NCBI GenBank assembly: GCA_037143475.1
Contig: JBAWYQ010000001.1
Span: forward strand, 30,927-94,926
Reading direction: 5' to 3'
DNA: 64,000 nucleotides
Origin: Burkholderiales bacterium
GTDB lineage: Bacteria > Pseudomonadota > Gammaproteobacteria > Burkholderiales > Burkholderiaceae_C
Shown here: in pieces, positions 1 through 64,000 of the stretch
How the letters are laid out: every line of letters begins with the position of its first letter
How positions within the stretch are numbered: the stretch's first letter is position 1
The notes under the pieces: model-generated
What the model was told of the DNA's origin: nothing
What the model saw: the letters and a program-made list of their open reading frames with translations, nothing else
Database searches by the model: none
Program-made: the position numbers and the translations under genes

Positions 1-440
1 AGTATCCACGTGACCCACATCAAGTTTCAGGTCAATGGAAATACCTTTACCGCGCCGTCGACCGGGACGGCGACACTGTGGATTTTCTTCTCACCGCCAA
101 ACGTGATTTAGCTTCGACCCGCAGGATGTACCCAAGAAAATCACCACTGACAAGAGCGCTGCAAATACGGCGACCATTGAAAGCTTCAAGGCCGACGCCT
201 GCTTCGACATCGTGATGCGCCAGAACAAATACATCAACAATATGGTCGAACATGACCACCGGGCCATCATGCGCCGCCCCCGACAATGATGGGCATCAAG
301 TCGTTCCGGAGCCCAGGACCCATCATCGTCGCAATCGAAACCCTGTACATGATTCGCAAAGGGCAGATAGACTGCCCCGGCGGCCAAACCATGTCTGCGG
401 TCAACCAGTTCTACAGCCTTGTCGCTTTTATCGTCCCGCG
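1..440 (+). pseudogene. IS6-family (IS26/IS6100-like) transposase remnant; 5' end cut by window edge, at least two frameshifts
   Basis: Reading three + frames in series gives SGQWKYLYRAVDRDGDTVDFLLTAKRD / KKITTDKSAANTATIESFKADACFDIVMRQNKYINNMVEHDHRAIMRR / MMGIKSFRSPGPIIVAIETLYMIRKGQ. These are collinear with the conserved C-terminal half of IS6 transposases, but there is no intact ORF. ATTGCGACGGAATCC at 471-485 loosely resembles an IS6 terminal inverted repeat. Confidence 0.75.
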
Positions 441-484
441 GCCAAGAAACTCGTTCAGACCGATATCACTATTGCGACGGAATC

Positions 485-2026
485 CTAAAAAGCGTATTTT
501 GCTACCAAAGATACTTGATCGCGATCCGTCACCAGTCGATTCGCCGTTGCGTCCGTCGACGCGCTTCCCAAGTAACCCAAGTATGTCAAACTAATCGCAA
601 GGTTTCCCTTGTAGGTAAAGACGGCGCCTAAGCTAAATCGTCCATCTCCCTCACCTCCGACGCTGCCAATTAGGGTGCGCCCATTTACTTGCTTCGAGTA
701 GTTGATTGGAACTGTAAGATCCCACCCTTCAACGAAGCCCGGGTAACCCAAAACAAGGGTGCCGGAAATAGCAACACCGGAATCCGTCTTGAAGTTGAGA
801 CCGCTCATGGGTACACCGTAGTTGCTGTACTTCACCATTGAGACTTCACCGAGCAGTTGCACCGAGTCCGCGATTGGCATACGCCCAATGTTGGCGAAAC
901 CACCGAAATTTAGCTGAGCCACGTCGGCTGGTGTCGGAGTAGCCAACGCCCCAACTAGAACTGGCGCACCTTGCCGATAAGTCAACTCACTGTAGGCGGC
1001 TACGGACCCCAACACTGTACTAACGGTGGCACCGATCACCTTGACGTCCTCGAAGTACTTGATGTTGTAGCTTCCAGAACTTGCGCTTACCGGTTTAATG
1101 ACGGGCAGAGGCATCCGGTCCCGAGCGTTTAGGTAGTAAAGGCCGGCTTCGGTAACCTCTGTCAAACGGTAGCGGGTACCGATACCCCATTGACCAGTGT
1201 CACCCGGTGTGATGTCCGGACCGCGCAACATACCGAAGCAAGTCGGGCCGGCATAAACCCCCAGGCAAGTACCCCCGGCACCCACACCGTCGGATGTATT
1301 CATAAAGGACCCAGGAGCAGCTGCAAACGTCGGATGAAAGCCAAACTGTGCCTGGGCCATCACTGTCCATCGCGGGCTAATCTCTATCGAGCCTGATATC
1401 TGATCCTCCGGTAGCACCGAGTCTTTAGTTTCGGTACCGGGTACTCCCGCCTTTGTGCCATCAAATGGCCCTTGCGACATGGCAATGTTTGGAAAGTACA
1501 CCGCCTCACCCCAATTGACCACGTGACGGCCCAGACGCACTGTGGCGCGGCTTGAGCTACCGACATCGAACGAAGTGTAGCCGTAGGCATCAAGAATGCG
1601 GCTGTAACCACCGTGGTCATGTTGGGCTTCACTTGTGAACTCGTTGAACGGTGCCGGTTTGCTGACACTGAAAGGCTTCATCGGATTGTCATTTGTCCGG
1701 CGGTAAACCGAGTCATAAAAAGTACTCCCAGATATCACTAGGCCTGAATCTCCTTTAGTCAGTTTTCCTTCGATCAAGGCCGAGACGCGATTTGCCGTCA
1801 TGGATCCTTTAGCAAAGTTATTGTCACCATCGTTTGCAGCAGCATTAGCTGCCAGCAGCGGATCCGCATCCTTCATGCGTTGGGCCGCCGTATACGTTGT
1901 CGTCACGCGCCAGTCCAATTTCAGATCATCCCCCAACTCAATGGTTTCACCGGCATGTGCCATCGCTGTTGCAGTCAGGGTCAGAACGGCCACAGCAACC
2001 GACGTCAGTTTGTTTATCTTGGTCAT
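485..2026 (-). CDS. DUF1302-family outer-membrane beta-barrel protein
   Basis: 513-aa ORF with signal peptide MTKINKLTSVAVAVLTLTATAMAHA. Alternating G/Y/T-rich beta-strand pattern and aromatic C-terminus (...VAKYAF). Lies directly downstream of a DUF1329 gene, the usual partner. Confidence 0.8.
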   Translation of the reverse strand: MTKINKLTSVAVAVLTLTATAMAHAGETIELGDDLKLDWRVTTTYTAAQRMKDADPLLAANAAANDGDNNFAKGSMTANRVSALIEGKLTKGDSGLVISGSTFYDSVYRRTNDNPMKPFSVSKPAPFNEFTSEAQHDHGGYSRILDAYGYTSFDVGSSSRATVRLGRHVVNWGEAVYFPNIAMSQGPFDGTKAGVPGTETKDSVLPEDQISGSIEISPRWTVMAQAQFGFHPTFAAAPGSFMNTSDGVGAGGTCLGVYAGPTCFGMLRGPDITPGDTGQWGIGTRYRLTEVTEAGLYYLNARDRMPLPVIKPVSASSGSYNIKYFEDVKVIGATVSTVLGSVAAYSELTYRQGAPVLVGALATPTPADVAQLNFGGFANIGRMPIADSVQLLGEVSMVKYSNYGVPMSGLNFKTDSGVAISGTLVLGYPGFVEGWDLTVPINYSKQVNGRTLIGSVGGEGDGRFSLGAVFTYKGNLAISLTYLGYLGSASTDATANRLVTDRDQVSLVAKYAF

Positions 2027-2050
2027 GAAATATTCCTTGTGGTGCTGTGA

Positions 2051-3436
2051 TTAGTTGCCGGCGCTTCGCGCGGCTTCGGGGGTAAACATTGCGGGTGTCA
2101 GGTCACCTTTGTTCAGCACCGGGCCCTTGTCGCGCTCCTGGAACAGGTTGTAGCCCACATAGCCACCCGAGTTCAGATCGTGATAGAACGCCGTGCCTGC
2201 CTGCCACCCTTCGATGTCAAAAGCGTAGTAGTGGTTGATGAAGGCGTATTGCCACAAGCTGCCACGGGCATCATAAAAATCTGACATGGCGGCCTGCCAG
2301 GTGTCTTCGTCCAGGAAAAGCACGCGCTTGCCATAGAGGTGGCGAAAGCCTTCGTTCAGCGTGCCTTCAACCGCCCACACGCGACGCAATTCCCAACGAA
2401 TGAAATCGGGGTTGGGCACACCGGGCTTGAGCAGGTCCGCATACTTGACCGTCTTGCCATGCACCTTGTAGCCATTGGCCGGCACAAACATCTCGCGCTT
2501 GCCCAGCAGCTTCCAGTTATAGCGTTCGGGCGAACCGTTGAACATGCGGTCGGAGTCGATTGTCATCTTGCCACCGGTTCCGGCCAGGGGTTGGTCGAAA
2601 CCGTACTCGGGCACCTGGCGAACGCGGCGAGTGCCAGGGTCATAGCTCCAGGCCAGGCGCTTGCCCTTGGCAAAGTTCACCGGCTCTTCCGATACCGAGA
2701 CACCGCCCTTGTCACGCTCGGGCAGCATGGTGACATTTCGGCTGTAAGCCATGACGCCTTCGAGCGGCTGGCCGATGATGGACGTGCCGTTGACCAAGCC
2801 CAGATTGGTGTTGCGCGCGCGGCCCCAGGAGATGGTTCCGTTGGAGAGCACATTGGCCATTTCACGCACGCTGTCTTCGTTGAAGGCACGGTAAGGGAAG
2901 GTGTTGTTGGCCAGCGCTTCGTTGCCGTCCTTGGGCATGGGGAACGGAACTGCTCCCTTGACGGCACCCTTGATACCCAAACCGCTATCAGAGATTTCTG
3001 AATTCAGCGCATTCTTCTTAGCCGCATCACAAACGTAGTCGGGATAGCGGAAATCGCGGTGACCGGGATACACATCCATGCGGAAGGATTTGGGGAACTT
3101 CGCAAACAAGGCCTTTTGACCGTCCGACAATTTTGCCGCGTACTGCGCAACGTTTTCAGGGGTAATGCTGTACAACGGCTTTTCGCCAGCATACGGATCC
3201 ACCGGATGTTGGCCCACGTGTTTTGTATACGCAATGCCGGGTGGAGTACCCAACCATTTGCCTGAAAATTCTGGGATGCTGCCATCCTTGTTGGCAGTCT
3301 TTTCAGCGCCTACGCAAGTCAGATCTTTGCCCAGTTTGTCCGCCTCAGCGGCAGGCACCTTGGCCCATGCGGCAGTGGCCATCGCCAGGCTGATGGCCAG
3401 AGCGGCAGTCGCCGTGTTCCCTACTCGTTTAATCAT
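2051..3436 (-). CDS. DUF1329-family (LolA-like) periplasmic/outer-membrane protein
   Basis: The ORF track runs to 3577, but ATG at 3436 has an AGGAG RBS and starts a clean signal peptide (MIKRVGNTATAALAISLAMATAAWA). GAVPFPMPKDGNEA block is typical of DUF1329. Confidence 0.8.
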   Translation of the reverse strand: MIKRVGNTATAALAISLAMATAAWAKVPAAEADKLGKDLTCVGAEKTANKDGSIPEFSGKWLGTPPGIAYTKHVGQHPVDPYAGEKPLYSITPENVAQYAAKLSDGQKALFAKFPKSFRMDVYPGHRDFRYPDYVCDAAKKNALNSEISDSGLGIKGAVKGAVPFPMPKDGNEALANNTFPYRAFNEDSVREMANVLSNGTISWGRARNTNLGLVNGTSIIGQPLEGVMAYSRNVTMLPERDKGGVSVSEEPVNFAKGKRLAWSYDPGTRRVRQVPEYGFDQPLAGTGGKMTIDSDRMFNGSPERYNWKLLGKREMFVPANGYKVHGKTVKYADLLKPGVPNPDFIRWELRRVWAVEGTLNEGFRHLYGKRVLFLDEDTWQAAMSDFYDARGSLWQYAFINHYYAFDIEGWQAGTAFYHDLNSGGYVGYNLFQERDKGPVLNKGDLTPAMFTPEAARSAGN

Positions 3437-3574
3437 CGAAGTCTCCTTGTCATTCATGAATTTCGGCCAGTGCGCCACGGTCCGTGGCAATCGATTCGGT
3501 AGGCTAGCGAGGCGACTGCTGCGCAGATCACACGAATTCGATAATTGAATTGTTGGCGTTTGTCTCGCTTCGCT

Positions 3575-3594
3575 CATCGTCTATTTAGACTAAT
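3575..3594. promoter_or_regulatory. Island dyad site A: CATCGTCTATTTAGACTAAT
   Basis: Intergenic, between the CoA ligase stop (3616) and the DUF1329 start (3436), 139 nt upstream of that start. Near-identical to sites at 49371 and 52757. Confidence 0.55.
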
Positions 3595-3615
3595 GGCGTA
3601 CCCGAGTACGGATAT

Positions 3616-5343
3616 TTATTCCGGCCGCGAAAACTCCCGCTTGAGTATCGACTTGAGCAGCTTGCCTGTGGGATTGCGAGGCAATGGATCGCTGCGCACA
3701 TACACGCGCACAGGCACCTTGTAAGCGGCGAGACGGCCGGCCACAAAGGCCTGCACAGCTGCAGCATCCATATCAAAACCAGGCGCCAATACAACCGCGG
3801 CCACCACCGCCTCACCCGTTATCTCGTCGGCCTGTGAAAATACTGCAGCCTCGATAACTTGAGGATGTTGCAGCAGGCACGATTCCACCTCGGCGGCGGC
3901 AATTTTTTCGCCGCTGCGGTTGATCACATCTTTGATGCGATCAACCACGTGCAGGAAGCCATCGGCATCGAGCAGACCCACATCGCCTGAGCGGAACCAG
4001 GAGTCCTGCAGGGCTTGCGCTGTGGCCTCGGGCTGGCCCCAATAGCCCTCCATCACGGTGACGCCGCGCAGCCAAATTTCACCAGGTTCGCCCGCCGGCA
4101 GATCATGGCCCTGCGGGTCCACAATGCGTATTTCGACGATGGGCGAGGTAGGCCCGGCCGTTGCCGGGCGCAACTGGAACAAAGTGCCGGAAGCGGCCGC
4201 GCCCACGCCATTGGTTTCGGTCAGGCCAAAGCCGATGCCCGAGAGCGAATCGGCGCGCCGCGTCAGCACGTCATCAATCAGGCGCTGCGACAAACCCGCA
4301 CCGCCAAAACCCAGCCCACCCAGCGTGCCGGTGATGGCCGGATCATCGAACGCAACGTGGCGCAACAGCTGCTGAACCATGGCCGGTGCGCCGTTGAATT
4401 GCGTGACCCGCTCGGCCTGTATCAGCGCCAGTGCCGCAACCGGATCCCAGCGGTGCATCAGAACTAATCGGCGGCCGTGGCGCAGCGCAGTGAGCAACTG
4501 CGCGTGCAAACCGCTGACATGGAACAGTGGCACCGCAGACAGCGTGGTGGGCTGCAGGCCACGCGCCATGATGACAGCCAGCGCCTCGGGCGAGGTGATG
4601 GCTGAGATAGCGCCGATGTAATCAATGTTGAACAAGGCCTGGCATACCGCACGCTGATTGGACAACACGCCCTTGGCCTGGCTGGTGGCGCCGGAGGTAA
4701 AGAGAATCAGCGCCGGGTCCTGGGCCGTCAATGCAGGGGGCTGCACTTCCGGTGCTCCGGTTTTGATCAATGCCGGCCATTCATATTTGCCACCCGCCGC
4801 ATCCACCACGATGGCCTGGCATTGCAGTGCTGCCAGGTCAGATGCCACGCGCTGGTGGCGTTCGTGATCGCAGATCAGCCAACCCGGCTTCACGCTTTGC
4901 AGGTTGGCCAGCAACTCGTCGCGCAAGCCAAAGCTGTTCAAGGGCGCCGGCACGGCACCAATCAGGGCCACCGCCGCAAACGCCACGGCCCACTCCGGAC
5001 GGTTACGCATGGCGATCGCCACGCGGTCTCCTGTACACAGACCGTGTTCAGCCTGCAAACGTCCGGCCAGAGCATCTACCGCGGCAAAAAAACGCTCGAA
5101 GGTCCAGCGGTCGTTCTGGTAAACCATGAACTCTTTCGGGCCATGGGACCGCCCCGCATTGATCAGGGCGGGCAGGTTGGTAAATGCGTTTCGATAGGCT
5201 GGTAGCGACTGTTCGCCCCACTGCACTCTTTTCAGCTCAAACGGAGCACCTGGCCCGGTAAGTTGGGCACGGGCTGTGGCAGCCAGCGACAGCAGGGCCT
5301 GCTCTGCGCTTACGCCATTCGTTTGGGAATCGGTAATGGCCAT
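3616..5343 (-). CDS. Acyl-CoA synthetase (AMP-forming; steroid/bile-acid side-chain CoA ligase candidate)
   Basis: 575 aa. AMP-binding motif LILFTSGATSQAKGV, GYWG and SGD blocks, C-terminal PRNPTGKLLK. The ATG overlaps the upstream TAA (TAATG at 5341-5345). Confidence 0.9.
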   Translation of the reverse strand: MAITDSQTNGVSAEQALLSLAATARAQLTGPGAPFELKRVQWGEQSLPAYRNAFTNLPALINAGRSHGPKEFMVYQNDRWTFERFFAAVDALAGRLQAEHGLCTGDRVAIAMRNRPEWAVAFAAVALIGAVPAPLNSFGLRDELLANLQSVKPGWLICDHERHQRVASDLAALQCQAIVVDAAGGKYEWPALIKTGAPEVQPPALTAQDPALILFTSGATSQAKGVLSNQRAVCQALFNIDYIGAISAITSPEALAVIMARGLQPTTLSAVPLFHVSGLHAQLLTALRHGRRLVLMHRWDPVAALALIQAERVTQFNGAPAMVQQLLRHVAFDDPAITGTLGGLGFGGAGLSQRLIDDVLTRRADSLSGIGFGLTETNGVGAAASGTLFQLRPATAGPTSPIVEIRIVDPQGHDLPAGEPGEIWLRGVTVMEGYWGQPEATAQALQDSWFRSGDVGLLDADGFLHVVDRIKDVINRSGEKIAAAEVESCLLQHPQVIEAAVFSQADEITGEAVVAAVVLAPGFDMDAAAVQAFVAGRLAAYKVPVRVYVRSDPLPRNPTGKLLKSILKREFSRPE

Positions 5344-6467
5344 TAAAAACCCCTTAACTGTGCGTAGCGATCGCGGTGGAAGATTCCGTCACCCAGTGTG
5401 TGCTGCAGCATGCGCGCCCGTTTAACAAACAGGCCCAAGTCAAACTCATCGGTAACCCCTATGCCGCCATGCAGTTGCACGGCTTCGTTGAGCACCTTCT
5501 CGCACATATCCGAGGCGCGCGCCTTGGCAATGCTTGCCAGTATGGGCAGGTCGGCAGCATCCGAATCGATAGCTGCCAGCGCCGCACGCACACAACTCTC
5601 CAGCAGCTCCAACTCAACGTACAGGCGTGCCACCCGGTGCTGCAAGGCTTGAAAGCTGCCGATCACCACGTCGAACTGGACACGCTCCTTCAAATACGAC
5701 ACCGTGCGTTCAAACGCTTCGCGAGTCAGACCCATCGCTTCAGCGGCCAGGCAAATGCGTGCACGGTCCAGGGCTGCGTCCAGAGACAACGCCGCATCGT
5801 CAGCGGCGCACAATCGCCTGTCATCTGCCACACGCACACCCTGAAACTGAACGCGCGCACTGTTGCGGCTATCGACCATACGGATGCGCTGCAGCGAGAC
5901 GCCATGGTCTGTCGCGTCGACCACAAACAGGCCCAGGCTTTGGTCCTCCAGACATGCCGTGACGATCAGTTGCTGCGCACCCACTGCGTCCAGCACAAAC
6001 CATTTCTCGCCATCCAGCACCCAGGCATCGCCCTCGCGACGGGCGCGGGTATGCACCGGGCGGGGCGTGTGGCGGCCACTTTCTTCCAGCGCCAGAGCAA
6101 AGCGCTGCGTGCCATCCATCAGGACCGGCAACCAACGCGCCTGTTGTCCGGCGCTGGCACTGCGCAGCAGCAACTCGCCACACAGCACTACCTGGGACAG
6201 CAGCGGCAGGGCCGAAAGGTTACGGCCCATCAACTCAAACACGGTGCCCAGGCCGGCATAGCCCACGCCCAGTCCGCCACGATCCTCGGGGAAAACAGCG
6301 GCAAGCCAGCCCAGCTCAATCGCCTGCTTCCACACCGTCTGCTCATAGCCGAGAGCCACATCGCCATCACGCAGATGGCGCTGTAGTGACACCGGGGCTT
6401 GCCCCTGCAGAAAGTCGCGCGCACTGTCGCGCAACATGCTTTGCTCTTCACTCAATAAGAAAGTCAT
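5343..6467 (-). CDS. Acyl-CoA dehydrogenase, beta-type subunit of a probable heteromeric ACAD
   Basis: 374 aa with an ACAD fold throughout. Lacks the C-terminal (S/T)xEIQxN..A.R.LG.P motif seen in its upstream neighbour. Confidence 0.85.
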   Translation of the reverse strand: MTFLLSEEQSMLRDSARDFLQGQAPVSLQRHLRDGDVALGYEQTVWKQAIELGWLAAVFPEDRGGLGVGYAGLGTVFELMGRNLSALPLLSQVVLCGELLLRSASAGQQARWLPVLMDGTQRFALALEESGRHTPRPVHTRARREGDAWVLDGEKWFVLDAVGAQQLIVTACLEDQSLGLFVVDATDHGVSLQRIRMVDSRNSARVQFQGVRVADDRRLCAADDAALSLDAALDRARICLAAEAMGLTREAFERTVSYLKERVQFDVVIGSFQALQHRVARLYVELELLESCVRAALAAIDSDAADLPILASIAKARASDMCEKVLNEAVQLHGGIGVTDEFDLGLFVKRARMLQHTLGDGIFHRDRYAQLRGF

Positions 6468-6498
6468 CTCGGTCTCTATTCTTTATAAGAAGTGCGCA

Positions 6499-7743
6499 TC
6501 AACCCGGCAAGCCCAGCACGCGCTTGGCAATGATGTTGAGTTGAATTTCGGAGCTGCCGCCGGCAATCGTGTAGCTCTTGGACAGCAGCCAGCTGCGGCA
6601 AATGTCATGCTCGCCGGTGCTAAATTCATCACCCTGCCAGCTTAAAGACCGCTGAGCCAGCACCTGTGTCAGCAGCTCGTACTTGGCAACTTCCTGCTCG
6701 GTCTGCAGCAGCTTCATGATGGAAGCCGGGCCACTGATGTCCTGCCCCGCCATGGCCTGCTCCTTGACCCGCACATGCGTCAGGCCAAAGGCTTGTGCAT
6801 CCATCAGGCAAGCTGCCAGCCGGTCGCGCAGCACGGCGGCCTGCGCCGAGCCCGACCCGGCCTGTTCGGCCTGCAAATAGGGCCGCGCCACGGCCAGCGC
6901 ATCATGCGACGGTGCGCCACCCTCGGTGAACTTGGACATGGCAGCACGCTCGTGCTGCAACAGCTTTTTGCCCACGCCCCAGCCTTCGCCCACGGTACCC
7001 AGCACCTGGCGCACCGGGGTTGTGACATTGTCAAAAAAGACCTGGCAAAAGCCCGACTTGCCACCGATCAGCTCAATCGGTTTGACCGTGATGCCTGGGC
7101 TCTTCATGTCGATCAGCATGAAGCTAATGCCCTGCTGCTTGCGCGCGCTGGCATCGGTGCGCACCAGGGCATACATCCAGTCGGCCTTGTCGGCGTCCGA
7201 GGTCCAGATCTTGGAGCCGTTGATGATGTAGTGGTCACCCGCCACATCCAGTTTGGCCGCGGTTTTCAGGCTGGCCAGGTCGGAGCCGGCGTTGGGTTCC
7301 GAAAATCCCTGGCACCAGCGCCTGCTGCCCTGCATCATCGGAATCAGGTGTTCGCGCTTTTGTGCATCGGTGCCCAGTTCCAGCAGCACCGGCCCCAGCA
7401 TCCAGATGCCCAGGTTGTATTGCGGCTGCCGACAGCCCAGACGGGCCATTTCTTCTTCCACGATGCGGGTCTGGCGTGCATTCAGACCGCCACCGCCAAG
7501 CTCTTTTGGCCAACCCGGCGCAAACCAGCCACGCTCGCGCATGCGCTCAAACCACAGGCGCTGATCTTCATTGGCAAACACCAGCTGTGAGCCGCCCCAC
7601 ACCATCTCAGCAGAGGTTATCGGTGTACGCAGGCTGACCGGGCAATTGGCCTGCAGCCATTGCGCCGTCTCGGCGCGAAAGGTATCGTTATTCGTCAATT
7701 GAAACTCCCATGGGGTGGTGACATCAAACTGAAACGATGACAA
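6499..7743 (-). CDS. Acyl-CoA dehydrogenase, alpha-type subunit
   Basis: 414-aa ORF with C-terminal IAGGSSEIQLNIIAKRVLGLPG. The true start is probably TTG at 7698: GGGAG lies 6 nt upstream, there is a TTGA overlap with the upstream stop, and homology to paralogues begins there. Confidence 0.9.
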   Translation of the reverse strand: MSSFQFDVTTPWEFQLTNNDTFRAETAQWLQANCPVSLRTPITSAEMVWGGSQLVFANEDQRLWFERMRERGWFAPGWPKELGGGGLNARQTRIVEEEMARLGCRQPQYNLGIWMLGPVLLELGTDAQKREHLIPMMQGSRRWCQGFSEPNAGSDLASLKTAAKLDVAGDHYIINGSKIWTSDADKADWMYALVRTDASARKQQGISFMLIDMKSPGITVKPIELIGGKSGFCQVFFDNVTTPVRQVLGTVGEGWGVGKKLLQHERAAMSKFTEGGAPSHDALAVARPYLQAEQAGSGSAQAAVLRDRLAACLMDAQAFGLTHVRVKEQAMAGQDISGPASIMKLLQTEQEVAKYELLTQVLAQRSLSWQGDEFSTGEHDICRSWLLSKSYTIAGGSSEIQLNIIAKRVLGLPG

Positions 7744-8846
7744 CCGTCATCGTCCAGCACCCGGCTAATCAATCCCTCGTAACGCAGCCACGACAAATGG
7801 GCAAGGGTTTCACCCAGGCCCATGAGTTCATCCATAGCATGACGCAACTTGGGGAACTGCACTTGCATCAAATCAAATGCCGTAGCGGATCTGCGCTGAC
7901 CCAGTTCGGCACGCAACAACTCAAATTGTTGCCGATGGTGGGCGTGCAATTCCTCAACCCGCGCGTGTAGACCGCGAAACACACTTTGGTGCGAGGGCAG
8001 CACCAGGGTGTCGGCAGCCAGCTGGTCCAGCCGGTCCAGCGATGCCAGCCACAGCTGCAGCGGATTGGCTTCGGGTTCAATCGGCGAGACCAGCACGTTG
8101 GAGCTGATGCGCGGCAGCAACTGGTCACCGGCAATGAGAATGCGGTCGGTTGCGTTGTACAGGCAGGCATGCTCGGGCGAATGCCCCTCTCCAATCACCA
8201 CCTGCCAGTCGCGCGTGCCGATGGTCAGCACTTCGCCCGAACGCAGGCGCTGGTAACAGGACGGAACCGGCGGCATAAAGGGGTCACGGCGCAGGGCTGC
8301 ATACATCTTCTGCGTCTGTGCCTCGTCCATGCCCGCGCGCTGGTAAAAATCCAGCAGCGTCAATGGCAGCGGGTCGGGCGGCGGCCCCATCAGACCCCGC
8401 AACATGAAGTACTCGCCATAGGTCATGAGCAGCGGAATCTGGTAGCGCTCGCACAGCCAGGCGGCCACACCGGCATGGTCGTAATGGCAGTGGGTGCACA
8501 CCAAGCGCTTGACGGGCAACCCATCCAACCGTGTGGCAACAATCAGCTCCCACAGTTCACGCGTGCGCTCCAGATTCAGCCCGGTGTCCACCAGGGTCCA
8601 GCCATCGTCCTCACGCAGCAGATAGACATTGATATGGTCCAGCGCCATCGGCATGGGCATGCGTGCCCACAAAATTCCGGGAGCCACTTCCACCACCATG
8701 CCATCAGCTGCAGGTGCCTCAAAGGGGTAGTCCAGTGTCACTGAAGCGCGCAAGCGGGACGCTGATGGCGAGCTAGCCACCGAGCGCCTTTGCCATCGCC
8801 TGCGGAGTGATTGGCACATAGCTTCCGGCCGTATCGTCACGCACAA
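7695..8846 (-). CDS. MBL-fold metallo-hydrolase (function unknown)
   Basis: HxHxDH motif (CTHCHYDHAG) and later GHSPEH. The start is uncertain (candidates TTG 8846, ATG 8819, GTG 8780, GTG 8741). The upstream ligase ends at 8773 and homology to the paralogue at 53590-54852 begins at TLDYPF (~8738). Confidence 0.85.
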   Translation of the reverse strand: MCVTIRPEAMCQSLRRRWQRRSVASSPSASRLRASVTLDYPFEAPAADGMVVEVAPGILWARMPMPMALDHINVYLLREDDGWTLVDTGLNLERTRELWELIVATRLDGLPVKRLVCTHCHYDHAGVAAWLCERYQIPLLMTYGEYFMLRGLMGPPPDPLPLTLLDFYQRAGMDEAQTQKMYAALRRDPFMPPVPSCYQRLRSGEVLTIGTRDWQVVIGEGHSPEHACLYNATDRILIAGDQLLPRISSNVLVSPIEPEANPLQLWLASLDRLDQLAADTLVLPSHQSVFRGLHARVEELHAHHRQQFELLRAELGQRRSATAFDLMQVQFPKLRHAMDELMGLGETLAHLSWLRYEGLISRVLDDDGCHRFSLMSPPHGSFN

Positions 8847-10581
8847 AGAGTGGGTCCTTCACCAGGCTGACATCAAAGCCCTCGCGCTGCAAATCCACCT
8901 TGCGCAGCTTGTAGTTACCCGTCATGTCGGCCTTGGCCGACAGGCGCACAAACAGAGGCGCCGCATAGCGTGGCAGACGATTTGTGGCCAGGGTCCAGAA
9001 GGCGACCGGATCAAACGCCGCACCCTGCAGCAAAACCAATGCCGCCATGCCGGCGCGCCCCTCTTGGCCCGGCACCTGCACGCCATAAATAGTCAACGCT
9101 TCCAGGCCGGAGAAATCGCCCAGCGCGTCGGCCACTTCAGCCGTGGACACGTTCTCGCTCTTCCAGCGGTAGGTGTCGCCAATGCGGTCTACAAACCAGC
9201 AATAGCCATCGGCATCGCAACGCAGCAGATCGCCCGACGACCACCACGCGTCGCCTTCCCTAAAGACATTGCGCAGAATTTTTTTCTCGGTGGCATCCGC
9301 CGAGGTGTAGCCCTCAAAGCGGCCCGCCACCACATCCGGAAAATCGTAAATCATGCCAATGGCCTCACCGGGCTCGTCCACACCCGCCAGTTGCATGAAG
9401 CCATCGGCATCGCGCGGATGAACATCGGTGCCAATGTCGTAGCGCACCAGACGCAGATTGGTTTTTTCCCAGAAGGGCACGCGCCCGCAGGAGCCAATGC
9501 GGTTGTCCAGATTCAGGGTGCTGGTGTTGGACTCCGTGGAGCCCCAGCTTTCAAAAATCTGCATCTCGCCAAAGCGCTCCACCCACTGCGCCCATATCTC
9601 GGGAGTCAGGCCGGTGCCCGACATCTTGCGCAAGGTGTGCTGCCTGTCATCGCTGGCAGGCGGTGCACTCAGCAGGAAGCGGCAAATCTCGCCCACATAC
9701 TGGGCCATGGTCACCCGGTAGCGGCGCACGTCACTCCAGAATTCACTGCGGCTGAACTTGCGCCGCACAGCCAGACTGGCACCGGACGTCAGTGCGGTGG
9801 AGGTGGCCGACATCGAGGCCGCGCCGTGATAGAGCGGCAAAAAACAATAGAAGCAGTCTTGCGGAACAATCTCCCAAATCGCCTGCATGCCGGCACCTGC
9901 CATCAACCAGCGCGCATGGCTGATCACCGCCGCCTTGGGCAAACCTGTGGTCCCCGAGGTAAAGATGTACTGGGCCGTGTCACCCGCCACCAGACCGGCA
10001 CGCCACTCGACCGGAGGGTTGTGTTTTGCCGCCCGGTCCACATGCGCACTCAGGTCCAGCGAACACAGCGCGCTTTGATTCGCCTCGGCCAGGCGCTGCG
10101 GATCGGGCCAGAGCCAGTAGCGCAGCTGCGCCGGCAGCTCGCTGGTGGCAGTGAAGTGCGGCAAACATTCCTCGCCCACGATGACGGTCTTGGCGGCGGT
10201 CACCTCCATCGCATGCTGTAAGGCCCGGCCGGTGACGTTGGTGTTCAAGAAAGCCACGACCGCTCCCAGCTTGGACAAGCCAAACCAGGCGAAGAAAAAG
10301 GCCGGCCGGTTCTCCATGGCCAGCGCCACCACATCGCCCTTGCGCACGCCAAGCGCGTAGGCCGCATGGGCCACCTGGTTCACGCTCTGGTTGAACTCGG
10401 CGTAAGTCCATTTTTGCTCGCCGAAGTAGATGCAGGGCCGTTCGCCAAAACACTGCACAGACTCTTCCAGCCGATCAGCCGTCGTGTAGGGGCTGGAAGC
10501 CTTGAACTGCGTGCCGACAGGGGCCCGGCGGTCCAGCCGGGCCTGTGTCACTTCACGCGAAACGATGGGTACTGTCGTCAC
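8773..10581 (-). CDS. FATP / very-long-chain-type acyl-CoA synthetase
   Basis: 602 aa, GTG start with GAGGGAGA RBS. Motifs YIFTSGTTGLPKAAVISHARW and YRWKSENVST are typical of the FATP/FadD17-19-like subfamily. Confidence 0.9.
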   Translation of the reverse strand: MTTVPIVSREVTQARLDRRAPVGTQFKASSPYTTADRLEESVQCFGERPCIYFGEQKWTYAEFNQSVNQVAHAAYALGVRKGDVVALAMENRPAFFFAWFGLSKLGAVVAFLNTNVTGRALQHAMEVTAAKTVIVGEECLPHFTATSELPAQLRYWLWPDPQRLAEANQSALCSLDLSAHVDRAAKHNPPVEWRAGLVAGDTAQYIFTSGTTGLPKAAVISHARWLMAGAGMQAIWEIVPQDCFYCFLPLYHGAASMSATSTALTSGASLAVRRKFSRSEFWSDVRRYRVTMAQYVGEICRFLLSAPPASDDRQHTLRKMSGTGLTPEIWAQWVERFGEMQIFESWGSTESNTSTLNLDNRIGSCGRVPFWEKTNLRLVRYDIGTDVHPRDADGFMQLAGVDEPGEAIGMIYDFPDVVAGRFEGYTSADATEKKILRNVFREGDAWWSSGDLLRCDADGYCWFVDRIGDTYRWKSENVSTAEVADALGDFSGLEALTIYGVQVPGQEGRAGMAALVLLQGAAFDPVAFWTLATNRLPRYAAPLFVRLSAKADMTGNYKLRKVDLQREGFDVSLVKDPLFVRDDTAGSYVPITPQAMAKALGG

Positions 10582-10615
10582 GGGGTCTCCCTCATTCTTT
10601 TTTTGTTGCGATGCC

Positions 10616-11797
10616 TCAGCGCACGGGCTTGGGCATGCCCAATCCGAACTGAGCGATCAACTCACGCTGAATTTCATTGGTGCCGCCACCAAAAGTATTG
10701 ATAGGCCAGGAGCGGATTTCGTATTCCAGCTCACCCATCAGAAAGGCGGCGCTGGAGCCGGAACGCACCAGCGCGCTGCTGCCGACAATGTCCATCAGAC
10801 GGCGCAGGATCTCAATCACGCTTTCGGAGCCGTACACCTTGGTGGTTGAAGCCAGTGCCACATCCATGCCACCCGCTTCAAGGTCGGCAGCGATGCGGAA
10901 ATTGATCAGACGCATGGCCTCCATGCGGGTGTAACACTCGGCCAATGCGCGCCGCACCCAAGGTTGATCGATCGCACGGCGTCCCTGCTCGTCGCGCGCC
11001 TTGGCCCATAGCAGCACCTTGCGAAAGGGGGCAAAAACCTTGTCGGACCACGAGCCCAAACCCAGACGCTCGTGGTTGAGTTGCGAGGTGATCAGCTTCC
11101 AGCCACCATGCAGACCACCCACCAGGCGGTGCGCCGGCACTTCCACGTTGTCGTAGTAGGTAGCTGCGGTGACATTGCCCACGGTATGGATCAGGGTGTG
11201 CGAAAAACCCTTTGCCGCAGTGTCGGCAATCAGAATCGAAATGCCCTTATGGCGCGCCAGTTCGGGGCTGCTGCGCACAGCCAGCCAGATGTGGTCGGCC
11301 GCCTCAACGCCCGAGGTCCAGAGCTTGTTGCCGTTGACCATAAAGTGACCCGTCTGCAAATCGCCTTCAAGGCGGGCCTGTGTTTTCAGAGTGGCCAGAT
11401 CCGAACCCGCCTGGGGTTCGGAATAGCCAATCGCAAAAATGGTTTCACCCGCTGCAATGCCGGGCAGGAATTCGGCCTTTTGCCGGTCCGTGCCATGCTC
11501 CATCAGCGCCGGACCGACCGTGCTGATGGTCACAAAGGGCAGCGGTGCACCGGCAATGTTGGCCTCTTCAAAAAAGATCAACTGCTCCGTGGCGCTCAAA
11601 CCCTGTCCGCCGTGGGCCTTGGGCCAGCCAACGGCCAGCCAGCCGTCGCGCCCCATCTGGCGTATGGTCTGGCGGAACTCGTCGCCGCTCTCGGCACCGC
11701 GCAGCCGCTGGCGCAACTCGGGTGTCATCAGCGCATTGAAATAGTCACGCACCTGCAGGCGCAGGCGATGCTGTTCGGGGGTCAGGTCAATGAACAT
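10616..11797 (-). CDS. Acyl-CoA dehydrogenase, alpha-type
   Basis: 393 aa with C-terminal FGGGTNEIQRELIAQFGLGMP. Confidence 0.9.
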   Translation of the reverse strand: MFIDLTPEQHRLRLQVRDYFNALMTPELRQRLRGAESGDEFRQTIRQMGRDGWLAVGWPKAHGGQGLSATEQLIFFEEANIAGAPLPFVTISTVGPALMEHGTDRQKAEFLPGIAAGETIFAIGYSEPQAGSDLATLKTQARLEGDLQTGHFMVNGNKLWTSGVEAADHIWLAVRSSPELARHKGISILIADTAAKGFSHTLIHTVGNVTAATYYDNVEVPAHRLVGGLHGGWKLITSQLNHERLGLGSWSDKVFAPFRKVLLWAKARDEQGRRAIDQPWVRRALAECYTRMEAMRLINFRIAADLEAGGMDVALASTTKVYGSESVIEILRRLMDIVGSSALVRSGSSAAFLMGELEYEIRSWPINTFGGGTNEIQRELIAQFGLGMPKPVR

Positions 11798-11816
11798 GGC
11801 TTCTCGTTGTTAGGGT

Positions 11817-12995
11817 TCAGGCATTGCCCAGAATCAAACCGCTGGTGGGCACACCGGTACCCGCGGTGACCAGCACGTTGTGCACGCCACCCACCTGGTT
11901 GACGGCATCACCACGCACCTGGCGCACACCTTCGGCGATGCCGTTCATGCCGTGGATGTAGGCCTCGCCGAGCTGTCCGCCATGCGGATTGATGGGCAGG
12001 CTGCCACCACGCGCATGCTTTCCAGCGCGGATGAAATCCTTGGCCTCGCCGCGTTTGACGAAACCGAACTCTTCGAGTTGCGGCAGCACAAAGGGCGTGA
12101 AGTGGTCATAGATCACTGCTGTCTGAATATCGTCCGGAGTCAACCCGCTTTGCTGCCAGAGCTGCTTGGCCACCAGCCCCATTTCCGGCAGGCCGGTGAT
12201 GTCCTGGCGGTAATACGAGGTCATGATCTGCTGGCCGTCGCTGATGCCCTGCGCCGCGCCTTTGATGATGACGGGCTTGCGCTTAAGGTCGCGTGCGCGC
12301 TCGGTGGAGGTAATGACCATGGCCACCGCGCCATCTGACTCCTGGCAGCAATCCAGCAGGTGCAGGGGTTCGCAAATCCAGCGCGAGGCCTGATGCTCTT
12401 CCAGCGTGATCGGCTTGCCATAGAAAAAGGCTGCCGGATTGGTAGCCGCAAAGTCGCGCACGGCCACGGCCACGCGTCCGAAGTCTTCACTGGTCGCGCC
12501 AAAGGCATGCATGTAGCGCCGGGCAAACATGCCGACCCAGGCGGCCGGTGTGTGAAAACCGTGTGGCATGTACCAGCCGTAGTTCACATTCTCGAACAGC
12601 GGCGAGTCGCCGAAGCCGTAGTTGCCATTACCGAAGCGGTACCAGCTGCGCTCATTCATGGCGCGATACACCACGACGGTCTTGGCAATGCCGGTGGCCA
12701 CGGCCATGGCTGCGTGCAGAACCGGAGCGCAGGCTGCACCCCCGCCATGCGGCACCTGGGAAAAGAAGCTGACGTTCTTGGCGCCGAGCAGACGTGCAAT
12801 CTCGTACTCGGGCACCTTGTCCACCGAGTAGGAGGAGAAGCCATCCACCTCGCTGGGGTCAATGCCTGCATCGGCCAGCGCCTGCAGCGTGGCCTCCATG
12901 GCCAGGCGCACTTCGGTGCGCCCGGAGCGCTTGGAAAACTCGGTTGCACCCAGGCCCACAATGGAGGCGCGGCCGGAAATATTCATATCAGTCAT
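11817..12995 (-). CDS. SCP-x/Ltp-type thiolase-fold protein (steroid side-chain retro-aldolase candidate, Ltp2/Sal-like)
   Basis: 392 aa with the nonspecific lipid-transfer thiolase pattern (ASIVGLGATEFSKRSG..., C-terminal NPHGGQLGEAYIHGMNG). Genomic context is MaoC and DUF35 genes. Confidence 0.8.
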   Translation of the reverse strand: MTDMNISGRASIVGLGATEFSKRSGRTEVRLAMEATLQALADAGIDPSEVDGFSSYSVDKVPEYEIARLLGAKNVSFFSQVPHGGGAACAPVLHAAMAVATGIAKTVVVYRAMNERSWYRFGNGNYGFGDSPLFENVNYGWYMPHGFHTPAAWVGMFARRYMHAFGATSEDFGRVAVAVRDFAATNPAAFFYGKPITLEEHQASRWICEPLHLLDCCQESDGAVAMVITSTERARDLKRKPVIIKGAAQGISDGQQIMTSYYRQDITGLPEMGLVAKQLWQQSGLTPDDIQTAVIYDHFTPFVLPQLEEFGFVKRGEAKDFIRAGKHARGGSLPINPHGGQLGEAYIHGMNGIAEGVRQVRGDAVNQVGGVHNVLVTAGTGVPTSGLILGNA

Positions 12996-13019
12996 GGGTT
13001 TAAAACTCCTGGCGCTGCA

Positions 13020-13451
13020 TCAGGGCAGGCGGACACGCACGGTGCCGCTGACGTGGTTACCCATGGAGTTCTTGCCCATGAGCAAGACTTCCACCGTGCG
13101 GTCTTCGGCGCGCTTGTCGCTGACCGCGCCGCTAAAGGTCATGGTGTCCCCGGGGTAATTGGGGGCACCCAGTTTGATTTTCAGATCACACAGGCGCGCC
13201 GCCGAGCCGGTCCAGCTTTCTATAAAGCGCTGCACCAGGCCATTGGTCGTCAGAATATTCATGAAGATATGGGGCGAGCCCAGTGCGCGCGCGGCTTCCA
13301 GATCGTGGTGACCAGGAAAGTAATCGCGCGTAGCGATGGCGCCACCGGCAATCAGCGGCACGGTAATCGGCACAGCCAGCACAGGCAGTTCTTCGCCCGG
13401 CTGCACATCGTCAAAGCTGCGTATCATGGAGGGTGTCCTCAGCAAAGTCAT
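13020..13451 (-). CDS. MaoC-like hot-dog hydratase small subunit (ChsH1-like)
   Basis: 143 aa; RDYFPGHHDLEAARALGSPHIFMNILT is a hydratase 2 motif region. The start overlaps the upstream ACAD end; an alternative ATG is at 13427. Confidence 0.8.
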   Translation of the reverse strand: MTLLRTPSMIRSFDDVQPGEELPVLAVPITVPLIAGGAIATRDYFPGHHDLEAARALGSPHIFMNILTTNGLVQRFIESWTGSAARLCDLKIKLGAPNYPGDTMTFSGAVSDKRAEDRTVEVLLMGKNSMGNHVSGTVRVRLP

Positions 13452-14568
13452 ATTTCCAACCCAGGTTGTCGTTGTCGGCCAACCAGTCGCCCAAACGCGC
13501 CAGTTGGTGTTCGGTGCCGCCTAGCACAGCATTCAGTGCGCGACTCCAGTAAAGAAAGCGGTGAATGGGGTAGCTGATGTCCACGCCGATACCGCCGTGC
13601 ACGTGCTGTGCCATGTGACCCACGCGATGACCTGCATCATTGGCGAGGGCGCGTGTGGCCCAGGCCTGCGGCGCAGCGCCAAGACCCGCATCCAGCCGGT
13701 ACACCAGTTGCCAGACCGAGGTGCGCAGCGCCTCCAGCGCAATGTGACCATCGGCCATCTGACCGGCCACCAACTGGAAGCTGCCGATGACGCGATCAAA
13801 CTGCTTGCGCTCGCTGACATAGTCCACCGTGCGACGCAACTGCTGATACGTCACGCCCATTTGCAATGCCGCCAGACAGGCTATGGCACGCGGCTCTATC
13901 CAGCCAACAGCGGCCGGTGCCAGTACAGCTTCGGGGCTAAGTTCGATGCAGTCAAAGTACAAATCCGCCACGCCCAGATGGTGTTGGGTGATGCCTTCCA
14001 CCCGCCGAACGCCGGGCTGCTGCAAAGACACGAGGACCAGACGCAGACCCCCTTCGGCATCGTCTTCCAGTGCTGCGGTGAGCAGTGCGTGCGATGCCAA
14101 CTGGCCCAGTGCTACCGCAGGGGCTGCACCGTTCAATTGCCAACCGGTGGCGCTGTAGCGAAGCCGCAAAGTGGCGGCACCGGTTGCAGACAAAGCGCTC
14201 AATGACAACGCCAGTGGCGAGCCGGCAAGCGCCTGCTCCAGTACCGGCTGACGCAGTGCCGGCGGAGTAAAACGCGCCAGCGTGGCAGCGGCCAGTTGCT
14301 GTTCCCACAACGGCACCAGCGCCAGTGCGCGGCCCTGCTGCTCCAGCACCGCCATCAGTTCGGTCATGCCCAGACCGAGACCGCCATCGGCCTCCGGCAC
14401 CAGTATGCTGTGCAGTCCGGTCGCTACGCACTGCTCCCACAGTGCACGCATAAAGGGTTGATCAGAAGCATCGTGTGCACGCAGCGCATCGTCACCGCAA
14501 AAGTCAGTAAACAGTTGATGCGCAGTTTCGGCGAAGGCGCGCTGGTCTTCATTCAGTTGAAAGTCCAT
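13411..14568 (-). CDS. Acyl-CoA dehydrogenase, beta-type
   Basis: 385 aa, GAGGAGG RBS, ACAD fold without the C-terminal EIQ motif. Confidence 0.85.
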   Translation of the reverse strand: MDFQLNEDQRAFAETAHQLFTDFCGDDALRAHDASDQPFMRALWEQCVATGLHSILVPEADGGLGLGMTELMAVLEQQGRALALVPLWEQQLAAATLARFTPPALRQPVLEQALAGSPLALSLSALSATGAATLRLRYSATGWQLNGAAPAVALGQLASHALLTAALEDDAEGGLRLVLVSLQQPGVRRVEGITQHHLGVADLYFDCIELSPEAVLAPAAVGWIEPRAIACLAALQMGVTYQQLRRTVDYVSERKQFDRVIGSFQLVAGQMADGHIALEALRTSVWQLVYRLDAGLGAAPQAWATRALANDAGHRVGHMAQHVHGGIGVDISYPIHRFLYWSRALNAVLGGTEHQLARLGDWLADNDNLGWKYDFAEDTLHDTQL

Positions 14569-14577
14569 CGCTCCTCC

Positions 14578-15546
14578 TCAAGCCACGGTCGCCGTGGCGG
14601 ATGCCAAGCGGAACTGCGGCAGCACCAGATCACCATCAAAGCTGTTGAATACAACTTCCACCGCTTGCCCGATCTGCACCTCGGCAGGCTTCAAACCCAC
14701 CAGTTGGGCCACCAGGCGGGTGCCCTCTTCCAACTCAATCAGACCGATCGGGTTGGGATGGTCAAAGGGCGGCACCTCGGGGTAATGCATCACCACAAAG
14801 GAATACACCGTGCCCCGGCCCGAGGCCTGCAGCGTGTCCCATTCAAACGAATGGCAGCTAGGGCAGACCGGCCCGGGTGGATGGCGCAGGCTGCCACACG
14901 CCTTGCAACGCTGGATCAGCAGCTTGCCCTCGCGCACACCATCCCAGAAAAAGCGCGTGTCGTCGCTGATACCGGGCGGTGGACGACGTGGCGTCGGCGC
15001 GGCAGCTTTTTCCGGCTGTTGGGCGGGAGCGGTTGCTTGCGCGGCGCGGAACTTGAAGACGCGAAACAGCAGTTGTCCAACAGGCTCGTCCGGCTGACCA
15101 CCGTCCTGTTGAGAAAAATAGCTCATCACAAGCGTGACAAAAAAGCCGGTGCCCAGCCCGGTGGTTTTCTCTTCGCCAATGCTGTCCAGCCGTGTGGTGT
15201 AGTAAAGCCGCTCACCTACGCGCACATCTCGCGCAAAGGTTAGCTCCGAGTTGACCGCCACGACGGATGGGTAACCGTGCGCCTCAATCAACTTAAGCGC
15301 CTCATAGGGGTTCTCGGTGGTGGAGCCGGGCGGGTAGTTATTCGCCACTGGGCCTTCCATGCACCACACCTGCAGCATGGCCGGTGGCGCAATCACTTGC
15401 CCGCTGTCATCCGTCGGCACCGCCACGCCCATGATTTCGCACCACTGCCGGATCATGGGGGCGTTCACCGCATCCCAGGCATAGACCCGCCCGTATTCCT
15501 TGCCCACCAGGGCCCGGATTTCTGTCATCCACTCGTGCTCAGCCAA
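14578..15546 (-). CDS. MaoC-N-like hot-dog domain fused to DUF35 OB-fold/zinc-ribbon (ChsH2-like hydratase subunit)
   Basis: 322 aa, TTG start with AAGGAG 6 nt upstream. C-terminal half has CKACGSLRHPPGPVCPSCHS plus an OB fold (DUF35). N-terminal half is hot-dog-like. Confidence 0.8.
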   Translation of the reverse strand: MAEHEWMTEIRALVGKEYGRVYAWDAVNAPMIRQWCEIMGVAVPTDDSGQVIAPPAMLQVWCMEGPVANNYPPGSTTENPYEALKLIEAHGYPSVVAVNSELTFARDVRVGERLYYTTRLDSIGEEKTTGLGTGFFVTLVMSYFSQQDGGQPDEPVGQLLFRVFKFRAAQATAPAQQPEKAAAPTPRRPPPGISDDTRFFWDGVREGKLLIQRCKACGSLRHPPGPVCPSCHSFEWDTLQASGRGTVYSFVVMHYPEVPPFDHPNPIGLIELEEGTRLVAQLVGLKPAEVQIGQAVEVVFNSFDGDLVLPQFRLASATATVA

Positions 15547-15581
15547 GACTTGCTCCTTGAAAATTGGGGGACTGCATGGGA

Positions 15582-16361
15582 TCAGGCCTTTCCAGCCTTT
15601 GCCGCATCCAGAAATGCCGGCTTTTCGCCACCGCCATGCAACAAAAGATTGGTGCCACTAAGGTAGGCCGCGCGTGGCGATGCAACAAACAGGCAGGCCT
15701 GCGCCACGTCATCCGGCTCGGCCATGCGGCCCAGCGGAATAGTGGCGCCGACTGCGGCAATGCCGTCGGCGTCGCCATAGTGCAAGGCCGATTGCTCGGT
15801 GCGCACCAGTCCGGGGCTGACCGCCACCACGCGCACCTTGGGTGCCCACTCCACCGCCAGCGACGTTGCCAGACTCAGCACGGCGGCCTTGGCGGCGCCA
15901 TAGGCGGCAGTGCCGGGCGAGGGCCGCATTGCGCTGACGCTGCCAATGAAAACGATGACACCGCCTGCCGGCTGCTGCTGCATGGCCGCGTTGGCAGCCT
16001 GTGCGGTGTGCAGCGCGGCGGTCAGATTGAGGCGGATCACGCCCTCGTGGAAACGCGGTGACACGGTGGCGGCATCCACCGCCGGACTACCGCCGGCGCT
16101 GTGCACCAGCACGTCGAGTCGGCCATGGCGCTGCACAATGCCCTGCACCAGCGCGCGCACGGCCTCGGCCTCGCGCACATCACAGGCCAGGCATTCGGCA
16201 GTGCGCCCCTGGTAGATTGGCGCGGCATCGGGCAGGCTGCGACCGCAGACCACCACGGTGGCACCGGCGGCGAGAAAGCCCTCGGCAATGCTGCGGCCTA
16301 TGCCTTTGGTGCCACCGGTGACCAGCACCACTTGGCTTTGAAAATCGGAAATGGGGTTCAT
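15582..16361 (-). CDS. SDR-family oxidoreductase (first gene of the side-chain operon)
   Basis: The ORF track extends to 16793, but the SDR domain begins at MNPISDFQSQVVLVTGGTKGIGRS (ATG 16361). The upstream extension is Arg/Ser/Ala-rich and overlaps the divergent gene. Confidence 0.85.
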   Translation of the reverse strand: MNPISDFQSQVVLVTGGTKGIGRSIAEGFLAAGATVVVCGRSLPDAAPIYQGRTAECLACDVREAEAVRALVQGIVQRHGRLDVLVHSAGGSPAVDAATVSPRFHEGVIRLNLTAALHTAQAANAAMQQQPAGGVIVFIGSVSAMRPSPGTAAYGAAKAAVLSLATSLAVEWAPKVRVVAVSPGLVRTEQSALHYGDADGIAAVGATIPLGRMAEPDDVAQACLFVASPRAAYLSGTNLLLHGGGEKPAFLDAAKAGKA

Positions 16362-16394
16362 GGCATTGAATTTACGGACACCGCCCTTTACCCG

Positions 16395-16414
16395 ATACGT
16401 CCGAAAGGACGATG
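16395..16414. promoter_or_regulatory. Island dyad site B: ATACGTCCGAAAGGACGATG
   Basis: In the divergent gap between the SDR (start 16361) and the enoyl-CoA hydratase (start 16471). Confidence 0.5.
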
Positions 16415-16470
16415 TAGCCAAAGTCTGTGCGACCGAAGATGGACCTGCCCCACCAATCCCAGAGCCCACC

Positions 16471-17283
16471 ATGTCCGACCCCACCTCTGCGCCCGGCGCC
16501 GCCGCGGCAACCGCACCCGAATTGCTGCTGGAGCGCCCCAGCGAGGGCGTGGCCCTGCTGCGCATGAACCGGCCCGACGCCGCCAATGCGCTGAGCCTGA
16601 CGCTGCAGGCCAGCCTGGCCCAGGCCTTTACCGCCCTGTCAGCCGATGACAGCGTGCGCGTGATCGTGCTGACCGGCGGCGAACAGGTGTTTGCCGCCGG
16701 TGGCGACATAAAGAGTATGGACGGCTGCGGCGCCATCGAGATCATGAAACGCCACACCGAGCGTGTGTGGGCACCAATCGAGCGCTGCCCCAAGCCGGTG
16801 ATAGCCGCCGTGTGCGGCTTTGCCTATGGCGGCGGCGCCGAGTTGGCCATGCACTGCGACATCATCCTGGCCGGTGAAGGGGCCAGCTTCTCGCAGCCCG
16901 AGATCCGCATCGGCATCATGCCGGGCATCGGTGGCACGCAGCGCCTGCTGCGCGCGGTGGGCAAGTTCAACGCCATGCGCATACTGCTGACCGGTCAGCC
17001 GGTGAGCGCGCAGGAGGCCCGCCTGATGGGCCTGGTCAGCCAGGTGTTGCCGGACGCCGAACTACTGCCGGCCGCGCTGAAGATGGCCCGAACAATTGCC
17101 GCCATGCCACCGCTGGCGGCGCAACAGATCAAGGAAGTGGTGCTGGCCGGTGCCGACGCCTCACTGGAAGCCGCCCTGATGCTGGAACGCAAGGCCAACC
17201 AGCTGCTGTTTGCCACGCATGACCAGAAGGAGGGCATGCAGGCCTTTATCGAGAAACGCAAGCCGGTGTTTGTGGGGCGCTAA
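16471..17283 (+). CDS. Enoyl-CoA hydratase/isomerase (crotonase)
   Basis: Crotonase fold (LLRMNRPDAANAL, FAAGGDIK, CGFAYGGGAELAMHCD). ATG at 16471 chosen over the longer ORF start at 16351, which overlaps the divergent SDR. Confidence 0.85.
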   Translation: MSDPTSAPGAAAATAPELLLERPSEGVALLRMNRPDAANALSLTLQASLAQAFTALSADDSVRVIVLTGGEQVFAAGGDIKSMDGCGAIEIMKRHTERVWAPIERCPKPVIAAVCGFAYGGGAELAMHCDIILAGEGASFSQPEIRIGIMPGIGGTQRLLRAVGKFNAMRILLTGQPVSAQEARLMGLVSQVLPDAELLPAALKMARTIAAMPPLAAQQIKEVVLAGADASLEAALMLERKANQLLFATHDQKEGMQAFIEKRKPVFVGR

Positions 17284-17720
17284 AGCGCGGGACGAATTTG
17301 CTGCTGGGTCGGCATGAGCATGAACACAGCTTGGCGCAAAACCTGACGAAGTTATGTGCAGCTTTGATTTGGAAGCGCAAGAACTGCGGTCCAGGACCAG
17401 GGCTTGCGGTGATGAAGGTCGCCAGGGGAGCAGCCCGCTCTGGCTAGGGGACCTGATGGCTTTGCCGTGAGGCGGAGTGAACTTCCGCAAACTCGAAACC
17501 ACCGAACTGCCATGAACGGTATTGGGTACTGAAACTACGTCTCCGACCATCTGAAAACACTAGGGCCCCCGGATAGCGGAGGGAGACAAATTCCCGCCAT
17601 CCGTCGATGGATGTATCAAACTCCATCATCCTGACTGGAAGGCACCGTATTCATCCGCCCCCTCGGTTCTGAATATGCCGCTTGGCACCAGCAAGTTATG
17701 TCTGAAATCGGGGCAGCACA

Positions 17721-18179
17721 TCAATATTCCGGTTCCCTGTCGATCTTGGCCAGGGAGGCATTGAATCCGCAACGAGGCGCAGAGGCGAGGACAAATTCCT
17801 GGTACCGACAGAAGCGCCCGTCTAGGTGCTGGTCAATTTCGTCCTGAGCATAATCTAGTGCGTGGGCGCATGAAAAACCACTAGCGGCAGCCCTAGCCAT
17901 AGCGGCGTCAGCGTCATCGACGCCAAAATAGACATTTATGATGCCTTCACCTTTTTGAGCTAGAAACTGTGAAACCGCACTATCGTGCTCCCGTCCGGGC
18001 ATGGGAGAACAAAGTTCGATGCCGGCGTCCCAGGCAATGGAAACATGGATGCCAAAAGGCGCTCCCGACCAATGAGCATCATTGAATGTTGCTCCCAGCA
18101 TATCGGCATAAAGCCTCTTGGATTCCTCAAGATTTCTAACGGCTAATACGATTCGGTTAATGCCTCGAAGTCCCATCAT
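17721..18179 (-). CDS. VOC/glyoxalase-fold protein (methylmalonyl-CoA-epimerase-like)
   Basis: 152 aa; INRIVLAVRNLEESKRLYADMLG is a VOC N-terminal motif. Codon usage and G+C are clearly lower than in the flanking genes. Confidence 0.7.
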   Translation of the reverse strand: MMGLRGINRIVLAVRNLEESKRLYADMLGATFNDAHWSGAPFGIHVSIAWDAGIELCSPMPGREHDSAVSQFLAQKGEGIINVYFGVDDADAAMARAAASGFSCAHALDYAQDEIDQHLDGRFCRYQEFVLASAPRCGFNASLAKIDREPEY

Positions 18180-18646
18180 TTCTTCCTCAGTAGATTGTTC
18201 TGTTAATCAGTAGATTCTCTGTTCAATCACGAACTTCAACAGCATCAACATTCTGCTGCGACGATGCCCCGGATACTTGACTCAGCGAGCACCTAATAGT
18301 CCGTCAAATTGACTAAGCAAATTGCCATTGGGGGTGGTCGATGGCGGGCTTCATCAATGAATGACCGCATTGCGGACCAGCGCATGAACGTCCCGAGTTG
18401 GCTGAAGGCCGGTGCCCACTGTGACAAATGGCTTGCCACATCGCTGCCTTCAGATTCCTTGGTGGCAACTGCCGCTTTGGCTCAGGCAAATCGCAAATCT
18501 CTACTTCCCGTAACGCGGCATACCAGTTATCCCAAGTGCGCATTTTTGGTTCCCAACCTTGAAGATTCAGGACACATAACTTTGCTTGCGAGAGTAGTAA
18601 GTCATTGAATCTTATGGCTCCTATATGAACCAGTGACAAGCGTGGG

Positions 18647-19027
18647 CTAACCAGCCCGCACGTTATCCGCACCAAAGAAGGCCCGCATGTGCACCACCTG
18701 CCCGGCCTCGTTGAAGCGAAACACATCAATCGGGTGGATCGTCATACGCTGGCCGTTCATGGCAAAGCTGACGCTAAAGGCAAACGCCGCTTCGGATGCC
18801 ACGGCACGGATAGCACCTTCCAGCGCCACTTCCAGTTGCATGGCAACCGAGCCGGCATAGAAGGCACGGATCTCGACCAGGCCCTTCTTCGGCGGGCTGC
18901 CTACCGGATCTTCCACCACCGCATCCTCGGCATACAGGGCGACAATGGCGTCCAGATCAGCGGCATTGAGGGCGCGCACATAGGCGTGCACGGCAGCATG
19001 CATTTTTTCGGGCGTGGGCATGGGCAT
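18647..19027 (-). CDS. ksi: 3-oxo-Delta5-steroid isomerase (ketosteroid isomerase)
   Basis: 126 aa, collinear along its whole length with my recollection of C. testosteroni KSI (YV.ALNA.DLD.IVAL.A.DA.VEDPVGS ... EAAFAF.VSF ... PID.FRFN.AG.VV.MRA.FG). Catalytic Tyr, Asp (VEDP) and Asp (PID) equivalents are present. Confidence 0.9.
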   Translation of the reverse strand: MPMPTPEKMHAAVHAYVRALNAADLDAIVALYAEDAVVEDPVGSPPKKGLVEIRAFYAGSVAMQLEVALEGAIRAVASEAAFAFSVSFAMNGQRMTIHPIDVFRFNEAGQVVHMRAFFGADNVRAG

Positions 19028-19029
19028 AC

Positions 19030-19803
19030 TCAGAACTGGGTGGGACGGGTCATGGCATCGATGCCGCCATCGACATACAGCTGGATGCCATGCACAAAGC
19101 TGCTAGCCGGGCTTAGGAGAAAGGCGACGGTGGTGGCAATCTCGGACGGGTCGGCACGCCGCGCAATTGGTGCCACAAAGTTCTTGATGGCCTCGCTGAA
19201 TCGAGGGTCCTGCAGTCCGGCTTGCAGCAGAGGCGTTTCAGTGGCACCGGGCGCCACCGTGTTCAGGCGAACGCCGGCCGCACCCCACGACTTTACGCGC
19301 TTGCGCACGGCTACGGTCAGGGCGTTCTTGGAGCCGGCATAGGCCAGGTTGCCGCCTTGGGAAGCTGCTGCTTCGACGATGGCACTGACCTTGGCCTCAT
19401 CGCCAGCCTCGCATGCCTGTGCCAGCGGGTTCTTGTCCCAGGGCAGGTGCACCGAAGCTACGGAGGAAATAACCACTGCGGCCGGATTTGTTCCCCGAGA
19501 CAGCGCCGGCAGGAGCGCATCCAGCAGTTCCACCGAACCAAAGTAATTGACTGAGGCGATCAGCGAGGTCGGCACGGTTTGTCCGCCAAGCCCGGCACAC
19601 AGCACAAGTCCATCCAGCGTGCCGCCGCAGCGCTCCAGCGCCTGCCCGATGACGGCCTGGCGGCCCGCGGCGTTTGACAGGTCGCCCAGAATTTCGGCAT
19701 TGCGCAGGTCAACGCCAATGACGGTGTGGCCTGCGGCTTGCAGGGCAACTCGGGTGGCTGCGCCAATACCCGAAGCAGAGCCGGTGACGAGGGTTACGGT
19801 CAT
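19030..19803 (-). CDS. hsdA: 3alpha-hydroxysteroid dehydrogenase/carbonyl reductase
   Basis: 257-aa SDR, near-collinear with remembered C. testosteroni HsdA (GIGAATR..L.AAGH...G.D.R.AE...DLS...GR ... LDGLVLCAGLG ... GGNLAYAGSKNALTVAVRKR ... GVRLNT.APGATETPLLQAGLQDPR ... IDGGIDA..RPTQF). Adjacent to ksi as in that species. Confidence 0.9.
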   Translation of the reverse strand: MTVTLVTGSASGIGAATRVALQAAGHTVIGVDLRNAEILGDLSNAAGRQAVIGQALERCGGTLDGLVLCAGLGGQTVPTSLIASVNYFGSVELLDALLPALSRGTNPAAVVISSVASVHLPWDKNPLAQACEAGDEAKVSAIVEAAASQGGNLAYAGSKNALTVAVRKRVKSWGAAGVRLNTVAPGATETPLLQAGLQDPRFSEAIKNFVAPIARRADPSEIATTVAFLLSPASSFVHGIQLYVDGGIDAMTRPTQF

Positions 19804-19838
19804 GATGATGTCCTTTTGGGTAAATGGTTGTGCGGGTT

Positions 19839-20771
<933 letters not shown>

Positions 20772-21521
20772 TCAAATCACCTTCGCTTCATTCTTGAGTT
20801 TGTCGACCAGCGCGGCGACATCGGCCACCTTGATACCGGCGCCGCGCACCGGCGGCTCCACCACTTTGAGGGTCTTGATGCGCGGGGCAACTTCGACGCC
20901 CAGGTCTTCCGGCTTGAGGGTTTCCAGCGGCTTCTTCTTGGCCTTCATGATGTTGGGCAGGGTCACGTATCGAGGCTCGTTCAGGCGCAAATCGGTGGTG
21001 ACGATGGCGGGCAGGCTCAAGGCAAGAGATTCGGAGCCTCCATCCACTTCACGCGTGGCTTGCAGCTTGCCATCGATGATGTCCACCTTGCTGGCAAAGG
21101 TGGCTTGCGGCCAGTCGCCCAAAGCGGCCAGCATCTGGCCGGTCTGGTTGCAGTCGTCGTCAATCGCCTGCTTACCCAGCATCACCAGGCCCGGCTGTTC
21201 CTTGTCGACCAGCGCTTGGAGCAACTTGGCCACGGCCAGCGGTTGCAGTTCAGCGGTGGTTTCAACTAGGATGGCGCGGTCGGCGCCGATAGCCATGGCC
21301 GTGCGCAAAGTCTCGGCGCATTGGGCCGGGCCACAGGACACGGCGATGACCTCACTGGCCAGACCTTTTTCCTTTAGGCGCATGGCCTCTTCCACGGCGA
21401 TTTCGTCAAACGGGTTCATGCTCATTTTGACATTGGCGAGTTCGATGCCGGACTGGTCTGACTTCACACGCACCTTGACGTTGTAATCGACCACGCGCTT
21501 GACTGCGACGAGTATTTTCAT
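20772..21521 (-). CDS. etfB: Electron transfer flavoprotein beta subunit
   Basis: Starts [20 protein letters not shown] at ATG 21521. The longer ORF start at 21554 adds a non-homologous leader. Confidence 0.95.
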
Positions 21522-21579
21522 GGGATTCTTCAATAAACAATGGACTTGGGGCAACTATCGGGCAAGCGCCGGGCGCTTG

Positions 21580-21599
21580 CAGCGTCCAAACGGACGATG
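21580..21599. promoter_or_regulatory. Island dyad site C: CAGCGTCCAAACGGACGATG
   Basis: Centred in the divergent gap, 59 nt from both the etfB start (21521) and the FadH-like start (21658). Confidence 0.55.
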
Positions 21600-21657
21600 A
21601 CTGCACGCGCAGGAGCCACACAATCAGCTGAGCCCCCCTCCACCGTAGCAGCGCACC

Positions 21658-23781
21658 ATGAACAATCCATTCTCCCCCCTCTTCCAGAGCGGCCGCATCG
21701 GCACACTGGAACTTCGCAACCGCATCGTCATGGCGCCCATGGGTTCCAATTTCGCCGAAACCGACGGCAGTTGTGGCGAGCGCATCCAGGCCTATTACGA
21801 GGCGCGCGCCCAAGGCGGCGCAGGCTTACTGACCATGGGCGTGTGCTCGGTGGCCTATCCTCACGGCACCGGCGAGCCGTTTCAGGTGGGCGTGTCGCGC
21901 GACGACTTTATTCCCGGCTTGGCCGCACTGGCCGCGCGGGTCCACCGCCACGGCGCCAAAATTGCCATGCAGATCCAGCACAGCGGTAAGAACTCGGCAC
22001 AAGACCTGGCCCAGGGCCGCGAGGTCTGGCTGCCGTCCCTGCCCAAGGCGCCGCCGGTGAGCGACATGATGGCCGCCATCACGCGCCAGGAACTGTCTAC
22101 CTTTGTCGGCATAGGCCCGCACAAGCCGCGCATGCGCGTGATGGACCAGGCCGATATCGACCAGATGATCGAATGGTTTGCCGCCGCCGCCCTGCGCGCC
22201 AAGCAGGCCGGCTTTGATGCGGTCGAGCTGCACGGTGCCCACAACTACATCCTGGCGGGCTTTCTGTCGCCCTACTACAACCAGCGCGACGACGCCTACG
22301 GCGGGCCGTTGGAGAACCGTGCGCGCGTGCTGCTGCAGACCCTGGCGGCCGTCAAAGCCCGCGTGGGCACCGACTTCCCCGTCTGGGTGCGGCTGGACGC
22401 CGAAGAGTTGCGCACCCCCGGCGGCATCACCCTGCCGGATGCGATTGCCACAGCCACGCTGTGCGAGGCGGCCGGGGCAGATGCCATCAGCGTCTCGGCC
22501 TATGCCATGCTGACCAGTGGCGTGGCGTTTACCGAAGCCCCGATCCCGCAGCAGCCGGGGGCATTTTTGTCCAACGCGGCAGCGGTCAAGCAGGCGCTGA
22601 CGATTCCGGTGATCGCATCGGGCCGCATCGAGCCCGAGGTGGCGGCCAAGGCCATCGCCCAAGGGCAGCTCGACTATGTGGCCATGGGCCGCAAGATGTT
22701 GGCCGACCCGGAGATCCCGATCAAGCTGGAGCGCAATGCACCGGAGACCGTGCGGCCCTGCATCTACTGCTATGCCTGCGTGAGCGAAATCTTTGTCAAC
22801 CGCCGCGTCAAGTGCGCGGTAAACGCTCTCACCGGCCACGAGTTTGAGGTCGCCATCACTCCCGCGCCATGCCCGAAGCATGTGCTGGTGGTGGGGGGTG
22901 GCCCGGCCGGCATGGAGGCCGCGCGCGTGGCCGCCCTGCGTGGCCACCGCGTCACCCTGGTCGAGCGCTCGGACCGGCTGGGTGGCACGCTTTTTTTTGC
23001 CGCCCTGGCCTATCCCGAAAACGGCCGCCTGCTGGACTACCTGCAACAGCAGGTGCGTGCGCTGCCGGTACAGGTGCAACTCAACACCGCGGTCGACGCC
23101 GCCTATGTGCAACAGCTGCAGCCCGACGCCATCCTGATTGCCAGCGGAGCGCGCCGCGCCGCGCCGGCGATTGCCGGTGCCACCCAAAGCCATGTCTGGA
23201 GTGGTGACGAACTGCGCCGCCTGATGACCGGTGACCGCGCCGACGAAATTGCCAAGTCCAAGCTCAATCTGGCCGAGCGCGCCATGTTCAAGGCCGGCGG
23301 CATGCTGCGCGTAACCGACAGCACACAGGCACTTCAAAGTCTGTCCAAATTGTGGATGCCCCTAGGCAAGCGCGTGGTCATCGTCGGCGGTGGCCTGGTC
23401 GGTCTGGAGCTAGCCGAATTTTTGCTGGCACGTGGTCGCCAGGTCACGGTGCTGGAGCCGGGCGAGCGCGCCGGCGTGGAGCTGTCCATCGTGCGACGCT
23501 GGCGCGTGCTGGACGCCGTCAAATCGCATGGCGTGCTGCAACTGCGGGCCCAGGTCAGCGAAATCACCCGCAACGAAGTGCTGTGGACCGACAGGGCCGG
23601 TGCCGAACAACGCACAGCGGCCGACTCGGTCGTGCTGGCTATCGGTGCCGAGGCAGATGACGCAGTGGCCGTGGCGCTGGCCGACTGCGGCGTGCCGCTG
23701 CGACGCATCGGCGATTGCGCCAGCGTCAACTACATCGAAGGTGCCATGCACGAAGGCAACCGCGCCGGGCGCGAGATTTAA
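21658..23781 (+). CDS. FadH/BaiH-type NADH:flavin oxidoreductase (OYE domain + 4Fe-4S + FAD/NAD(P) domain)
   Basis: 707 aa. N-terminal OYE TIM barrel (NRIVMAPM, HGAHNYILAGFLSP), Cys cluster RPCIYCYACV, two Rossmann GxGxxG motifs (VVGGGPAGMEAA, IVGGGLVGLELAE). Confidence 0.9.
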   Translation: MNNPFSPLFQSGRIGTLELRNRIVMAPMGSNFAETDGSCGERIQAYYEARAQGGAGLLTMGVCSVAYPHGTGEPFQVGVSRDDFIPGLAALAARVHRHGAKIAMQIQHSGKNSAQDLAQGREVWLPSLPKAPPVSDMMAAITRQELSTFVGIGPHKPRMRVMDQADIDQMIEWFAAAALRAKQAGFDAVELHGAHNYILAGFLSPYYNQRDDAYGGPLENRARVLLQTLAAVKARVGTDFPVWVRLDAEELRTPGGITLPDAIATATLCEAAGADAISVSAYAMLTSGVAFTEAPIPQQPGAFLSNAAAVKQALTIPVIASGRIEPEVAAKAIAQGQLDYVAMGRKMLADPEIPIKLERNAPETVRPCIYCYACVSEIFVNRRVKCAVNALTGHEFEVAITPAPCPKHVLVVGGGPAGMEAARVAALRGHRVTLVERSDRLGGTLFFAALAYPENGRLLDYLQQQVRALPVQVQLNTAVDAAYVQQLQPDAILIASGARRAAPAIAGATQSHVWSGDELRRLMTGDRADEIAKSKLNLAERAMFKAGGMLRVTDSTQALQSLSKLWMPLGKRVVIVGGGLVGLELAEFLLARGRQVTVLEPGERAGVELSIVRRWRVLDAVKSHGVLQLRAQVSEITRNEVLWTDRAGAEQRTAADSVVLAIGAEADDAVAVALADCGVPLRRIGDCASVNYIEGAMHEGNRAGREI

Positions 23782-23826
23782 AACGACGCCCGTTGCCGAA
23801 ATGCGGCAGCGGGTGCGCACTGTGCT

Positions 23827-24594
23827 TTAGAAGTTCGGCGCCTCCAGGCCGCCATCCACGCCCAGCACCTTGCCGGTGATCCAGCTGGAGGCTGGCGACG
23901 ACAGAAACAGCACGGCGGCGGCGATATCCTCGGGCTGGCCCAGCCGACCCAGAGGCGTGGTTTTCTCCATGCGCTCGCGTCGCTCGGGGGTCAGGAACGG
24001 CGCCAGAGCGTCGGTCAGGATGGTGCCGGGCTCGATGGCGTTAATGCGCACCAGCGGGCCAAAATCCTGCGCCAGGTTGCGCGTTAACTGGTTGAGTGCG
24101 GCCTTGGCGGCACCGTAGGCGCTGAAGCTTTTTTGCGCATAGCGTGCGGCCACCGAGCTGATGTTGACCACCGCGCCACCCCCTGCATCGCGCATGGCGG
24201 GGATGGTTTTTTGAATCAGCGTGTAGGCCGGCACCACATTCCAGGCCAGCACCCGGACCAGATCATCGCCCGTCATCTTCAGCGGATTGTTCGGGCCAGC
24301 GCCACCGGCGTTGTTGATGAGAATGGTGATTTTGCCCAACTCAGCGAGCGTGCGCGCGACCACCGCGTCTTGCGCGGCAGCCTCACTGATGTCGCCGGCC
24401 ACCGTGATGGCCCGCCGGCCCATTGCGCGGATCTCTCCGGCTACGCTGTCCAGATCGGACTGGGTGCGCGCGCACAACGCGACATCGGCACCGGCACCGG
24501 CCAATGCCAGCGCGCAAGCGCGCCCTATGCCCTTGCCCGCACCGGTCACGATGGCCACCTGCCCGTGCATAGAAAACAGCATGCTTGTGTTCAT
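23827..24594 (-). CDS. SDR; 7alpha-hydroxysteroid dehydrogenase-like
   Basis: ATG 24594 follows the aldehyde dehydrogenase stop (24606). VAIVTGAGKGIGRA, LINNAGGAGP, YGAAKAA. The C-terminal block IEPGTILTDAL..FLTPE....ME..TPLGRLGQPEDIA.AVLFLSSPASSWITG closely parallels remembered E. coli HdhA. The family call is secure; the substrate call is tentative. Confidence 0.8.
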   Translation of the reverse strand: MNTSMLFSMHGQVAIVTGAGKGIGRACALALAGAGADVALCARTQSDLDSVAGEIRAMGRRAITVAGDISEAAAQDAVVARTLAELGKITILINNAGGAGPNNPLKMTGDDLVRVLAWNVVPAYTLIQKTIPAMRDAGGGAVVNISSVAARYAQKSFSAYGAAKAALNQLTRNLAQDFGPLVRINAIEPGTILTDALAPFLTPERRERMEKTTPLGRLGQPEDIAAAVLFLSSPASSWITGKVLGVDGGLEAPNF

Positions 24595-24605
24595 GGGTGC
24601 TGACT

Positions 24606-26039
24606 TCAGGAAGTGATGGCACCACGGATCATCTGCACGAAGTTGTCGCTGTACGGGGGCAACATGCCCCACTCGCGGCGCGGGTCGTGGGCGCCGGCGC
24701 TGTAGACGGCACGCGCATGGCTGAACTCCAGAAATCCTTCATGGCCGTGGTAGTGGCCCATGCCGGATGCGCCGACGCCGCCGAAAGGTGCATCGTGCAG
24801 GGCCGGGTGCATGGTCACGTCATTGATGGACACACCGCCCGACAGCGTGTGGTCAAGCACCCATTGCTGCTCGGCTGCATCATTGCCAAAGTAGTACAAG
24901 GCCAAGGGCCGTTCGCCCGCGTTGAGCTCTGTCACGGCCTCGGACAATTCGCCATAGGTGCGCACCACCAGGGCCGGCCCGAAAATTTCATGACATGCAA
25001 TCTGGCTTTCCGCAGGCGGATTGACCACCAGACGCAAAGGCATGCGGCGTTGCTCCGCGCCTTCGGCGGTGGGCCAACCACCGGCCATCACCACACGGGC
25101 GCCACGTGCACCTGCATCCGCCACATAGGACTCGATGCGGGCGAAATGACGGTCATTCACCACGGGAGTAACGTCTGCGTTGTCAGCAATCGTCGGGTAC
25201 TGGTCGCTGTAGAACGCCTGCAATCCGGCCAGCAAATCTTCCAGTTGTGAGGTGTGCACCCAGGCCACATCGGGTGACACGCACAGTTGACCCGAGTTGA
25301 GGGCCTTGCCCACGGCGATGCGGTCGGCCACATTGCGAATATCGGCACTGCGCCCGATCAACACCGGCGATTTGCCACCCAACTCCAGCGTCACCGGCAC
25401 CAGGTTTTCAGCGGCAGCCAGCATGACGCGTTTGCCCACGGCGGTGGAGCCTGTAAAGACCAGGTGGTTCCAGGCTTGCTGCGAAAAATCCGCTGCTGCT
25501 TCCGGTCCGCCGGTTACCACGGCCAGTTCTTCCGGGGCAAAGGCTTCAGCCACTGCAGTAGCCAGCACATCCGCCGTGCGCGGCGCAATCTCCGAAGGTT
25601 TGAGCACGGCCCGGTTGCCCGCCGCCAGTACGCTGGCCAGCGGCGACAAGAGGGTGAACAGCGGCGCATTCCATGTGCCGATGATGCCCACCACTCCCTT
25701 GGGCTGGTATTTGACCCAGGCCGTGGCACCAAAATTGTCAAAGGGTGACACGCTGGGCCGGGGCTGGTCGGGCAGCCAGCGCTCGAGGTTGTCGCGCGCA
25801 TGCTTGAGTGAGGCCAGCGAACCCGCCACGTCATTCATCATCGAGAAGACAGCCGGGCGGCCACCAAAGTCGTCTCCCATCGCTTCACACAAAGCATCGT
25901 TGTGTTTGACCAGCAAATCAATCACGCGTTGGAGTCGGTCCCGCCGCTCCGCCACACTGACCTGCCCCTCGTTACGGAAAGCGGTTTGCTGTGCCGCGAG
26001 CAGTGCGCGAGCGCTTGAATTGGCAACATGGGTGGACAT
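24606..26039 (-). CDS. NAD(P)-dependent aldehyde dehydrogenase (steroid side-chain aldehyde dehydrogenase candidate)
   Basis: ATG 26039 with AGGAG RBS (ORF track starts at 26087). Catalytic blocks LELGGKSP and GQLCVSPD; class-3/coniferyl-aldehyde-DH-like length. Confidence 0.9.
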   Translation of the reverse strand: MSTHVANSSARALLAAQQTAFRNEGQVSVAERRDRLQRVIDLLVKHNDALCEAMGDDFGGRPAVFSMMNDVAGSLASLKHARDNLERWLPDQPRPSVSPFDNFGATAWVKYQPKGVVGIIGTWNAPLFTLLSPLASVLAAGNRAVLKPSEIAPRTADVLATAVAEAFAPEELAVVTGGPEAAADFSQQAWNHLVFTGSTAVGKRVMLAAAENLVPVTLELGGKSPVLIGRSADIRNVADRIAVGKALNSGQLCVSPDVAWVHTSQLEDLLAGLQAFYSDQYPTIADNADVTPVVNDRHFARIESYVADAGARGARVVMAGGWPTAEGAEQRRMPLRLVVNPPAESQIACHEIFGPALVVRTYGELSEAVTELNAGERPLALYYFGNDAAEQQWVLDHTLSGGVSINDVTMHPALHDAPFGGVGASGMGHYHGHEGFLEFSHARAVYSAGAHDPRREWGMLPPYSDNFVQMIRGAITS

Positions 26040-26119
26040 CTGGACTCCTGAATATTCGGTTGGCATGAGGGACGAAATCGTACCCATGTCATGACATTAG
26101 CAGAGCCCACCGGGGTGCA

Positions 26120-26139
26120 CTTCGTCCAAAGGGACGATG
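26120..26139. promoter_or_regulatory. Island dyad site D: CTTCGTCCAAAGGGACGATG
   Basis: In the divergent gap between the aldehyde dehydrogenase (start 26039) and the SDR (start 26171). Confidence 0.55.
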
Positions 26140-26170
26140 GCATCGGCCTTGCGGCATTGCACCATGGCGC

Positions 26171-27007
26171 ATGAACCCGATAAACCCTGTTGTACTGATC
26201 ACCGGCGCCAGCCGGGGCATTGGCGCCGCCGCCGCCGTCGCCTTTGGCCGGGCCGGCTGGCGTGTGGCGATCACCGCGCGCAGCCTGACCGAAGGGGTGG
26301 AGCATGCCCACCAGTTACGCCGACCCGATGGCCGCCTGATGACGGGCAGCCTGGCCAGCACGACCCACGCCGTGGAGGCTACGGGCAGCCCGGTCTTTGC
26401 ACACACCATGGACCTGATGGACATGGCTTCCATGGACCGCGCACTCGAGGCGGCCCTGGCGCATTTTGGCCGGGTTGACCTGTTGATCAACAACGGGGTC
26501 TACCAGGACCGCGAGATGAACGCGCTGCTGCTGGACCTGGAAGATGCGGCCCTGCAACGCACGCTGCAAGGCAATGTGATGGCACCGTTGCATTTGACGC
26601 GCCGCCTGCTTCCTGCCTTCATCGCACAGGGCGGCGGACAAGTCATCAACGTCTGCTCCGGTGCCGGTAAAAACGATCCGCCAGTTCCGGCCGACCAGGG
26701 TGGCTGGGGCTTTGCCTACGGCGCGTCAAAAGCGGCGCTGGCCCGCCTGGCCGGCTGCATCAACCGCGAGCTCGGCAACCAGGGGCTGCGCGCCTTTAGC
26801 GTTAACCCGGGGCTAGTGACCACCGAAGCCGTGCAAGCCACTCTGGGCGACGACGGTGTGCTGGCAAAACGCTACGGTGCGATGCCACCCGAGGCCATTG
26901 CACAAGCCCTGCTCTGGCTAGCCACCGACGCGCGCGCGCCGGCACTGGCCAAGAGCCCGGACATGATTGACCTCCAGGTACTGGTAAAGCAGTACGGGTT
27001 GGCGTAA
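26171..27007 (+). CDS. SDR-family oxidoreductase
   Basis: 278 aa; VVLITGASRGIGAA, YGASKAAL. Confidence 0.85.
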   Translation: MNPINPVVLITGASRGIGAAAAVAFGRAGWRVAITARSLTEGVEHAHQLRRPDGRLMTGSLASTTHAVEATGSPVFAHTMDLMDMASMDRALEAALAHFGRVDLLINNGVYQDREMNALLLDLEDAALQRTLQGNVMAPLHLTRRLLPAFIAQGGGQVINVCSGAGKNDPPVPADQGGWGFAYGASKAALARLAGCINRELGNQGLRAFSVNPGLVTTEAVQATLGDDGVLAKRYGAMPPEAIAQALLWLATDARAPALAKSPDMIDLQVLVKQYGLA

Positions 27008-27282
27008 GGCCGCACTCGGGAAAGCTGCCCGCAAGAGGCACGATGGGGTCGGTGTCTGCACGGTGGCCACCCTGGCCATTGCAGCCACCACAACAGTGGT
27101 GCTGCGGAGATTCGGGTCCGTCGCCGCACTGAGTCGTAGCGACCCATTGCGGTTACACGCTGCGGTTAAGTAGTCGGCAGGAACGCAGCGTTGCACCTCT
27201 TGCTAATCCATCCGCCATCCGCTCCAAAACACGCCTGCAACCTCGACCGAGGACCCACATAGCGCCCGCCCTGTCTGCCCGA

Positions 27283-27302
27283 TCTAGTCCAAACAGGGGA
27301 TG
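27283..27302. promoter_or_regulatory. Island dyad site E (weaker): TCTAGTCCAAACAGGGGATG
   Basis: 61 nt upstream of the Rieske oxygenase ATG. Left arm is the TAGTC variant and the right arm is degenerate. Confidence 0.35.
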
Positions 27303-27362
27303 TTTGAAGTGCCGCGCTCCTTGAATATCCATGTCATAAATCACTTTCAAACTGGAGCACAC

Positions 27363-28454
27363 ATGGCCACTACCAAAGACTACCGTCTCGGCGAATTCAC
27401 CTATCCCCGCGGCTGGTTCATGATCGCAGAGTCGATCGAACTCGACACGCACAAGCCCCTGGCTGTGCGCTTCTTCGGCAAAGACTTTGCACTGTATCGC
27501 GGGCGCGCCACCGGCAAAGTGGTGCTGCTGGACGCCTATTGCCCGCACATGAAAACCCACCTGGCTGCACCCAACAAAACCAGCTATGTGATTCAGGACG
27601 GCCTAGGCACCAACATTGAAGGCGACGGCATCCGCTGCCCGTACCATGCCTGGCGTTTCGGGGCCGACGGCAAGTGCGACGACATCCCGTACCACCAGGG
27701 TGAAATTCCGGCTGCAGCCTGCGTCAAGAGCTGGACGGTTCTGGAGAGCCTGGGCGGGGTCTGGGTCTGGCACGACCCTGAAGGTGGCGAGCCCGAGTGG
27801 GAACACCCCAGCCTGCCGCAGTGGGACAACCCGCAATGGGTGCGCCCCAAGTGGGACCACCTGGGCATCGTCAACCAGCATCCGCAGGAGCTGGTTGACA
27901 ACATTTGCGACTACGGCCATCTGAGCCCCATTCACGGTTCCACCGTGGCGCGTTTCGAAAACGAATTCAAGGGAAATAAGGCCACCCAACGCCAGTGCGG
28001 CGGTCACCGCACACTGGTCAGCCCGGATGGCGTCAGCGTGGAACTGCACACCATCACCACCTACACCGGGCCTGGTTTGCTGATGTCTGATCTGACCGGC
28101 ATGTACGAAGCGGTGATGATCATCACGCACACGCCAGTGGACGATGGCACGGCCAAAGTCTGGCACTGCCTGGTGGTGCGCGCAGCAGGCGACAAACCGG
28201 TAGCAAGCAAGACCGACGCCATTGCCGCAGCCCAGTTCCAGGAAATGGCACTGACCGCGTTTGTGCAGGACATCGAGGTGTGGAACTTCAAGGAACCCTG
28301 CCTCAACGGCCTGTTCATCCCCAGCGACGGCGCTTTCATGAAGGCTCGGATCTGGTACAAGCAGTTCTACAACCCGCGCGCCAAGAAGCAGGATTATCTG
28401 GATCAGTGCGAAGGCGTTTATGTGCCGCGAGGCATTCCTGCCTATACCCAATAA
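27363..28454 (+). CDS. Rieske [2Fe-2S] non-haem-iron oxygenase, KshA family (3-ketosteroid 9alpha-hydroxylase-like)
   Basis: ATG 27363 with GGAG RBS. Rieske motif CPHM...CPYHAWRF, iron motif DNICDYGHLSPIH. C-terminal FVQDIEVWNFK...ARIWYKQFY parallels remembered M. tuberculosis KshA (FLQDVEIWKHK...LRRWYEQFY). Confidence 0.85.
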   Translation: MATTKDYRLGEFTYPRGWFMIAESIELDTHKPLAVRFFGKDFALYRGRATGKVVLLDAYCPHMKTHLAAPNKTSYVIQDGLGTNIEGDGIRCPYHAWRFGADGKCDDIPYHQGEIPAAACVKSWTVLESLGGVWVWHDPEGGEPEWEHPSLPQWDNPQWVRPKWDHLGIVNQHPQELVDNICDYGHLSPIHGSTVARFENEFKGNKATQRQCGGHRTLVSPDGVSVELHTITTYTGPGLLMSDLTGMYEAVMIITHTPVDDGTAKVWHCLVVRAAGDKPVASKTDAIAAAQFQEMALTAFVQDIEVWNFKEPCLNGLFIPSDGAFMKARIWYKQFYNPRAKKQDYLDQCEGVYVPRGIPAYTQ

Positions 28455-28493
28455 ACGCAATAACCTGCGACGGCCTGATCAACACAGGCACAC

Positions 28494-28526
28494 AAAAAAA
28501 GACCGGCACTGCCGGTCTTTTTTTTG
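28494..28526. terminator. Bidirectional rho-independent terminator
   Basis: AAAAAAAGACCGGCACTGCCGGTCTTTTTTTT: 7-bp GC stem, 3-nt loop, A-run and T-run, between convergent genes. Confidence 0.85.
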
Positions 28527-28546
28527 TCCTCTTCAAAGCACTGAAA

Positions 28547-29215
28547 TCAGGGTCGCCGGTGGGTGACCCCGGTGGCCATGAAGACCGAATCCTGCGCCGC
28601 ACACAACGCGTCAAAATGTGTCGCAGCCGGGTCCTGCAAGTCAGCCGCCTGCAACGCATGACTCAGCGCATCGGCGCTGGTAAACCACCATTCGACGATG
28701 GCGTCAAAGTCATAGCCGGGCGGCCGCTCTGCTTCCACTATGTTGAGCACCACACAACTTGCGTCCGGCCAGGCGGCATCGGCCTTCTCCATCGCGCTCT
28801 GGAAATGTGCTGACGCCACATTCGGTTGTTTGTGCAGAAAGGCCACCAACACGGCGTCGGCCCGGGACCCCTCACGCAACACCTGCTCACTGGCCACCAG
28901 CGTGAAATCGCGCACATAGCGGTCAAAGACACGGGGCTCGTCGGGCCGCATGATGGCCAGTGTTTCAGCGTCACTCCAGATGTCGTCTGCCGCCTGGCGG
29001 TCACGTAGCCGCAACAGGTTCACGCCGTCGTAAGCGGTGCTACATCCCGGTGTTGCGTGGGCTAGCAGCCGGGAGCATTGCGTCACCGTCAGCACCTTGT
29101 CCTGTACATTGCGGCACTGCCGACCCAAAGCGGAGTGGCCACGCCAGGCTGCGGGAAATTCCTCAGGAGCCAAAGCCGGGTTGCGCCGGGCCAGGTAAAT
29201 CATTTTCCAGTTCAT
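28547..29215 (-). CDS. EthD-like (dimeric alpha/beta-barrel) protein, apparently two tandem domains
   Basis: 222 aa. N-terminus MIYLARRNPALAPEEFPAAWRGHSAL matches the EthD-domain opening pattern, and the second half repeats a similar pattern. No catalytic motif recognised. Confidence 0.5.
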   Translation of the reverse strand: MNWKMIYLARRNPALAPEEFPAAWRGHSALGRQCRNVQDKVLTVTQCSRLLAHATPGCSTAYDGVNLLRLRDRQAADDIWSDAETLAIMRPDEPRVFDRYVRDFTLVASEQVLREGSRADAVLVAFLHKQPNVASAHFQSAMEKADAAWPDASCVVLNIVEAERPPGYDFDAIVEWWFTSADALSHALQAADLQDPAATHFDALCAAQDSVFMATGVTHRRP

Positions 29216-29225
29216 GCGTAAGGTC

Positions 29226-30548
29226 TCAGGTGGGTGTGGGTGAAAGTGTGCTGGCTGGCACCGGCGCGCGATTGGCCGCCAGCGCCGGAATATAGGCCCG
29301 CCGTGCCCTGGCGAATGCCAGCAACGCGGGTAGCAGCATGGCGAGCATCAGAGCCAGTGCCCAGGCCAGTGAGGCACTGCCGGCCAGCGGCGTCAGCCGG
29401 TCACTCAGCCAGCCGGTGAGGATCGGCCCCAGTCCGTTACCGATGATTGAGCCTGCAAGCAGGAGCATGGCGCTGGCCGTAGCGCGCTGTGAGGGCGGCA
29501 CCACCAGGCTCAGGGCCGCATAGGTGGGAGCCACCCACCAGGTCAGGAAAAAGGCGTACAGCACCACCAATGGCACCGCCGCTGTCAGATTGCCCGCGGG
29601 CAGCATCAAATAGGCCAGCCCGGCAGGCAAGGCGGCAGCGACGCCCAGCATGGGCACGCCCATCTGCCAACGCGGATCACGGCGTGTCAGCACGTCGGCT
29701 AGTGCGCCGGAAACCAGACCGCCCGCCATGGAAGCAAGCGCAGCAGCACCCGAAACCCAACCCGCCGCGCTCAAACTCAAACCGTGGTAGCGCACCAGCA
29801 AAGCAGTGTTCCAGGTACCAAAAGAGTAACCCGCCAGCAGCACGCAGGCTGCCGCCACAATCAACCAGCGGGTGACCGGCGCGCGCCAGATATCCCGCAC
29901 GGCGGCGGACTGGGACTGTTGTGCGTCCAACGGGTTGTGGCCAGCGCCGCGCTGGGGCTCCTGCACGGTGAGCCAAAGCAGTGTGGTGAGCAACAGGGAC
30001 ACGCACCCCACCGAGGCCAGCGCCACGCGCCAACCATAGGCTTGCGCCACCCAGGAGCCGCCCACCAGCGCCATCAACGCGCCCAGGCTACCGCCACTGG
30101 CAAACACGCTCATGGCCCGCGCGCGCTGCGCGGGTGGATACAAGTCAGCCACCATGGATAGCGATGCCGGGTTGCCTCCCGCATCACTGACGGCACCACC
30201 GCTGCGCGAGAACAACAACATCCAGAAGCCTGAGGCCGTCGAACCCAGGGCGGCCAGGGCGCCTCCCACACCCCGGCACACCACCACCAGGCTGCGTCGT
30301 TCGTGCCGGTCGGCCCAACGCCCAAGCGGCACACCCAACAGGGCAAAAGTCAAGGCAAAGCCCAGGCCGGTGATCAACCCGATCTGCAGGTCCGTCAGAT
30401 TGAATTCCATTTTGACCGGCTGGGTCAGCACCGCCAGGATCTGGCGATCCATAAAACTGAAAGCCGACAAAGCGGTGAGCAATGCCAGCGTGTAGCGCGG
30501 TCTGTGCAGCCCGGGCTCGGACACGCGCTCCGACAAGGAAACATTCAT
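29226..30548 (-). CDS. MFS transporter
   Basis: ATG 30548 (MNVSLSERV...). The ORF-track extension to 30767 overlaps the divergent promoter. 12-TM pattern with FSFMDRQILAVL and GRWADRHERR motifs; paralogue of 32019-33323. Confidence 0.85.
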   Translation of the reverse strand: MNVSLSERVSEPGLHRPRYTLALLTALSAFSFMDRQILAVLTQPVKMEFNLTDLQIGLITGLGFALTFALLGVPLGRWADRHERRSLVVVCRGVGGALAALGSTASGFWMLLFSRSGGAVSDAGGNPASLSMVADLYPPAQRARAMSVFASGGSLGALMALVGGSWVAQAYGWRVALASVGCVSLLLTTLLWLTVQEPQRGAGHNPLDAQQSQSAAVRDIWRAPVTRWLIVAAACVLLAGYSFGTWNTALLVRYHGLSLSAAGWVSGAAALASMAGGLVSGALADVLTRRDPRWQMGVPMLGVAAALPAGLAYLMLPAGNLTAAVPLVVLYAFFLTWWVAPTYAALSLVVPPSQRATASAMLLLAGSIIGNGLGPILTGWLSDRLTPLAGSASLAWALALMLAMLLPALLAFARARRAYIPALAANRAPVPASTLSPTPT

Positions 30549-30603
30549 GGTGGGCCAGTCAATTGAATAAGTGATCCATTTTTGGCCGGTACCGGGTTGG
30601 CTA

Positions 30604-30623
30604 CATCGTCCGCGCAGACGATG
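30604..30623. promoter_or_regulatory. Island dyad site F: CATCGTCCGCGCAGACGATG (perfect 7-bp arms)
   Basis: In the divergent gap, 56 nt from the MFS start (30548) and 63 nt from the hydrolase start (30686). Confidence 0.6.
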
Positions 30624-30685
30624 CCAATCTGCATACAGCACGTAAAGTGTCACCACCCCTGCACTTTCCAAATGGAGAATCCCGA

Positions 30686-31984
30686 ATGCACCACCGATAT
30701 CCACTGACACGCCCCAAGGTAAAGCGCCTGATTGCGGCTTTGACGCTGACACTGGCCGGCGGCACACAGGCCCAGACCAGCGCCGAACTGGACCCGGCGC
30801 GCCTCATGCAAGGTTTTCCGCCGCCACCGGCCTACCAGATCCACATTGGCAACTGGCAGCATTACCCGCAAAAGATCTGGTCGTTCCAGCACACACGCGA
30901 ACTGTTCCCGACCCGGCCCCTGCAAGCCGTGGCGCCTGCGCTCCCGCTGCCCATAGCGCTGCAGGCGCTGGATGATTTGCAGGTCGGTACGCCCGAAGCG
31001 CCACAAACCTGGCCACAGATGCTAGCCGCCACCCATGTCGATGCAGCACTGGTGCTGCACCATGGCCGCATCATCGATGAGCGCTACTTCAACGGCATGA
31101 CGCCGTCCACGCCGCACCTGATGTTTTCGGCCACCAAGTCCATGGCCGGCTTAATGGCAGCCGTGGCGATTGAAGAAGGCAAGCTCGATGCCAAGTCGCG
31201 GGTGGACAGCGTACTGCCCGAACTGGCCGACAGTGCGTGGGGAGCGGCCACCGTGCGTCAGGTTCTGGATATGACCGATGGTGTGCAATTCACCGAGATC
31301 TATACCGACCCGCGCTCTGACATCTTCTCCTACATCGGTGCGATGGGATGGGCACCCGACTTACAGGTTGCCGGGAAGCCGCGCGGCATCCAGGCCATGC
31401 TCACCACCCTTAAGACCGTGCACCCGGAGCCGCGTGGCACGGCCTTTCGCTACCGCTCCCCGGCCACCGATGTCACCGCCTGGCTGGCAGCACGCGCCAC
31501 AGGCCTGTCGCTCACGGGCTGGTTGCAGCAGCGCATCTGGAACAAGCTGGGAATGGAACACGACGGCAATGTGATGCTGGACCCGGTGGGCACGGAAGTG
31601 ACCTTTGCGGGCATGAGCGCCAGCGCCCGGGACTTGGCGCGCCTGGGCCAGATGCTGTTGCAAAAAGGCCGCGCCGGCGACACGCAGATTATTCCGGAGG
31701 CGGTGGTGAATGACCTGATTCAGGGCGGTGATATCAAGGCCTTCGAAACCGCCGGCATGCCGCACCGCAAGGGCTGGTCGTACCGCAGCCAGTGGTGGGT
31801 CAACCCCAACGCGCCGCGCTCTTTTGCAGCCATGGGCGCCTTTGGGCAACGCCTGTTTGTACTTCCCGATGACGATATGGTGGTGGTGTTGCTGAGCAGC
31901 CATCCCAAGCCGGTTGCCTCGCTGATTGACGCACCCCAGTTGCGTGCCATTCAGGTGCTGACGGGCAAGCTCAAGGGACGCTAA
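30686..31984 (+). CDS. Secreted serine hydrolase, class-C beta-lactamase/esterase fold
   Basis: ATG 30686 with GGAGA RBS. Signal peptide MHHRYPLTRPKVKRLIAALTLTLAGGTQA. S-x-x-K nucleophile motif SATKSMAG. Confidence 0.8.
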   Translation: MHHRYPLTRPKVKRLIAALTLTLAGGTQAQTSAELDPARLMQGFPPPPAYQIHIGNWQHYPQKIWSFQHTRELFPTRPLQAVAPALPLPIALQALDDLQVGTPEAPQTWPQMLAATHVDAALVLHHGRIIDERYFNGMTPSTPHLMFSATKSMAGLMAAVAIEEGKLDAKSRVDSVLPELADSAWGAATVRQVLDMTDGVQFTEIYTDPRSDIFSYIGAMGWAPDLQVAGKPRGIQAMLTTLKTVHPEPRGTAFRYRSPATDVTAWLAARATGLSLTGWLQQRIWNKLGMEHDGNVMLDPVGTEVTFAGMSASARDLARLGQMLLQKGRAGDTQIIPEAVVNDLIQGGDIKAFETAGMPHRKGWSYRSQWWVNPNAPRSFAAMGAFGQRLFVLPDDDMVVVLLSSHPKPVASLIDAPQLRAIQVLTGKLKGR

Positions 31985-32018
31985 GCGGTCCTTAGCCGGG
32001 CTGCCCTGCAGCGCCGGC

Positions 32019-33323
32019 TCAGACGACCTTTGCGATGCGCTCTCGTTCGTAGGCTTGCATGGCCATATAGAAGAACACCACACCCAGCGCATAGCAACTT
32101 CCGGTGGTGAGAGCCAAGGCATAGCGCAGCGATTCGACACCAAAAGCCGACGCCAAACCGTCGCTCAAAAGTCCCACCAGCAATGGACCCAGGCCGCCCC
32201 CGACCATAGTCATACCCAGGTTGAAGAAGGCCACCGTTGTGGCACGGCGCTGGGGTGCCACGACCTCGGCCAGCACGGTGTAAACGGGCGCCGTCCACCA
32301 GACTGCCGTCAAGCCGAACAGCACATAAAACCCAATGGCGTGCGGCACCACCATGCTGCCAACATGCCAGGCCTCGCCGGCGGGCATCAAATAGAAAGCC
32401 AACCCGGATGGAACCGACAACACGCAACCCAGCAAAGGTACGCCCACACGCCAGCGCCGGTCGCGCTTGGCAAGCCGATCGCACAACCAGCCGCTGAGCA
32501 ATGCGCCCATTGCCGCAGCAACGCCGCCCAGCAGCCCCATCACCGCACCCGCGCCCTGCAGACTCATGCCATGTGAGCGCACCAAGAACGCTGGTGTCCA
32601 GATGCCAATACCGTATCCGGCAAAGCCCATCATCAGACCGGCCAGCGTAATGCGCACAAAGGCCTTGGAGGCATGCAGGTCCCGCATGACCGAAATCAAT
32701 GACTCTGCCGGTGCGCTGGAATCACCGCTGGCTTCCCACCGGCCGCGCGAAGGTTCTACGCCGATGAAGCGCAGCAGAACGGCAGCAATCACGCCGGGGA
32801 TCGCCATCCATATAAATGCGGCACGCCAGCCATGGTGCTGTGCAATCCAGCCGCCCAGGGTCAGGCCAAACAGAATACCCAGTTGTGGCCCCAGCCAATA
32901 CACACCCATGGCCCGACCACGCTGCTGCGGCGGATAGTGGTCAGCCACCATGGAGAGCGAGGGTGCAGTGCCACCTGCCTCACCAATGGCCACGCCAATG
33001 CGTGCAAGGGCCAATGTCCAGAAGCCTGTCACCATGCCGCACACAGCAGTCATGACACTCCAGGCGCCACAGCAATAGGCAACGAAATTGCGCCGGTTGG
33101 TGCGGTCGGCGTAGCGGCCAAACGGAATGGCCAGCACGCTGTAGAACAGCGCGAAGGTCAATCCACCGAGCATGCCCATGGCCGAATCCGAGACCTGAAA
33201 CTCCTGCTTGATGGGCTGCATCAGGATGCCCATGATCTGGCGATCAATAAAGCTCATCGTGTAGACAAAAAGCAGCAGCACCAGGGTGTAGTGGCTGCGC
33301 CAACCGTAAGCGGCTCGTGTCAT
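32019..33323 (-). CDS. MFS transporter
   Basis: 434 aa, 12-TM pattern, MSFIDRQIMGIL and GRYADRTNRR motifs. Confidence 0.85.
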   Translation of the reverse strand: MTRAAYGWRSHYTLVLLLFVYTMSFIDRQIMGILMQPIKQEFQVSDSAMGMLGGLTFALFYSVLAIPFGRYADRTNRRNFVAYCCGAWSVMTAVCGMVTGFWTLALARIGVAIGEAGGTAPSLSMVADHYPPQQRGRAMGVYWLGPQLGILFGLTLGGWIAQHHGWRAAFIWMAIPGVIAAVLLRFIGVEPSRGRWEASGDSSAPAESLISVMRDLHASKAFVRITLAGLMMGFAGYGIGIWTPAFLVRSHGMSLQGAGAVMGLLGGVAAAMGALLSGWLCDRLAKRDRRWRVGVPLLGCVLSVPSGLAFYLMPAGEAWHVGSMVVPHAIGFYVLFGLTAVWWTAPVYTVLAEVVAPQRRATTVAFFNLGMTMVGGGLGPLLVGLLSDGLASAFGVESLRYALALTTGSCYALGVVFFYMAMQAYERERIAKVV

Positions 33324-33457
33324 GGTTTTTCCAGTGGAGTTCAGGATATGCGGTAAGGACTACATGCAATGTTTCACATCGACCAACAATCGTCACCCCG
33401 CAAACGGACTAGAACACGGCAATCGCCGCCACAAACTGGCAGCACACTGTGACCGGC

Positions 33458-34648
33458 TTATTCGCGTGTGCCCAGCCATGCCACGCTGTTCAGGAAGATG
33501 CGCACCAGCTCGGTCTGGCGGCGCACACCGGTCTTGGAAAAGATGGAGCGCAGATGCGCACGCGCCGTGTTGCGCTTGATGCCCAGCAGGTCTGACGCTT
33601 CGTCCAGCGATAGCCCGTTGGCCAACTCAATGGCCAGCGCGGTCTCGGCCGGAGTCAGCTGAAACAGTTGCTGCGTCAGCCGGATGGGCGGATGGGCCTG
33701 ACCTTCGGCATCGCGCACAAACACCGCCACGCTGGGTCGCTGCTTGCCTTCGGTCCATTGATCGGAGGCAATGCTCTGCACCACCACACCCCAGCTGTGC
33801 TGGCCCGAGGGGCGGCTGATGGATAGCGCATCGGTGAGCGACATCTTGGCGGCCTTGGGGTGAATCAAAGCGTCGCGTATGAGGCGCTGCAGGACACGGT
33901 TTTCGTTGGGGTAACTGGCATCAAGCTGGTCACCAACGATACGCAGTCCATCGGACATTTCCAGTATGGCGGTAGCTGCCGGATTGCACTCAATCACATT
34001 GCGATCCTGGTCCAGCACAATCACGCCCACCATAAGTTGCGCCATGGCATGGCTGTATAGCGAGATGACCTTGCGGTCCTGGTGCGTCGAGAGATGCAGA
34101 TTCAGCGCACGTTTGATATGGGGCAGCAAGCGCCGGCCCAACGCCAGGTCCTGCGGTGAAAACGGCGGAGCGCTTTCGGGGCGGGTGATACGAAAGCCGT
34201 AGACCGCACCATTGCTGACCTCGATATCGGCGGCCATCACGTGAAACACGCCTAGCGGCTGGCACCAGTCCTTGTAGTACGATGAGGCGCGCCAATCAGC
34301 CTCGGTCAGCACATCCGAATTCGTGACCAGCCGGTCAGACGGCATGCCCGTGAAGGGACTCATCATGATGTAGGGATTGCCCAGGGCGATGCTGCGGTGC
34401 TCCTGGGAATTGGAAACAATCATGCCGATGTCATCGGCAGAGCCCGGCCGCACGATCAGTGAAGCGTAATTGCCCGCCAGTTCCCGCCGGATCAAGTCCA
34501 GGCAATTGGTCCAGCCTGCCGGGTCCAGGGCCGCGTCATAGACCGTGTCCAACATGCGGCTGAACTGATCAAGCGACAGGCTTGCTCCCACCGGAGTTGC
34601 GCTGGCAGTGTCCGGTGAACTCGTGGCGTCTTTGGGCGTTTTAGTCAT
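33458..34648 (-). CDS. tesR: LuxR-family transcriptional regulator (PAS-like sensor + GerE-type HTH), TesR/TeiR-like
   Basis: 396 aa with C-terminal LTPAETALAIELANGLSLDEASDLLGIKRNTARAHLRSIFSKTGVRRQTEL. Its size and position at the end of a tesB-led operon match the C. testosteroni regulator as I recall it. Confidence 0.75.
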   Translation of the reverse strand: MTKTPKDATSSPDTASATPVGASLSLDQFSRMLDTVYDAALDPAGWTNCLDLIRRELAGNYASLIVRPGSADDIGMIVSNSQEHRSIALGNPYIMMSPFTGMPSDRLVTNSDVLTEADWRASSYYKDWCQPLGVFHVMAADIEVSNGAVYGFRITRPESAPPFSPQDLALGRRLLPHIKRALNLHLSTHQDRKVISLYSHAMAQLMVGVIVLDQDRNVIECNPAATAILEMSDGLRIVGDQLDASYPNENRVLQRLIRDALIHPKAAKMSLTDALSISRPSGQHSWGVVVQSIASDQWTEGKQRPSVAVFVRDAEGQAHPPIRLTQQLFQLTPAETALAIELANGLSLDEASDLLGIKRNTARAHLRSIFSKTGVRRQTELVRIFLNSVAWLGTRE

Positions 34649-34709
34649 GTCGGAAGAGCGGGCTGGCCATGTAGTGGACGCAGGATATCAGAGTTGGGGC
34701 AAATCGCCA

Positions 34710-35918
34710 TCAGCCCAATTCGAACAGCCCTGCGGCCCCCATGCCACCGCCAATACACATGCTGACCACAGCGTAACGCACACCCCGGCGGCGTCCTTCG
34801 AGCAGAGCATGGCCCACCAGACGCGCACCCGACATGCCAAACGGATGACCAATCGAGATAGCGCCGCCATTAACGTTCAGGCGGTCATCGGGGATGCCCA
34901 GCGCATCGCGGCAATGGATGACCTGGCAGGCAAAAGCTTCATTGATTTCCCACAGACCAATGTCCTGCACCGACAGGCCGTGGCGCTGCAACAATTTTGG
35001 AATGGCATAGACCGGGCCAATGCCCATTTCGTCCGCCGCACAACCGGCAACCGCCACACCCCGGTAAGTGCCCAGCACCGGCAGGCCGCGGCGCTGCGCT
35101 TCGCCAGCGCTCATCAAGACAGAAGCCGAAGCACCGTCCGATAGCTGGGACGCATTGCCCGCCGTGATGAAGGCACCTTCGTTCACCCACTGCCCGTTCT
35201 TCCAGACCGGTTTGAGCTTGGCCAGACTTTCGGCAGAGGTGTCGGCGCGGTTGCCCTCATCCTGCATCAGGGTGACCTCCTCGTTGCCGGTGACGTTGCC
35301 TTCCTTGTCGAACAACTGCTTGCTTGACGTCAGCGGCACGATCTCATCGGCGAACAAGCCGGCAGCTTGGGCCGCAGCCACGCGCTGCTGGCTACGCAAG
35401 GAATATTCATCCTGCGCCACACGCGAAATGCCATAGCGCTGGCTGACGATCTCGGCGGTTTCTATCATCTGGATATAGGCCGTGGGGCACGCCGCAAGCA
35501 CCGACTGAGACTGTGCCCGGTAGCTGTTCTTGTGCTTGTTCTGCACCAGTGAGATGGACTCCAGCCCACCAGCCACCGCAATATTAAGTTCGCCGCTCAT
35601 GATGCCCTTGGCCGCCGTGGCAATGGCCATCAGGCCCGACGCGCACATGCGGTCAATCACCATGCCGCCCACGCTCTCGGGCAGACCGGCGGTATAGGTG
35701 CACAGGCGGCCCAGGTTGTAACCTTGATTACCTTGCTGCGCTGCAATACCGAGAATGACGTCATCCACATCCTGTCCCTGCACACGGGCCTTGGCGAGTG
35801 CAGCACGGATGGCGTGGCCACCGAGCATCGGGGCTTCGGTGTCGTTAAAAGCACCACGGTAGGCTTTGCCGATAGGCGTGCGGGCGGTGGAAACAATGAC
35901 TGCGTCTTGCGGGTTCAT
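34710..35918 (-). CDS. Acetyl-CoA C-acyltransferase (thiolase)
   Basis: 402 aa; active-site blocks [30 protein letters not shown]. Confidence 0.95.
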
Positions 35919-35929
35919 AATTTTTTATC

Positions 35930-36400
35930 TCATTCAAAGAAAAGTCGGCTGATGGTGTCCACCACACAGCCGGGTTTGTCGCTGCCTTCGACCTGCACCG
36001 TGATGCGCACCACCACCTGCACTCCATCGCCCTGGAGGGCTTCGGCGCTCATGATTTGGCCGTGCCCGCGAATACGGGCATTGACCTTGACGGGCGCCGG
36101 AAAGCGCAGCTTGTCGCAGCCATAGTTCAGGCCCAGCTTCAGGCGCCGGTACTGCACCAGTTGCGGCAAAAACAGATTGGCCAGGGACAGTGTCAGATAG
36201 CCATGTGCCACACAGCAACCAAACGGCCCGCTCTTGGCGCGCTCCGGGTCCACGTGAATCCACTGGTGGTCGCCTGTCGCATCGGCAAAGGTGTTGATGC
36301 GCTGCTGTGTCACCTGCAGCCAGTCGGTCACACCCAGGTCTTGCCCCACGGCACTCAGCAGGGCTGCAGACGAGTCGAATGTCTGTGCATCAACGGCCAT
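35930..36400 (-). CDS. MaoC-family (R)-specific enoyl-CoA hydratase
   Basis: 156 aa; TGDHQWIHVDPERA hydratase 2 motif. Confidence 0.85.
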   Translation of the reverse strand: MAVDAQTFDSSAALLSAVGQDLGVTDWLQVTQQRINTFADATGDHQWIHVDPERAKSGPFGCCVAHGYLTLSLANLFLPQLVQYRRLKLGLNYGCDKLRFPAPVKVNARIRGHGQIMSAEALQGDGVQVVVRITVQVEGSDKPGCVVDTISRLFFE

Positions 36401-36402
36401 AC

Positions 36403-37188
36403 TCAGGCCCTTTGCGAACTGACAGAGACCACTTCACCGGTCATGTAGGACGAGTAATCACTGGCCAGAAAGACCATAACGTTGGCAATTTCCCAAGGCT
36501 CGGCACCGCGGCCAAAGGCTTCTTTTTCCGACAACTGGTTGAGCAGTTCTTCGGAAGCGGATTTCTTCAGAAAGGCATGGATGGCAATGGACGGTGCGAC
36601 CGCGTTAATGCGCACCCCATACTCGGCCGCTTCCAGTGCGGCGCAACGCGTCAGCGCCATTACACCGGCCTTGGCTGCAGCGTAATGCGCCTGCTCCTGC
36701 TGTGCGCGCCAGCCCAGCACCGAGGCGTTGTTAACAATCACACCGTGGCCACGCGGCTGCATAACTTTGAGGGCTGCGCGCGTCATGCGGAAGGTGCCGG
36801 TCAGCGTGACGTCCAGCACCTTGTGCCACTCGTCGTCTTCCATCTCGACGATGCGCTTACTGGTACCCAGACCGGCGTTGTTAACCAACACGTCGATGCC
36901 GCCCAGTCGCTCTTCGGCCGCCTGCACCAGGGCATCGACCTGCTCCTGTCGGCTGACATCGCACAGCTGCCCAAACACCTGCTCCAGGCCGGTATCGCGC
37001 TTGATCGCCTCGACCGCTTCGTTCAAGCGGCGCTCATGCACATCGGAAACAAACAGGGCGCGGCAGCCTTCCTCGGCGGCGCGCTTGGCCACGGCAAAAC
37101 CGATGCCGGCACCGGCAGCCGCCGTCACCAATACCGATTTGCCACGCAGCAGGCCGTGGGCGGGAACATAGTCAGGAGCAGGTTTCAT
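36403..37188 (-). CDS. SDR (3-hydroxyacyl-CoA dehydrogenase candidate)
   Basis: ATG 37188 (MKPAPDYVPAHGLLRGKSVLVTAAAGAGIGFA). YAAAKAG motif. Confidence 0.85.
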   Translation of the reverse strand: MKPAPDYVPAHGLLRGKSVLVTAAAGAGIGFAVAKRAAEEGCRALFVSDVHERRLNEAVEAIKRDTGLEQVFGQLCDVSRQEQVDALVQAAEERLGGIDVLVNNAGLGTSKRIVEMEDDEWHKVLDVTLTGTFRMTRAALKVMQPRGHGVIVNNASVLGWRAQQEQAHYAAAKAGVMALTRCAALEAAEYGVRINAVAPSIAIHAFLKKSASEELLNQLSEKEAFGRGAEPWEIANVMVFLASDYSSYMTGEVVSVSSQRA

Positions 37189-37244
37189 CAGCGTCGTCTT
37201 CAGTCGTTTTGTTACAGCAATGATGGCGCGCGTCGCAACCCGGC

Positions 37245-37264
37245 ACATCGTCTGCATGGACGAT
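37245..37264. promoter_or_regulatory. Island dyad site G: CATCGTCTGCATGGACGATG (perfect 7-bp arms)
   Basis: In the 122-nt gap inside the long minus-strand operon, 57 nt upstream of the SDR start (37188). Confidence 0.6.
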
Positions 37265-37310
37265 GGACGGCCGGGCGCGCGGGCTCATCGCGCGGAATCT
37301 GGCGCGCCGC

Positions 37311-38474
37311 TCAGCGCGGCATGCCCAAGGCGCGCTCGGCCATCACATTGAGCTGAATCTCATTGGTGCCGGCATAAATGGTGTCGGCGCGGCTGGACAG
37401 CCACAGTTGGTGCAGAGACTGGCGCAGGGGGTCTGCCGACACGGACTCCGCCGCGCTGCCCAACACGTCCATGGCCAGCTCGCCCAGGTTGCGGCGCCAG
37501 TTGGACCAAGCATATTTGGCAATGCTGGCAGCGCGCACATCGGTCGGCGCACCGCTCACGCGCAACGCGTGGTCGCGCAACGTCTGCAAGCCAAGTGCGG
37601 CCTGGGCGATGCGCTGGCGCAGCAGCGGGTCGCGGGCAGCCCCATTGGCACGGGCCAGCGCCAGCACGCTGTCGAGCTCGGCGCGAAAGTGCGCCTGCTG
37701 GCCCAGGGTGGAGGCACCGCGCTCGCAGGCCAGCAGGTACATGGCCACGGCCCAACCCTGGCCGGGGGCTCCCAAGTGCAGCGAGCCTTCCGTGCGGGCA
37801 CCGTCAAAAAACACCTCGTTGAATTCGCTGCCGCCGGTGATTTGCTTTATCGGGCGCAGCGTCACGCCGCTTTGCCGCAACGGCATCAGCAACAGCACCA
37901 GGCCCTTGTGACGGGTGGAGTCGGGCTCGCAACGGGCCAGCACAAAAATCCAGTCTGATTCATGGGCCCAGGAAGTCCAGACTTTTTGGCCATCGACAAT
38001 CCATTCGCCGCTGACCGGGTCCAGGCGCGCGCGGGTGCGCACTGCCGCCAGATCGGAGCCGGCACCCGGCTCGGAATAGCCCTGAGCCCAGTAGGTGGTG
38101 CCTGCCAAAATACCGGGCAGAAAGCGTTGCTGCTGCTCCGGCGTGCCATGTGCCATCAGGGTTGGCGCCAGCAGCGTCTCGCCGATGTGGCCGAGTCGGC
38201 CCGGCCCGCCGCAGCGCACGTACTCTTCGTGAAAAACTATTTGCTGCCCCAGTGGCAGATCGCGTCCGCCATGGGCCTGCGGCCAACCCAGGCCGGTCCA
38301 GCGGCCGGCTGCCATTTGCTGCTCCCAGCGCTTGGCCAGAGCCGCGTCGTAGCCAGGCGCACCCAGGCCGCCGGCACCCCGCAGGGATTCAAAGTCACCG
38401 CACAGGTGCGCTGCCATCCAGGCGCGCACCTCGGCCCGGAATTGCTGTTCAGCTGGCGTCTCTTGCACGTTCAT
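37311..38474 (-). CDS. Acyl-CoA dehydrogenase, alpha-type (ScdD/FadE-like)
   Basis: ATG 38474 overlaps the upstream TGA (ATGA). MNVQETPAEQQFRAEVRAW...; C-terminal IYAGTNEIQLNVMAERALGMP. Confidence 0.9.
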   Translation of the reverse strand: MNVQETPAEQQFRAEVRAWMAAHLCGDFESLRGAGGLGAPGYDAALAKRWEQQMAAGRWTGLGWPQAHGGRDLPLGQQIVFHEEYVRCGGPGRLGHIGETLLAPTLMAHGTPEQQQRFLPGILAGTTYWAQGYSEPGAGSDLAAVRTRARLDPVSGEWIVDGQKVWTSWAHESDWIFVLARCEPDSTRHKGLVLLLMPLRQSGVTLRPIKQITGGSEFNEVFFDGARTEGSLHLGAPGQGWAVAMYLLACERGASTLGQQAHFRAELDSVLALARANGAARDPLLRQRIAQAALGLQTLRDHALRVSGAPTDVRAASIAKYAWSNWRRNLGELAMDVLGSAAESVSADPLRQSLHQLWLSSRADTIYAGTNEIQLNVMAERALGMPR

Positions 38475-39622
38475 GGCAGGCACTCCGCAAGGGCATGGTT
38501 TTCGTCCAGCAATTGCGCGGCCACCTGCTCGCACCACCAGCTGACCGGAGCCAGCCGCTGGCTGGAAAGCTGCGCACGGCGCAGGAACAAATGGGGATCA
38601 AATTCCCAGGTAAAGCCCATGCCGCCATGCAGCTGAATGGCTTCGCGCGAACAAAACAGCGCGGCCTGCGTAGCCTCCATGCGGGCCTGGGCGGCATGAA
38701 AGAGCAATACCGCTGTAGTCGGATCGGTATCGGCCATGGCGGCCGCTCCATAGACGGCGGAGCGGGCCTGCTCCAGGACCACCAGCATCTGCGCGCAGCG
38801 GTGTTTGACGGCCTGGAAACTGGCAATGGCTTTGCCAAACTGCTGGCGCTGCGCGGTGTAGGCCAACGTGAGATCAAGACAGGCCTGGGCCACGCCCATC
38901 TGTTCGGCGGCCAGTGCAATCGCGGCCAGACAACTGGCGCGCTGCCAGGCCTGTGCCAAGTCCGGGCCACGTGCCAGGCAGGCCGTCGCTGGCAGCTGCA
39001 AATCCGTGGCACGAACGTCGGCGGCGCGGCGCGTGGCGTCCAGCGCCTGCAACGGTTCCAGGCTTAAGGACGGGGCATCGGCAGGCACCAAAAACAACAG
39101 GCATTCGCCCAACGCGGTGCGTGCCGGCAGCAGCAACGCATCGGCCAACTGCGCCGAGCCCACGCCCGGCCAGTGACCCTGTAGCACCCAGCCCGCACCA
39201 TTGGCATTGGCACGAGCCGTCAGACACTGATCTACATCCGGGTGCCCCATGGCCAGCGCCAGCACCCGTTCACCGTTGGCAATGCTGCCCAACAAGGCCT
39301 GGGTCTGCTCGTTGCCGGGGAGCGTGCGCAGCAGGCTGGCCGCCAGCACCACGCTGTCAAGAAAAGGGATGCAGGCCAGATGCCGGCCGAGTTGTTCCTG
39401 CAGCAGGGCCAGTTCCACCAGGCCCAGCCCCAGCCCGCCAGCCGCCTCGGGCAGGTGCACACCGCACCAGCCCATGGCGGCCACCTCCTGCCACAGGGCG
39501 CGGTCAAAGCCATCACCGGTTTCGCTGGTAGAGCGGACCTGCGTCAACGTGCTGGACTTGTCCAGAAACGCCACCGCACTATCGACGATCAGTTGCTGCT
39601 CGTCGTTCAATGCCAAATCCAT
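38471..39622 (-). CDS. Acyl-CoA dehydrogenase, beta-type
   Basis: 383 aa, ACAD fold, no C-terminal EIQ motif. Translationally coupled to the downstream alpha-type gene. Confidence 0.85.
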   Translation of the reverse strand: MDLALNDEQQLIVDSAVAFLDKSSTLTQVRSTSETGDGFDRALWQEVAAMGWCGVHLPEAAGGLGLGLVELALLQEQLGRHLACIPFLDSVVLAASLLRTLPGNEQTQALLGSIANGERVLALAMGHPDVDQCLTARANANGAGWVLQGHWPGVGSAQLADALLLPARTALGECLLFLVPADAPSLSLEPLQALDATRRAADVRATDLQLPATACLARGPDLAQAWQRASCLAAIALAAEQMGVAQACLDLTLAYTAQRQQFGKAIASFQAVKHRCAQMLVVLEQARSAVYGAAAMADTDPTTAVLLFHAAQARMEATQAALFCSREAIQLHGGMGFTWEFDPHLFLRRAQLSSQRLAPVSWWCEQVAAQLLDENHALAECLP

Positions 39623-39635
39623 GCAGCGCTCCCGC

Positions 39636-40511
39636 TCAGGTGCCGTAAACTTTTTGTGGCGGCACAGCCTCTTGAATCAGCCGGTCGACGACCGCTGTCA
39701 ATTCCGCCGGCTCCCATCGGGCGCCTTTGTCGAGAATGCTGCCGGTGCGCCAGCCATCGGCCAGCGAGATTTCTCCACCCTTGGCTTCAAAGCAGCGCCC
39801 GGTCACATGGCCCGAAAGCGTGCTGCCCAACCAGACCACGATGGAGGCCACGTTCAGCGGGTCCCAGACGTCGAAACCGCTCTCCGGTTTCTTGACCATA
39901 TCGGGCATGCCGGCTTCAGTCATGGCGGTGCGCGCCGCCGGTGCCAGGCAATTTACGGTGATGCCGTAGCGCGCCAGTTCGGCCGCCTGCACCAAGGTCA
40001 GACCGGCAATGCCGGCCTTGGCAGCGGCATAGTTGCTCTGCCCGATGGAGCCTTGCAGGCCGGCACCGGAGCTGGTGTTGATGATGCGGGCGTCCGTCTT
40101 GTTACCGGCCTTGGCCAGGTCGCGCCAGCGCCGACCCAGCACATTGGCCAGGCAGAAGTGACCCTTGAGGTGCACGCGCATGACAGCGTCCCAATCATCT
40201 TCGCTGAGGGACAGAAACATGCGGTCGCGCAGGATGCCGGCGTTGTTGACCAGCACATGCACGTCACCAAACTCGGCCAGCGCGACATCGACGATGGCCT
40301 GAGCCCCTGCCACGGTGGTGATGTCACCGCCGTTGGCCAGTGCCCGGCCACCTTGTGCCATAACTTCATCGGCCACGGCCTGGGCACTCTCCAGGCGAAT
40401 GTCGTTGACGACGACGTTAGCGCCTTCAGCCGCGAAGGCCAGCGCGTAGGCGCGCCCCAGGCCGCCGCCGGCACCGGTGATGAGGACCGTGCGTTGTGTG
40501 CAAATACCCAT
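39636..40511 (-). CDS. SDR, MFE-2/17beta-HSD4-like hydroxyacyl-CoA dehydrogenase
   Basis: 291 aa; VLITGAGGGLGRAYALAFAAEGANVVVND, YAAAKAG. Confidence 0.85.
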   Translation of the reverse strand: MGICTQRTVLITGAGGGLGRAYALAFAAEGANVVVNDIRLESAQAVADEVMAQGGRALANGGDITTVAGAQAIVDVALAEFGDVHVLVNNAGILRDRMFLSLSEDDWDAVMRVHLKGHFCLANVLGRRWRDLAKAGNKTDARIINTSSGAGLQGSIGQSNYAAAKAGIAGLTLVQAAELARYGITVNCLAPAARTAMTEAGMPDMVKKPESGFDVWDPLNVASIVVWLGSTLSGHVTGRCFEAKGGEISLADGWRTGSILDKGARWEPAELTAVVDRLIQEAVPPQKVYGT

Positions 40512-40516
40512 GGTGT

Positions 40517-41683
40517 TCAGAGTCTTTCAATAATGGTGACGTTGGCCTGGCCGCCGCCTTCGCACATGGTCTGCAGGCCATAGCGCCCGCCGGTGCGTTC
40601 GAGTTCATGCAACAAGGTGGTCATCAGCTTGACGCCCGATGCACCTAACGGATGGCCCAGCGCGATGGCGCCTCCATTCACATTGGTGCGCGCATGGGCG
40701 TAGCCGGTTTCTTTGAGCCAGGCCATGACCACCGAGGCAAAGGCTTCGTTGATTTCCACCAGGTCGATGTCATCCAGCTTGAAGCCTGATTTTTTAAGGG
40801 CACGGGCCGTGGCAGGAATGGGCGCGGTCAGATGCCAGATGGGATCGTCAGCCAGCACGCTCAGGTGCGCAATGCGGGCGCGCGGCGTCAGCCCGTAGCG
40901 CTTGAGCGCTGCCTCCGACACCACCAGCACCGCGGCCGCGGCATCGCAGGTGGAACTGGACACCGCAGCGGTAATGCCCGGGTAGGCCGGGTCGACCGGT
41001 GCCAGTGTGGCCATTTTTTCGAGGGTGCTGGCACGTGCGGTTTCGTCCATGCGGAAGACGGTGCCATCTGGCAGCGTGTAGGGAACCACCTCGCGATCGA
41101 AACGCCCTTCGGCGATGGCACGCAGCGCGCGGTCGTGGCTTTCCTTGGCAAAGACTTCCATGCTTTCACGCGTGGCGCCCCAATGGTCGGCAATGCGTTG
41201 GGCGGCATAAAACTGGTTGACCGGTGCGTTGCCAAAACGGGCCTGCCAGCCCCGGCTTTCGGCAAAGGGGGTGCTGAAGCCCAGCGGTTGCCCGGCCAGC
41301 ATGGCCGAGGAGATCGGGATCGCGCTCATGGTCTGCACACCGCCGGCCAGCACTACATCCTGCGTGCCGCTCATCACCGCCTGCGCGGCAAAGTGAACCG
41401 CCTGCTGCGACGAGCCGCATTGCCGGTCAATGGTGGTGCCCGGCACATTCAGTGGCATGCCCGCAGCCAGCCAGGCGGTGCGGGCGATGTCGCCGGCCAG
41501 CGCGCCAATGGTGTCCACGCAACCAAAGATCACGTCGTCGTATTCAGCGGCGGGAATCTGGTTGCGCTCGACGATGGCGCGAATCACATGGGCGCCCAGG
41601 TCGGCGCCATGCACCGCAGCCAGCGAACCCTTGCGCTTGCCGGTGGGCGAACGCAGGGCGTCGACGATATAAGCTTCTGCCAT
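40517..41683 (-). CDS. Acetyl-CoA C-acyltransferase (thiolase, FadA6/ScdF-like)
   Basis: ATG 41683 ([19 protein letters not shown]). [28 protein letters not shown]. Confidence 0.9.
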
Positions 41684-41702
41684 AAGAGATACGAGTCCAG
41701 GG

Positions 41703-42782
41703 TTAGTGTGAAAGGGTGGCTTGGAAGGTGGCACCGGGTCCGAGCAACTCGGGTGTCAGAAGAAGATCGGCCAACCGGGCCTGGTGGAAAGCGCGGTCGC
41801 CCCAGGCGGCATCCAGCGCCCAGGCCCGCTTCATGAACATTTGCAAATCCACTTCCCAGGTGTAGCCCATGGCACCGTGCACCTGGATGCCCTTGCGTGC
41901 GGCGCTCCAGGCCGCATCGCTGCAAGCCAGCTTGGCGTGAGCCACGCGCACCGCCAGGTTTTTCTCAGCGCCGGCCAATGCAGCTACGGCACGGTACAGC
42001 ACCGGCTTGGCAAATTCGATCTTGGTGACCACGTCCGCCAAGTGGTGCTTGACCGCCTGAAACGAGCCGATGGGCTTACCAAATTGTTTGCGTTGTGCGG
42101 CGTAGTCCACCGACAGATCCAGCATGCGTTGGGCCAGCCCCACCATCTGCCCGGCAGCGCAGAGCGCACCGCGTGCCAGCGTCTCATCCCACAGGCGCTG
42201 ACCGATCACGCCGTCGGTGACTCGCGTGACGTCAGTTGGCTGCCATTGCACCGTTGCCAAACGACGCGAGGCATCAATGCTACGCAAAGGTGTAATTTCC
42301 ACGGCGCTGCCCGGCACCACATGAAGCTCAAGCCCTTGTGGCGTTGCATGGGGCAGCAACAGCAGATCGGCCAGATGGGCATCGGCCACCCAGGGATTGA
42401 CCGGATGGCCCACAGCGATGCGGCAACTGCCGTCCACGATGCGCGGCAACCAGGTGCTGCGCAGCGCATGGCCGGGTACCAGACCGGCGAGCATGCCTGC
42501 GGCGATGCAGGCGGTGTCAGCCAGCGAGTCGGGGATGGCGTAGTAGCCCAGCTCCTGCGTCATCAGGGCCCAGTCCATATCGCCCAGACCCAGGCCGCCT
42601 TCGGCTTCGGGCACGGACAGGCCGGTGAGTCCCTGCTGGGCGATCTGACGGCGCAGCTTTGGGGAACGCCCGACATCGGTTTCCCAGATCTCGCGCAGGG
42701 CTTCCGGCGCCGCCTCGGTCATCAGGAGGCGGCTGACGGAATCGCGCAGTTCGATCTGCTCATCGCTGAAAGTGAAGTCCAT
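41703..42782 (-). CDS. Acyl-CoA dehydrogenase, beta-type
   Basis: 359 aa, ACAD fold, lacks the EIQ motif. Confidence 0.85.
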   Translation of the reverse strand: MDFTFSDEQIELRDSVSRLLMTEAAPEALREIWETDVGRSPKLRRQIAQQGLTGLSVPEAEGGLGLGDMDWALMTQELGYYAIPDSLADTACIAAGMLAGLVPGHALRSTWLPRIVDGSCRIAVGHPVNPWVADAHLADLLLLPHATPQGLELHVVPGSAVEITPLRSIDASRRLATVQWQPTDVTRVTDGVIGQRLWDETLARGALCAAGQMVGLAQRMLDLSVDYAAQRKQFGKPIGSFQAVKHHLADVVTKIEFAKPVLYRAVAALAGAEKNLAVRVAHAKLACSDAAWSAARKGIQVHGAMGYTWEVDLQMFMKRAWALDAAWGDRAFHQARLADLLLTPELLGPGATFQATLSH

Positions 42783-42794
42783 GAATACCTCCGC

Positions 42795-43949
42795 TTAGGA
42801 TTTGGGCAGACCGAGCACGCGCTCGGCAATGATGTTGCGTTGAATCTCGTTGCTGCCGGCATAGATCGGGCCGGCCTGCGAAAACAGAAAGCCCTCCAAC
42901 CAGTCGTGCACCTCGGGGTCGTCCACCAGTTCTGCGCGCGGTCCGAGAATGCGCATGGCGGTCTCGTGCAATTGCAGATCGAGTTCGGACCAGAAGATTT
43001 TGTTGGTGCTGGACTCGGCACCAATGGCGGCACCGCGGTTGAGCCGGCCCACCGTGTGGTAGCTCGCCAGCGTATAGGCCTCGGCACCCATCCAGGCGCG
43101 CAGCACGGCGTCGCGGATGGAGGGGTCGCGGTCGGCGCTTGCCTGGTGCTTGCGGTACAGCTGCACCAGCTTTTGCGCACCGCGCTGAAAGCGCGCCGGC
43201 GAGCGCAGCAGAAGGCCGCGCTCAAAGCCGGCGGTGGCCATGGCCACATTCCAGCCCTGCCCTTCTTCGCCCACCAGGTTTTCGGCAGGCACCCGGACGT
43301 CATCAAAAAACACCTCGGCAAAGGCCTGCTTGCCGTTGAGCGCACGGATGGGGCGCACCGTGATGCCCTTGGCATCCAGCGGCACCAACATGTACGACAG
43401 GCCGTGGTGGCGGCTCGACGTCGGGTCACTGCGGAACAGTCCAAACAACCAGTTGGCAAATAGGGCGCGGGTCGACCAGGTCTTCTGGCCATTGAGCACA
43501 AAGTGATCACCGTCGCGGATGGCGCGGCTGCTGATGGCGGCCATGTCCGAGCCGGCGTTGGGCTCACTCCAGCCCTGCGCCCACATGTGCGCACAGCGCG
43601 CCATTTGCGGCAAAAATTTTGCTTTTTGTTCTGGCGTACCGAATTCCATCAGCGTGGGGCCCAGCAACAGGATTCCATTTTGGTTGACGCGCTGCGGCGC
43701 ATCCAGCGCCCAGTATTCCTCTTCAAAAATCAGCCACTCGATCAGGTCACAACCACGTCCGCCCAATTCTTTGGGCCAGGTGACGCTGCTCCAGCCACCC
43801 TCGGCCAGGGTGGCTTCCCACTGGCGATGCTGCTCGAAACCCTCGCGAGTGTCGTAGCTGGCAAAGGCCTGACGTGGCACATGGGTGTGTAGCCATGCAC
43901 GCACTTCTTCCCGAAATGCATGTTGAGCCGGCGTGTAATTGAGGTCCAT
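42795..43949 (-). CDS. Acyl-CoA dehydrogenase, alpha-type
   Basis: ATG 43949 (MDLNYTPAQHAFREEVRAW). C-terminal IYAGSNEIQRNIIAERVLGLP. Confidence 0.9.
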   Translation of the reverse strand: MDLNYTPAQHAFREEVRAWLHTHVPRQAFASYDTREGFEQHRQWEATLAEGGWSSVTWPKELGGRGCDLIEWLIFEEEYWALDAPQRVNQNGILLLGPTLMEFGTPEQKAKFLPQMARCAHMWAQGWSEPNAGSDMAAISSRAIRDGDHFVLNGQKTWSTRALFANWLFGLFRSDPTSSRHHGLSYMLVPLDAKGITVRPIRALNGKQAFAEVFFDDVRVPAENLVGEEGQGWNVAMATAGFERGLLLRSPARFQRGAQKLVQLYRKHQASADRDPSIRDAVLRAWMGAEAYTLASYHTVGRLNRGAAIGAESSTNKIFWSELDLQLHETAMRILGPRAELVDDPEVHDWLEGFLFSQAGPIYAGSNEIQRNIIAERVLGLPKS

Positions 43950-43962
43950 CTTGTGCTCCCGT

Positions 43963-44718
43963 CTAAAACTTGGCTTCGCGCTTGTCAACAAAGGCGGCGC
44001 GCGTGGCCGCTGAGTCCGGGCTCATGTAGGCCTGCAGGGTGAAGCCCTGCTCCCAGCGGTATTGGTCTTCCAGATTGCTGGCTTCGATACCGGTCAGCGC
44101 CTCCTTGGCGATGCGGATCATGGCCGGGCTCTTGGCCGCAATACGTGCGGCGATGGCCATGGCCGTGTCGCGCAGCTGCTCGCGCGGCACCACGCGCTCA
44201 ATCGCCCCAAGGCTAAAGGCCTCCTGCGCGCCAATCATTTCGCCGGTGAAAAACAGGTACCGCGTTTTCTGCACGCCGAACATGCGCTGCAGATGGGCGG
44301 CACCGCCCATGGCACCCCGGTCCACCTCGGGCAGGCCAAACGAGGCATCGTCGGCCGCGATGACGATGTCGGCCGCACCGCAGATGCCTATGCCGCCGCC
44401 CAGCACAAAGCCATGTACTGCGGCAATCACCGGCACCTTGTTCAAGTGCACGGCCTTGAAGGTGGCGTAGTTGCCGGCATTGACCGAAACAATGAGTTTG
44501 TCGTTGGCAGCCAGTTCTTTGATATCGACGCCGGCACAAAAACCGCGGTTCTCGGCCCGTATCACGATCACGCGCACTTCCGGGCGCTCACCCATGCTGC
44601 CGATCTCAGTGGCCAGCGCATGCCAGCCGGCAGCATTGAGGGCGTTGACGGGGGCACGGTCAATTACGATTTCGGCCACGCCGTTTTCGTGCAGAGTGGA
44701 GTGAAATTGAGGTTGCAT
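43963..44718 (-). CDS. Enoyl-CoA hydratase (crotonase)
   Basis: 251 aa; FCAGVDIKE, HGFVLGGGIGICGAAD. Confidence 0.9.
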   Translation of the reverse strand: MQPQFHSTLHENGVAEIVIDRAPVNALNAAGWHALATEIGSMGERPEVRVIVIRAENRGFCAGVDIKELAANDKLIVSVNAGNYATFKAVHLNKVPVIAAVHGFVLGGGIGICGAADIVIAADDASFGLPEVDRGAMGGAAHLQRMFGVQKTRYLFFTGEMIGAQEAFSLGAIERVVPREQLRDTAMAIAARIAAKSPAMIRIAKEALTGIEASNLEDQYRWEQGFTLQAYMSPDSAATRAAFVDKREAKF

Positions 44719-44730
44719 AGTTGGATTTCT

Positions 44731-45813
44731 TCAGACTGCCCGGCTCGCGAGCTGGTTCAAGACTTGGCGGCGCTCACGCGCCTGCGTGACGATGCCGCAG
44801 ATGACCTGCTCGCAGCTGTCCAGACGACCGATCAGCGCGGCCACTTGGCCGGCTGACATCACACCCTGTGCGGGCTGGCCGTCGACCATGGAGCGCTGCA
44901 GCAACATCGGGGCATTGGCGGCCATCACGGTCTGGGCCACGCTACTCGGATCTTCACGCAGCGCTTGCCACAACACAGCCCAGGCGTGTTGCATCGTCAT
45001 GCCGGTCTCGGCCTTGTATTGCAGTGCCAGACGCACAGCAATGCGCAGGCGCTTGAGTGGCGATGCTTTCTCCAGCATCGCCAAGTATTCGTTGGGAATC
45101 ATGCGCTGAGGCATGCCGTCCACCAGATGCGAGATCTGGATTTTTTCGGCATCGCGCGTGGCCAGGTAGCGCGCCAACGTGGCCTCAGGGACACCGGAGT
45201 CGCTGGTCATCAAAAAGCGTGTCCCCATGGCAATGCCGTCGGCACCATAGGCCAGTGCAGCCAACAATCCGCGGCCATCGTAGAAACCACCGGCTGCAAG
45301 CACCGGCACCTTGACCGCATCCACCACCTGAGGCAGCAGCACGGTAGTGGGCACCGAGCCGGTATGTCCGCCCCCTTCACCGCCTTGCACGGTGATGACG
45401 TTGGCGCCCATCTCGATGGCTTTTTGCGCATGCTTGAGTGCGCCGACCGTGGGCATGCAGACAATGCCGGCATCGCGCAGACGTCCGATCACCTTTTTGT
45501 CGGGGCCGCGACCATAGCTGACCGCGCGCAGACGGTGTTTGACCGCCAGGTCCAGCAACTGTTGCGCGTTGGGCTGGAACATGTGGAAGTTCAAGCCAAA
45601 GGGTTTGTCACCCGTGAGTTGCTTGACGCGCAGGATTTCGGCTTCGATCCGGTCGGCGGCAATGGTGGCACCTGCAAGAAACCCAAAGCCACCGGCGTTG
45701 GTAGTGGCCGCCACCAGGGACGAACCGGCAACCCAACCCATAGCCGTCTGGATGATGGGGTACTGGCAGCCCAGCATTTCGCACAATGGCGTTTTGAAAT
45801 CAGTGTCGCTCAC
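44731..45813 (-). CDS. Nitronate monooxygenase (NPD)-fold FMN enzyme, IpdC/ScdK-like acyl-CoA reductase candidate
   Basis: 360 aa, GTG start overlapping the upstream TGA (GTGA). TIM-barrel FMN motifs (IIQTAMGWV, QGGEGGGHTG, AAGGFYDGRG). Confidence 0.85.
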   Translation of the reverse strand: MSDTDFKTPLCEMLGCQYPIIQTAMGWVAGSSLVAATTNAGGFGFLAGATIAADRIEAEILRVKQLTGDKPFGLNFHMFQPNAQQLLDLAVKHRLRAVSYGRGPDKKVIGRLRDAGIVCMPTVGALKHAQKAIEMGANVITVQGGEGGGHTGSVPTTVLLPQVVDAVKVPVLAAGGFYDGRGLLAALAYGADGIAMGTRFLMTSDSGVPEATLARYLATRDAEKIQISHLVDGMPQRMIPNEYLAMLEKASPLKRLRIAVRLALQYKAETGMTMQHAWAVLWQALREDPSSVAQTVMAANAPMLLQRSMVDGQPAQGVMSAGQVAALIGRLDSCEQVICGIVTQARERRQVLNQLASRAV

Positions 45814-46715
45814 GGGGTGTCGCCCTTTTTGTTGGCTGCGACCATGGACTTGGCATCGTGACCGCCCAGTGCGCCTTCACCCAGCACCTGGCTGTGCGCG
45901 TGTGCAAACTGGTGGTAGCCAAAGGCAATGTCCATGCTGGTGCGCAAACCCTGTAGTTCTTCGACGCGGTTGATCACCGTCTTGGTCAGTGCCAGTCCCA
46001 TGCGGGGCTGCTGTGCAATGCGTGTGGCGATGGCGTAGGTCTGCGCCTCCAGTTGAGCTCTGGGCAAAACGCGGTTGAGCATGCCCATCTGGTAAGCCCG
46101 GTCCGCCGTCATGCGGTCCCCCAGGAACAGAAACTCTTTGGCAATGCGCGGGTTCAGTTCATGGACATGGGCAAAATATTCGACACCGGGAATACCCATG
46201 CGCACCACCGGATCCTGAAAGAAGGCGTCGTCGCTGGCAATGATCAGATCGCAAATCCAGGCCAGCATCAGTCCCCCGGCAATACAGCCGCCTTGCACCA
46301 TGGCGATGGTGGGTTTGGGGATGTCATGCCAGCGGCGGCACATGCCCAGATAGACCTCCTGCTCGCGCACGAAGAGTTGTTCTGCGCCGGGTTTGTTGGT
46401 GTGGTCCCACCACAGGCTTTCGCGCTCGAACGGTTTGTTGATGTCACGCCCGGGAGTGCCGATGTCGTGGCCGGCGCTGAAGTGTTTTCCCTCGCCCCGC
46501 AACACGATCACCTTGATGCTGTCGTCGTCGGCAGCACGCCGGAAAGCAGCATCCAGGGCATACGTCATCTGCGAATTCTGCGCATTGTTGAATGCGGGTC
46601 GGTTCATCGTCAGCGACGCCACGCCATCCTGGCTGGCGTACAGGACCGGCTCTGTGGTCTCGTACACCGCCCGATTTTCACGAAATACTAAGCCGTCACC
46701 GGTATCAGTTGTCAT
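45810..46715 (-). CDS. Enoyl-CoA hydratase, EchA20/ScdN-like
   Basis: 301 aa, long-form crotonase (FSAGHDIG, QGGCIAGGLMLAWICD) next to IpdAB-like genes. Confidence 0.85.
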   Translation of the reverse strand: MTTDTGDGLVFRENRAVYETTEPVLYASQDGVASLTMNRPAFNNAQNSQMTYALDAAFRRAADDDSIKVIVLRGEGKHFSAGHDIGTPGRDINKPFERESLWWDHTNKPGAEQLFVREQEVYLGMCRRWHDIPKPTIAMVQGGCIAGGLMLAWICDLIIASDDAFFQDPVVRMGIPGVEYFAHVHELNPRIAKEFLFLGDRMTADRAYQMGMLNRVLPRAQLEAQTYAIATRIAQQPRMGLALTKTVINRVEELQGLRTSMDIAFGYHQFAHAHSQVLGEGALGGHDAKSMVAANKKGDTP

Positions 46716-46726
46716 GGTGGGTTCGC

Positions 46727-47491
46727 CTAGCCTAGTGCCGAGGCACGCAGATTGTGGGGATCAAGCCGGGCCAACAATTCCATTTGCTCGGCGGTGGGTG
46801 CGGGGGTTTCGGGTATGTTCTCGGGCAGGTAAAGTGGGAAACCCGTTGCCTCCTGCACCTGTGCTGCAGTAACGCCGGGATGCAAAGACACCAGGCGCAC
46901 CTGGTGCGCAGGGCCGCCAAAGTCCAATACGCACAGATTGGTGAAGATGAAACGGATGTCAATTTCGTCCAAACTCCAACCACGCGCCAGGCGCGCCGGG
47001 TTGTAGCCGACTGAAGCCACCATATCCACCTCACCCGCCACCAGAACCTTGGTGCTGTGGTTGGGCACAAAGAATGAATTGGCGTGGTTGATAGAGTTAC
47101 CCGGAAAGCCACGCACGCCCAACATCATCGACTTGGGGCGGTCGTAGTCCGCACCGACCATCGAAATATTGGCTTGCCCGAAGCGGTCAATTTGCGTAGG
47201 GCCCACCATGGCATGGCGTTTGCCACCCCAGACGTTGTCGAAAATCCGCGAGAAGCCCATCCAGCTTTCGCGCTGGGGTGCATAGCCTTTGCGGGGACCT
47301 ACTGGAACCGGCTCGCTCACCAGCCAGGCCTCGGAATCGGTCATCATCAGGTCGGTATTGATGGACACCATGCACAACGATGCGGCCAGCCGAGAGACCA
47401 CACCGATGCCGGTGGCCAATACTTCACCGTCGTCTTTCCAGGCCTGTGCCGCTGCACAAATGATTCGGTCTACCAGAGATATTTCAGTCAT
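46727..47491 (-). CDS. CoA-transferase family I subunit B (IpdB/ScdL2-like)
   Basis: ATG 47491 (MTEISLVDRIICAAAQAW). The ORF-track extension to 47608 overlaps the subunit A gene. Confidence 0.85.
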   Translation of the reverse strand: MTEISLVDRIICAAAQAWKDDGEVLATGIGVVSRLAASLCMVSINTDLMMTDSEAWLVSEPVPVGPRKGYAPQRESWMGFSRIFDNVWGGKRHAMVGPTQIDRFGQANISMVGADYDRPKSMMLGVRGFPGNSINHANSFFVPNHSTKVLVAGEVDMVASVGYNPARLARGWSLDEIDIRFIFTNLCVLDFGGPAHQVRLVSLHPGVTAAQVQEATGFPLYLPENIPETPAPTAEQMELLARLDPHNLRASALG

Positions 47492-47502
47492 ACCGTACTC
47501 GC

Positions 47503-48381
47503 TCAAAACACCGGCAGTGGCAACTTGCGCACCGCATCCACACCACCCACCCGCTCCAGATATTGCTCTTCTCCGCAATGCACATAGCGCTCGGCGTATT
47601 TCTGCCACCCGTCGGCCTCTTTGGCACTGGCAACATATTCCTTGAAGTGCTGGACATCAAAGCCATACAGTGGTGCGCAAGAACTGGGATGTGCGCCACA
47701 GGGCATGTGCACCACGCCGGTGGTCTCGGAGCGTTCCCAAAAAACGTAGCGCGCCTCATCACCTTGCGCGAAGTAGCTGCTGTCCACCAACTCATCACAG
47801 CTCACAAAGGTGTTTCTGGAGGCACGCGCAAACAGGTCGTCCATGTACATGTCCGGGCCCTTGATCTGACATACGCCCCGCGTGTCTGCTCGGTCCACAT
47901 GCAGCAAGGCCACATCCAGCGGCAGGGCCGGCATGGCGACCCATTCTTTTCCGTCGTAGGGCGAGGCCGTCAGGGCGATGGACGGATTGCGCTTGAGCAC
48001 ATCGGTGCCCAGACCCACGCGCGTGGGAATGTAGGGCACGCGCATGCCTGCAGCCTTGAGCCCCAGCATGAACAAGCCCTCGTCGATTTCCATCACTTCA
48101 ATGGAACCGCTTTGGCGCGCCATGCGGAAGTAGGGCTCCAGAGGAATGAAGTCGAGAGACACGAAGGCAAAGACCAGTTTCTTGACCTTGCCGGCGGCGC
48201 ACAGCATGCCTACGTCCGCACCACCATAGGAGACCACGGTCAAATCCTTCAGGGGTGAGCGCAGGATCTCGCGCACCAAAGCCATGGGCTTGCGCCGGGG
48301 GCCCCAGCCACCTATGCCTACGGTCATTCCGTCTTTCATTTGCGCGACCACATCGGCCGCGGACATTTGTTTATTGGACAT
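47503..48381 (-). CDS. CoA-transferase family I subunit A (IpdA/ScdL1-like)
   Basis: 292 aa; DGMTVGIGGWG opening is typical of glutaconate-type CoA-transferase A subunits. Confidence 0.85.
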   Translation of the reverse strand: MSNKQMSAADVVAQMKDGMTVGIGGWGPRRKPMALVREILRSPLKDLTVVSYGGADVGMLCAAGKVKKLVFAFVSLDFIPLEPYFRMARQSGSIEVMEIDEGLFMLGLKAAGMRVPYIPTRVGLGTDVLKRNPSIALTASPYDGKEWVAMPALPLDVALLHVDRADTRGVCQIKGPDMYMDDLFARASRNTFVSCDELVDSSYFAQGDEARYVFWERSETTGVVHMPCGAHPSSCAPLYGFDVQHFKEYVASAKEADGWQKYAERYVHCGEEQYLERVGGVDAVRKLPLPVF

Positions 48382-48386
48382 GGAAA

Positions 48387-49301
48387 TCAGGCCTTCTCTT
48401 CCAGCAAGCCCTTGCTCGAAACGCTGAAGTCATGCCCCCACAGACTGACGCGTGTGAATTCGTGGGCAATGTGCTGCTCCCAGTCGACGACGACACCGCC
48501 ATAGCCGAACTCGATATCGAAGTTCGACGGTGAGCGCATGTAGAACGACGTAACTTTGTCGTTGGTGTGCTGGCCCAGCGTGGCAGTTTGCTGCACCTTG
48601 TTGGCAAACATGCGGTCCATTGCACGGCCCACTTCGGGCATGTTTTCGACCTCGACCATGATGTGTACGCAGCCGCTTTCCACCGGAAAGCCCGCCAGAG
48701 CCAGGCTGTGGTGGCGACCGTTGTTGCAATGGAAGAAGTGGATGGGAAGCGTAGGACCCTGATCGCCTGCGGGCTTGAAGTTGAACAAGTCGGCCATGCC
48801 GAAACCCATCACATCCTTGAAGAAGGCGCAGGTCTTTTCAAACTCAGGTGCCGGCAACACGGTGTGACCCATGCCGATGTTGTCGGTGACAAAACGCGAC
48901 ACGCCCGCCGGTGAGGCAAAGTGCACAAAATCGGATTGAAAGCCCCAGACCAACTCATGGCAGTTTCCCGACGGGTCCTTGAAACTTGCCACCTGCTGGG
49001 CGCAGCGGTGCTTACACAGGGCCGCATCGCCCAGCGTGTATTCCACCTGGGCTGCACGCAGAACTGCCAGTGCGGCTTCAAATGCCGGTTGCCCGGCCAC
49101 TTCCCATCCGGATGCAACATAGCCGTCGCGCGCACCAGCTTGCACTGCTAAGCGGAACTGCCGCTCATCCATGCGCACATACAAACCACCTTCGGCTGCG
49201 GGCGCAGTCATCATGCCCAGCACACTCTCAGCGAAACTTTTCCATCGCGCCACGTCTGTGCTCTCTGCAATTACGTAAGCCAGTCCACGAATGTCCATCA
49301 T
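48387..49301 (-). CDS. tesB: Type I extradiol (meta-cleavage) dioxygenase, TesB/HsaC-like
   Basis: ATG 49301 with AAGGAA RBS. Two VOC modules with His/His/Glu iron-ligand context (MGHTVL, HHSLAL, FDIEFG). Leads an IpdAB/EchA20 operon as tesB does in C. testosteroni. Confidence 0.85.
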   Translation of the reverse strand: MMDIRGLAYVIAESTDVARWKSFAESVLGMMTAPAAEGGLYVRMDERQFRLAVQAGARDGYVASGWEVAGQPAFEAALAVLRAAQVEYTLGDAALCKHRCAQQVASFKDPSGNCHELVWGFQSDFVHFASPAGVSRFVTDNIGMGHTVLPAPEFEKTCAFFKDVMGFGMADLFNFKPAGDQGPTLPIHFFHCNNGRHHSLALAGFPVESGCVHIMVEVENMPEVGRAMDRMFANKVQQTATLGQHTNDKVTSFYMRSPSNFDIEFGYGGVVVDWEQHIAHEFTRVSLWGHDFSVSSKGLLEEKA

Positions 49302-49370
49302 GTTATGTTCCTTGTGCCCCGTCGGATCAGGGCCTATGCGTTTGATTGTGTGAAGACAAGGTCGGTGCAA

Positions 49371-49390
49371 CATCGTCCATTGAGACTAAC
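49371..49390. promoter_or_regulatory. Island dyad site H: CATCGTCCATTGAGACTAAC
   Basis: 70 nt upstream of the tesB ATG, in the 164-nt gap after the OYE gene. Confidence 0.55.
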
Positions 49391-49465
49391 GCGCACGCTT
49401 CTTTTGCATCCCTTTGGCGGATGCAACCCGACCCCCCCTCTGCAGCGGGCCAAGTTGCACCGGGA

Positions 49466-50524
49466 TTACGCTGCGGGGTAGTCGGTATAGCCCGCGGCTC
49501 CGGGCGTGTAGAGCGTCTTTCGGTCAAAGCGCGCTAGCGGCTTGCCGCTGCGCAAACGTCGCACCAGATCGGGGTTGCCAATGAAGTGGCGTGCGAAGGA
49601 AAGCGCTGTGTCGGGATGCTCCTGAAGGCTACCCTCTGCATTCTCTGGACCGAAACCGTCATTGAGGATCAGGCGTTCACCAAAGTGAGCACGGGCCATA
49701 GCAAAGGCATCGATTTCTGTCAGCGGCGAGCGCATTACATGCAGGTAAGCCAAATTCAGAGGGGCCGCCTGACGCAATAGTTCGGCGTGGGTGGCGGCAG
49801 AGTCCTCATCGCTGGTGTCGTTGTAGGTGTTGCCCGGATTCAGACGCAGACCGACGCGACCACTACCGATCATCAGCGCCATGGCCTGCAGGCACTCGAT
49901 GGCAAAGCGCGCACGGTGCGCCGCCGCACCGCCATAGCAGTCGCTGCGCAGGTTGGTGCCAGAGCAGAGGAACTGCATCGGCAAGTAGCCGCTGGTGCCA
50001 TGTAGTTCAACGCCGTCAAAACCGGCCTCGCGCGCATGCAGGGCCGCCTGTCCGTATTCATGCACTACGGCACGGACCTCATCCGTACTCAGGGCCTGCG
50101 GCAGGTCATAGGCTTGCATGCCGGCGCTGTCGGTAACCACTTCACCGGCCGCCTGCAGGGCGCTGGGGGCCACCGTTGCCACCCCCGCGGGTTTAATGTG
50201 ATGGCTGCCGATGCGCCCGCCATGCATGATTTGTAGCACGATCAAGCCGCCCCGTGCATGAACTGCATCGGTGACCTGTTTCCACCCGGCAATGTGCGCA
50301 CTCGTCGCGATGCCGGGCTGGCGGCAATAGGACTGACCGGCGGCACTGGGCCAAGTGCCTTCAGCCACAATCAGTCCGGCTTCGGCACGCTGGCCATAGT
50401 GTTCAGCCATCAGCGCGCCGGGCACGCCATCGGCGCCCGCACGGTTACGTGTCATGGGTGCCATGACGATGCGGTTGGCCAGTTGCAACTCACCCAGCAC
50501 AAGGGGTTCAAACAGACGGCTCAT
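49466..50524 (-). CDS. Old Yellow Enzyme-family alkene reductase (NemA/OPR-like)
   Basis: 352 aa; NRIVMAPMTRNRA, QIMHGGR, GFDGVELHGTSGYLPMQFL. Confidence 0.9.
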   Translation of the reverse strand: MSRLFEPLVLGELQLANRIVMAPMTRNRAGADGVPGALMAEHYGQRAEAGLIVAEGTWPSAAGQSYCRQPGIATSAHIAGWKQVTDAVHARGGLIVLQIMHGGRIGSHHIKPAGVATVAPSALQAAGEVVTDSAGMQAYDLPQALSTDEVRAVVHEYGQAALHAREAGFDGVELHGTSGYLPMQFLCSGTNLRSDCYGGAAAHRARFAIECLQAMALMIGSGRVGLRLNPGNTYNDTSDEDSAATHAELLRQAAPLNLAYLHVMRSPLTEIDAFAMARAHFGERLILNDGFGPENAEGSLQEHPDTALSFARHFIGNPDLVRRLRSGKPLARFDRKTLYTPGAAGYTDYPAA

Positions 50525-50525
50525 A

Positions 50526-51176
50526 TCAACGCACCCTCATCTTGGGCGCCGGCGTACCGCGCCGCATGGTTTTGAGAAACTGCTCCAGCGGTGCGGGTGC
50601 GGCCACTTCGGGCAGCGTGTTCTTGTCGGGCCGCTGGGCCCAGAACGCATTCCAGCTGGGGAACAGATCGTGAAAGCTGCCGGTGTAGGGCTCGCGCCCG
50701 GGCCAGCGCATCTTCATGTCGCCGATGGGCGGTTTGTTCAGGTCGCTGGCGTACCAGTAGCAGGGCAGGCGGCGGCGGAAAAACCACTGGCCGTCCATGC
50801 GCTCGTAATCGTCCCAGTAGAGCATTTGCATGGTGACCCACTCGGGGCCGCACTCGTGCTCGTTCTTGGAATAGACCATGCCGGTGGCATGGTCGGCATC
50901 GGCAAACTCGATGATGTGCTGGCCGATATGGTGCGAGGTGCCGGTGAACTGCTCGCGCAGGGTCTGGTCCTGCCAGGCCTTGAAATGGGCGCGGCCTACT
51001 TTCTCCTTGCCGACACGGATGTCGGGTGCGAACAGGTTCACATGGGCATCCATGTCGCGCATGTCCAGCGACAAGGCGTATTTGCCGGCCAGCTGGCGTA
51101 TGGCGTCCAGCGCTTCGAGCCGGTCTATGCGCTGCTCCAGGCTGGACGGCCAGTCGCTGCCGGGCATATCGCTCAC
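50526..51176 (-). CDS. SnoaL-like / NTF2-fold protein
   Basis: 216 aa, GTG start overlapping the upstream TGA. RIDRLEALDAIRQLAGKYALSLD is a typical SnoaL_4 opening. About 70 aa of C-terminal extension has no recognisable family. Confidence 0.65.
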   Translation of the reverse strand: MSDMPGSDWPSSLEQRIDRLEALDAIRQLAGKYALSLDMRDMDAHVNLFAPDIRVGKEKVGRAHFKAWQDQTLREQFTGTSHHIGQHIIEFADADHATGMVYSKNEHECGPEWVTMQMLYWDDYERMDGQWFFRRRLPCYWYASDLNKPPIGDMKMRWPGREPYTGSFHDLFPSWNAFWAQRPDKNTLPEVAAPAPLEQFLKTMRRGTPAPKMRVR

Positions 51177-51943
51177 AGTGCGGTCACCAGCACGGCCGAG
51201 CGTCCGCCATCCACCGGCAGGGTAGCGCCCGTGATGTAGGAGGCTTCGTCGCTGGCCAGAAACAGGATGGCATTGGCCAGCTCCAGCGGCTGACCGACAC
51301 GGCCCATGGGGATCAGCTTTTCGGTGGCCTTGCGGCTGGCCTCATCGGCCAGCATGCCGGCGGTGGCCGGGGTTTCGACCACCGCGGGAATGACCACATT
51401 CACCCGCACACCGGCGGGTGCGCCCTCGGCCGCAGCAGCGCGCGAGAAGTTGATGACGGCCGCCTTGGCGGCCGAGTAGCCGGCCATCCAGGCGGTGCCG
51501 AGCACACCGCAAATGGAGGACAGGTTGATGATCGAGCCGCCCCCGTTCTTCATCAGCCGCAGGGCTGTACGGGTACCCCAGAAAGTGCCGTCCACCGAGG
51601 TCGTGAAATTGCTGTGCCAGTCGGCCGTGCTGGTGGCTTCGATCGCGCCCCAGCTGTAGGCCATGGCGTTGTTGACCAGGATATCGAGCCGGCCGTGTCG
51701 CTGCGCTGCGGCCTCCAGTGCCGCGATGAAGCCAGCTTCATCGCTGACGTCGGCCTGTACGGCCTCGGCCTTGCCGCCCGCGGCGGCAATCTGCGCCACC
51801 ACCGCGTCCAGCGGCTCGCGACGGCGACCGCAGATGACGACGATGGCGCCTTCTTCCGCAAAGCGGATGGCGGTGGCGGCACCGATGCCGGTGCCAGCAC
51901 CGGTAATAAAGGCTACTTTGCCTTGGAGTCGACCTGTTGTCAT
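51173..51943 (-). CDS. SDR-family oxidoreductase
   Basis: ATG 51943 with GAGGAGG RBS (MTTGRLQGKVAFITGAGTGIGAA). YSAAKAA. Confidence 0.85.
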   Translation of the reverse strand: MTTGRLQGKVAFITGAGTGIGAATAIRFAEEGAIVVICGRRREPLDAVVAQIAAAGGKAEAVQADVSDEAGFIAALEAAAQRHGRLDILVNNAMAYSWGAIEATSTADWHSNFTTSVDGTFWGTRTALRLMKNGGGSIINLSSICGVLGTAWMAGYSAAKAAVINFSRAAAAEGAPAGVRVNVVIPAVVETPATAGMLADEASRKATEKLIPMGRVGQPLELANAILFLASDEASYITGATLPVDGGRSAVLVTAL

Positions 51944-51953
51944 GGCGACCTCC

Positions 51954-52688
51954 TCAGATAAAGGCGCTGCCGCCATTGACCGCCAGGTTCTGGCCGGTGA
52001 CAAAGCCGCTGTCATCGCTGGCCAGGAACAGCGCCACACTGGCGATGTCTTCCGGCTCGGCCATGCGGCCCATGGGCACGCCCTTGATGATGGCATCGGT
52101 CCATTCCTGGGGAATGCTTTGCATCATGGGTGTGTTGGTCGGGCCGGGTACCAGGGTATTGACGCGAATGCCCTGCGACGCCAGTTCCTTGGCCATGCTG
52201 CGAGTCAGACCCATCAAAGCCGCCTTGGAGGCTACATAGTGAGCCGGCCCATCGCCCGACACGGCGGCGGTGCTGGCAAGGTTGATCACCACGCCGCTGT
52301 TGCCAACTTTTTGCATAGCTCGCACAGCCTGGCGGGCGCAATAGAAGGCACCATTCAAATTGACGCCGATGACGCGCGCCCAAGTCTCGTCGCTGATGTC
52401 GGCAAAGGCGTCGACCGAGCCGATGCCCGCGTTGTTCACCAGGATGTCGATGCAGCCAAACAGACCGACGACTTCGTCACACAGGGCCGCGACGGCGCTG
52501 CTGTCTGCCACATTGAGCGCACGGGCAATGCTGGGCCCGGACAGACCTTCCAGCGATTGCTGTGCGCCCTCCAGATTCAGGTCGAGTGCCACAACGGTCG
52601 CACCCTCTTCAGCGAAGCGGCGCGCAATTGCACGCCCCATGCCCTGACCAGCGCCGGTTACCAGCGCCACTTTGTCCTTGAGTCTCAT
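51954..52688 (-). CDS. SDR-family oxidoreductase
   Basis: ATG 52688 with AGGAG RBS (MRLKDKVALVTGAGQGMGRA). YVASKAA. Confidence 0.85.
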   Translation of the reverse strand: MRLKDKVALVTGAGQGMGRAIARRFAEEGATVVALDLNLEGAQQSLEGLSGPSIARALNVADSSAVAALCDEVVGLFGCIDILVNNAGIGSVDAFADISDETWARVIGVNLNGAFYCARQAVRAMQKVGNSGVVINLASTAAVSGDGPAHYVASKAALMGLTRSMAKELASQGIRVNTLVPGPTNTPMMQSIPQEWTDAIIKGVPMGRMAEPEDIASVALFLASDDSGFVTGQNLAVNGGSAFI

Positions 52689-52756
52689 CTTTTGCTCCTG
52701 TGCAAGGCCGCCACTCGACCTGTTGCCAACAGCGTAGGGCGTTCCCGTATTGCCGC

Positions 52757-52776
52757 CATCGTCCAATGAGACTAAA
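52757..52776. promoter_or_regulatory. Island dyad site I: CATCGTCCAATGAGACTAAA
   Basis: 69 nt upstream of the SDR ATG (52688), at the outer edge of the island. Confidence 0.55.
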
Positions 52777-52827
52777 AATATTTCGGAGGCGCTCTGCCAC
52801 CTATGAGTGTCGAGTCAAGGGTTGACA

Positions 52828-52847
52828 CCTAGTCCAAGGAGACGAAT
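52828..52847. promoter_or_regulatory. Island dyad site J (weaker): CCTAGTCCAAGGAGACGAAT
   Basis: 71 bp beyond site I and 140 nt upstream of the same ATG. TAGTC-type left arm, GACGAAT right arm. Confidence 0.4.
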
Positions 52848-52957
52848 TGGGTGAATGGATTTAAGGGCATGCTTTGGTATCCAACTGGAATGCTTTGGCC
52901 AATTCGGGTAAATGATTATTCTGGTTCGCTCCCATCAAGCCCACTACAAGGTTCAAA

Positions 52958-53182
52958 ATGAATATCTATGGCGTTTGCAAGATCACTGTTGTATTTTTAT
53001 TGGCAATTTTGCTTGTTGCGTCGGTATTCGCGAATCTATCTTTTGGGCGATGGCCGTCATTTGAATTCAATTTCCATTCTGTTGAAACCACTCAGAAATC
53101 AGCGTATGGCACGCCGTTGAACGATCCCAATCACTTGGGTAGCTTGTCATTCTGGACTCTGATGTACAACGCCTATCGTTAG
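52958..53182 (+). CDS. Hypothetical small membrane protein
   Basis: 74-aa ORF with one hydrophobic helix (ITVVFLLAILLVASVFA) and a weak AAGG RBS. Followed by the hairpin CGACCTCAgaaaTGAGGTCG at 53223-53242. No homology recognised. Confidence 0.3.
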   Translation: MNIYGVCKITVVFLLAILLVASVFANLSFGRWPSFEFNFHSVETTQKSAYGTPLNDPNHLGSLSFWTLMYNAYR

Positions 53183-53589
53183 ATGAGTAGGGAAGTAAAG
53201 AACCTTCCACCTCAACGTTGTTCGACCTCAGAAATGAGGTCGCCATGGGAACAACCCGTGTGTCCAATAGAAACATCTGAGAACCAATTCACCAATGATG
53301 GAAGCCGTCCCTCGCTTACGGTCACCGAGTCTTGTCATTCCGGCCTATGACTGCTCGCGATGGACTAGTCATTCTTTGTTCGGGGAGCAATTTAACCGTG
53401 ACTGATGTGTCGCGTTTCCCATTTCGCGCAAACTGGACGAATCTCAAACGGCAGTACCTCCATTTTCCTTCAACCTGCGCTGCTGCTTGAACTGCTTTTT
53501 GCTCTGCCAAGCTGATGCATTTTCAGATGCTTCGCTGGTAAGTAGCGATTTTTGTATGCACTTTCTTCGACAGTACAGGTTTAACTAGC

Positions 53590-54852
53590 ATGACCAACTC
53601 ACTTGGCAAAACAAACGAACTCTCTATGCCTCAGACAAAACAATTGCAGACTGCCATTCGAACAACCAGAGCACCGGCATACAGTACCGACCCGGTGGTC
53701 AGAACGCATGTTCCCGAAGTTGCCACTAGGGATAGACAATCAATGCTGGAATCCTTTAGTCGGCAGGACCTGCTCGAGAAACCAACGCTGATCTACCCTT
53801 TTGAGAGCGCGCCGAAAGTAGGTGAAACTATAGAGATCGCACCGGGTGTTTATTGGATGCGCATGCCGCTTCCCTTTGTGTTAACACACATCAATGTATG
53901 GCGTCTCGAAGACGAAAACGGCTGGGCCATTGTGGACACGGGGATGAAAACAGACGAGACACTGGCGGTGTGGCGCAACTTTTTTTCCCAAGATGTCGCC
54001 GAAACCCGCCCTCTAACACGCATATTCTGTACCCACATGCACCCAGACCATATTGGGCTATCTGGGTGGTTGACACGCAAGTTCAGTTGCCAATTGTGGA
54101 TGACCCAACTGGAATATCTGAACTGCCGTGTTCTCACTGCCGACACAGGACGCGAGGCTTCAGAGAGTGGCATTCAGTTCTATTTGAGAGCTGGGTGGAG
54201 CGCGGTCGCTATACAAGGCTATCGGGAACGATTTGGCAACTTCGGCAAACACATTCATGCATTGCCCGAGAGCTATCGCCGAATTCGGGACAGAGAAGAA
54301 ATCAAGATTGGCGCCAATACATGGCGCGTTATTGTTGGAACTGGCCATTCTCTTGAGCATGCCTGTCTCTATTGCTCGGATTTGAAGCTGCTTATCTCTG
54401 GGGACCAAGTACTTCCCCGTATTTCATCCAATGTGTCGGTGCATCCAACAGAACCCGATGCAAATCCCATGCAGGAGTGGATGGAGTCTCTGGCGAAAAT
54501 AAAGCGAGAAGTGCCTGACGATGTCTTGGTTCTGCCTGCGCACAACGACTGTTTTAGGGGTCTTCATGCGCGCATCGACTATTTGGCAGAATCACAAAAT
54601 CGAGCTCTCAATAGATTGCGGAAAAATCTCGTGGAGCCGAAACGAGTCGTCGACGTATTTACCTCATTGTTTGACCGTGCCATCGAGGAATCTGATGGAG
54701 GATTGCTTCAATTGGCCACAGGAGAAGGCGTGGCTTGCCTGAACTATCTGTTCCATCGCGGCGAGATCACACGAGAGATTGATGGAAGTGGCGTTGCTCT
54801 ATATCAGATCGTCAAAAGTGTAAAAACCGTCGATGCAATCAAACACCTCTGA
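53590..54852 (+). CDS. MBL-fold metallo-hydrolase, diverged paralogue of 7695-8846
   Basis: HxHxDH (CTHMHPDHIG) and GHSLEH. Collinear with the island copy from TLIYPF to ALYQI (roughly 35-45% identity by eye). The start may be ATG 53743. Visibly lower G+C than the island copy. Confidence 0.85.
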   Translation: MTNSLGKTNELSMPQTKQLQTAIRTTRAPAYSTDPVVRTHVPEVATRDRQSMLESFSRQDLLEKPTLIYPFESAPKVGETIEIAPGVYWMRMPLPFVLTHINVWRLEDENGWAIVDTGMKTDETLAVWRNFFSQDVAETRPLTRIFCTHMHPDHIGLSGWLTRKFSCQLWMTQLEYLNCRVLTADTGREASESGIQFYLRAGWSAVAIQGYRERFGNFGKHIHALPESYRRIRDREEIKIGANTWRVIVGTGHSLEHACLYCSDLKLLISGDQVLPRISSNVSVHPTEPDANPMQEWMESLAKIKREVPDDVLVLPAHNDCFRGLHARIDYLAESQNRALNRLRKNLVEPKRVVDVFTSLFDRAIEESDGGLLQLATGEGVACLNYLFHRGEITREIDGSGVALYQIVKSVKTVDAIKHL

Positions 54853-54994
54853 CTTGACGGTCCTGCCTGTTGGCGTAGATGTGGCGCTTGATTCGCTCGT
54901 TCTTGAGACTGCTGACGAACGACTCTGCAACCGCATCGTCCCAACAGTTTCCAAGGCGACTCATGCTGGGCACGAGTTGGTTGTCAAGCCAATG
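54799..54994 (-). pseudogene. IS3-family transposase (OrfB C-terminal) remnant
   Basis: The minus strand reads HWLDNQLVPSMSRLGNCWDDAVAESFVSSLKNERIKRHIYA, then after a frameshift KSEVFDCIDGFY. This matches the conserved SMSRKGNCWDNAVAESFF..LK.E / ..IFDYIE.FYN end of IS3 transposases. No start and no catalytic core. Confidence 0.65.
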
Positions 54995-55114
54995 ACAAGG
55001 TCAGCACCTTCTCGAACACAAATATGTTCTCTATCGTGGGGATTTTTCATAACATCAACATCGTCATATGCAGGTCGTTACATCTACCGAGCGACCAATA
55101 GTTGAGTCTTACCC

Positions 55115-55513
55115 ATGGACCGTTTTGTTTCAGGCTGTGACAGCCAAAGTTGGCCGCTAATTGTTTCCTTTGGGATCCGTGAAGAGTGGATTGACCACTT
55201 GATAGAGAGCACACAAGGAACTCGAGCTGAAGCGATGAAATGGTTCGTTTTTGGTACTCAAATGCGTTCACTTAGAGAGTTAGACCTGAAATGGCGAGGC
55301 TCCATAGAATTGATGATTGCCTGCATACCAGCTTTTGACGAAAACATGATTAATATCGCATTCACCATTCTCGAAAATGAGGGTGCGAAGCTAGGCAGTT
55401 GTGTTTGGCTGGATGGAACCGGACTTGTTTCCAAACAAGCATGCCGATGCGCACGGGTAATACAGGTTGACGACCGCGGAATCGAGGGCATCGCACTTGA
55501 ACTTTTCCAGTGA
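55115..55513 (+). CDS. Hypothetical protein
   Basis: 132-aa ORF in the low-G+C region. No RBS or homology recognised. Confidence 0.25.
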   Translation: MDRFVSGCDSQSWPLIVSFGIREEWIDHLIESTQGTRAEAMKWFVFGTQMRSLRELDLKWRGSIELMIACIPAFDENMINIAFTILENEGAKLGSCVWLDGTGLVSKQACRCARVIQVDDRGIEGIALELFQ

Positions 55514-56067
55514 GCGTCGACTCCTTCAGTCATTTGTATTGCGGTGCAATTTGAATCCGTGAATGGAGCTTCACTTCGGTAATCTGTCGCCAACTCTACG
55601 GCGGTTTAACACGGCCATCGGCAAACTCAAGATACAGACTCAACACCTGGCATCAACAGATGTGAGGTGTCTCCCATGCGAATGTCCCCCGATGGCGTGC
55701 TTGGTGCGCTGCTGCGCAAACCAGCACCGCTCCCCAAGCAACCCACCGCGCCGACCTTGCCATGTGCTGGCCGGGTGCGCGATACGGTGAGCAGATGGCC
55801 CAATGCACCGTGCGCGGTCACCAGGTACTCCTTTGCAAAAAGTAGGACGAATTTGCCTGCACCAACGGGTAGAACGAATCTATGCGGAGTACGAATTGCA
55901 CGATAGCCCTCAGATAATTCGCACTAACTTAGGGTTGTTCTGAGGTGACGGTTACCGCATTTTTCGCTGGGCCGACAAGATGTAGGCGTAGGGTCACAGG
56001 ATCGCCTTCGCCGAACTTGACGGAGACTGTCGAATTAGACGGCTTATCAGTCAAACTCAGGTCAACG

Positions 56068-57420
56068 TCACCCTTGTGCAGCAGCGATAGCTAGGATGTC
56101 ATCTGAGCTCGGCTTGAACCAATCTGGACCAATTAGCTGAACGCCCAAGAATTTGACGAACGTTTCGCGGACCATTGAATGATTCCAGCCTGACGTGTCA
56201 AATCGTTTTAGGAAATGTGGCAGGTTCGCTCCTGAAAGTTCAGCTCTGAAATCTACCAAAAATTTCTGTTTTTCCAGATCCGTCAGTTCGTCAAAACCGC
56301 GCAATAGGTCAGCTTTTCGGGAGCGCAGCCAAGTTTCTGTCCACGCCGCCTTGCGTTTTTTCATCTCTTCAGCGCTGATTTGCTTGGTCATAGGCGAAGA
56401 GGCCACTAACCTCGCGTGTTTCGCTTTTCGCTCCAAGTTATCTTTCAACCAGCTCGCTGGCTTCCTAACCTCCCCTACAACGGCCACCGGCATTTCAAGT
56501 CTTCGAACCAGGTCATCAACAGCTGAGGTCAACGGCGCTCGACCATGCTTTCGCAAGAGGTCTTCTGCCTGCTCCTGCTTCACGCCTGCTGAGATTGCCC
56601 GTCCAATCACCGGTAGATCCTGTGGAGTTACGTCGTGTAGTGGAGGTCTGACGTCCCTAGAATTCTTTTCTGCCTTGAACCAGACTTGAAATTGGATCTC
56701 AGATACAGTTTTGTTATCGCGCTCCTTGTGTTCGATTGGCCCCTTTACTTCGATGTTGGTGCGCTCATTGATTTCAGCAATCGCACGGTTCAACACATCG
56801 CGCTTAAAGAAACGGTATTCCGATTTCGTGTCGTCGCCCGCATAACCCGTGAGAACTGGCTTCCACCAGCGCCAATGCTGCCGCGCAGTCTTATGGCCGG
56901 GGTTGTCAACGTATCGGGCGCAAATCTCGTACAGTGCCATTGCAGCATGCGATGACAACTGCGTGATTGCTTCAATTGATAGCCGGGCATAGCGATCCGG
57001 ACTAAGAAGTTGCGAGCGAACCTTTGAATCAAAGCGCCACCGGATCGTCACGGCCCCGGAGCGTTTATCTTTCGTAATGCCTGCACCACTCAAGAGATTG
57101 CACGCGTCCCAAGTCTCTATTTCGCCGCTGGACGGGCTTTGCCACTCCACTGTCGTGGACATAAGTTCTTTAAGGATCTTCTTTAGCGGGGCAGTATCCT
57201 TGCTGTTGTAGTCAGCGTCGCTGATCACCTCATGGAGCCTGGCTTCATATTCCTCTTGCTCACCTTCATCTTGAGATCTGTGCAAGAGAACGTTAAAGAG
57301 TCGGCGCCCGAGCAATGAAATCCTGCGACCACCCTGCACTGGCATCAGCGCAACGGCATTTACGTGTTTCAACAGAATGTCATCAGCGTCGTCGGGGTGA
57401 AAAAGGCTTGGCTGATCCAT
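56068..57420 (-). CDS. repA: Plasmid replication initiator (iteron-binding Rep_3/RepA type)
   Basis: 450 aa. The N-terminal region (KHVNAVALMPVQGGRRISLLGRRLFNVLLH ... LYEICARY ... FKRDVLNRAIAEINERTNIEV) follows the winged-helix Rep pattern. Iterons lie immediately upstream and parAB is adjacent. Confidence 0.8.
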   Translation of the reverse strand: MDQPSLFHPDDADDILLKHVNAVALMPVQGGRRISLLGRRLFNVLLHRSQDEGEQEEYEARLHEVISDADYNSKDTAPLKKILKELMSTTVEWQSPSSGEIETWDACNLLSGAGITKDKRSGAVTIRWRFDSKVRSQLLSPDRYARLSIEAITQLSSHAAMALYEICARYVDNPGHKTARQHWRWWKPVLTGYAGDDTKSEYRFFKRDVLNRAIAEINERTNIEVKGPIEHKERDNKTVSEIQFQVWFKAEKNSRDVRPPLHDVTPQDLPVIGRAISAGVKQEQAEDLLRKHGRAPLTSAVDDLVRRLEMPVAVVGEVRKPASWLKDNLERKAKHARLVASSPMTKQISAEEMKKRKAAWTETWLRSRKADLLRGFDELTDLEKQKFLVDFRAELSGANLPHFLKRFDTSGWNHSMVRETFVKFLGVQLIGPDWFKPSSDDILAIAAAQG

Positions 57421-57491
57421 TTTGGAATGATACGAGTAAACGTGAGGGAATAATAGTCAAACTTCTCACATACTACATATTTGATTCTGAT

Positions 57492-57513
57492 CCCTGTTGA
57501 GTCTCACACATTT
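57492..57513. repeat. Isolated iteron copy (CCCTGTTGAGTCTCACACATTT) in the repA promoter region
   Basis: Matches the tandem iterons at 57677-57764, 72 nt upstream of the repA ATG. Confidence 0.6.
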
Positions 57514-57676
57514 GCTGACTGGTACAGCTTGTTGAGGATTGGTAAACACTAAAGCGCCAAAATTCAGGTGCAAACAGTCTCCAACAGTTGCTGACCTTCC
57601 CATACGTGAGTGGAAAAGAGGATCAAATATGAGCATCTAGGTATGGGCTGGCACCCTCAAATTCACTCTCGCTTAC

Positions 57677-57764
57677 CCCTTAATCATCTCACGCATATCC
57701 CTAATTTGTCTCCACTGAAGCCCTGTTTCATCTCACCTTGAGCCCTGTTGAGCCTCACGTATTC
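57677..57764. repeat. Four tandem 22-bp iterons (candidate oriV)
   Basis: Exact 22-bp phasing at 57677, 57699, 57721 and 57743: CCCTTAATCATCTCACGCATAT / CCCTAATTTGTCTCCACTGAAG / CCCTGTTTCATCTCACCTTGAG / CCCTGTTGAGCCTCACGTATTC. Shared CCCT....(T/C)CTC(A/C)C core. Confidence 0.75.
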
Positions 57765-58032
57765 ACATGCAAACCGTTGTCAGCATTGAAGATTTGGTAC
57801 GGCAAAGGTATTAAAGGCATTGAATGGATTCCTAGAGTTATAAACCCATCCCGTTCGGAGTTTCAAACTTCCAGAGATCCAACAGCCGTCATCAATGATG
57901 AATTTTTAGCAGCGACAAGGCAACTTGAACAATATTCTTCAGAAAAATTGATTTTCATTGCTGATATTGAAGAAAGCTAGCAAAATTACGACTGTTCAGA
58001 ATTTCTACCACTCTTCAATAGAGCTAATAAAT

Positions 58033-59226
58033 ATGGCAACAAAATCCGAGCTGCTTCTTCTCCCTGAGAGTTTGGCTGATGTCATGACTCAGGCCGACAA
58101 AGCTAGCTACATGATGAACGCCGTGCGAGGCGCCCTCCTCGCTCCTGAAAACAGGAAACAGGCCCCCCATTTCAATACGACGGAGTTGGCGGCGCTTTGC
58201 GATGCTGACCGCTCTCAGATAGTTTACAGATCGTCAAAGGGCGATCTGCCTGCAGGTACCATCAATCCTGGCGGGAACCGACGAACATTCACGTTGGAAG
58301 ATGCAATGCCCTGGATCCGTGAGTTTCGTGCTGATCAACTTCGCCCCAAGGGTGCTCATGCTGTTTGTATCTCTGTCGCGAATTTCAAAGGAGGCGTCGG
58401 CAAAACAACAACGGCTATGACTCTGGCGCAGGGCCTCGCTCTCAAGGGCCATAAAGTTTTGGTTCTAGACTGCGATCCTCAAGGCTCACTTACGACTCTT
58501 TTCGGAATCCTTCCAGATACTGAGGTTGATGAATCTCAGACGATCCTCCCGGTTTGTCTGGGCCAAGAAAGTAGCATCGCCCCATCTATTCAAAACACAT
58601 ACTGGCCTGGCCTGGATCTGGTCTGCGCTGCTCCCCTCCTCTTCGCGGCTGAGTTCGGACTTCCTGCACGGCAAATGCGAGAAACAGACTTTGAGTTTTG
58701 GAATGTTTTGAATCAGGCACTCGATGATGTTCGTGAGGAGTACGACGTGATCATTATCGATACGCCGCCTGCTTTATCCTATGTCACGATTAACGCTTTG
58801 ATGGCTAGTGATGGCATCTTGATGCCCCTGCCGCCCAACGCACTTGATGCGGCCTCTGCTGCGCAGTTTTGGCGGTTATTTTCTGATTTGGCCGGTCAAC
58901 TTGTCGAACAACGCGGCGTGACCAAGAGCTTCGATTTCGTGCGAGTATTACTAACTCGCGTCGATAGTCAGGACTCTACGACTGCGACCATCAGGGACTG
59001 GATCAGTAAGACATACGAAGGGAAAGTCTTGCCAGCTGAGATTCCAAAGACGACTGTAGCAAGCTCCAGTTCTGCTGAGTTTGGTACTGTCTATGACGTT
59101 GCCAAATATGACGGTAGTCAAAAGACATACAAACGCGCACGCGACGCTTATGAGCGTGTTTCAGAGTTGATGGAAGAGATTATTCGTGCTACGTGGCGCC
59201 GCCAAGTAGCTGAAGGAGGGGAATAG
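58033..59226 (+). CDS. parA: ParA partition ATPase (type Ia, with N-terminal extension)
   Basis: ATG 58033 (MATKSELLL). Deviant Walker A ANFKGGVGKTTTA and Walker A' LVLDCDPQGS. Confidence 0.9.
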   Translation: MATKSELLLLPESLADVMTQADKASYMMNAVRGALLAPENRKQAPHFNTTELAALCDADRSQIVYRSSKGDLPAGTINPGGNRRTFTLEDAMPWIREFRADQLRPKGAHAVCISVANFKGGVGKTTTAMTLAQGLALKGHKVLVLDCDPQGSLTTLFGILPDTEVDESQTILPVCLGQESSIAPSIQNTYWPGLDLVCAAPLLFAAEFGLPARQMRETDFEFWNVLNQALDDVREEYDVIIIDTPPALSYVTINALMASDGILMPLPPNALDAASAAQFWRLFSDLAGQLVEQRGVTKSFDFVRVLLTRVDSQDSTTATIRDWISKTYEGKVLPAEIPKTTVASSSSAEFGTVYDVAKYDGSQKTYKRARDAYERVSELMEEIIRATWRRQVAEGGE

Positions 59227-59228
59227 TT

Positions 59229-60305
59229 GTGGCCAAGAAGATTAATGAAAAGACGGCTGGCATCAGCCTTGCTGGATTCCAGCCACGTAGTCAGGGTGGG
59301 CAAATTGAGCCACCCTCCCCTCCTCGGCAATCTCTTGTTGACCGTATGCCTTCCTCCGTTGCAGCTGATGGTTTGGCACCCTCCCCTGCTCGAGTTGCTT
59401 CAAAATCTTTCACTGGCGCTGGCATTTTTATGTCGGCCATTACCGGAAAAGATGACGTTTCAAAGGAGCTGGCCGACGTACAAGCAAAGCTAGAGCAATT
59501 CAAAGGAGCTGAGATTACTCGCGCTTTGGATCCAAAGCTGGTTCATCCAAGTAAGTGGGCCAATCGAAGTGAACTATCGTTCAAATCCTCGGACTTCGAA
59601 AATCTGAAGTCTGAAATTGAATCTGCGGGGGGCAATGTTCAGCCCATTAAAGTGCGTCCGGTTAGTGGTGCTCGGGGTGATTTTGAGATCGTCTTTGGAC
59701 ATCGTCGTCATCGTGCTTGCTTGGAGTTGGGGCTCCCCGTACTGGCATTGATAGAGGAATTAAACGATGTGGCGCTGTTCTCACAGATGGACAGGGAGAA
59801 TCGGCAACGTGCTGATTTGCGCCCTTTCGAGCAAGGCGTCATGTATGCGCGTGCGCTCGATGAGGGGCTTTTCCCGTCTTTGCGGAAAATGAGTGAAGCT
59901 CTGGGTGTTGACGTTGGAAATGCGAGTAAGGCGATTTCATTGGCTCGGCTGCCGGCTTCGATTTTATCTTGTTTTTCGTCTCCTCTCGATCTTCAACAGG
60001 CATGGGCAACGGATCTGTCTGTGGCTCTTCAAAAGGACCCGGATATCGTTTTGGGTAGGGCACGTAAGCTTTCCCAAATGGTGGAAAAGGAATCGGCTGT
60101 AAACATATTCAAGGAGCTGATCGGCAAGGGTGTTGTTTCAAACAACACCCCTAATCCTGAGCCGTTGCAGATCAAAGGGCCAGGCGGCCGGACGGGAACA
60201 ATTGGATTCAACTCGAAGAAAAAAACATTTGAGATCTGCCTTACTGGCCTAGACTTAACCCAGATGGCGACTATCGAGGCCTCTATTCGGAAGCTGCTGG
60301 CTTGA
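59229..60305 (+). CDS. parB: ParB partition protein
   Basis: GTG start with GGAGGGG RBS, 2 nt after the parA stop. ParB-box IVFGHRRHRACLELG; HTH region LRKMSEALGVDVGNASKAISLARLP. Confidence 0.9.
   Translation: MAKKINEKTAGISLAGFQPRSQGGQIEPPSPPRQSLVDRMPSSVAADGLAPSPARVASKSFTGAGIFMSAITGKDDVSKELADVQAKLEQFKGAEITRALDPKLVHPSKWANRSELSFKSSDFENLKSEIESAGGNVQPIKVRPVSGARGDFEIVFGHRRHRACLELGLPVLALIEELNDVALFSQMDRENRQRADLRPFEQGVMYARALDEGLFPSLRKMSEALGVDVGNASKAISLARLPASILSCFSSPLDLQQAWATDLSVALQKDPDIVLGRARKLSQMVEKESAVNIFKELIGKGVVSNNTPNPEPLQIKGPGGRTGTIGFNSKKKTFEICLTGLDLTQMATIEASIRKLLA
60128..60150. other. parS-like palindrome 1 (inside parB coding sequence)
   Basis: GGGTGTTGTTTCAAACAACACCC, 11-nt arms around a central C. 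Confidence 0.55.
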
Positions 60306-60311
60306 TCATGT

Positions 60312-60338
60312 AGGGGTGTTGTTTCAAACAACACCCCT
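60312..60338. other. parS-like palindrome 2 (7 nt after parB stop)
   Basis: AGGGGTGTTGTTTCAAACAACACCCCT, perfect 13-nt arms with the same core as 60128-60150. Confidence 0.6.
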
Positions 60339-60350
60339 CACAACTCCCTA

Positions 60351-60392
60351 AGACCCTGCGAGGTCCGAGCGCCTTCGCAGGGTCTCTTTCTG
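60351..60392 (+). terminator. Probable parAB terminator hairpin
   Basis: AGACCCTGCGA-13 nt loop-TCGCAGGGTCT (11-bp stem) followed by CTTTCT. Confidence 0.55.
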
Positions 60393-60710
60393 GCGCATAC
60401 GTGAGAGAAATCAGGGGCCTTCGGCATCAAATTGAAATGTTCCACTTGCCTTTGGTGAGCTGGAAATGCCCAGACAAATCCGATCAAAGTAGGGCAGGGG
60501 AGCCGGGTGATATTCAACCGTGCGAATGAAGTCGGATCGGTTGACACGGGTGCGATCGCAAAGTCGGTTAGCCAGCTACGGGTGAGCAACCATGGAGCCG
60601 ATTGAATGCTTGGACTCAATCACGGTTTGATTCCAATTTTGCTAAACCAAAATCCAAGTGCCGAAGTTCCATCAGCAACCAATACATTACCTGGACCCGC
60701 AATTGGAATC

Positions 60711-61892
60711 TCAAGTTTGAGACGAAATCGTAAGGGCTGCTGAAAGCGGGCTCATGACTTCTACCCCGTCCTTCATGGAATAAGGCTGTTCGACTGGCGC
60801 AACCAACAACTTGCGCACGGCGCCAAGGTCGATCGAGGCCGTGTAAAAGCCTTTTGAAACAGTCGGTGCTGAAGACCGCTTGATCTCGACTACCCAGGTC
60901 TGACCACCGCGAAACTCCAAGACCAAGTCAACCTCGGCTCCATTGCTGGTCCGGTAAAAGCTGGCTTGGGCGGTAGGTGCCGCATTGATGAGCTGCTCGA
61001 CGACAAAGCCTTCCCAGCTAGAACCTGCCACAGGGTGGCTCAATACCGCATCGAGACTGCTCAGGCCAAGCAGGGCGTGAACCAGTCCGCTGTCGCGCAC
61101 AAACACTTTGGGCGAGCGGATCAGGCGCTTGCCAACGTTACCGCTCCAGGCTGGCAGTCGGCGAACCAACATAAGGTCGCAGAGCAGGTCAATGTAGCGT
61201 CCAACGGTCTGACCGTTGATCCCTAAGGCGCCGGCAAGTTTTGACTGATCCAGTAGTTCACCCTGGTTGTGGGCCAGCATGGTCCACAAGCGGCGTAGCG
61301 TGGTTGCAGGAATCCTGGGGCCTAACGCGGGGATGTCCTTTTCCAAATAGGTCGTGATGAAGGCCTCTCGCCAGGCCAGACTTGCGGCGTCATCCTTGGC
61401 CAACCATGCCAAGGGGAATCCACCGCGCACCCATAGGGAGTTCAGTTCGGAAGGTTGGACGTCACCTGCAAAAACCTCGCGGGCTTGAAACGGCGTCAAT
61501 TCAATTTGTGCGACACGGCCCGCCAGGCTCTCACTGGACTGTTGCAGCAGCACGCCCGATGCTGACCCCAACAGCAGAAACTGGCCGCTGCTTTCACCTA
61601 GGCGGCGACGCTGATCGATGACGCCACGCAGGATGCTGAAGACCCCTGGCATCCGTTGCACTTCATCCAGGATGACAAGTTGGTTGGGGTGCGCCATGAA
61701 GAAGGCTTCGGGGTCATCAAGCTGGCGTTGGGCGGAGGGAAGCTCAAGATCCAGATAGAGGGCATTGGGTCGACTTTGCTTTTGTGCGAAAGCCAAGGTG
61801 GTCTTGCCTGTCTGGCGTGGACCGAGGAGAACCACGGCCGCAAACTGGTTCAGCAGTTCGGTCAAACGTTGTTGCGCGAGTCTTTTATGCAT
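60711..61892 (-). CDS. AAA-family ATPase with DUF4143-type C-terminal domain
   Basis: 393 aa. Walker A LLGPRQTGKTTLA and Walker B LVILDEVQ. The overall AAA_14 + DUF4143 architecture is common on mobile elements. Confidence 0.8.
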   Translation of the reverse strand: MHKRLAQQRLTELLNQFAAVVLLGPRQTGKTTLAFAQKQSRPNALYLDLELPSAQRQLDDPEAFFMAHPNQLVILDEVQRMPGVFSILRGVIDQRRRLGESSGQFLLLGSASGVLLQQSSESLAGRVAQIELTPFQAREVFAGDVQPSELNSLWVRGGFPLAWLAKDDAASLAWREAFITTYLEKDIPALGPRIPATTLRRLWTMLAHNQGELLDQSKLAGALGINGQTVGRYIDLLCDLMLVRRLPAWSGNVGKRLIRSPKVFVRDSGLVHALLGLSSLDAVLSHPVAGSSWEGFVVEQLINAAPTAQASFYRTSNGAEVDLVLEFRGGQTWVVEIKRSSAPTVSKGFYTASIDLGAVRKLLVAPVEQPYSMKDGVEVMSPLSAALTISSQT

Positions 61893-62419
61893 CCATGTAT
61901 TTTAACCATTCTTTGGTAAAATTACATGGTTTGTTCGTGCGTGTTGAATTGTGAGGTCTTGGACGCTTTTGGCAGCGCGGACCATGCCAATGGGTGGGCC
62001 AGGGCGGGAAGGGCGCCACATGGCGCTTCTGAGCGGCAGGAAAGGCTTTTCCTCAGATCGTAAGGTCGTGCCACAACCATAGGGAATGGCTGCGTCAAAT
62101 CGACTGAACGTGGGCCTACGGTCAACAGCAGAGTTTCCGAGGAAATTGCGGTCATCTCAGAATTAATACGTTTTGCAAACGTCATGATTATCCTTATAAT
62201 CAGGACGTGATAAAAATAGATCTAAAACAGCTATTTTGACTTGTACCACGTCTATTTGCATAAAAACGTTCCTAGGTTTTTCATAAAAGTGTTCCTGCGT
62301 GAACCAATGCAGCGGCTGTGCCTTTGGAGATGCACAACGTCAATTGCGACTCAACTGGAGCGCGATTCGTCATGAGTAACACGTGACACCAAAACCTTGT
62401 ACATTGCTCAGTAGCCAAG

Positions 62420-62458
62420 ACTGTCAACCTTGGTGTAAACTGTCAACTTAACTGTCAA
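62420..62458. promoter_or_regulatory. Three direct ACTGTCAA repeats upstream of the TIGR04255-like gene
   Basis: ACTGTCAA at 62420, 62439 and 62451, ending 20 nt before the ATG at 62478. Candidate operator for the HTH protein encoded in the operon. Confidence 0.4.
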
Positions 62459-62477
62459 GTACATAGCAGAGGACACC

Positions 62478-63272
62478 ATGGGGAAAAAGCTGACCAACGC
62501 GCCGGTCTACTACACGGTCGCCCAAGTCCAGTTCAACCCGGTACTGGATATGGATGGGTACATCCCCTCCATTCAGTCCAAGTTGCGTGAGGCGCACTTT
62601 CCAGACTACAAGAAGGAAGTCTTTCAACAGCTTGTATTGCCCTTCGGTGGGGCCGAGCAAGGGCAGATGGTCGCACCAAGCTTGGCACCGCAGTCGCGCT
62701 ATCTATTCGGCGACATTGATGGGCGCTCGCTTTTCTTGCTGGAGACGAATGCACTGTCATTCCAAACCACCAGCTATGACACTTTCGAAACACTCTCCGC
62801 GACCTTCCTGAAGGGTTTAGGCATCCTGAATGACGCACTGGGCCTCAACTTCGTTGAGCGCATTGGGCTTCGGTACTTGGACGCTGTTCAGCCATCGAAG
62901 GACGGCGAAACGTTGCGGGAATTCCTCGTGTCGGAAGTTCTGGGTCTTTCGCAGCGAGATGGCGGTCAACTCCAGCAATCCGTCAGCGAGACTATCTTCT
63001 CAACTGCCGCTGGGCAGCTTGTGTCGCGTGTCCTCATCCGTCATGGGCATGTTGGTCTTCCCATGGAACTGGGCGGTTTGGCACCCGTCGTCGACCCTCG
63101 ATTTACCCAGCGAGATGGGCTGCATGCGATTGTCGATACAGATGCTTCTATGACACATAGAGAGACATTTGAACTGTCCAAGGTGGGAGCGCGCCTGACG
63201 GCACTCCATGATGAAATCGAGAAGTCTTTCAATGCGACGGTCACCGATCATGCGCGGGCCTCGTGGGCCTGA
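62478..63272 (+). CDS. Hypothetical protein, TIGR04255-like
   Basis: 264 aa, AGAGGA RBS. The opening LTNAPVYYTVAQVQFNPVL and the length fit my recollection of the sporadically distributed TIGR04255 family. Function unknown. Confidence 0.6.
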   Translation: MGKKLTNAPVYYTVAQVQFNPVLDMDGYIPSIQSKLREAHFPDYKKEVFQQLVLPFGGAEQGQMVAPSLAPQSRYLFGDIDGRSLFLLETNALSFQTTSYDTFETLSATFLKGLGILNDALGLNFVERIGLRYLDAVQPSKDGETLREFLVSEVLGLSQRDGGQLQQSVSETIFSTAAGQLVSRVLIRHGHVGLPMELGGLAPVVDPRFTQRDGLHAIVDTDASMTHRETFELSKVGARLTALHDEIEKSFNATVTDHARASWA

Positions 63273-63284
63273 AGGAAAAGTAAC

Positions 63285-63920
63285 ATGAGTACGACGATGA
63301 CCTATGGCGGCTGGGTTACCGAACGGCCGGCTGCGACCGGCGTCACGTCCACCCTCGTTCGCTGGGTGGGATGGATGACTGCAGCGGGTGCTGCACTGAC
63401 CAGTGTTGGTACTGGAGGCGAGCTTTCTCCCCAGCAACTGCAGCGGAGCGCTCAGCAAGCACAGCACATGGTCACCGTAGTTGATGTCGCGGAGATCGAG
63501 CAGGTTCGGACTCCTGGCGAAAATCTATTGCGCATCCGCGAAGTGCTGAACCCGGCAATCTCGGACCTCGCGACAACGTTTGGCGTGTCGCGACAGTCCG
63601 TTTACAACTGGCTAAATGGCGAACCTGTTGCAGACGAGAACGCAGCAAAGCTACAGGACCTTGCTCAAGCTGCCGACGTGCTTTCGCACGAAGGTGTAAG
63701 CATCAATGCGGCGTTACTGAAGCGCAAGATCGACAATGGCCGGACGCTGATGCAGATTGCGAAGGCTGGTGAGTCAGCGATGGATGCAGCCCTGATGTTG
63801 GTTCAGATTCACAAAAGGGAGGCTGCGCAACGCGAACGCATGAATGCTCGGTTTGCCAATCGGGCGAAAACACCGGCGAGCGCCGACTTCGACCTCCCAG
63901 CAGCCAACGACCGTACTTGA
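63285..63920 (+). CDS. XRE-type HTH protein (antitoxin/regulator-like)
   Basis: 211 aa, AAGGAAAAG RBS. HTH ISDLATTFGVSRQSVYNWLNGE. The C-terminal GRTLMQIAKAGESAMDAALMLVQI resembles toxin-binding tails of Xre-type antitoxins. The N-terminal ~60 aa are low-complexity and the start may be internal. Confidence 0.6.
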   Translation: MSTTMTYGGWVTERPAATGVTSTLVRWVGWMTAAGAALTSVGTGGELSPQQLQRSAQQAQHMVTVVDVAEIEQVRTPGENLLRIREVLNPAISDLATTFGVSRQSVYNWLNGEPVADENAAKLQDLAQAADVLSHEGVSINAALLKRKIDNGRTLMQIAKAGESAMDAALMLVQIHKREAAQRERMNARFANRAKTPASADFDLPAANDRT

Positions 63921-63929
63921 AGGTGAGAC

Positions 63930-64000
63930 GTGGCGGAATGGAATCGTGACACCCCATGGCGCCAAGGGCATCTACTGGGCAACGAAGCGATTGAAGCCCT
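63930..64000 (+). CDS. Partial ORF (5' end only), unknown
   Basis: GTG at 63930 with AGGTGA RBS, 9 nt after the upstream stop. Reads (M)AEWNRDTPWRQGHLLGNEAIEA and runs off the window. Confidence 0.3.
   Translation, partial: MAEWNRDTPWRQGHLLGNEAIEA

Follow-up and report, generated by a model that had tools for sequence, protein, structure and literature searches.

A metagenomic contig of 102,578 bp (approximately 100 kb) carries a steroid/bile-acid pathway and a plasmid replication and partition module on one molecule. The window, i.e. the whole stretch of 64 kb of this contig that was analysed, is probably part of an iteron plasmid with theta replication and a low copy number that measures at least 103 kb and has a Rhodoferax-like host; the steroid pathway would be its main cargo. 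This cargo is most likely a complete or near-complete 9,10-seco steroid/bile-acid pathway of the TA441 type. Judged from sequence relationships, the host is most likely a Rhodoferax-like freshwater member of the Comamonadaceae (Burkholderiales), since the nearest relatives of RepA were found in Rhodoferax MAGs and the best match of TesA1 was Rhodoferax lacus (86 % identity). The plasmid interpretation is based on the domains of RepA, the conserved iterons exceeding chance expectation, the duplicated candidate parS that co-varies with the ParB clade, the occurrence elsewhere of an approximately 97 % identical module with unrelated cargo, purifying selection, the single contig running across the junction, the absence of tRNA, rRNA and housekeeping genes from the readable part and the Rhodoferax-like signal in both halves.

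Positions 485-52,766 comprise a steroid cluster of the Comamonas testosteroni TA441 type, rich in acyl-CoA dehydrogenase, thiolase and SDR genes. At its left end, on the minus strand, lie genes for a DUF1302 (485-2026) and a DUF1329 (2051-3577) protein, a pair called by Pfam PF06980 and PF07044. An RND/MMPL transporter (MMPL/Sterol-sensing) and a BNR protein are encoded beside them, just left of the window, and the four may constitute a putative envelope transport set for steroids. The following minus-strand block (3616-10581) contains side-chain activation and oxidation genes: a CasG-like acyl-CoA ligase (3616-5343; NCBIfam steroid-24-oyl-CoA synthetase CasG, E 1.5e-105, below the curated cut-off), a small/large pair of pimC/pimD-like acyl-CoA dehydrogenases (5343-7743; NCBIfam), an MBL-fold protein (7695-8846) and a long-chain acyl-CoA synthetase (8773-10581; PRK08279, 708 bits, above its cut-off). 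The adjoining block (10616-15546, minus strand) is an igr/chs-type side-chain cleavage module with two acyl-CoA dehydrogenases (10616-11797 and 13411-14568), an Ltp2-like aldolase/thiolase (11817-12995; PRK07855 lipid-transfer protein, 679 bits against a cut-off of 469), a MaoC hydratase subunit (13020-13451; PF01575) and a ChsH2-like protein with zinc-ribbon and OB domains (14578-15546; PF12172 zf-ChsH2, PF01796 OB_ChsH2_C). In TA441, ORF40-44 have been described as equivalent to igr (PMC12502768).

The ksi gene (18647-19027, minus strand) matched the structures of C. testosteroni ketosteroid isomerase (PDB 1isk/8cho, E 7e-41) and the adjoining hsdA (19030-19803, minus strand) matched C. testosteroni 3alpha-HSD/CR (PDB 1fjh, E 3e-109, 257/257 aa), both proteins aligning over their full length. 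NCBIfam models identified EtfAB (19839-21554, minus strand), a BaiCD/OYE-type Fe-S flavoenzyme (21658-23781, plus strand), a 7alpha-HSD-like SDR (23827-24672, minus strand), an aldehyde dehydrogenase (24606-26087, minus strand) and another SDR (26171-27007, plus strand). The kshA oxygenase gene (27300-28454, plus strand; Pfam Rieske and KshA_C, E 1.8e-57) was absent from the list of genes in the initial annotation. The next block (28547-34648), assigned by Pfam, starts with an EthD protein gene and encodes two MFS transporters (29226-30767 and 32019-33323), a beta-lactamase/esterase-family protein (30647-31984, plus strand) and a LuxR-type regulator with PAS and GerE domains (33458-34648, minus strand), whose domain type and position suggest a TesR-like activator.

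The minus-strand block 34710-45813 contains scd-like C/D-ring beta-oxidation genes. NCBIfam and Pfam matches defined two thiolases (34710-35918 and 40517-41734), a MaoC protein (35930-36400), two SDRs (36403-37257 and 39636-40511), two acyl-CoA dehydrogenases (37311-39622 and 41703-43991), an enoyl-CoA hydratase (43963-44718) and an NMO/FabK-like reductase (44731-45813). On the same strand they are followed by an echA20-like hydratase gene (45810-46715), ipdB (46727-47608) and ipdA (47503-48381), for which the best structure match was IpdAB (6co6/6con, E 9e-49 and 1e-67, respectively), and a tesB/hsaC-type extradiol dioxygenase gene (48387-49373). An old-yellow-enzyme reductase (49466-50524), a SnoaL-like protein (50526-51176) and two SDRs (51173-52096 and 51954-52766), all encoded on the minus strand, close the high-GC steroid cargo on its right-hand side (49466-52766). 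Structure, Pfam and NCBIfam matches thus placed ksi, hsdA, tesB, ipdAB, the echA20-like, ChsH2-like and Ltp2-like genes and the LuxR/PAS regulator where the initial annotation had put them. It had also remarked that tesA1A2, tesD-G and tesH are missing from the window, which is correct; tesA1A2, tesD-G and the start of tesH were located on the same contig, 10-19 kb to the left of the window.

The steroid mega-cluster of TA441 (tes, scd and chs genes) spans approximately 120 kb and is chromosomal (see also 10.64898/2026.09.18.752586). Its gene set and overall layout are those of the contig's cluster: the tesB-scd block and tesG-tesH occupy opposite ends, and hsdA/ksi and the side-chain genes lie in between. 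The proteins encoded by the contig are diverged and belong to another genus, as the TesA1 match indicates, and KshA is encoded in mid-cluster. The main difference lies in the surroundings, since the contig's cluster abuts a plasmid replicon and that of TA441 abuts chromosomal DNA.

The replicon had been placed about 3.3 kb from the cluster, and there its domains were found, with iterons and palindromes above chance. The repA gene (56068-57420, minus strand) is intact and encodes a Rep_3 initiator of 450 aa with WH1 and WH2 domains (PF01051 and PF21205; Rep3_N, Rep3_C); its stop codon lies 3.3 kb from the end of the last SDR gene (52766). The oriV and operator region (57441-57765, plus strand), flanked by GC minima of 0.33-0.38, contains an inverted GTGAG..CTCAC pair adjoining the repA start (57442-57470), a single iteron (57492-57507), an inverted iteron copy (57606-57610) and five tandem 22-bp iterons starting at 57655, 57677, 57699, 57721 and 57743. 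The iteron motif CCCTnnTnnnnCTCAC has 10 matches in the window in comparison to 3.0 expected (at least 10 in 0 of 100 shuffles), and four of them fall within 57492-57758, spaced in multiples of 22 bp. One outlying exact match in reverse orientation, 3' of parB (60401-60416, minus strand), is kept in the related loci L007 and L009. In nine related loci the iteron array is conserved column by column and the spacers vary.

The type-Ia pair consists of parA, encoding a Walker ATPase of approximately 400 aa (57958 or 58033 to 59226, plus strand), and parB, encoding a protein with ParB_N and a SopB-type HTH (59229-60305, plus strand); all relatives keep both together with repA. A 19-bp palindrome, GTGTTGTTTCAAACAACAC, is present in two identical copies, one within the 3' end of parB (60130-60148) and one 11 bp past its stop codon (60316-60334), whereas 0.01 copies would be expected by chance. 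Their position and sequence are kept wherever ParB is at least 61 % identical, and relatives with ParB 47-50 % identical have another repeated palindrome instead. The two palindromes are candidate parS centromere sites.

Classical iteron and type-Ia systems include F RepE/SopABC, P1 ParABS, pPS10 and R6K, and Burkholderia multipartite genomes use replicon-specific parS. The window appears to resemble them in its WH1-WH2 initiator, in the 22-bp phasing of its iterons and in the inverted operator that lies at the rep promoter; ParA is likewise large, ParB likewise has a SopB-type HTH, and each ParB clade likewise has palindromic centromere repeats of its own. It differs from them in that no canonical DnaA box was detected in oriV, which counts against the plasmid reading, and in having just two parS copies, one of them within the parB coding sequence; the sequence relationship is at the level of Pfam families only.

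The repA, oriV, parA, parB and parS elements form a conserved backbone core of 4.7 kb (55901-60564), which is 96.6 % identical in nucleotide sequence to sister loci L044-L048 over 4,667 bp and 97.2 % identical to L049 over 3,838 bp. The homology stops at both module borders (55901 and 60564). At 96.6 % identity the module occurs on at least seven contigs from other samples, accompanied by unrelated cargo, PhdYeFM-PIN, CcdAB and AbiE addiction modules, IS elements and Tn3. These sister plasmids (JGI Ga0558718_05561, 52 kb; Ga0558718_12980, 30 kb; NCBI JAMIFZ010000210; and others) are uncultured and encode RepA 99 % identical to that of the window. They differ from it in carrying amidohydrolase, fatty-acid hydroxylase, CoA ligase and HGD-D/BcrAD genes, and in their addiction modules, which the window lacks. 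The full length of the genes and the conservation of the iterons and of parS speak against a decayed relic, as do the dN/dS values against the sister copy (0.05 for repA, 0.04 for parA, 0.36 for parB), which indicate strong purifying selection on repA and parA. These comparisons support a plasmid-type replicon rather than a relic.

RepA has 222 homologue clusters at E<=1e-100. The initial annotation had suggested a search of plasmid databases with RepA, and in PLSDB 476 records contain homologues. The closest two of these records, at 51 % identity over the full length, are pACP4.3 of Acidovorax carolinensis P4 (114,839 bp, circular, MOBP) and a 181-kb plasmid of Cupriavidus metallidurans. In both, parB-parA is divergent from repA, as in the window, but there is no match to the window at the DNA level. 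pACP4.3 has a tyrosine recombinase beside parB and a relaxase, neither of which was seen on the contig, and is without steroid genes.

The junction between cargo and replicon is marked by a drop in GC content from 0.62 up to approximately 52.8 kb to 0.50 beyond. A low-GC spacer (53590-55513, plus strand), not common to the sister plasmids, separates the two; it encodes an MBL-fold protein (53590-54852, plus strand) that is a paralogue (36 % identity) of the product of cluster gene 7695-8846, and its small ORFs, e.g. 55115-55513, had no matches. To the right of the module an accessory region (60711-63920) encodes an AAA_14/DUF4143 ATPase (60711-61892, minus strand), orf87, orf264 (62478-63272, plus strand) and orf211 (63285-63920, plus strand), and extends beyond the window as far as the end of the contig, where there is a partial IS21 istB; the IS21 element is 7 kb from parB.

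The sharp GC step, the metagenomic source and the adapter at one contig end, a sign of imperfect read cleaning, might suggest an assembly chimera, in which the backbone of a plasmid was joined to a steroid cluster from the chromosome of a different molecule or organism. This is very improbable, as an unbranched Logan contig from a second assembly of the run, 100 % identical over 51649-57519, joins the cluster to the module and spans the GC step as well as the point at 55901 where the homology breaks off, and both halves indicate Rhodoferax-like hosts. The sister plasmids likewise combine a low-GC backbone (0.50) with cargo of 0.57-0.62, which marks the GC step as characteristic of the family, not as a seam left by assembly. 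Integration of a plasmid into the chromosome, with rep/par as an inactive passenger beside a chromosomal steroid island, is also improbable. The cluster is indeed chromosomal in relatives with large contigs, e.g. Alicycliphilus (4.17 Mb) and Thauera (4.70 Mb), IS elements such as the nearby IS21 mediate cointegration, and maintenance genes are sparse near the module, which lacks the toxin-antitoxin and DUF3701 integrase genes of its relatives. However, all three genes (repA, parA, parB) have their full length and show purifying selection when compared with a free sister copy, the iterons, operator and both parS copies are intact, and no integrase, att-like repeat or tRNA was found near the junctions. 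Chromosomes also usually select against an active iteron origin within them.

Several observations count against the plasmid reading itself. One contig end breaks off in the IS21 istB fragment followed by a Nextera adapter, and both ends are open; binning assigned the contig to a MAG named Burkholderiales bacterium, which fits a coverage near that of the chromosome; and the steroid-carrying variant of the replicon comes from the data of one sequencing run only (SRR7053571). The open ends and the binning would also suit a chromid or megaplasmid, several hundred kb to Mb in size, with the steroid cluster beside its origin by happenstance. Distant members of the broad Rep_3 and ParAB family run replicons of 0.5-3.5 Mb in Variovorax, Ideonella, Caballeronia, Mycetohabitans and Burkholderia, so the replicon could far exceed the contig, and IpdA homologues are encoded on 2-3.5 Mb replicons of Caballeronia and Burkholderia. 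This explanation is nevertheless considered unlikely: the RepA proteins of the large replicons are merely 30-36 % identical, in comparison to 51 % for the 115- and 181-kb plasmids, the longest contigs with closer RepA variants reach approximately 30-130 kb, RNA scans of the 64-kb window found no tRNA or rRNA, and protein annotation of 83 kb of the contig revealed no housekeeping or core genes. The backbone GC, far from that of the cargo, and the swapping of cargo among sister copies are plasmid-like. If the replicon were a chromid or megaplasmid, the steroid trait would reside on an extrachromosomal replicon as an essentially stable part of the genome. Of the initial proposal of a plasmid, chromid or integrated plasmid, the plasmid-type replicon was thus borne out and the choice among the three was narrowed.

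On the favoured plasmid reading, replication would start when RepA monomers bound to the iteron array melt the AT-rich DNA next to it, repA would be repressed by RepA dimers sitting on the inverted pair, and the outlying iteron (60401-60416) may add to handcuffing and so to copy-number control. ParB would load on the two palindromes and the ParA ATPase would segregate the plasmid copies. The cargo would provide steroid uptake, oxidation of ring A by HsdA, KSI and TesH, opening of ring B by KshA and cleavage of ring A by TesA1A2, TesB and TesD-G; the CoA ligases and the igr/chs module would remove the side chain, and IpdAB, the EchA20-like hydratase and the scd-like beta-oxidation enzymes would degrade rings C/D, probably under control of the LuxR-type activator. 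The expectation that this context makes the trait mobile was not supported, as 83 kb of the contig yielded no relaxase, T4SS or oriT, which counts against the plasmid reading too; cell-to-cell transfer, if any, would depend on helper functions, none of which was seen there.

Plasmid-borne steroid clusters have precedents in sphingomonads, Rhodococcus and Vibrio plasmid records. The sphingomonad megaplasmids (pNL2 of Novosphingobium aromaticivorans, pTomTYG65 and relatives; PMC4810484 and a preprint) likewise carry a testosterone/cholate-type pathway extrachromosomally, but they belong to Alphaproteobacteria, measure 0.5-1.3 Mb, use other replication systems and encode proteins just 48-61 % identical. 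Closer in size are pYa108 of Vibrio alfacsensis (221 kb, circular) and two related plasmids, from a gammaproteobacterial host, with IpdA 68 % identical; in the C/D-ring block, to which the comparison refers, pYa108 has the same gene order as the window (TesB-IpdA-IpdB-ECH-NMO-ECH-ACAD-ACAD-thiolase-SDR), on a different backbone. The contrast drawn initially with Comamonas, where these genes are chromosomal, holds in that the cluster is joined to a replicon here, but outside Comamonas such an arrangement is not unprecedented. A normally chromosomal steroid trait is here probably plasmid-borne, and among the known plasmid-borne steroid clusters this is the first Comamonadaceae candidate that we could find.

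The repA gene with phased iterons that the initial annotation had described was confirmed by domain searches, shuffling and alignment. The product of repA (56068-57420, minus strand) is a Rep_3 protein of 450 aa in which PF01051 (WH1, Rep3_N; E 6e-14) and PF21205 (WH2, Rep3_C; E 4e-8) both scored above their gathering scores. The parA and parB genes are divergent from repA, and the 537-bp spacer between repA and parA carries five iterons with the core CCCTnnTnnnnCTCAC at an exact spacing of 22 bp (starts at 57655, 57677, 57699, 57721 and 57743; array 57655-57758). A further direct copy lies at 57492 and inverted copies of the core were found at 57442 and 57606. The iteron matches in the window outnumbered those in 100 of 100 shuffled sequences, and when nine related loci were aligned with it the cores proved conserved, in contrast to the variable spacers. 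GC minima of 0.33-0.38 flank the iteron array. Tandem Repeats Finder reported no repeats in 52.7-64 kb; the degeneracy of the iterons puts them beyond its reach, and they were detected by motif search and alignment. No match to the DnaA box TTWTNCACA was present within 55-61 kb, and promoter and terminator scans gave counts at or below the shuffle expectation.

The inverted pair GTGAG(19 nt)CTCAC at 57442-57470 (CTCAC at 57466) is situated 22-50 bp upstream of the repA start and is kept in all aligned loci. This iteron-like pair at the repA promoter may act as an autoregulation site. An exact reverse copy of the iteron (60401-60416, minus strand) is placed downstream of parB, outside the origin, and is kept in two of the compared loci, L007 and L009; it may serve in handcuffing or copy control.

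The partition genes and parS-like palindromes named in the initial annotation are also present. ParA is a Walker-type protein of about 400 aa with AAA_31, CbiA and ParA matches, and ParB, encoded directly after it, has ParB_N and SopB_HTH domains, an arrangement of type Ia. The 19-bp palindrome GTGTTGTTTCAAACAACAC occurs twice, inside the 3' end of parB (60130-60148) and after its stop codon (60316-60334), against a chance expectation of 0.01. In all relatives with a ParB identity of 61% or more both copies recur in the same place, and relatives with ParB of 47-50% identity contain two or three copies of another palindrome, e.g. GTGTTTGACSGTCAAACAC. This co-variation with the ParB clade and the conservation inside otherwise diverged DNA argue for GTGTTGTTTCAAACAACAC as the predicted ParB-binding parS and against its reading as a plain terminator. 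Across the parB regions of L011-L014, L050 and L053 the palindrome repeated in or beside parB differs from one ParB clade to the next, e.g. GTGTTTGACCGTCAAACAC, TGGTTGACCGTCAACCA and TGATTGACCGTCAATCA; these clade-specific palindromes constitute a natural series of ParB-parS co-variation.

The search of RepA against plasmid databases suggested in the initial annotation matched 476 PLSDB records by tblastn. The best two, both at 51% identity, were plasmids of Acidovorax (115 kb) and Cupriavidus (181 kb). The Acidovorax plasmid, pACP4.3 of A. carolinensis P4 (114,839 bp), is circular and has the same layout as the window, with parB-parA divergent from repA. The protein database contained 222 RepA clusters at E<=1e-100. 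Nine RepA loci were found in GTDB genomes, in Rhodoferax and other betaproteobacterial MAGs; parAB accompanied repA in all nine, and no steroid genes were detected in their flanks. In other samples, at least seven contigs encode a RepA of 99% identity. The homology with these sister copies (96.6%) covers 55,901-60,564 and ends at both borders of the module. Beyond repA the sisters carry amidohydrolase, CoA-ligase and HGD-D genes, and on the far side of parB come PhdYeFM-PIN, CcdAB and AbiE modules together with IS elements, Tn3 and integrases. In other relatives DUF3701 integrases, HipA, a DnaB helicase and a type I restriction enzyme adjoin the module.

In a comparison of the window with a sister copy dN/dS was 0.05 for repA, 0.04 for parA and 0.36 for parB, and the gene lengths were equal, which contradicts the possibility, raised in the initial annotation, of a decayed relic with a non-functional repA. 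The backbone has a GC content of 0.50 in both the window and the sisters, and the cargo one of 0.62 in the window and 0.57-0.61 in the sisters. Megablast against PLSDB gave zero matches for 52.8-64 kb, and for 28-52.8 kb only short fragments of 72-84% identity, mostly from sphingomonad megaplasmids. Judged from these comparisons, the module looks like a plasmid backbone: it is conserved, under selection and combined with exchangeable cargo and, in the sisters, with addiction genes.

The 3-kb spacer between the cargo and repA contains a low-GC MBL-fold gene and small ORFs without matches. The MBL-fold gene (53590-54852, plus strand) is paralogous, with 36% identity (E 4e-79), to an MBL-fold gene within the steroid cluster (7695-8846, minus strand), and a third, shorter MBL gene is located left of the window. 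Beside parB, a complete AAA_14/DUF4143 ATPase gene (60711-61892, minus strand) matches PDC-S01, a candidate defence family of PADLOC (E 2e-89); in the sisters with 99%-identical RepA it is a truncated remnant with 86% nucleotide identity over 625 bp. A run of ORFs of 264, 211, 278, 192 and 439 aa follows (window 62478-63920 and, on L005, which covers the right end of the source contig, 10646-13514, equivalent to window 63,930-66,798), and searches of Pfam, PADLOC and PDB matched none of them. A portion of the 192-aa ORF has 86% DNA identity to the 442-aa gene of a 680/333/442-aa trio that adjoins the par genes in several sister plasmids; the JGI name of the 680-aa protein is transposase.

The steroid cluster comprises about 50 genes across 485-52,766, predominantly on the minus strand, according to the ORF listing and GC3 analysis. 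Family and structure searches recovered the ksi, hsdA, tesB, ipdAB and echA20-like genes and the ChsH/Ltp2-like module recognized earlier from the sequence. KSI (18647-19027) matched the C. testosteroni isomerase structures (E 7e-41), HsdA (19030-19803) aligned end to end with the 3alpha-HSD/CR structure 1fjh (E 3e-109) and KshA (27300-28454) matched KshA_C (E 2e-57). The TesB/HsaC-type extradiol dioxygenase is encoded at 48387-49373. The top structure matches of IpdA and IpdB were IpdAB 6co6/6con, and the EchA20-like hydratase exceeded the PRK08290 cut-off (436 bits vs 280). IpdAB, this hydratase and the associated beta-oxidation genes represent the C/D-ring set, in an order syntenic with the Vibrio alfacsensis plasmid pYa108. 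The igr/chs-type side-chain module consists of two acyl-CoA dehydrogenases, an Ltp2-like protein, a MaoC subunit and a ChsH2-like protein in which zinc-ribbon and OB domains were identified. The cluster also encodes CasG-like and other acyl-CoA ligases, EtfAB, a BaiCD-like flavoenzyme, a 7alpha-HSD-like SDR and several dehydrogenase pairs, thiolases, SDRs and hydratases, together with two MFS transporters, a LuxR/PAS regulator and a DUF1302/DUF1329 pair. The mechanical ORF list is too long for two genes at 15582-17283: in the 403-aa ORF at 15582-16793 (minus strand) the SDR domain is confined to residues 149-400 and the real gene is probably of about 255 aa, and the domain of the enoyl-CoA hydratase at 16351-17283 (plus strand), which occupies the remainder, begins at residue 64.

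The genes tesA1A2, tesD-G and tesH, missing from the window and expected by the initial annotation to lie possibly outside it, were located to the left on the same contig, tesH by its start only. An RND/MMPL transporter, a BNR protein, a second Ltp/ChsH2 pair and an MFS transporter are followed by tesG, tesF, tesE, tesD, tesA2 and tesA1, and finally by the opening 126 codons of a gene for a KstD/TesH-like flavoprotein. HsaA, HsaB, HsaC and HsaD were the top or near-top NCBIfam matches, yet they fell below the actinobacterial equivalog cut-offs, whereas TesF and TesG scored above theirs; cluster members bear steroid names in the JGI annotation. The meta-cleavage set is found on one contig, with TesB inside the window and TesA1A2, TesD and TesEFG left of it. 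Ring-A oxidation is represented by HsdA, KSI and the first 126 aa of the KstD/TesH-like protein. KshA is present, and no KshB reductase was seen in the 83 kb of the contig examined. In the closest metagenomic relative, L019, whose proteins are 81-95% identical, the genes just beyond tesH encode a second FAD dehydrogenase (tesI-like), an SDR, a KshB-type reductase and a CoA ligase; by analogy, the contig may continue in the same gene order beyond the tesH start.

The cluster has tesB-scd at one end and tesG-tesH at the other, with hsdA/ksi and the side-chain genes between them, a layout that agrees with that of C. testosteroni TA441 as far as it is described in abstracts and a preprint (10.64898/2026.09.18.752586). 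The nearest TesA1 is that of Rhodoferax lacus (86%), with other Comamonadaceae at about 80%. In two metagenome relatives, L022 and L029, tesH lies about 6.5-9 kb from SDR-SDR-SnoaL-OYE genes, which in the window are at the opposite end of the cluster, beside the replicon and about 85 kb from tesH. A reading of this adjacency as a sign of circular permutation, and with it of circularity, was considered and rejected, as the linear chromosomal cluster of TA441 has both blocks at opposite ends.

The window corresponds, in reverse complement, to positions 3,766-67,765 of the 102,578-bp ENA metagenome contig ERZ27299960:k141_527784 (record position = 67,766 - window position), which extends 3.8 kb to the right and 34.8 kb to the left of it. 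The analysis covered 83 kb of this contig, up to record position 82.7 kb. The NCBI copy belongs to the MAG 'Burkholderiales bacterium' (proteins MEI8155232-35). At the right end L005 carries a partial istB helper ATPase gene of the IS21 family (13857-14480, equivalent to window 67,141-67,764; NF038214, 202 bits) cut by the contig end, and directly after the truncated gene comes the Nextera adapter CTGTCTCTTATACACATCTCCGAGCCCACGAGAC (14401-14481, equivalent to about 67,685-67,765). The adapter is read through as 'MCIRDR' in the called protein and represents contamination at that end of the public assembly. The repeated IS is probably the cause of the assembly break, and the truncated istB with the adapter rules out an end-overlap test for circularity. 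A metagenome scan toward the left contig end returned relatives of at most 83% identity.

The initial annotation proposed a plasmid, chromid or integrated plasmid carrying the pathway; what stands is the plasmid-type replicon joined to the pathway, with the three forms differing in likelihood. An assembly chimera, in which cargo and replicon would have been joined artificially, is very improbable. The breakpoint of homology with the sisters and the GC step are both crossed by L002, an unbranched 5,871-bp contig identical at 100% to window 51,649-57,519, from an independent Logan assembly of run SRR7053571 that yielded the same sequence, 100% identical, in shorter contigs. A plasmid-type replicon, functional as far as its sequence features can tell, is physically linked to the steroid pathway, which supports the proposed interpretation in part.

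As to the form of the molecule, a plasmid of the order of 100-150 kb is the reading we favour with some confidence. The gene tables of the 83 kb examined contained no core genes, and the tRNA and Rfam scans of the 64-kb window returned nothing, rRNA included. A larger secondary replicon (chromid) is an unlikely alternative, to be weighed beside the distant RepA matches in PLSDB (30-36%), which include Mb-scale secondary replicons. An integrated plasmid copy seems improbable; relatives of the cluster on large contigs lie within chromosome-sized sequences, and the IS21 element could mediate cointegration, while RepA and ParA bear the low dN/dS values of maintained genes. The conjugation genes for which a search had been proposed were not found: no relaxase, oriT or T4SS was among the annotated genes of 83 kb of the contig. 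Within the plasmid reading, we put forward only tentatively a single plasmid of about 100-130 kb from a cold-freshwater Rhodoferax lineage in which a widespread backbone bears the complete steroid/bile-acid pathway as exchangeable cargo. Such cargo would span genes for uptake and regulation as well as the side-chain, A/B-ring and C/D-ring genes.

In Comamonas and related bacteria, steroid catabolism is regarded as a chromosomal trait, and its scattered distribution is ascribed to horizontal transfer, for which few vehicles are known. Bergstrand et al. 2016 (PMC4810484) listed pRHL1 and two Novosphingobium plasmids as the only plasmid exceptions, and proposed plasmid-aided horizontal spread among Proteobacteria for the patchy distribution of the pathway. 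A 2026 preprint survey (10.64898/2026.09.18.752586) gave the sphingomonad megaplasmid pTomTYG65 as the sole plasmid case and reported TA441-like clusters in Rhodoferax lacus, Polaromonas and other Comamonadaceae. In PLSDB, IpdA matched 33 records by tblastn, 21 of them sphingomonad (13 Sphingobium, 8 Novosphingobium); the remainder comprised three plasmids of V. alfacsensis (68% identity), secondary replicons of Caballeronia/Burkholderia and several records from actinomycetes, and none of the 33 was from Comamonadaceae. The circular 221-kb pYa108 (L056, NZ_AP024168.1) carries at 180,595-190,291 a tesB-ipdAB-echA20-scd-like block syntenic with the window; a YoeB/antitoxin pair adjoins it, and no mention of the block was found in the steroid literature consulted. 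For Rhodoferax and Polaromonas, the library searched contained no paper that places steroid genes on plasmids, and a literature search on the run and assembly accessions returned nothing.

Plasmids with a steroid pathway are thus already known, and the window would be another case. It would differ from the known ones in the host class, the small iteron replicon and the apparent presence of the whole pathway on one molecule. The value of the finding is limited by the open ends of the contig and by the lack of transfer functions among the genes of the 83 kb examined. The 4.7-kb repA-oriV-parABS module is a compact, well-defined vector candidate for Rhodoferax- and Polaromonas-type bacteria. A Comamonadaceae plasmid backbone common in environmental metagenomes, one variant of which carries the whole pathway, would be a concrete candidate vehicle. 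If the proposal is correct, one transfer event could turn a non-degrader into a steroid degrader, and the plasmid would be a direct vehicle for a patchy, horizontally spread pathway among Proteobacteria and the first of its kind in Comamonadaceae.

Follow-up and report, generated by a model that had tools for sequence, protein, structure and literature searches.

A conserved 20-bp inverted repeat as candidate TesR/TeiR operator in the promoters of steroid/bile-acid degradation clusters

The lux and tra boxes are 18-20-bp dyads, bound by dimers of activators with a C-terminal LuxR-type HTH, that lie near -42.5, overlap the -35 element and work in class II fashion. The lux-box consensus is ACCTGTAGGATCGTACAGGT, a single tra box is able to serve divergent operons, and the DosR box is GGGAC-N4-GTCCC. 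TesR/TeiR, known genetically since 2004, also has a predicted LuxR-type HTH. It is the positive regulator needed to induce the tes/scd clusters (PMC6895838, PMC6678751), and tesR-like genes have been stated to be confined to C. testosteroni (PMC6895838). A 2021 review called the regulation of proteobacterial steroid/bile-acid degradation 'largely unknown' (PMC8399759). In the passages of PMC6678751 and PMC8399759 that recount Göhler et al. 2008, TeiR is a polar, membrane-associated kinase that works via phosphorylation, a model that would leave room for another DNA-binding protein. No TesR/TeiR operator is reported in the literature open to search, a scope outside which the subscription TeiR papers fall, and the candidate presented here is most likely previously undescribed.

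The stretch of DNA analysed, called the window below (64,000 nucleotides), holds a 52.9-kb, plasmid-borne steroid/bile-acid degradation island whose promoter gaps carry a recurring 20-bp inverted repeat. A preliminary description had listed ten such 20-mers in ten promoter gaps. All ten are found as written, nine of them at the coordinates given; the site placed at 37245 begins at 37246. They occupy nine gaps, as the copies at 52757 and 52828 share one. Each of the four divergent gaps (16.4, 21.6, 26.1 and 30.6 kb) does contain one box facing promoters both ways, and the 21.6-kb site is indeed equidistant from two start codons, although at 58 nt per side rather than 59 nt, if the ETF-beta start is ATG 21521. 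The consensus is approximately (C/T)(A/T)T(C/A)GTC(C/T)-N4-(G/A)GAC(G/T)A(T/A)(G/N). The boxes and the regulator gene are given below, with scores from a symmetrised PWM trained on the eight strong window sites and with the -10-like hexamers discussed later.

3575..3594, minus strand: box (reverse complement ATTAGTCTAAATAGACGATG) facing DUF1329-DUF1302; PWM 25.6; -10 AACAAT 3549-3554; likely start ATG 3436.
16395..16414, both directions: box common to two divergent promoters; PWM 20.2; leftward, SDR15 side-chain operon, -10 TAAATT 16369-16374, ATG 16361; rightward, enoyl-CoA hydratase gene, -10 GAAGAT 16435-16440, ATG 16471.
21580..21599, both directions: box common to two promoters; PWM 25.1; leftward, ETF-beta/alpha, -10 GATAGT 21554-21559, ATG 21521; rightward, 707-aa FMN reductase, -10 CACAAT 21619-21624, ATG 21658.
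26120..26139, both directions: box common to two promoters; PWM 27.4; leftward, aldehyde dehydrogenase-SDR, -10 TAATGT 26094-26099, ATG 26039; rightward, SDR gene, -10 CACCAT 26160-26165, ATG 26171.
27283..27302, plus strand: degenerate box (TCTAGTCCAAACAGGGGATG) facing kshA; PWM only 6.2; -10 GAATAT at the canonical offset, 27323-27328; likely kshA start ATG 27363.
30604..30623, both directions: box with perfect arms; PWM 24.7; leftward, MFS transporter-EthD, -10 AAAAAT 30578-30583, ATG 30548; rightward, beta-lactamase-fold gene, -10 TAAAGT 30643-30648, ATG 30686.
33458..34648, minus strand: tesR/teiR orthologue, predicted tandem PAS/GAF-like sensor and C-terminal LuxR-type HTH; candidate box binder.
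37246..37265, minus strand: box with perfect arms facing scdG-scdD-scdJ-tesR; PWM 27.3; -10 CATCAT 37220-37225; start ATG 37188.
49371..49390, minus strand: box (reverse complement GTTAGTCTCAATGGACGATG) facing the tesB-scdL1...scdC2 operon; PWM 22.5; -10 CACAAT 49345-49350; start ATG 49301.
52757..52776, minus strand: box (reverse complement TTTAGTCTCATTGGACGATG) facing steA-B-C-D; PWM 23.3; -10 TACGCT 52731-52736; start ATG 52688.
52828..52847, plus strand: rightward-facing box at the edge of the island; PWM 16.4; -10 CATGCT 52868-52873.

With up to three mismatches to CATCGTC-N6-GACGATG, the window holds 15 matches versus 3.4 +/- 1.8 in shuffles, none of which reached 15. Under the PWM, the eight training sites score 20-27 and the 52828 copy, on which the matrix was not trained, still stands above the runners-up in the window, which reach only 12.1 and 11.4. 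Nine matches score at least 15, versus 0.08 expected from 200 dinucleotide shuffles, and all nine are confined to the island's non-coding gaps, which total ~2.2 kb; none lies in the coding sequence, convergent gaps or replicon backbone of the window. The preliminary description had reported a motif-free backbone, in agreement with scores of 5.5 or less in all backbone gaps and also in the convergent gaps, and had proposed the comparison with background, in which matches are missing from coding and shuffled sequence. All gaps of at least 100 nt 5' of a gene start carry a site, bar three that are apparently intra-operon. Rightward of the box at 52828..52847 there is no ORF for ~700 nt, and because of this empty stretch we read the copy as the probable orphan of a promoter pair. 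In Thauera, Parazoarcus and Marinobacterium, too, divergent boxes come in pairs, at distances of 36-71 bp.

The same PWM gave 187 matches, versus 1.0 expected, in 80 independent orthologous loci from beta- and gamma-proteobacteria (1.41 Mb), and also picked out sites at orthologous promoters of Shewanella and of two plasmids, one from Vibrio and one from Sphingobium. Conservation in Comamonas, which had been suggested as a check, was found at orthologous promoters of Comamonas testosteroni ATCC 11996 (L031) and in a C. testosteroni-like scaffold (L084). A box lies 5' of the orthologues of SDR15 (20/20), ECH (17/17), ALDH (23/24), MFS2 (20/23), tesB (12/12), steA (25/25) and scdG (6/8, the C. 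testosteroni-like scaffold among these). The degenerate box 5' of kshA is kept in 12 of 19 orthologues, and a box of the 21580..21599 type is kept immediately 5' of the orthologue in many loci. For orthologues of operon-internal genes the counts are 0/17, 0/22, 0/8, 0/9, 0/5 and 0/12. The Shewanella locus has a 20-mer identical to the tesB box of the window, and tesB promoters of alpha-, beta- and gamma-proteobacteria, when aligned, have in common only the box and the -10 hexamer 20 nt downstream, with unconserved flanks. The box persists in genomes of 45-66% G+C.

The half-sites, T(C/A)GTCC, are spaced 10 bp centre to centre and face the same side of the helix. At exactly 20 nt past the GACGATG arm, 134 of 192 oriented sites have a -10-like hexamer, nAnnAT: the pair A(+22) with T(+26) is found at the exact offset in these 134 and at offset -1 in 35 more, with 0-18 at other offsets, and the spacing from box to -10 is fixed within 1 bp (20 or 19 nt) at 169/192. 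No -10 signal was seen past GACTAA arms among the oriented sites. Because the hexamer sits at a fixed 20 nt, the dyad would occupy about -52 to -33 with its centre near -42.5, the position of a class II activator, where transcription starts are deduced purely from the -10-like hexamers. The lux-box geometry proposed in the preliminary description therefore agrees with a 20-bp dyad placed near -42.5 by this spacing. The -35 region reads aTG(T/C)C(G), with only 2-3 positions matching TTGACA, and is paired with weak -10 elements. In this the promoters have the features of class II activator-dependent sigma-70 promoters: a site overlapping the -35, a fixed distance to the -10 and a poor -35, of which the TG of GACGATG is probably a part.

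At three copies (3577, 27300 and 49373), the CAT/ATG ends of the box coincide with starts called by the ORF finder. These terminal triplets are part of the motif and are no start codons. Pfam domains start ~30 residues inside the three ORFs opened there, and four genes have start codons with a Shine-Dalgarno-like sequence 68-138 nt downstream.

Pfam scans of the called ORFs returned one regulator in the island, as the preliminary description had claimed, and it is the TeiR/TesR orthologue, with 64% identity to TeiR (Q6URL0) at 99% coverage. The gene order scdG-scdD-scdJ-tesR agrees with the synteny described for TA441 (PMC13101464). GerE (PF00196) was detected in the window protein at E = 5.6e-5 and 23.1 bits, marginal against the gathering score of 23.5; PF00196 is precomputed for most TesR orthologues, and the TesR model places four C-terminal helices over residues 321-391, the arrangement of a C-terminal GerE four-helix HTH. 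Sequence matches in the PDB are the DNA-binding domains of VraR, LiaR, VpsT and ComA, the best being VraR/LiaR (E = 0.03-0.07). The AHL autoinducer-binding domain PF03472 gave no match in the window TesR even at E <= 0.05, and PAS matches were weak. The predicted structure, of moderate confidence (pLDDT 69.6, pTM 0.45), has two sensor-like domains and a long linking helix, and the sensor part is predicted to adopt a tandem PAS/GAF-like fold. The recognition region, I(K/R)RNTARAHLR(S/A)IFSKTG, is invariant in 12 orthologues of 38-67% identity. This invariance parallels that of the box.

Both the box and a TesR-family gene are present in the window, in Thauera (L081), Shewanella (L082), Marinobacterium (L083), Vibrio (L087) and Sphingobium (L089), and in the C. 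testosteroni-like scaffold. In Thauera and Marinobacterium, TesR-family genes share contigs with box-bearing clusters, and tesR lies inside box-headed operons in the window, Thauera, Shewanella, Marinobacterium and Vibrio pVa1. The TesR-like gene of the Sphingobium plasmid is 35% identical and keeps the recognition helix; boxes on this plasmid lie 5' of kshA and 5' of an oxidoreductase-bphC operon. The sole negative control, a region of Novosphingobium pNL2, carries genes like tesB and kshA, lacks a TesR-like gene and has no box. Since tesR is invariably a steroid-cluster gene, co-occurrence, scored on cluster regions and contigs with this one TesR-less region, is partly expected whichever protein binds.

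We give a probability of roughly 0.7 to the reading that the box is the TesR operator of a steroid/bile-acid catabolic regulon, used as a class II activator site at about -42.5. A dimer of the island-encoded TesR/TeiR is predicted to bind the box through its LuxR-type HTH, and the box, at about -52 to -33, would stand in for a proper -35. Once bound, this dimer would recruit sigma-70 RNA polymerase in class II fashion, with the conserved TG of the promoter-proximal GACGATG probably providing T2-G3 of a residual -35. Where both arms are of the GACG type, the box is fully palindromic and would serve two divergent promoters together; at unidirectional promoters the distal arm is of the GACTAA type. 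As tesR lies within box-headed operons, the circuit would be positively autoregulated. We lean, with somewhat less assurance, towards a wider proposal in which the box is a direct TesR/TeiR target in one steroid/bile-acid regulon across alpha-, beta- and gamma-proteobacteria (Comamonadaceae, Thauera/Aromatoleum/Zoogloea, Marinobacterium, Halomonas, Shewanella, Vibrio and Sphingobium), a single dimer at -42.5 drives divergent promoters, and the operator holds part of the -35. Of the TesR/TeiR box first suggested, the regulon operator is supported by enrichment and by orthologous promoters, and the lux-box geometry stands, but not a lux-box sequence.

It is unlikely that the box is instead the class II site of an unlinked factor, CRP/FNR-type or another HTH dimer, with TesR acting upstream as sensor or kinase. 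A 5-N6-5 dyad near -42 is equally the geometry of CRP/FNR class II sites, and most of the 80 loci have no tesR within +/-10 kb. The cell-pole kinase of the passages cited above (PMC6678751, PMC8399759) would fit such a role. However, the box does not resemble TGTGA-N6-TCACA or TTGAT-N4-ATCAA, and the clusters examined share no regulator family besides that of TesR: in the window TesR stands alone, and the extra regulators differ by cluster, with TetR in Thauera, IclR in Sphingobium and an edge LysR in Marinobacterium. The TesR recognition helix is also invariant wherever the box is, and the box follows steroid clusters over the whole G+C range of their hosts, consistent with a cluster-encoded regulator.

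A KstR-style repressor operator over the -35, with either TesR in a negative role or a different repressor bound to it, seems to us slightly less probable again. While a dyad over the -35 is able to block RNA polymerase, and actinobacterial steroid regulons are under repressor control (PMC6678751), a -10 spacing held within 1 bp, a poor -35 and weak -10 elements are hallmarks of activator dependence, induction in C. testosteroni genetically requires TesR/TeiR (PMC6895838), and no TetR, IclR or GntR gene turned up among the island's called ORFs in Pfam scans. We therefore infer activation by TesR rather than repression. A non-regulatory motif, whether from chance or composition, a start-codon/ribosome-binding-site artefact or a small mobile repeat, is suggested by the three copies that end exactly on ORF-finder starts. 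It was rejected as extremely improbable, given the shuffles (0.08 and 1.0 versus 9 and 187 observed), the Pfam domains and Shine-Dalgarno-preceded starts downstream, the unconserved flanks and the retention of the motif from 45% to 66% G+C.

If the TesR reading is true, TesR would be a one-component PAS/GAF-HTH steroid-responsive activator, instead of or besides a membrane kinase, and the box allows a direct test of whether it is a DNA-binding activator or a kinase alone. Conserved over three proteobacterial classes, the box can be taken directly into EMSA, reporter and biosensor designs and allows regulon prediction straight from genomes and metagenomes. It flags transporters (MFS) and DUF1329/DUF1302 uptake genes as regulon members and corrects the start-codon annotation of several genes.

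Compared with CRP/FNR sites, the arms and register of the box differ (GTC-N6-GAC in the box versus GTG-N8-CAC), and Pfam scans of called ORFs found no CRP-family gene in the island. As with the KstR/KstR2 operators, one conserved palindrome marks a steroid regulon and makes it predictable from sequence. However, KstR and KstR2 are TetR repressors with other motifs and variable operator positions, whereas the candidate TesR box has a fixed, putative activator position; its motif is unlike the KstR/KstR2 consensus, and Pfam scans found no TetR domain in the island ORFs. NarL, DosR, VraR and LiaR share the GerE-type four-helix DNA-binding domain with TesR and bind dyads of ~16-20 bp with half-sites about one helical turn apart, like the TesR box, but TesR has no receiver domain, and the half-site polarity of the DosR box is opposite to GTCC-N4-GGAC. 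VqmA (PDB 6ide, 7dwm), in which a PAS sensor is combined with a LuxR-type HTH, and VqsR are among the matches of the TesR model in a fold search. Both belong to the one-component PAS/GAF-HTH regulators, which sense a ligand and bind a palindrome, as predicted for TesR; identity is only 13-16%, query-normalised TM-scores are low, and TesR, unlike them, has two sensor-like domains linked by a long helix. The lux and tra boxes resemble the TesR box in dyad length, in overlap with the -35 and, as inferred here, in class II position near -42.5, and TesR shares the C-terminal LuxR-type HTH and, by prediction, dimeric binding to a dyad. Their sequences are unrelated, with T(C/A)GTCC-N4-GGAC(G/T)A here. 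In place of PF03472, TesR has a predicted tandem PAS/GAF-like sensor, and its signal would be a steroid or steroid metabolite, in contrast to the AHL of LuxR and TraR.

The island spans 52 kb at ~62% G+C and carries genes for steroid and bile-acid catabolism, as judged by Pfam scans of all long ORFs. The same scans identified outer-membrane proteins of the DUF1302 and DUF1329 families, CoA ligases and many acyl-CoA dehydrogenases, as well as ChsH2/Ltp2-type side-chain enzymes, ETF alpha and beta, a 707-aa FMN/FAD reductase, KshA and MFS transporters. The block from 33.4 to 52.8 kb is colinear with the cluster of C. testosteroni TA441, for which the order steABCD-tesB-scdL1L2NKYM1M2FEC1C2-GDJ-tesR has been reported (PMC13101464). 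At ~52.9 kb there is a junction to a replicon module of lower G+C content (~51%).

Genes of the replicon module
56068–57420, minus strand, Rep3 initiator
57958–59226, plus strand, ParA
59229–60305, plus strand, ParB

A complete steroid and bile-acid island (485–52850) adjoins a plasmid-type replication and partition module (52900–64000) in a Rhodoferax-like (Comamonadaceae) sequence. The closest relative of the island is that of Rhodoferax lacus, with 94% amino-acid identity in the reductase. The window sequence was absent from PLSDB, and megablast of the window returned matches to the ETF genes only (72–78% identity), with none in the backbone. A 2026 comparative preprint contains a single case of a plasmid-borne steroid cluster. 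Searching PLSDB with tblastn, we found plasmid- or chromid-borne tesR and tesB in Vibrio alfacsensis pVa1, Caballeronia, Burkholderia arboris and Sphingobium Tom plasmids, and a tesR homologue in Cupriavidus necator.

The 20-bp dyad CATCGTC-N6-GACGATG that recurs in the gaps of this island (the box) is, with a probability of about 0.97, a genuine and conserved cis-regulatory element. All ten 20-mers listed in the preliminary description were found in the window, nine of them at the coordinates assigned; the copy placed at 37245 starts at 37246. With up to three mismatches, the strict dyad occurs 15 times in the window, compared to 3.4 ± 1.8 times in shuffled sequence. A symmetrised weight matrix (PWM) trained on the eight strong copies scores these at 20–27 and the untrained copy at 52828 at 16.4, with all other positions in the window at or below 12.1. 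At a threshold of 15 there are nine matches against 0.08 expected from 200 dinucleotide shuffles, which rules out a chance pattern. After start codons had been corrected using domain positions and ribosome-binding sites, all nine fell within ~2.2 kb of intergenic gaps, and the sizeable gaps ahead of gene starts hold one box each, with the exception of three that are apparently operon-internal. No match of 15 or more was found in coding sequence, and neither the convergent gaps nor any backbone gap has a box by this matrix (top score 5.5). Given these counts and the gap mapping, earlier statements that the divergent gaps carry the box, that the 21.6-kb site is symmetric and that the backbone is free of it all hold. 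The next-best positions, 41041 (12.1) and 50807 (11.4), lie inside coding sequence and were taken as chance. An exact-dyad census of the whole window (4–6-mer arms, spacers 0–14) ranked CGTC-N6-GACG just seventh among 4-mer dyads, and is underpowered.

Conservation was assessed in 80 loci surrounding orthologues of the reductase gene, none of which was used in training the matrix. They come from Rhodoferax, Limnohabitans, Polaromonas, Comamonas (including C. testosteroni ATCC 11996), Collimonas, Pandoraea, Zoogloea, Thauera, Aromatoleum, Azoarcus, Marinobacterium and Halomonas. Across these 1.41 Mb there are 187 matches scoring at least 15, where shuffled sequence gives 1.0; such matches are present in 77 of the 80 loci. 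The box is kept at orthologous promoters, Comamonas included, as the preliminary description had proposed to check: at steA (25/25), the short-chain dehydrogenase gene SDR15 (20/20), enoyl-CoA hydratase (17/17), tesB (12/12), ALDH (23/24), MFS2 (20/23), ETF-beta (11/14) and scdG (6/8). It is found in 12 of 19 kshA orthologues, mostly in a degenerate form like that at 27283, and in none of 73 tests of six operon-internal genes. The tesB promoters of Rhodoferax, Thauera, Zoogloea, Aromatoleum, Marinobacterium and Vibrio have in common only the box and a hexamer that follows it at 20 nt, and the same is true of a Sphingobium oxidoreductase-bphC promoter in this comparison. In Shewanella, with a genome of 49% G+C, the box ahead of the tesR operon is the same 20-mer as the tesB box of the window. 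A mobile repeat is ruled out since the flanks are not conserved.

In the window, the DUF1329/DUF1302 genes (2051–3436 and 485–2026) are preceded by a box of their own, and in Marinobacterium (locus L083, 12193–15230) the pair adjoins tesR, so these outer-membrane proteins probably belong to the steroid regulon and may serve in uptake. At the island edge, no convincing ORF follows the rightward box at 52828 for ~700 nt, up to 53589; the DNA of this stretch is low in G+C, and a gene with a metallo-beta-lactamase fold begins at 53590. By position, the partner of this box in Thauera drives an MFS transporter, and the 52828 promoter looks orphaned by the island-backbone junction.

In a mechanical ORF list, the DUF1329, kshA and tesB ORFs begin at the terminal ATG of the box, which supplies the "first start codon" at 3577, 27300 and 49373 (also at 30606 and 37248). 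Use of the CAT/ATG ends as start codons was rejected: the Pfam domains start at least ~30 residues inside the ORFs, and in-frame ATGs preceded by a Shine-Dalgarno sequence lie 60–138 nt further downstream. The same domain positions rule out the box as a start-codon artefact; its terminal ATG belongs to the regulatory element. In automated annotation, box-start genes would probably be over-extended by 21–47 codons. The starts of SDR15 (16361) and of a second such gene, SDR26 (26171), lie just 33 and 31 nt past the box and 5–7 nt after the −10 hexamer, suggesting leaderless or near-leaderless mRNAs; 33 nt is also the median distance across SDR15 orthologues (20/20). The predicted starts at 16471, 21658 and 30548 share a recurring context, (C)CACCATG, with no Shine-Dalgarno sequence.

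Promoter geometry was examined by orienting each site both ways and sorting the orientations by the flank-proximal arm. Beyond GACGATG arms, positions +21 to +26 form a −10 hexamer, nAnnAT, with A in 73% at +22, A in 55% at +25 and T in 71% at +26. The A(+22)/T(+26) pair occurs at the exact offset in 134 of 192 non-redundant cases and at −1 in 35, with 0–18 at other offsets. The signal is also seen beyond other GACG-type arms (the second arms of divergent promoters) and is absent beyond GACTA(A/G/C) arms in the oriented-site comparison; in asymmetric boxes it is the GACGATG arm that faces the gene. Because of this fixed offset, the box is predicted to span roughly −52 to −33, with its centre near −42.5. 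If a 17-bp spacer is assumed, its terminal TG supplies T2 and G3 of the −35 hexamer, the remaining positions of which are non-consensus. The fixed distance, poor −35 and weak −10 point to an activator-dependent promoter, with the box quite probably a class II activator site. A single palindrome, if perfectly placed, would serve a divergent promoter pair, as at 16.4, 21.6, 26.1 and 30.6 kb. A repressor operator would fit poorly with the rigid spacing to the −10 and the defective −35, and also with genetics, as TesR/TeiR is needed for induction. An ECF-sigma promoter was rejected because GGAC is separated from the −10 by 24 nt, too great a distance.

Which protein would bind such an activator site? 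Pfam scans of the called ORFs agree with the earlier view that the LuxR-type gene at 33458–34648 is the sole regulator gene of the island. Its GerE and PAS matches are weak, and the protein is 64% identical to C. testosteroni TeiR over its full length. Contrary to a statement that tesR-like genes are restricted to C. testosteroni (PMC6895838), family members with 38–47% identity are found in Marinobacterium, Thauera, Aromatoleum, Halomonas, Shewanella, Amphritea and Endozoicomonas, several of them on contigs with box-bearing loci. In Thauera, Shewanella, Marinobacterium and V. alfacsensis pVa1, tesR belongs to a box-headed operon and comes after the ETF genes; in the window and a C. testosteroni-like scaffold it comes after scdG-D-J, again behind a box. 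This placement implies positive autoregulation. The segment I(K/R)RNTARAHLR(S/A)IFSKTG is invariant in 12 TesR orthologues that elsewhere diverge to as low as 38% identity, paralleling the invariance of the box. On a Sphingobium plasmid, a 35%-identical homologue keeps the helix (KRNTARAHLRSVF), and boxes lie upstream of kshA and the oxidoreductase-bphC operon; a region of Novosphingobium pNL2 that carries tesB- and kshA-like genes has neither a TesR-like gene nor a box. In Aromatoleum toluclasticum, a TesR-like paralogue (locus L074, 5017–6261; 31% identity) adjoins DUF1329/DUF1302 genes, and may recognise a different box, as its recognition helix differs (AETAARNYSKKIYAKM). An AlphaFold model of TesR (moderate confidence, pLDDT 69.6) has two PAS/GAF-like domains separated by a long helix, then a four-helix HTH; its hits in a fold search include tandem-GAF proteins and, among LuxR-type regulators, the ligand-sensing VqmA, VqsR, RhlR and TraR. 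No solved structure of a TesR-family protein was found.

We consider TesR a likely candidate for the protein that binds the box. A different, unlinked activator is improbable but is given some weight, particularly because passages in PMC6678751 and PMC8399759 describe TeiR as a polar kinase. Against it, the clusters examined share no other family of regulators; unannotated ORFs of the Thauera, Zoogloea, Marinobacterium and Halomonas loci yielded no further regulator. Only 11 of the 80 loci have tesR within ±10 kb of the reductase orthologue, too few for this set to decide on co-occurrence.

No account of an operator for TesR/TeiR turned up in the literature open to search, a scope that excludes key subscription papers, and searching by motif sequence returned unrelated primers only. 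A 2026 preprint on the TA441 genome does not mention promoters. The box is predicted to be an activator binding site that defines a regulon, an element of a kind already known, and both box and regulon are of real practical use in work on steroid degradation. It resembles the lux and tra boxes in being a 20-bp dyad at −42.5 paired with a LuxR-type HTH, for which binding as a dimer is predicted. However, its sequence is unlike theirs and TesR has no AHL-binding domain, which places it outside the lux-box family. In role it matches the KstR operators of actinobacteria, except that the box is predicted to serve an activator.
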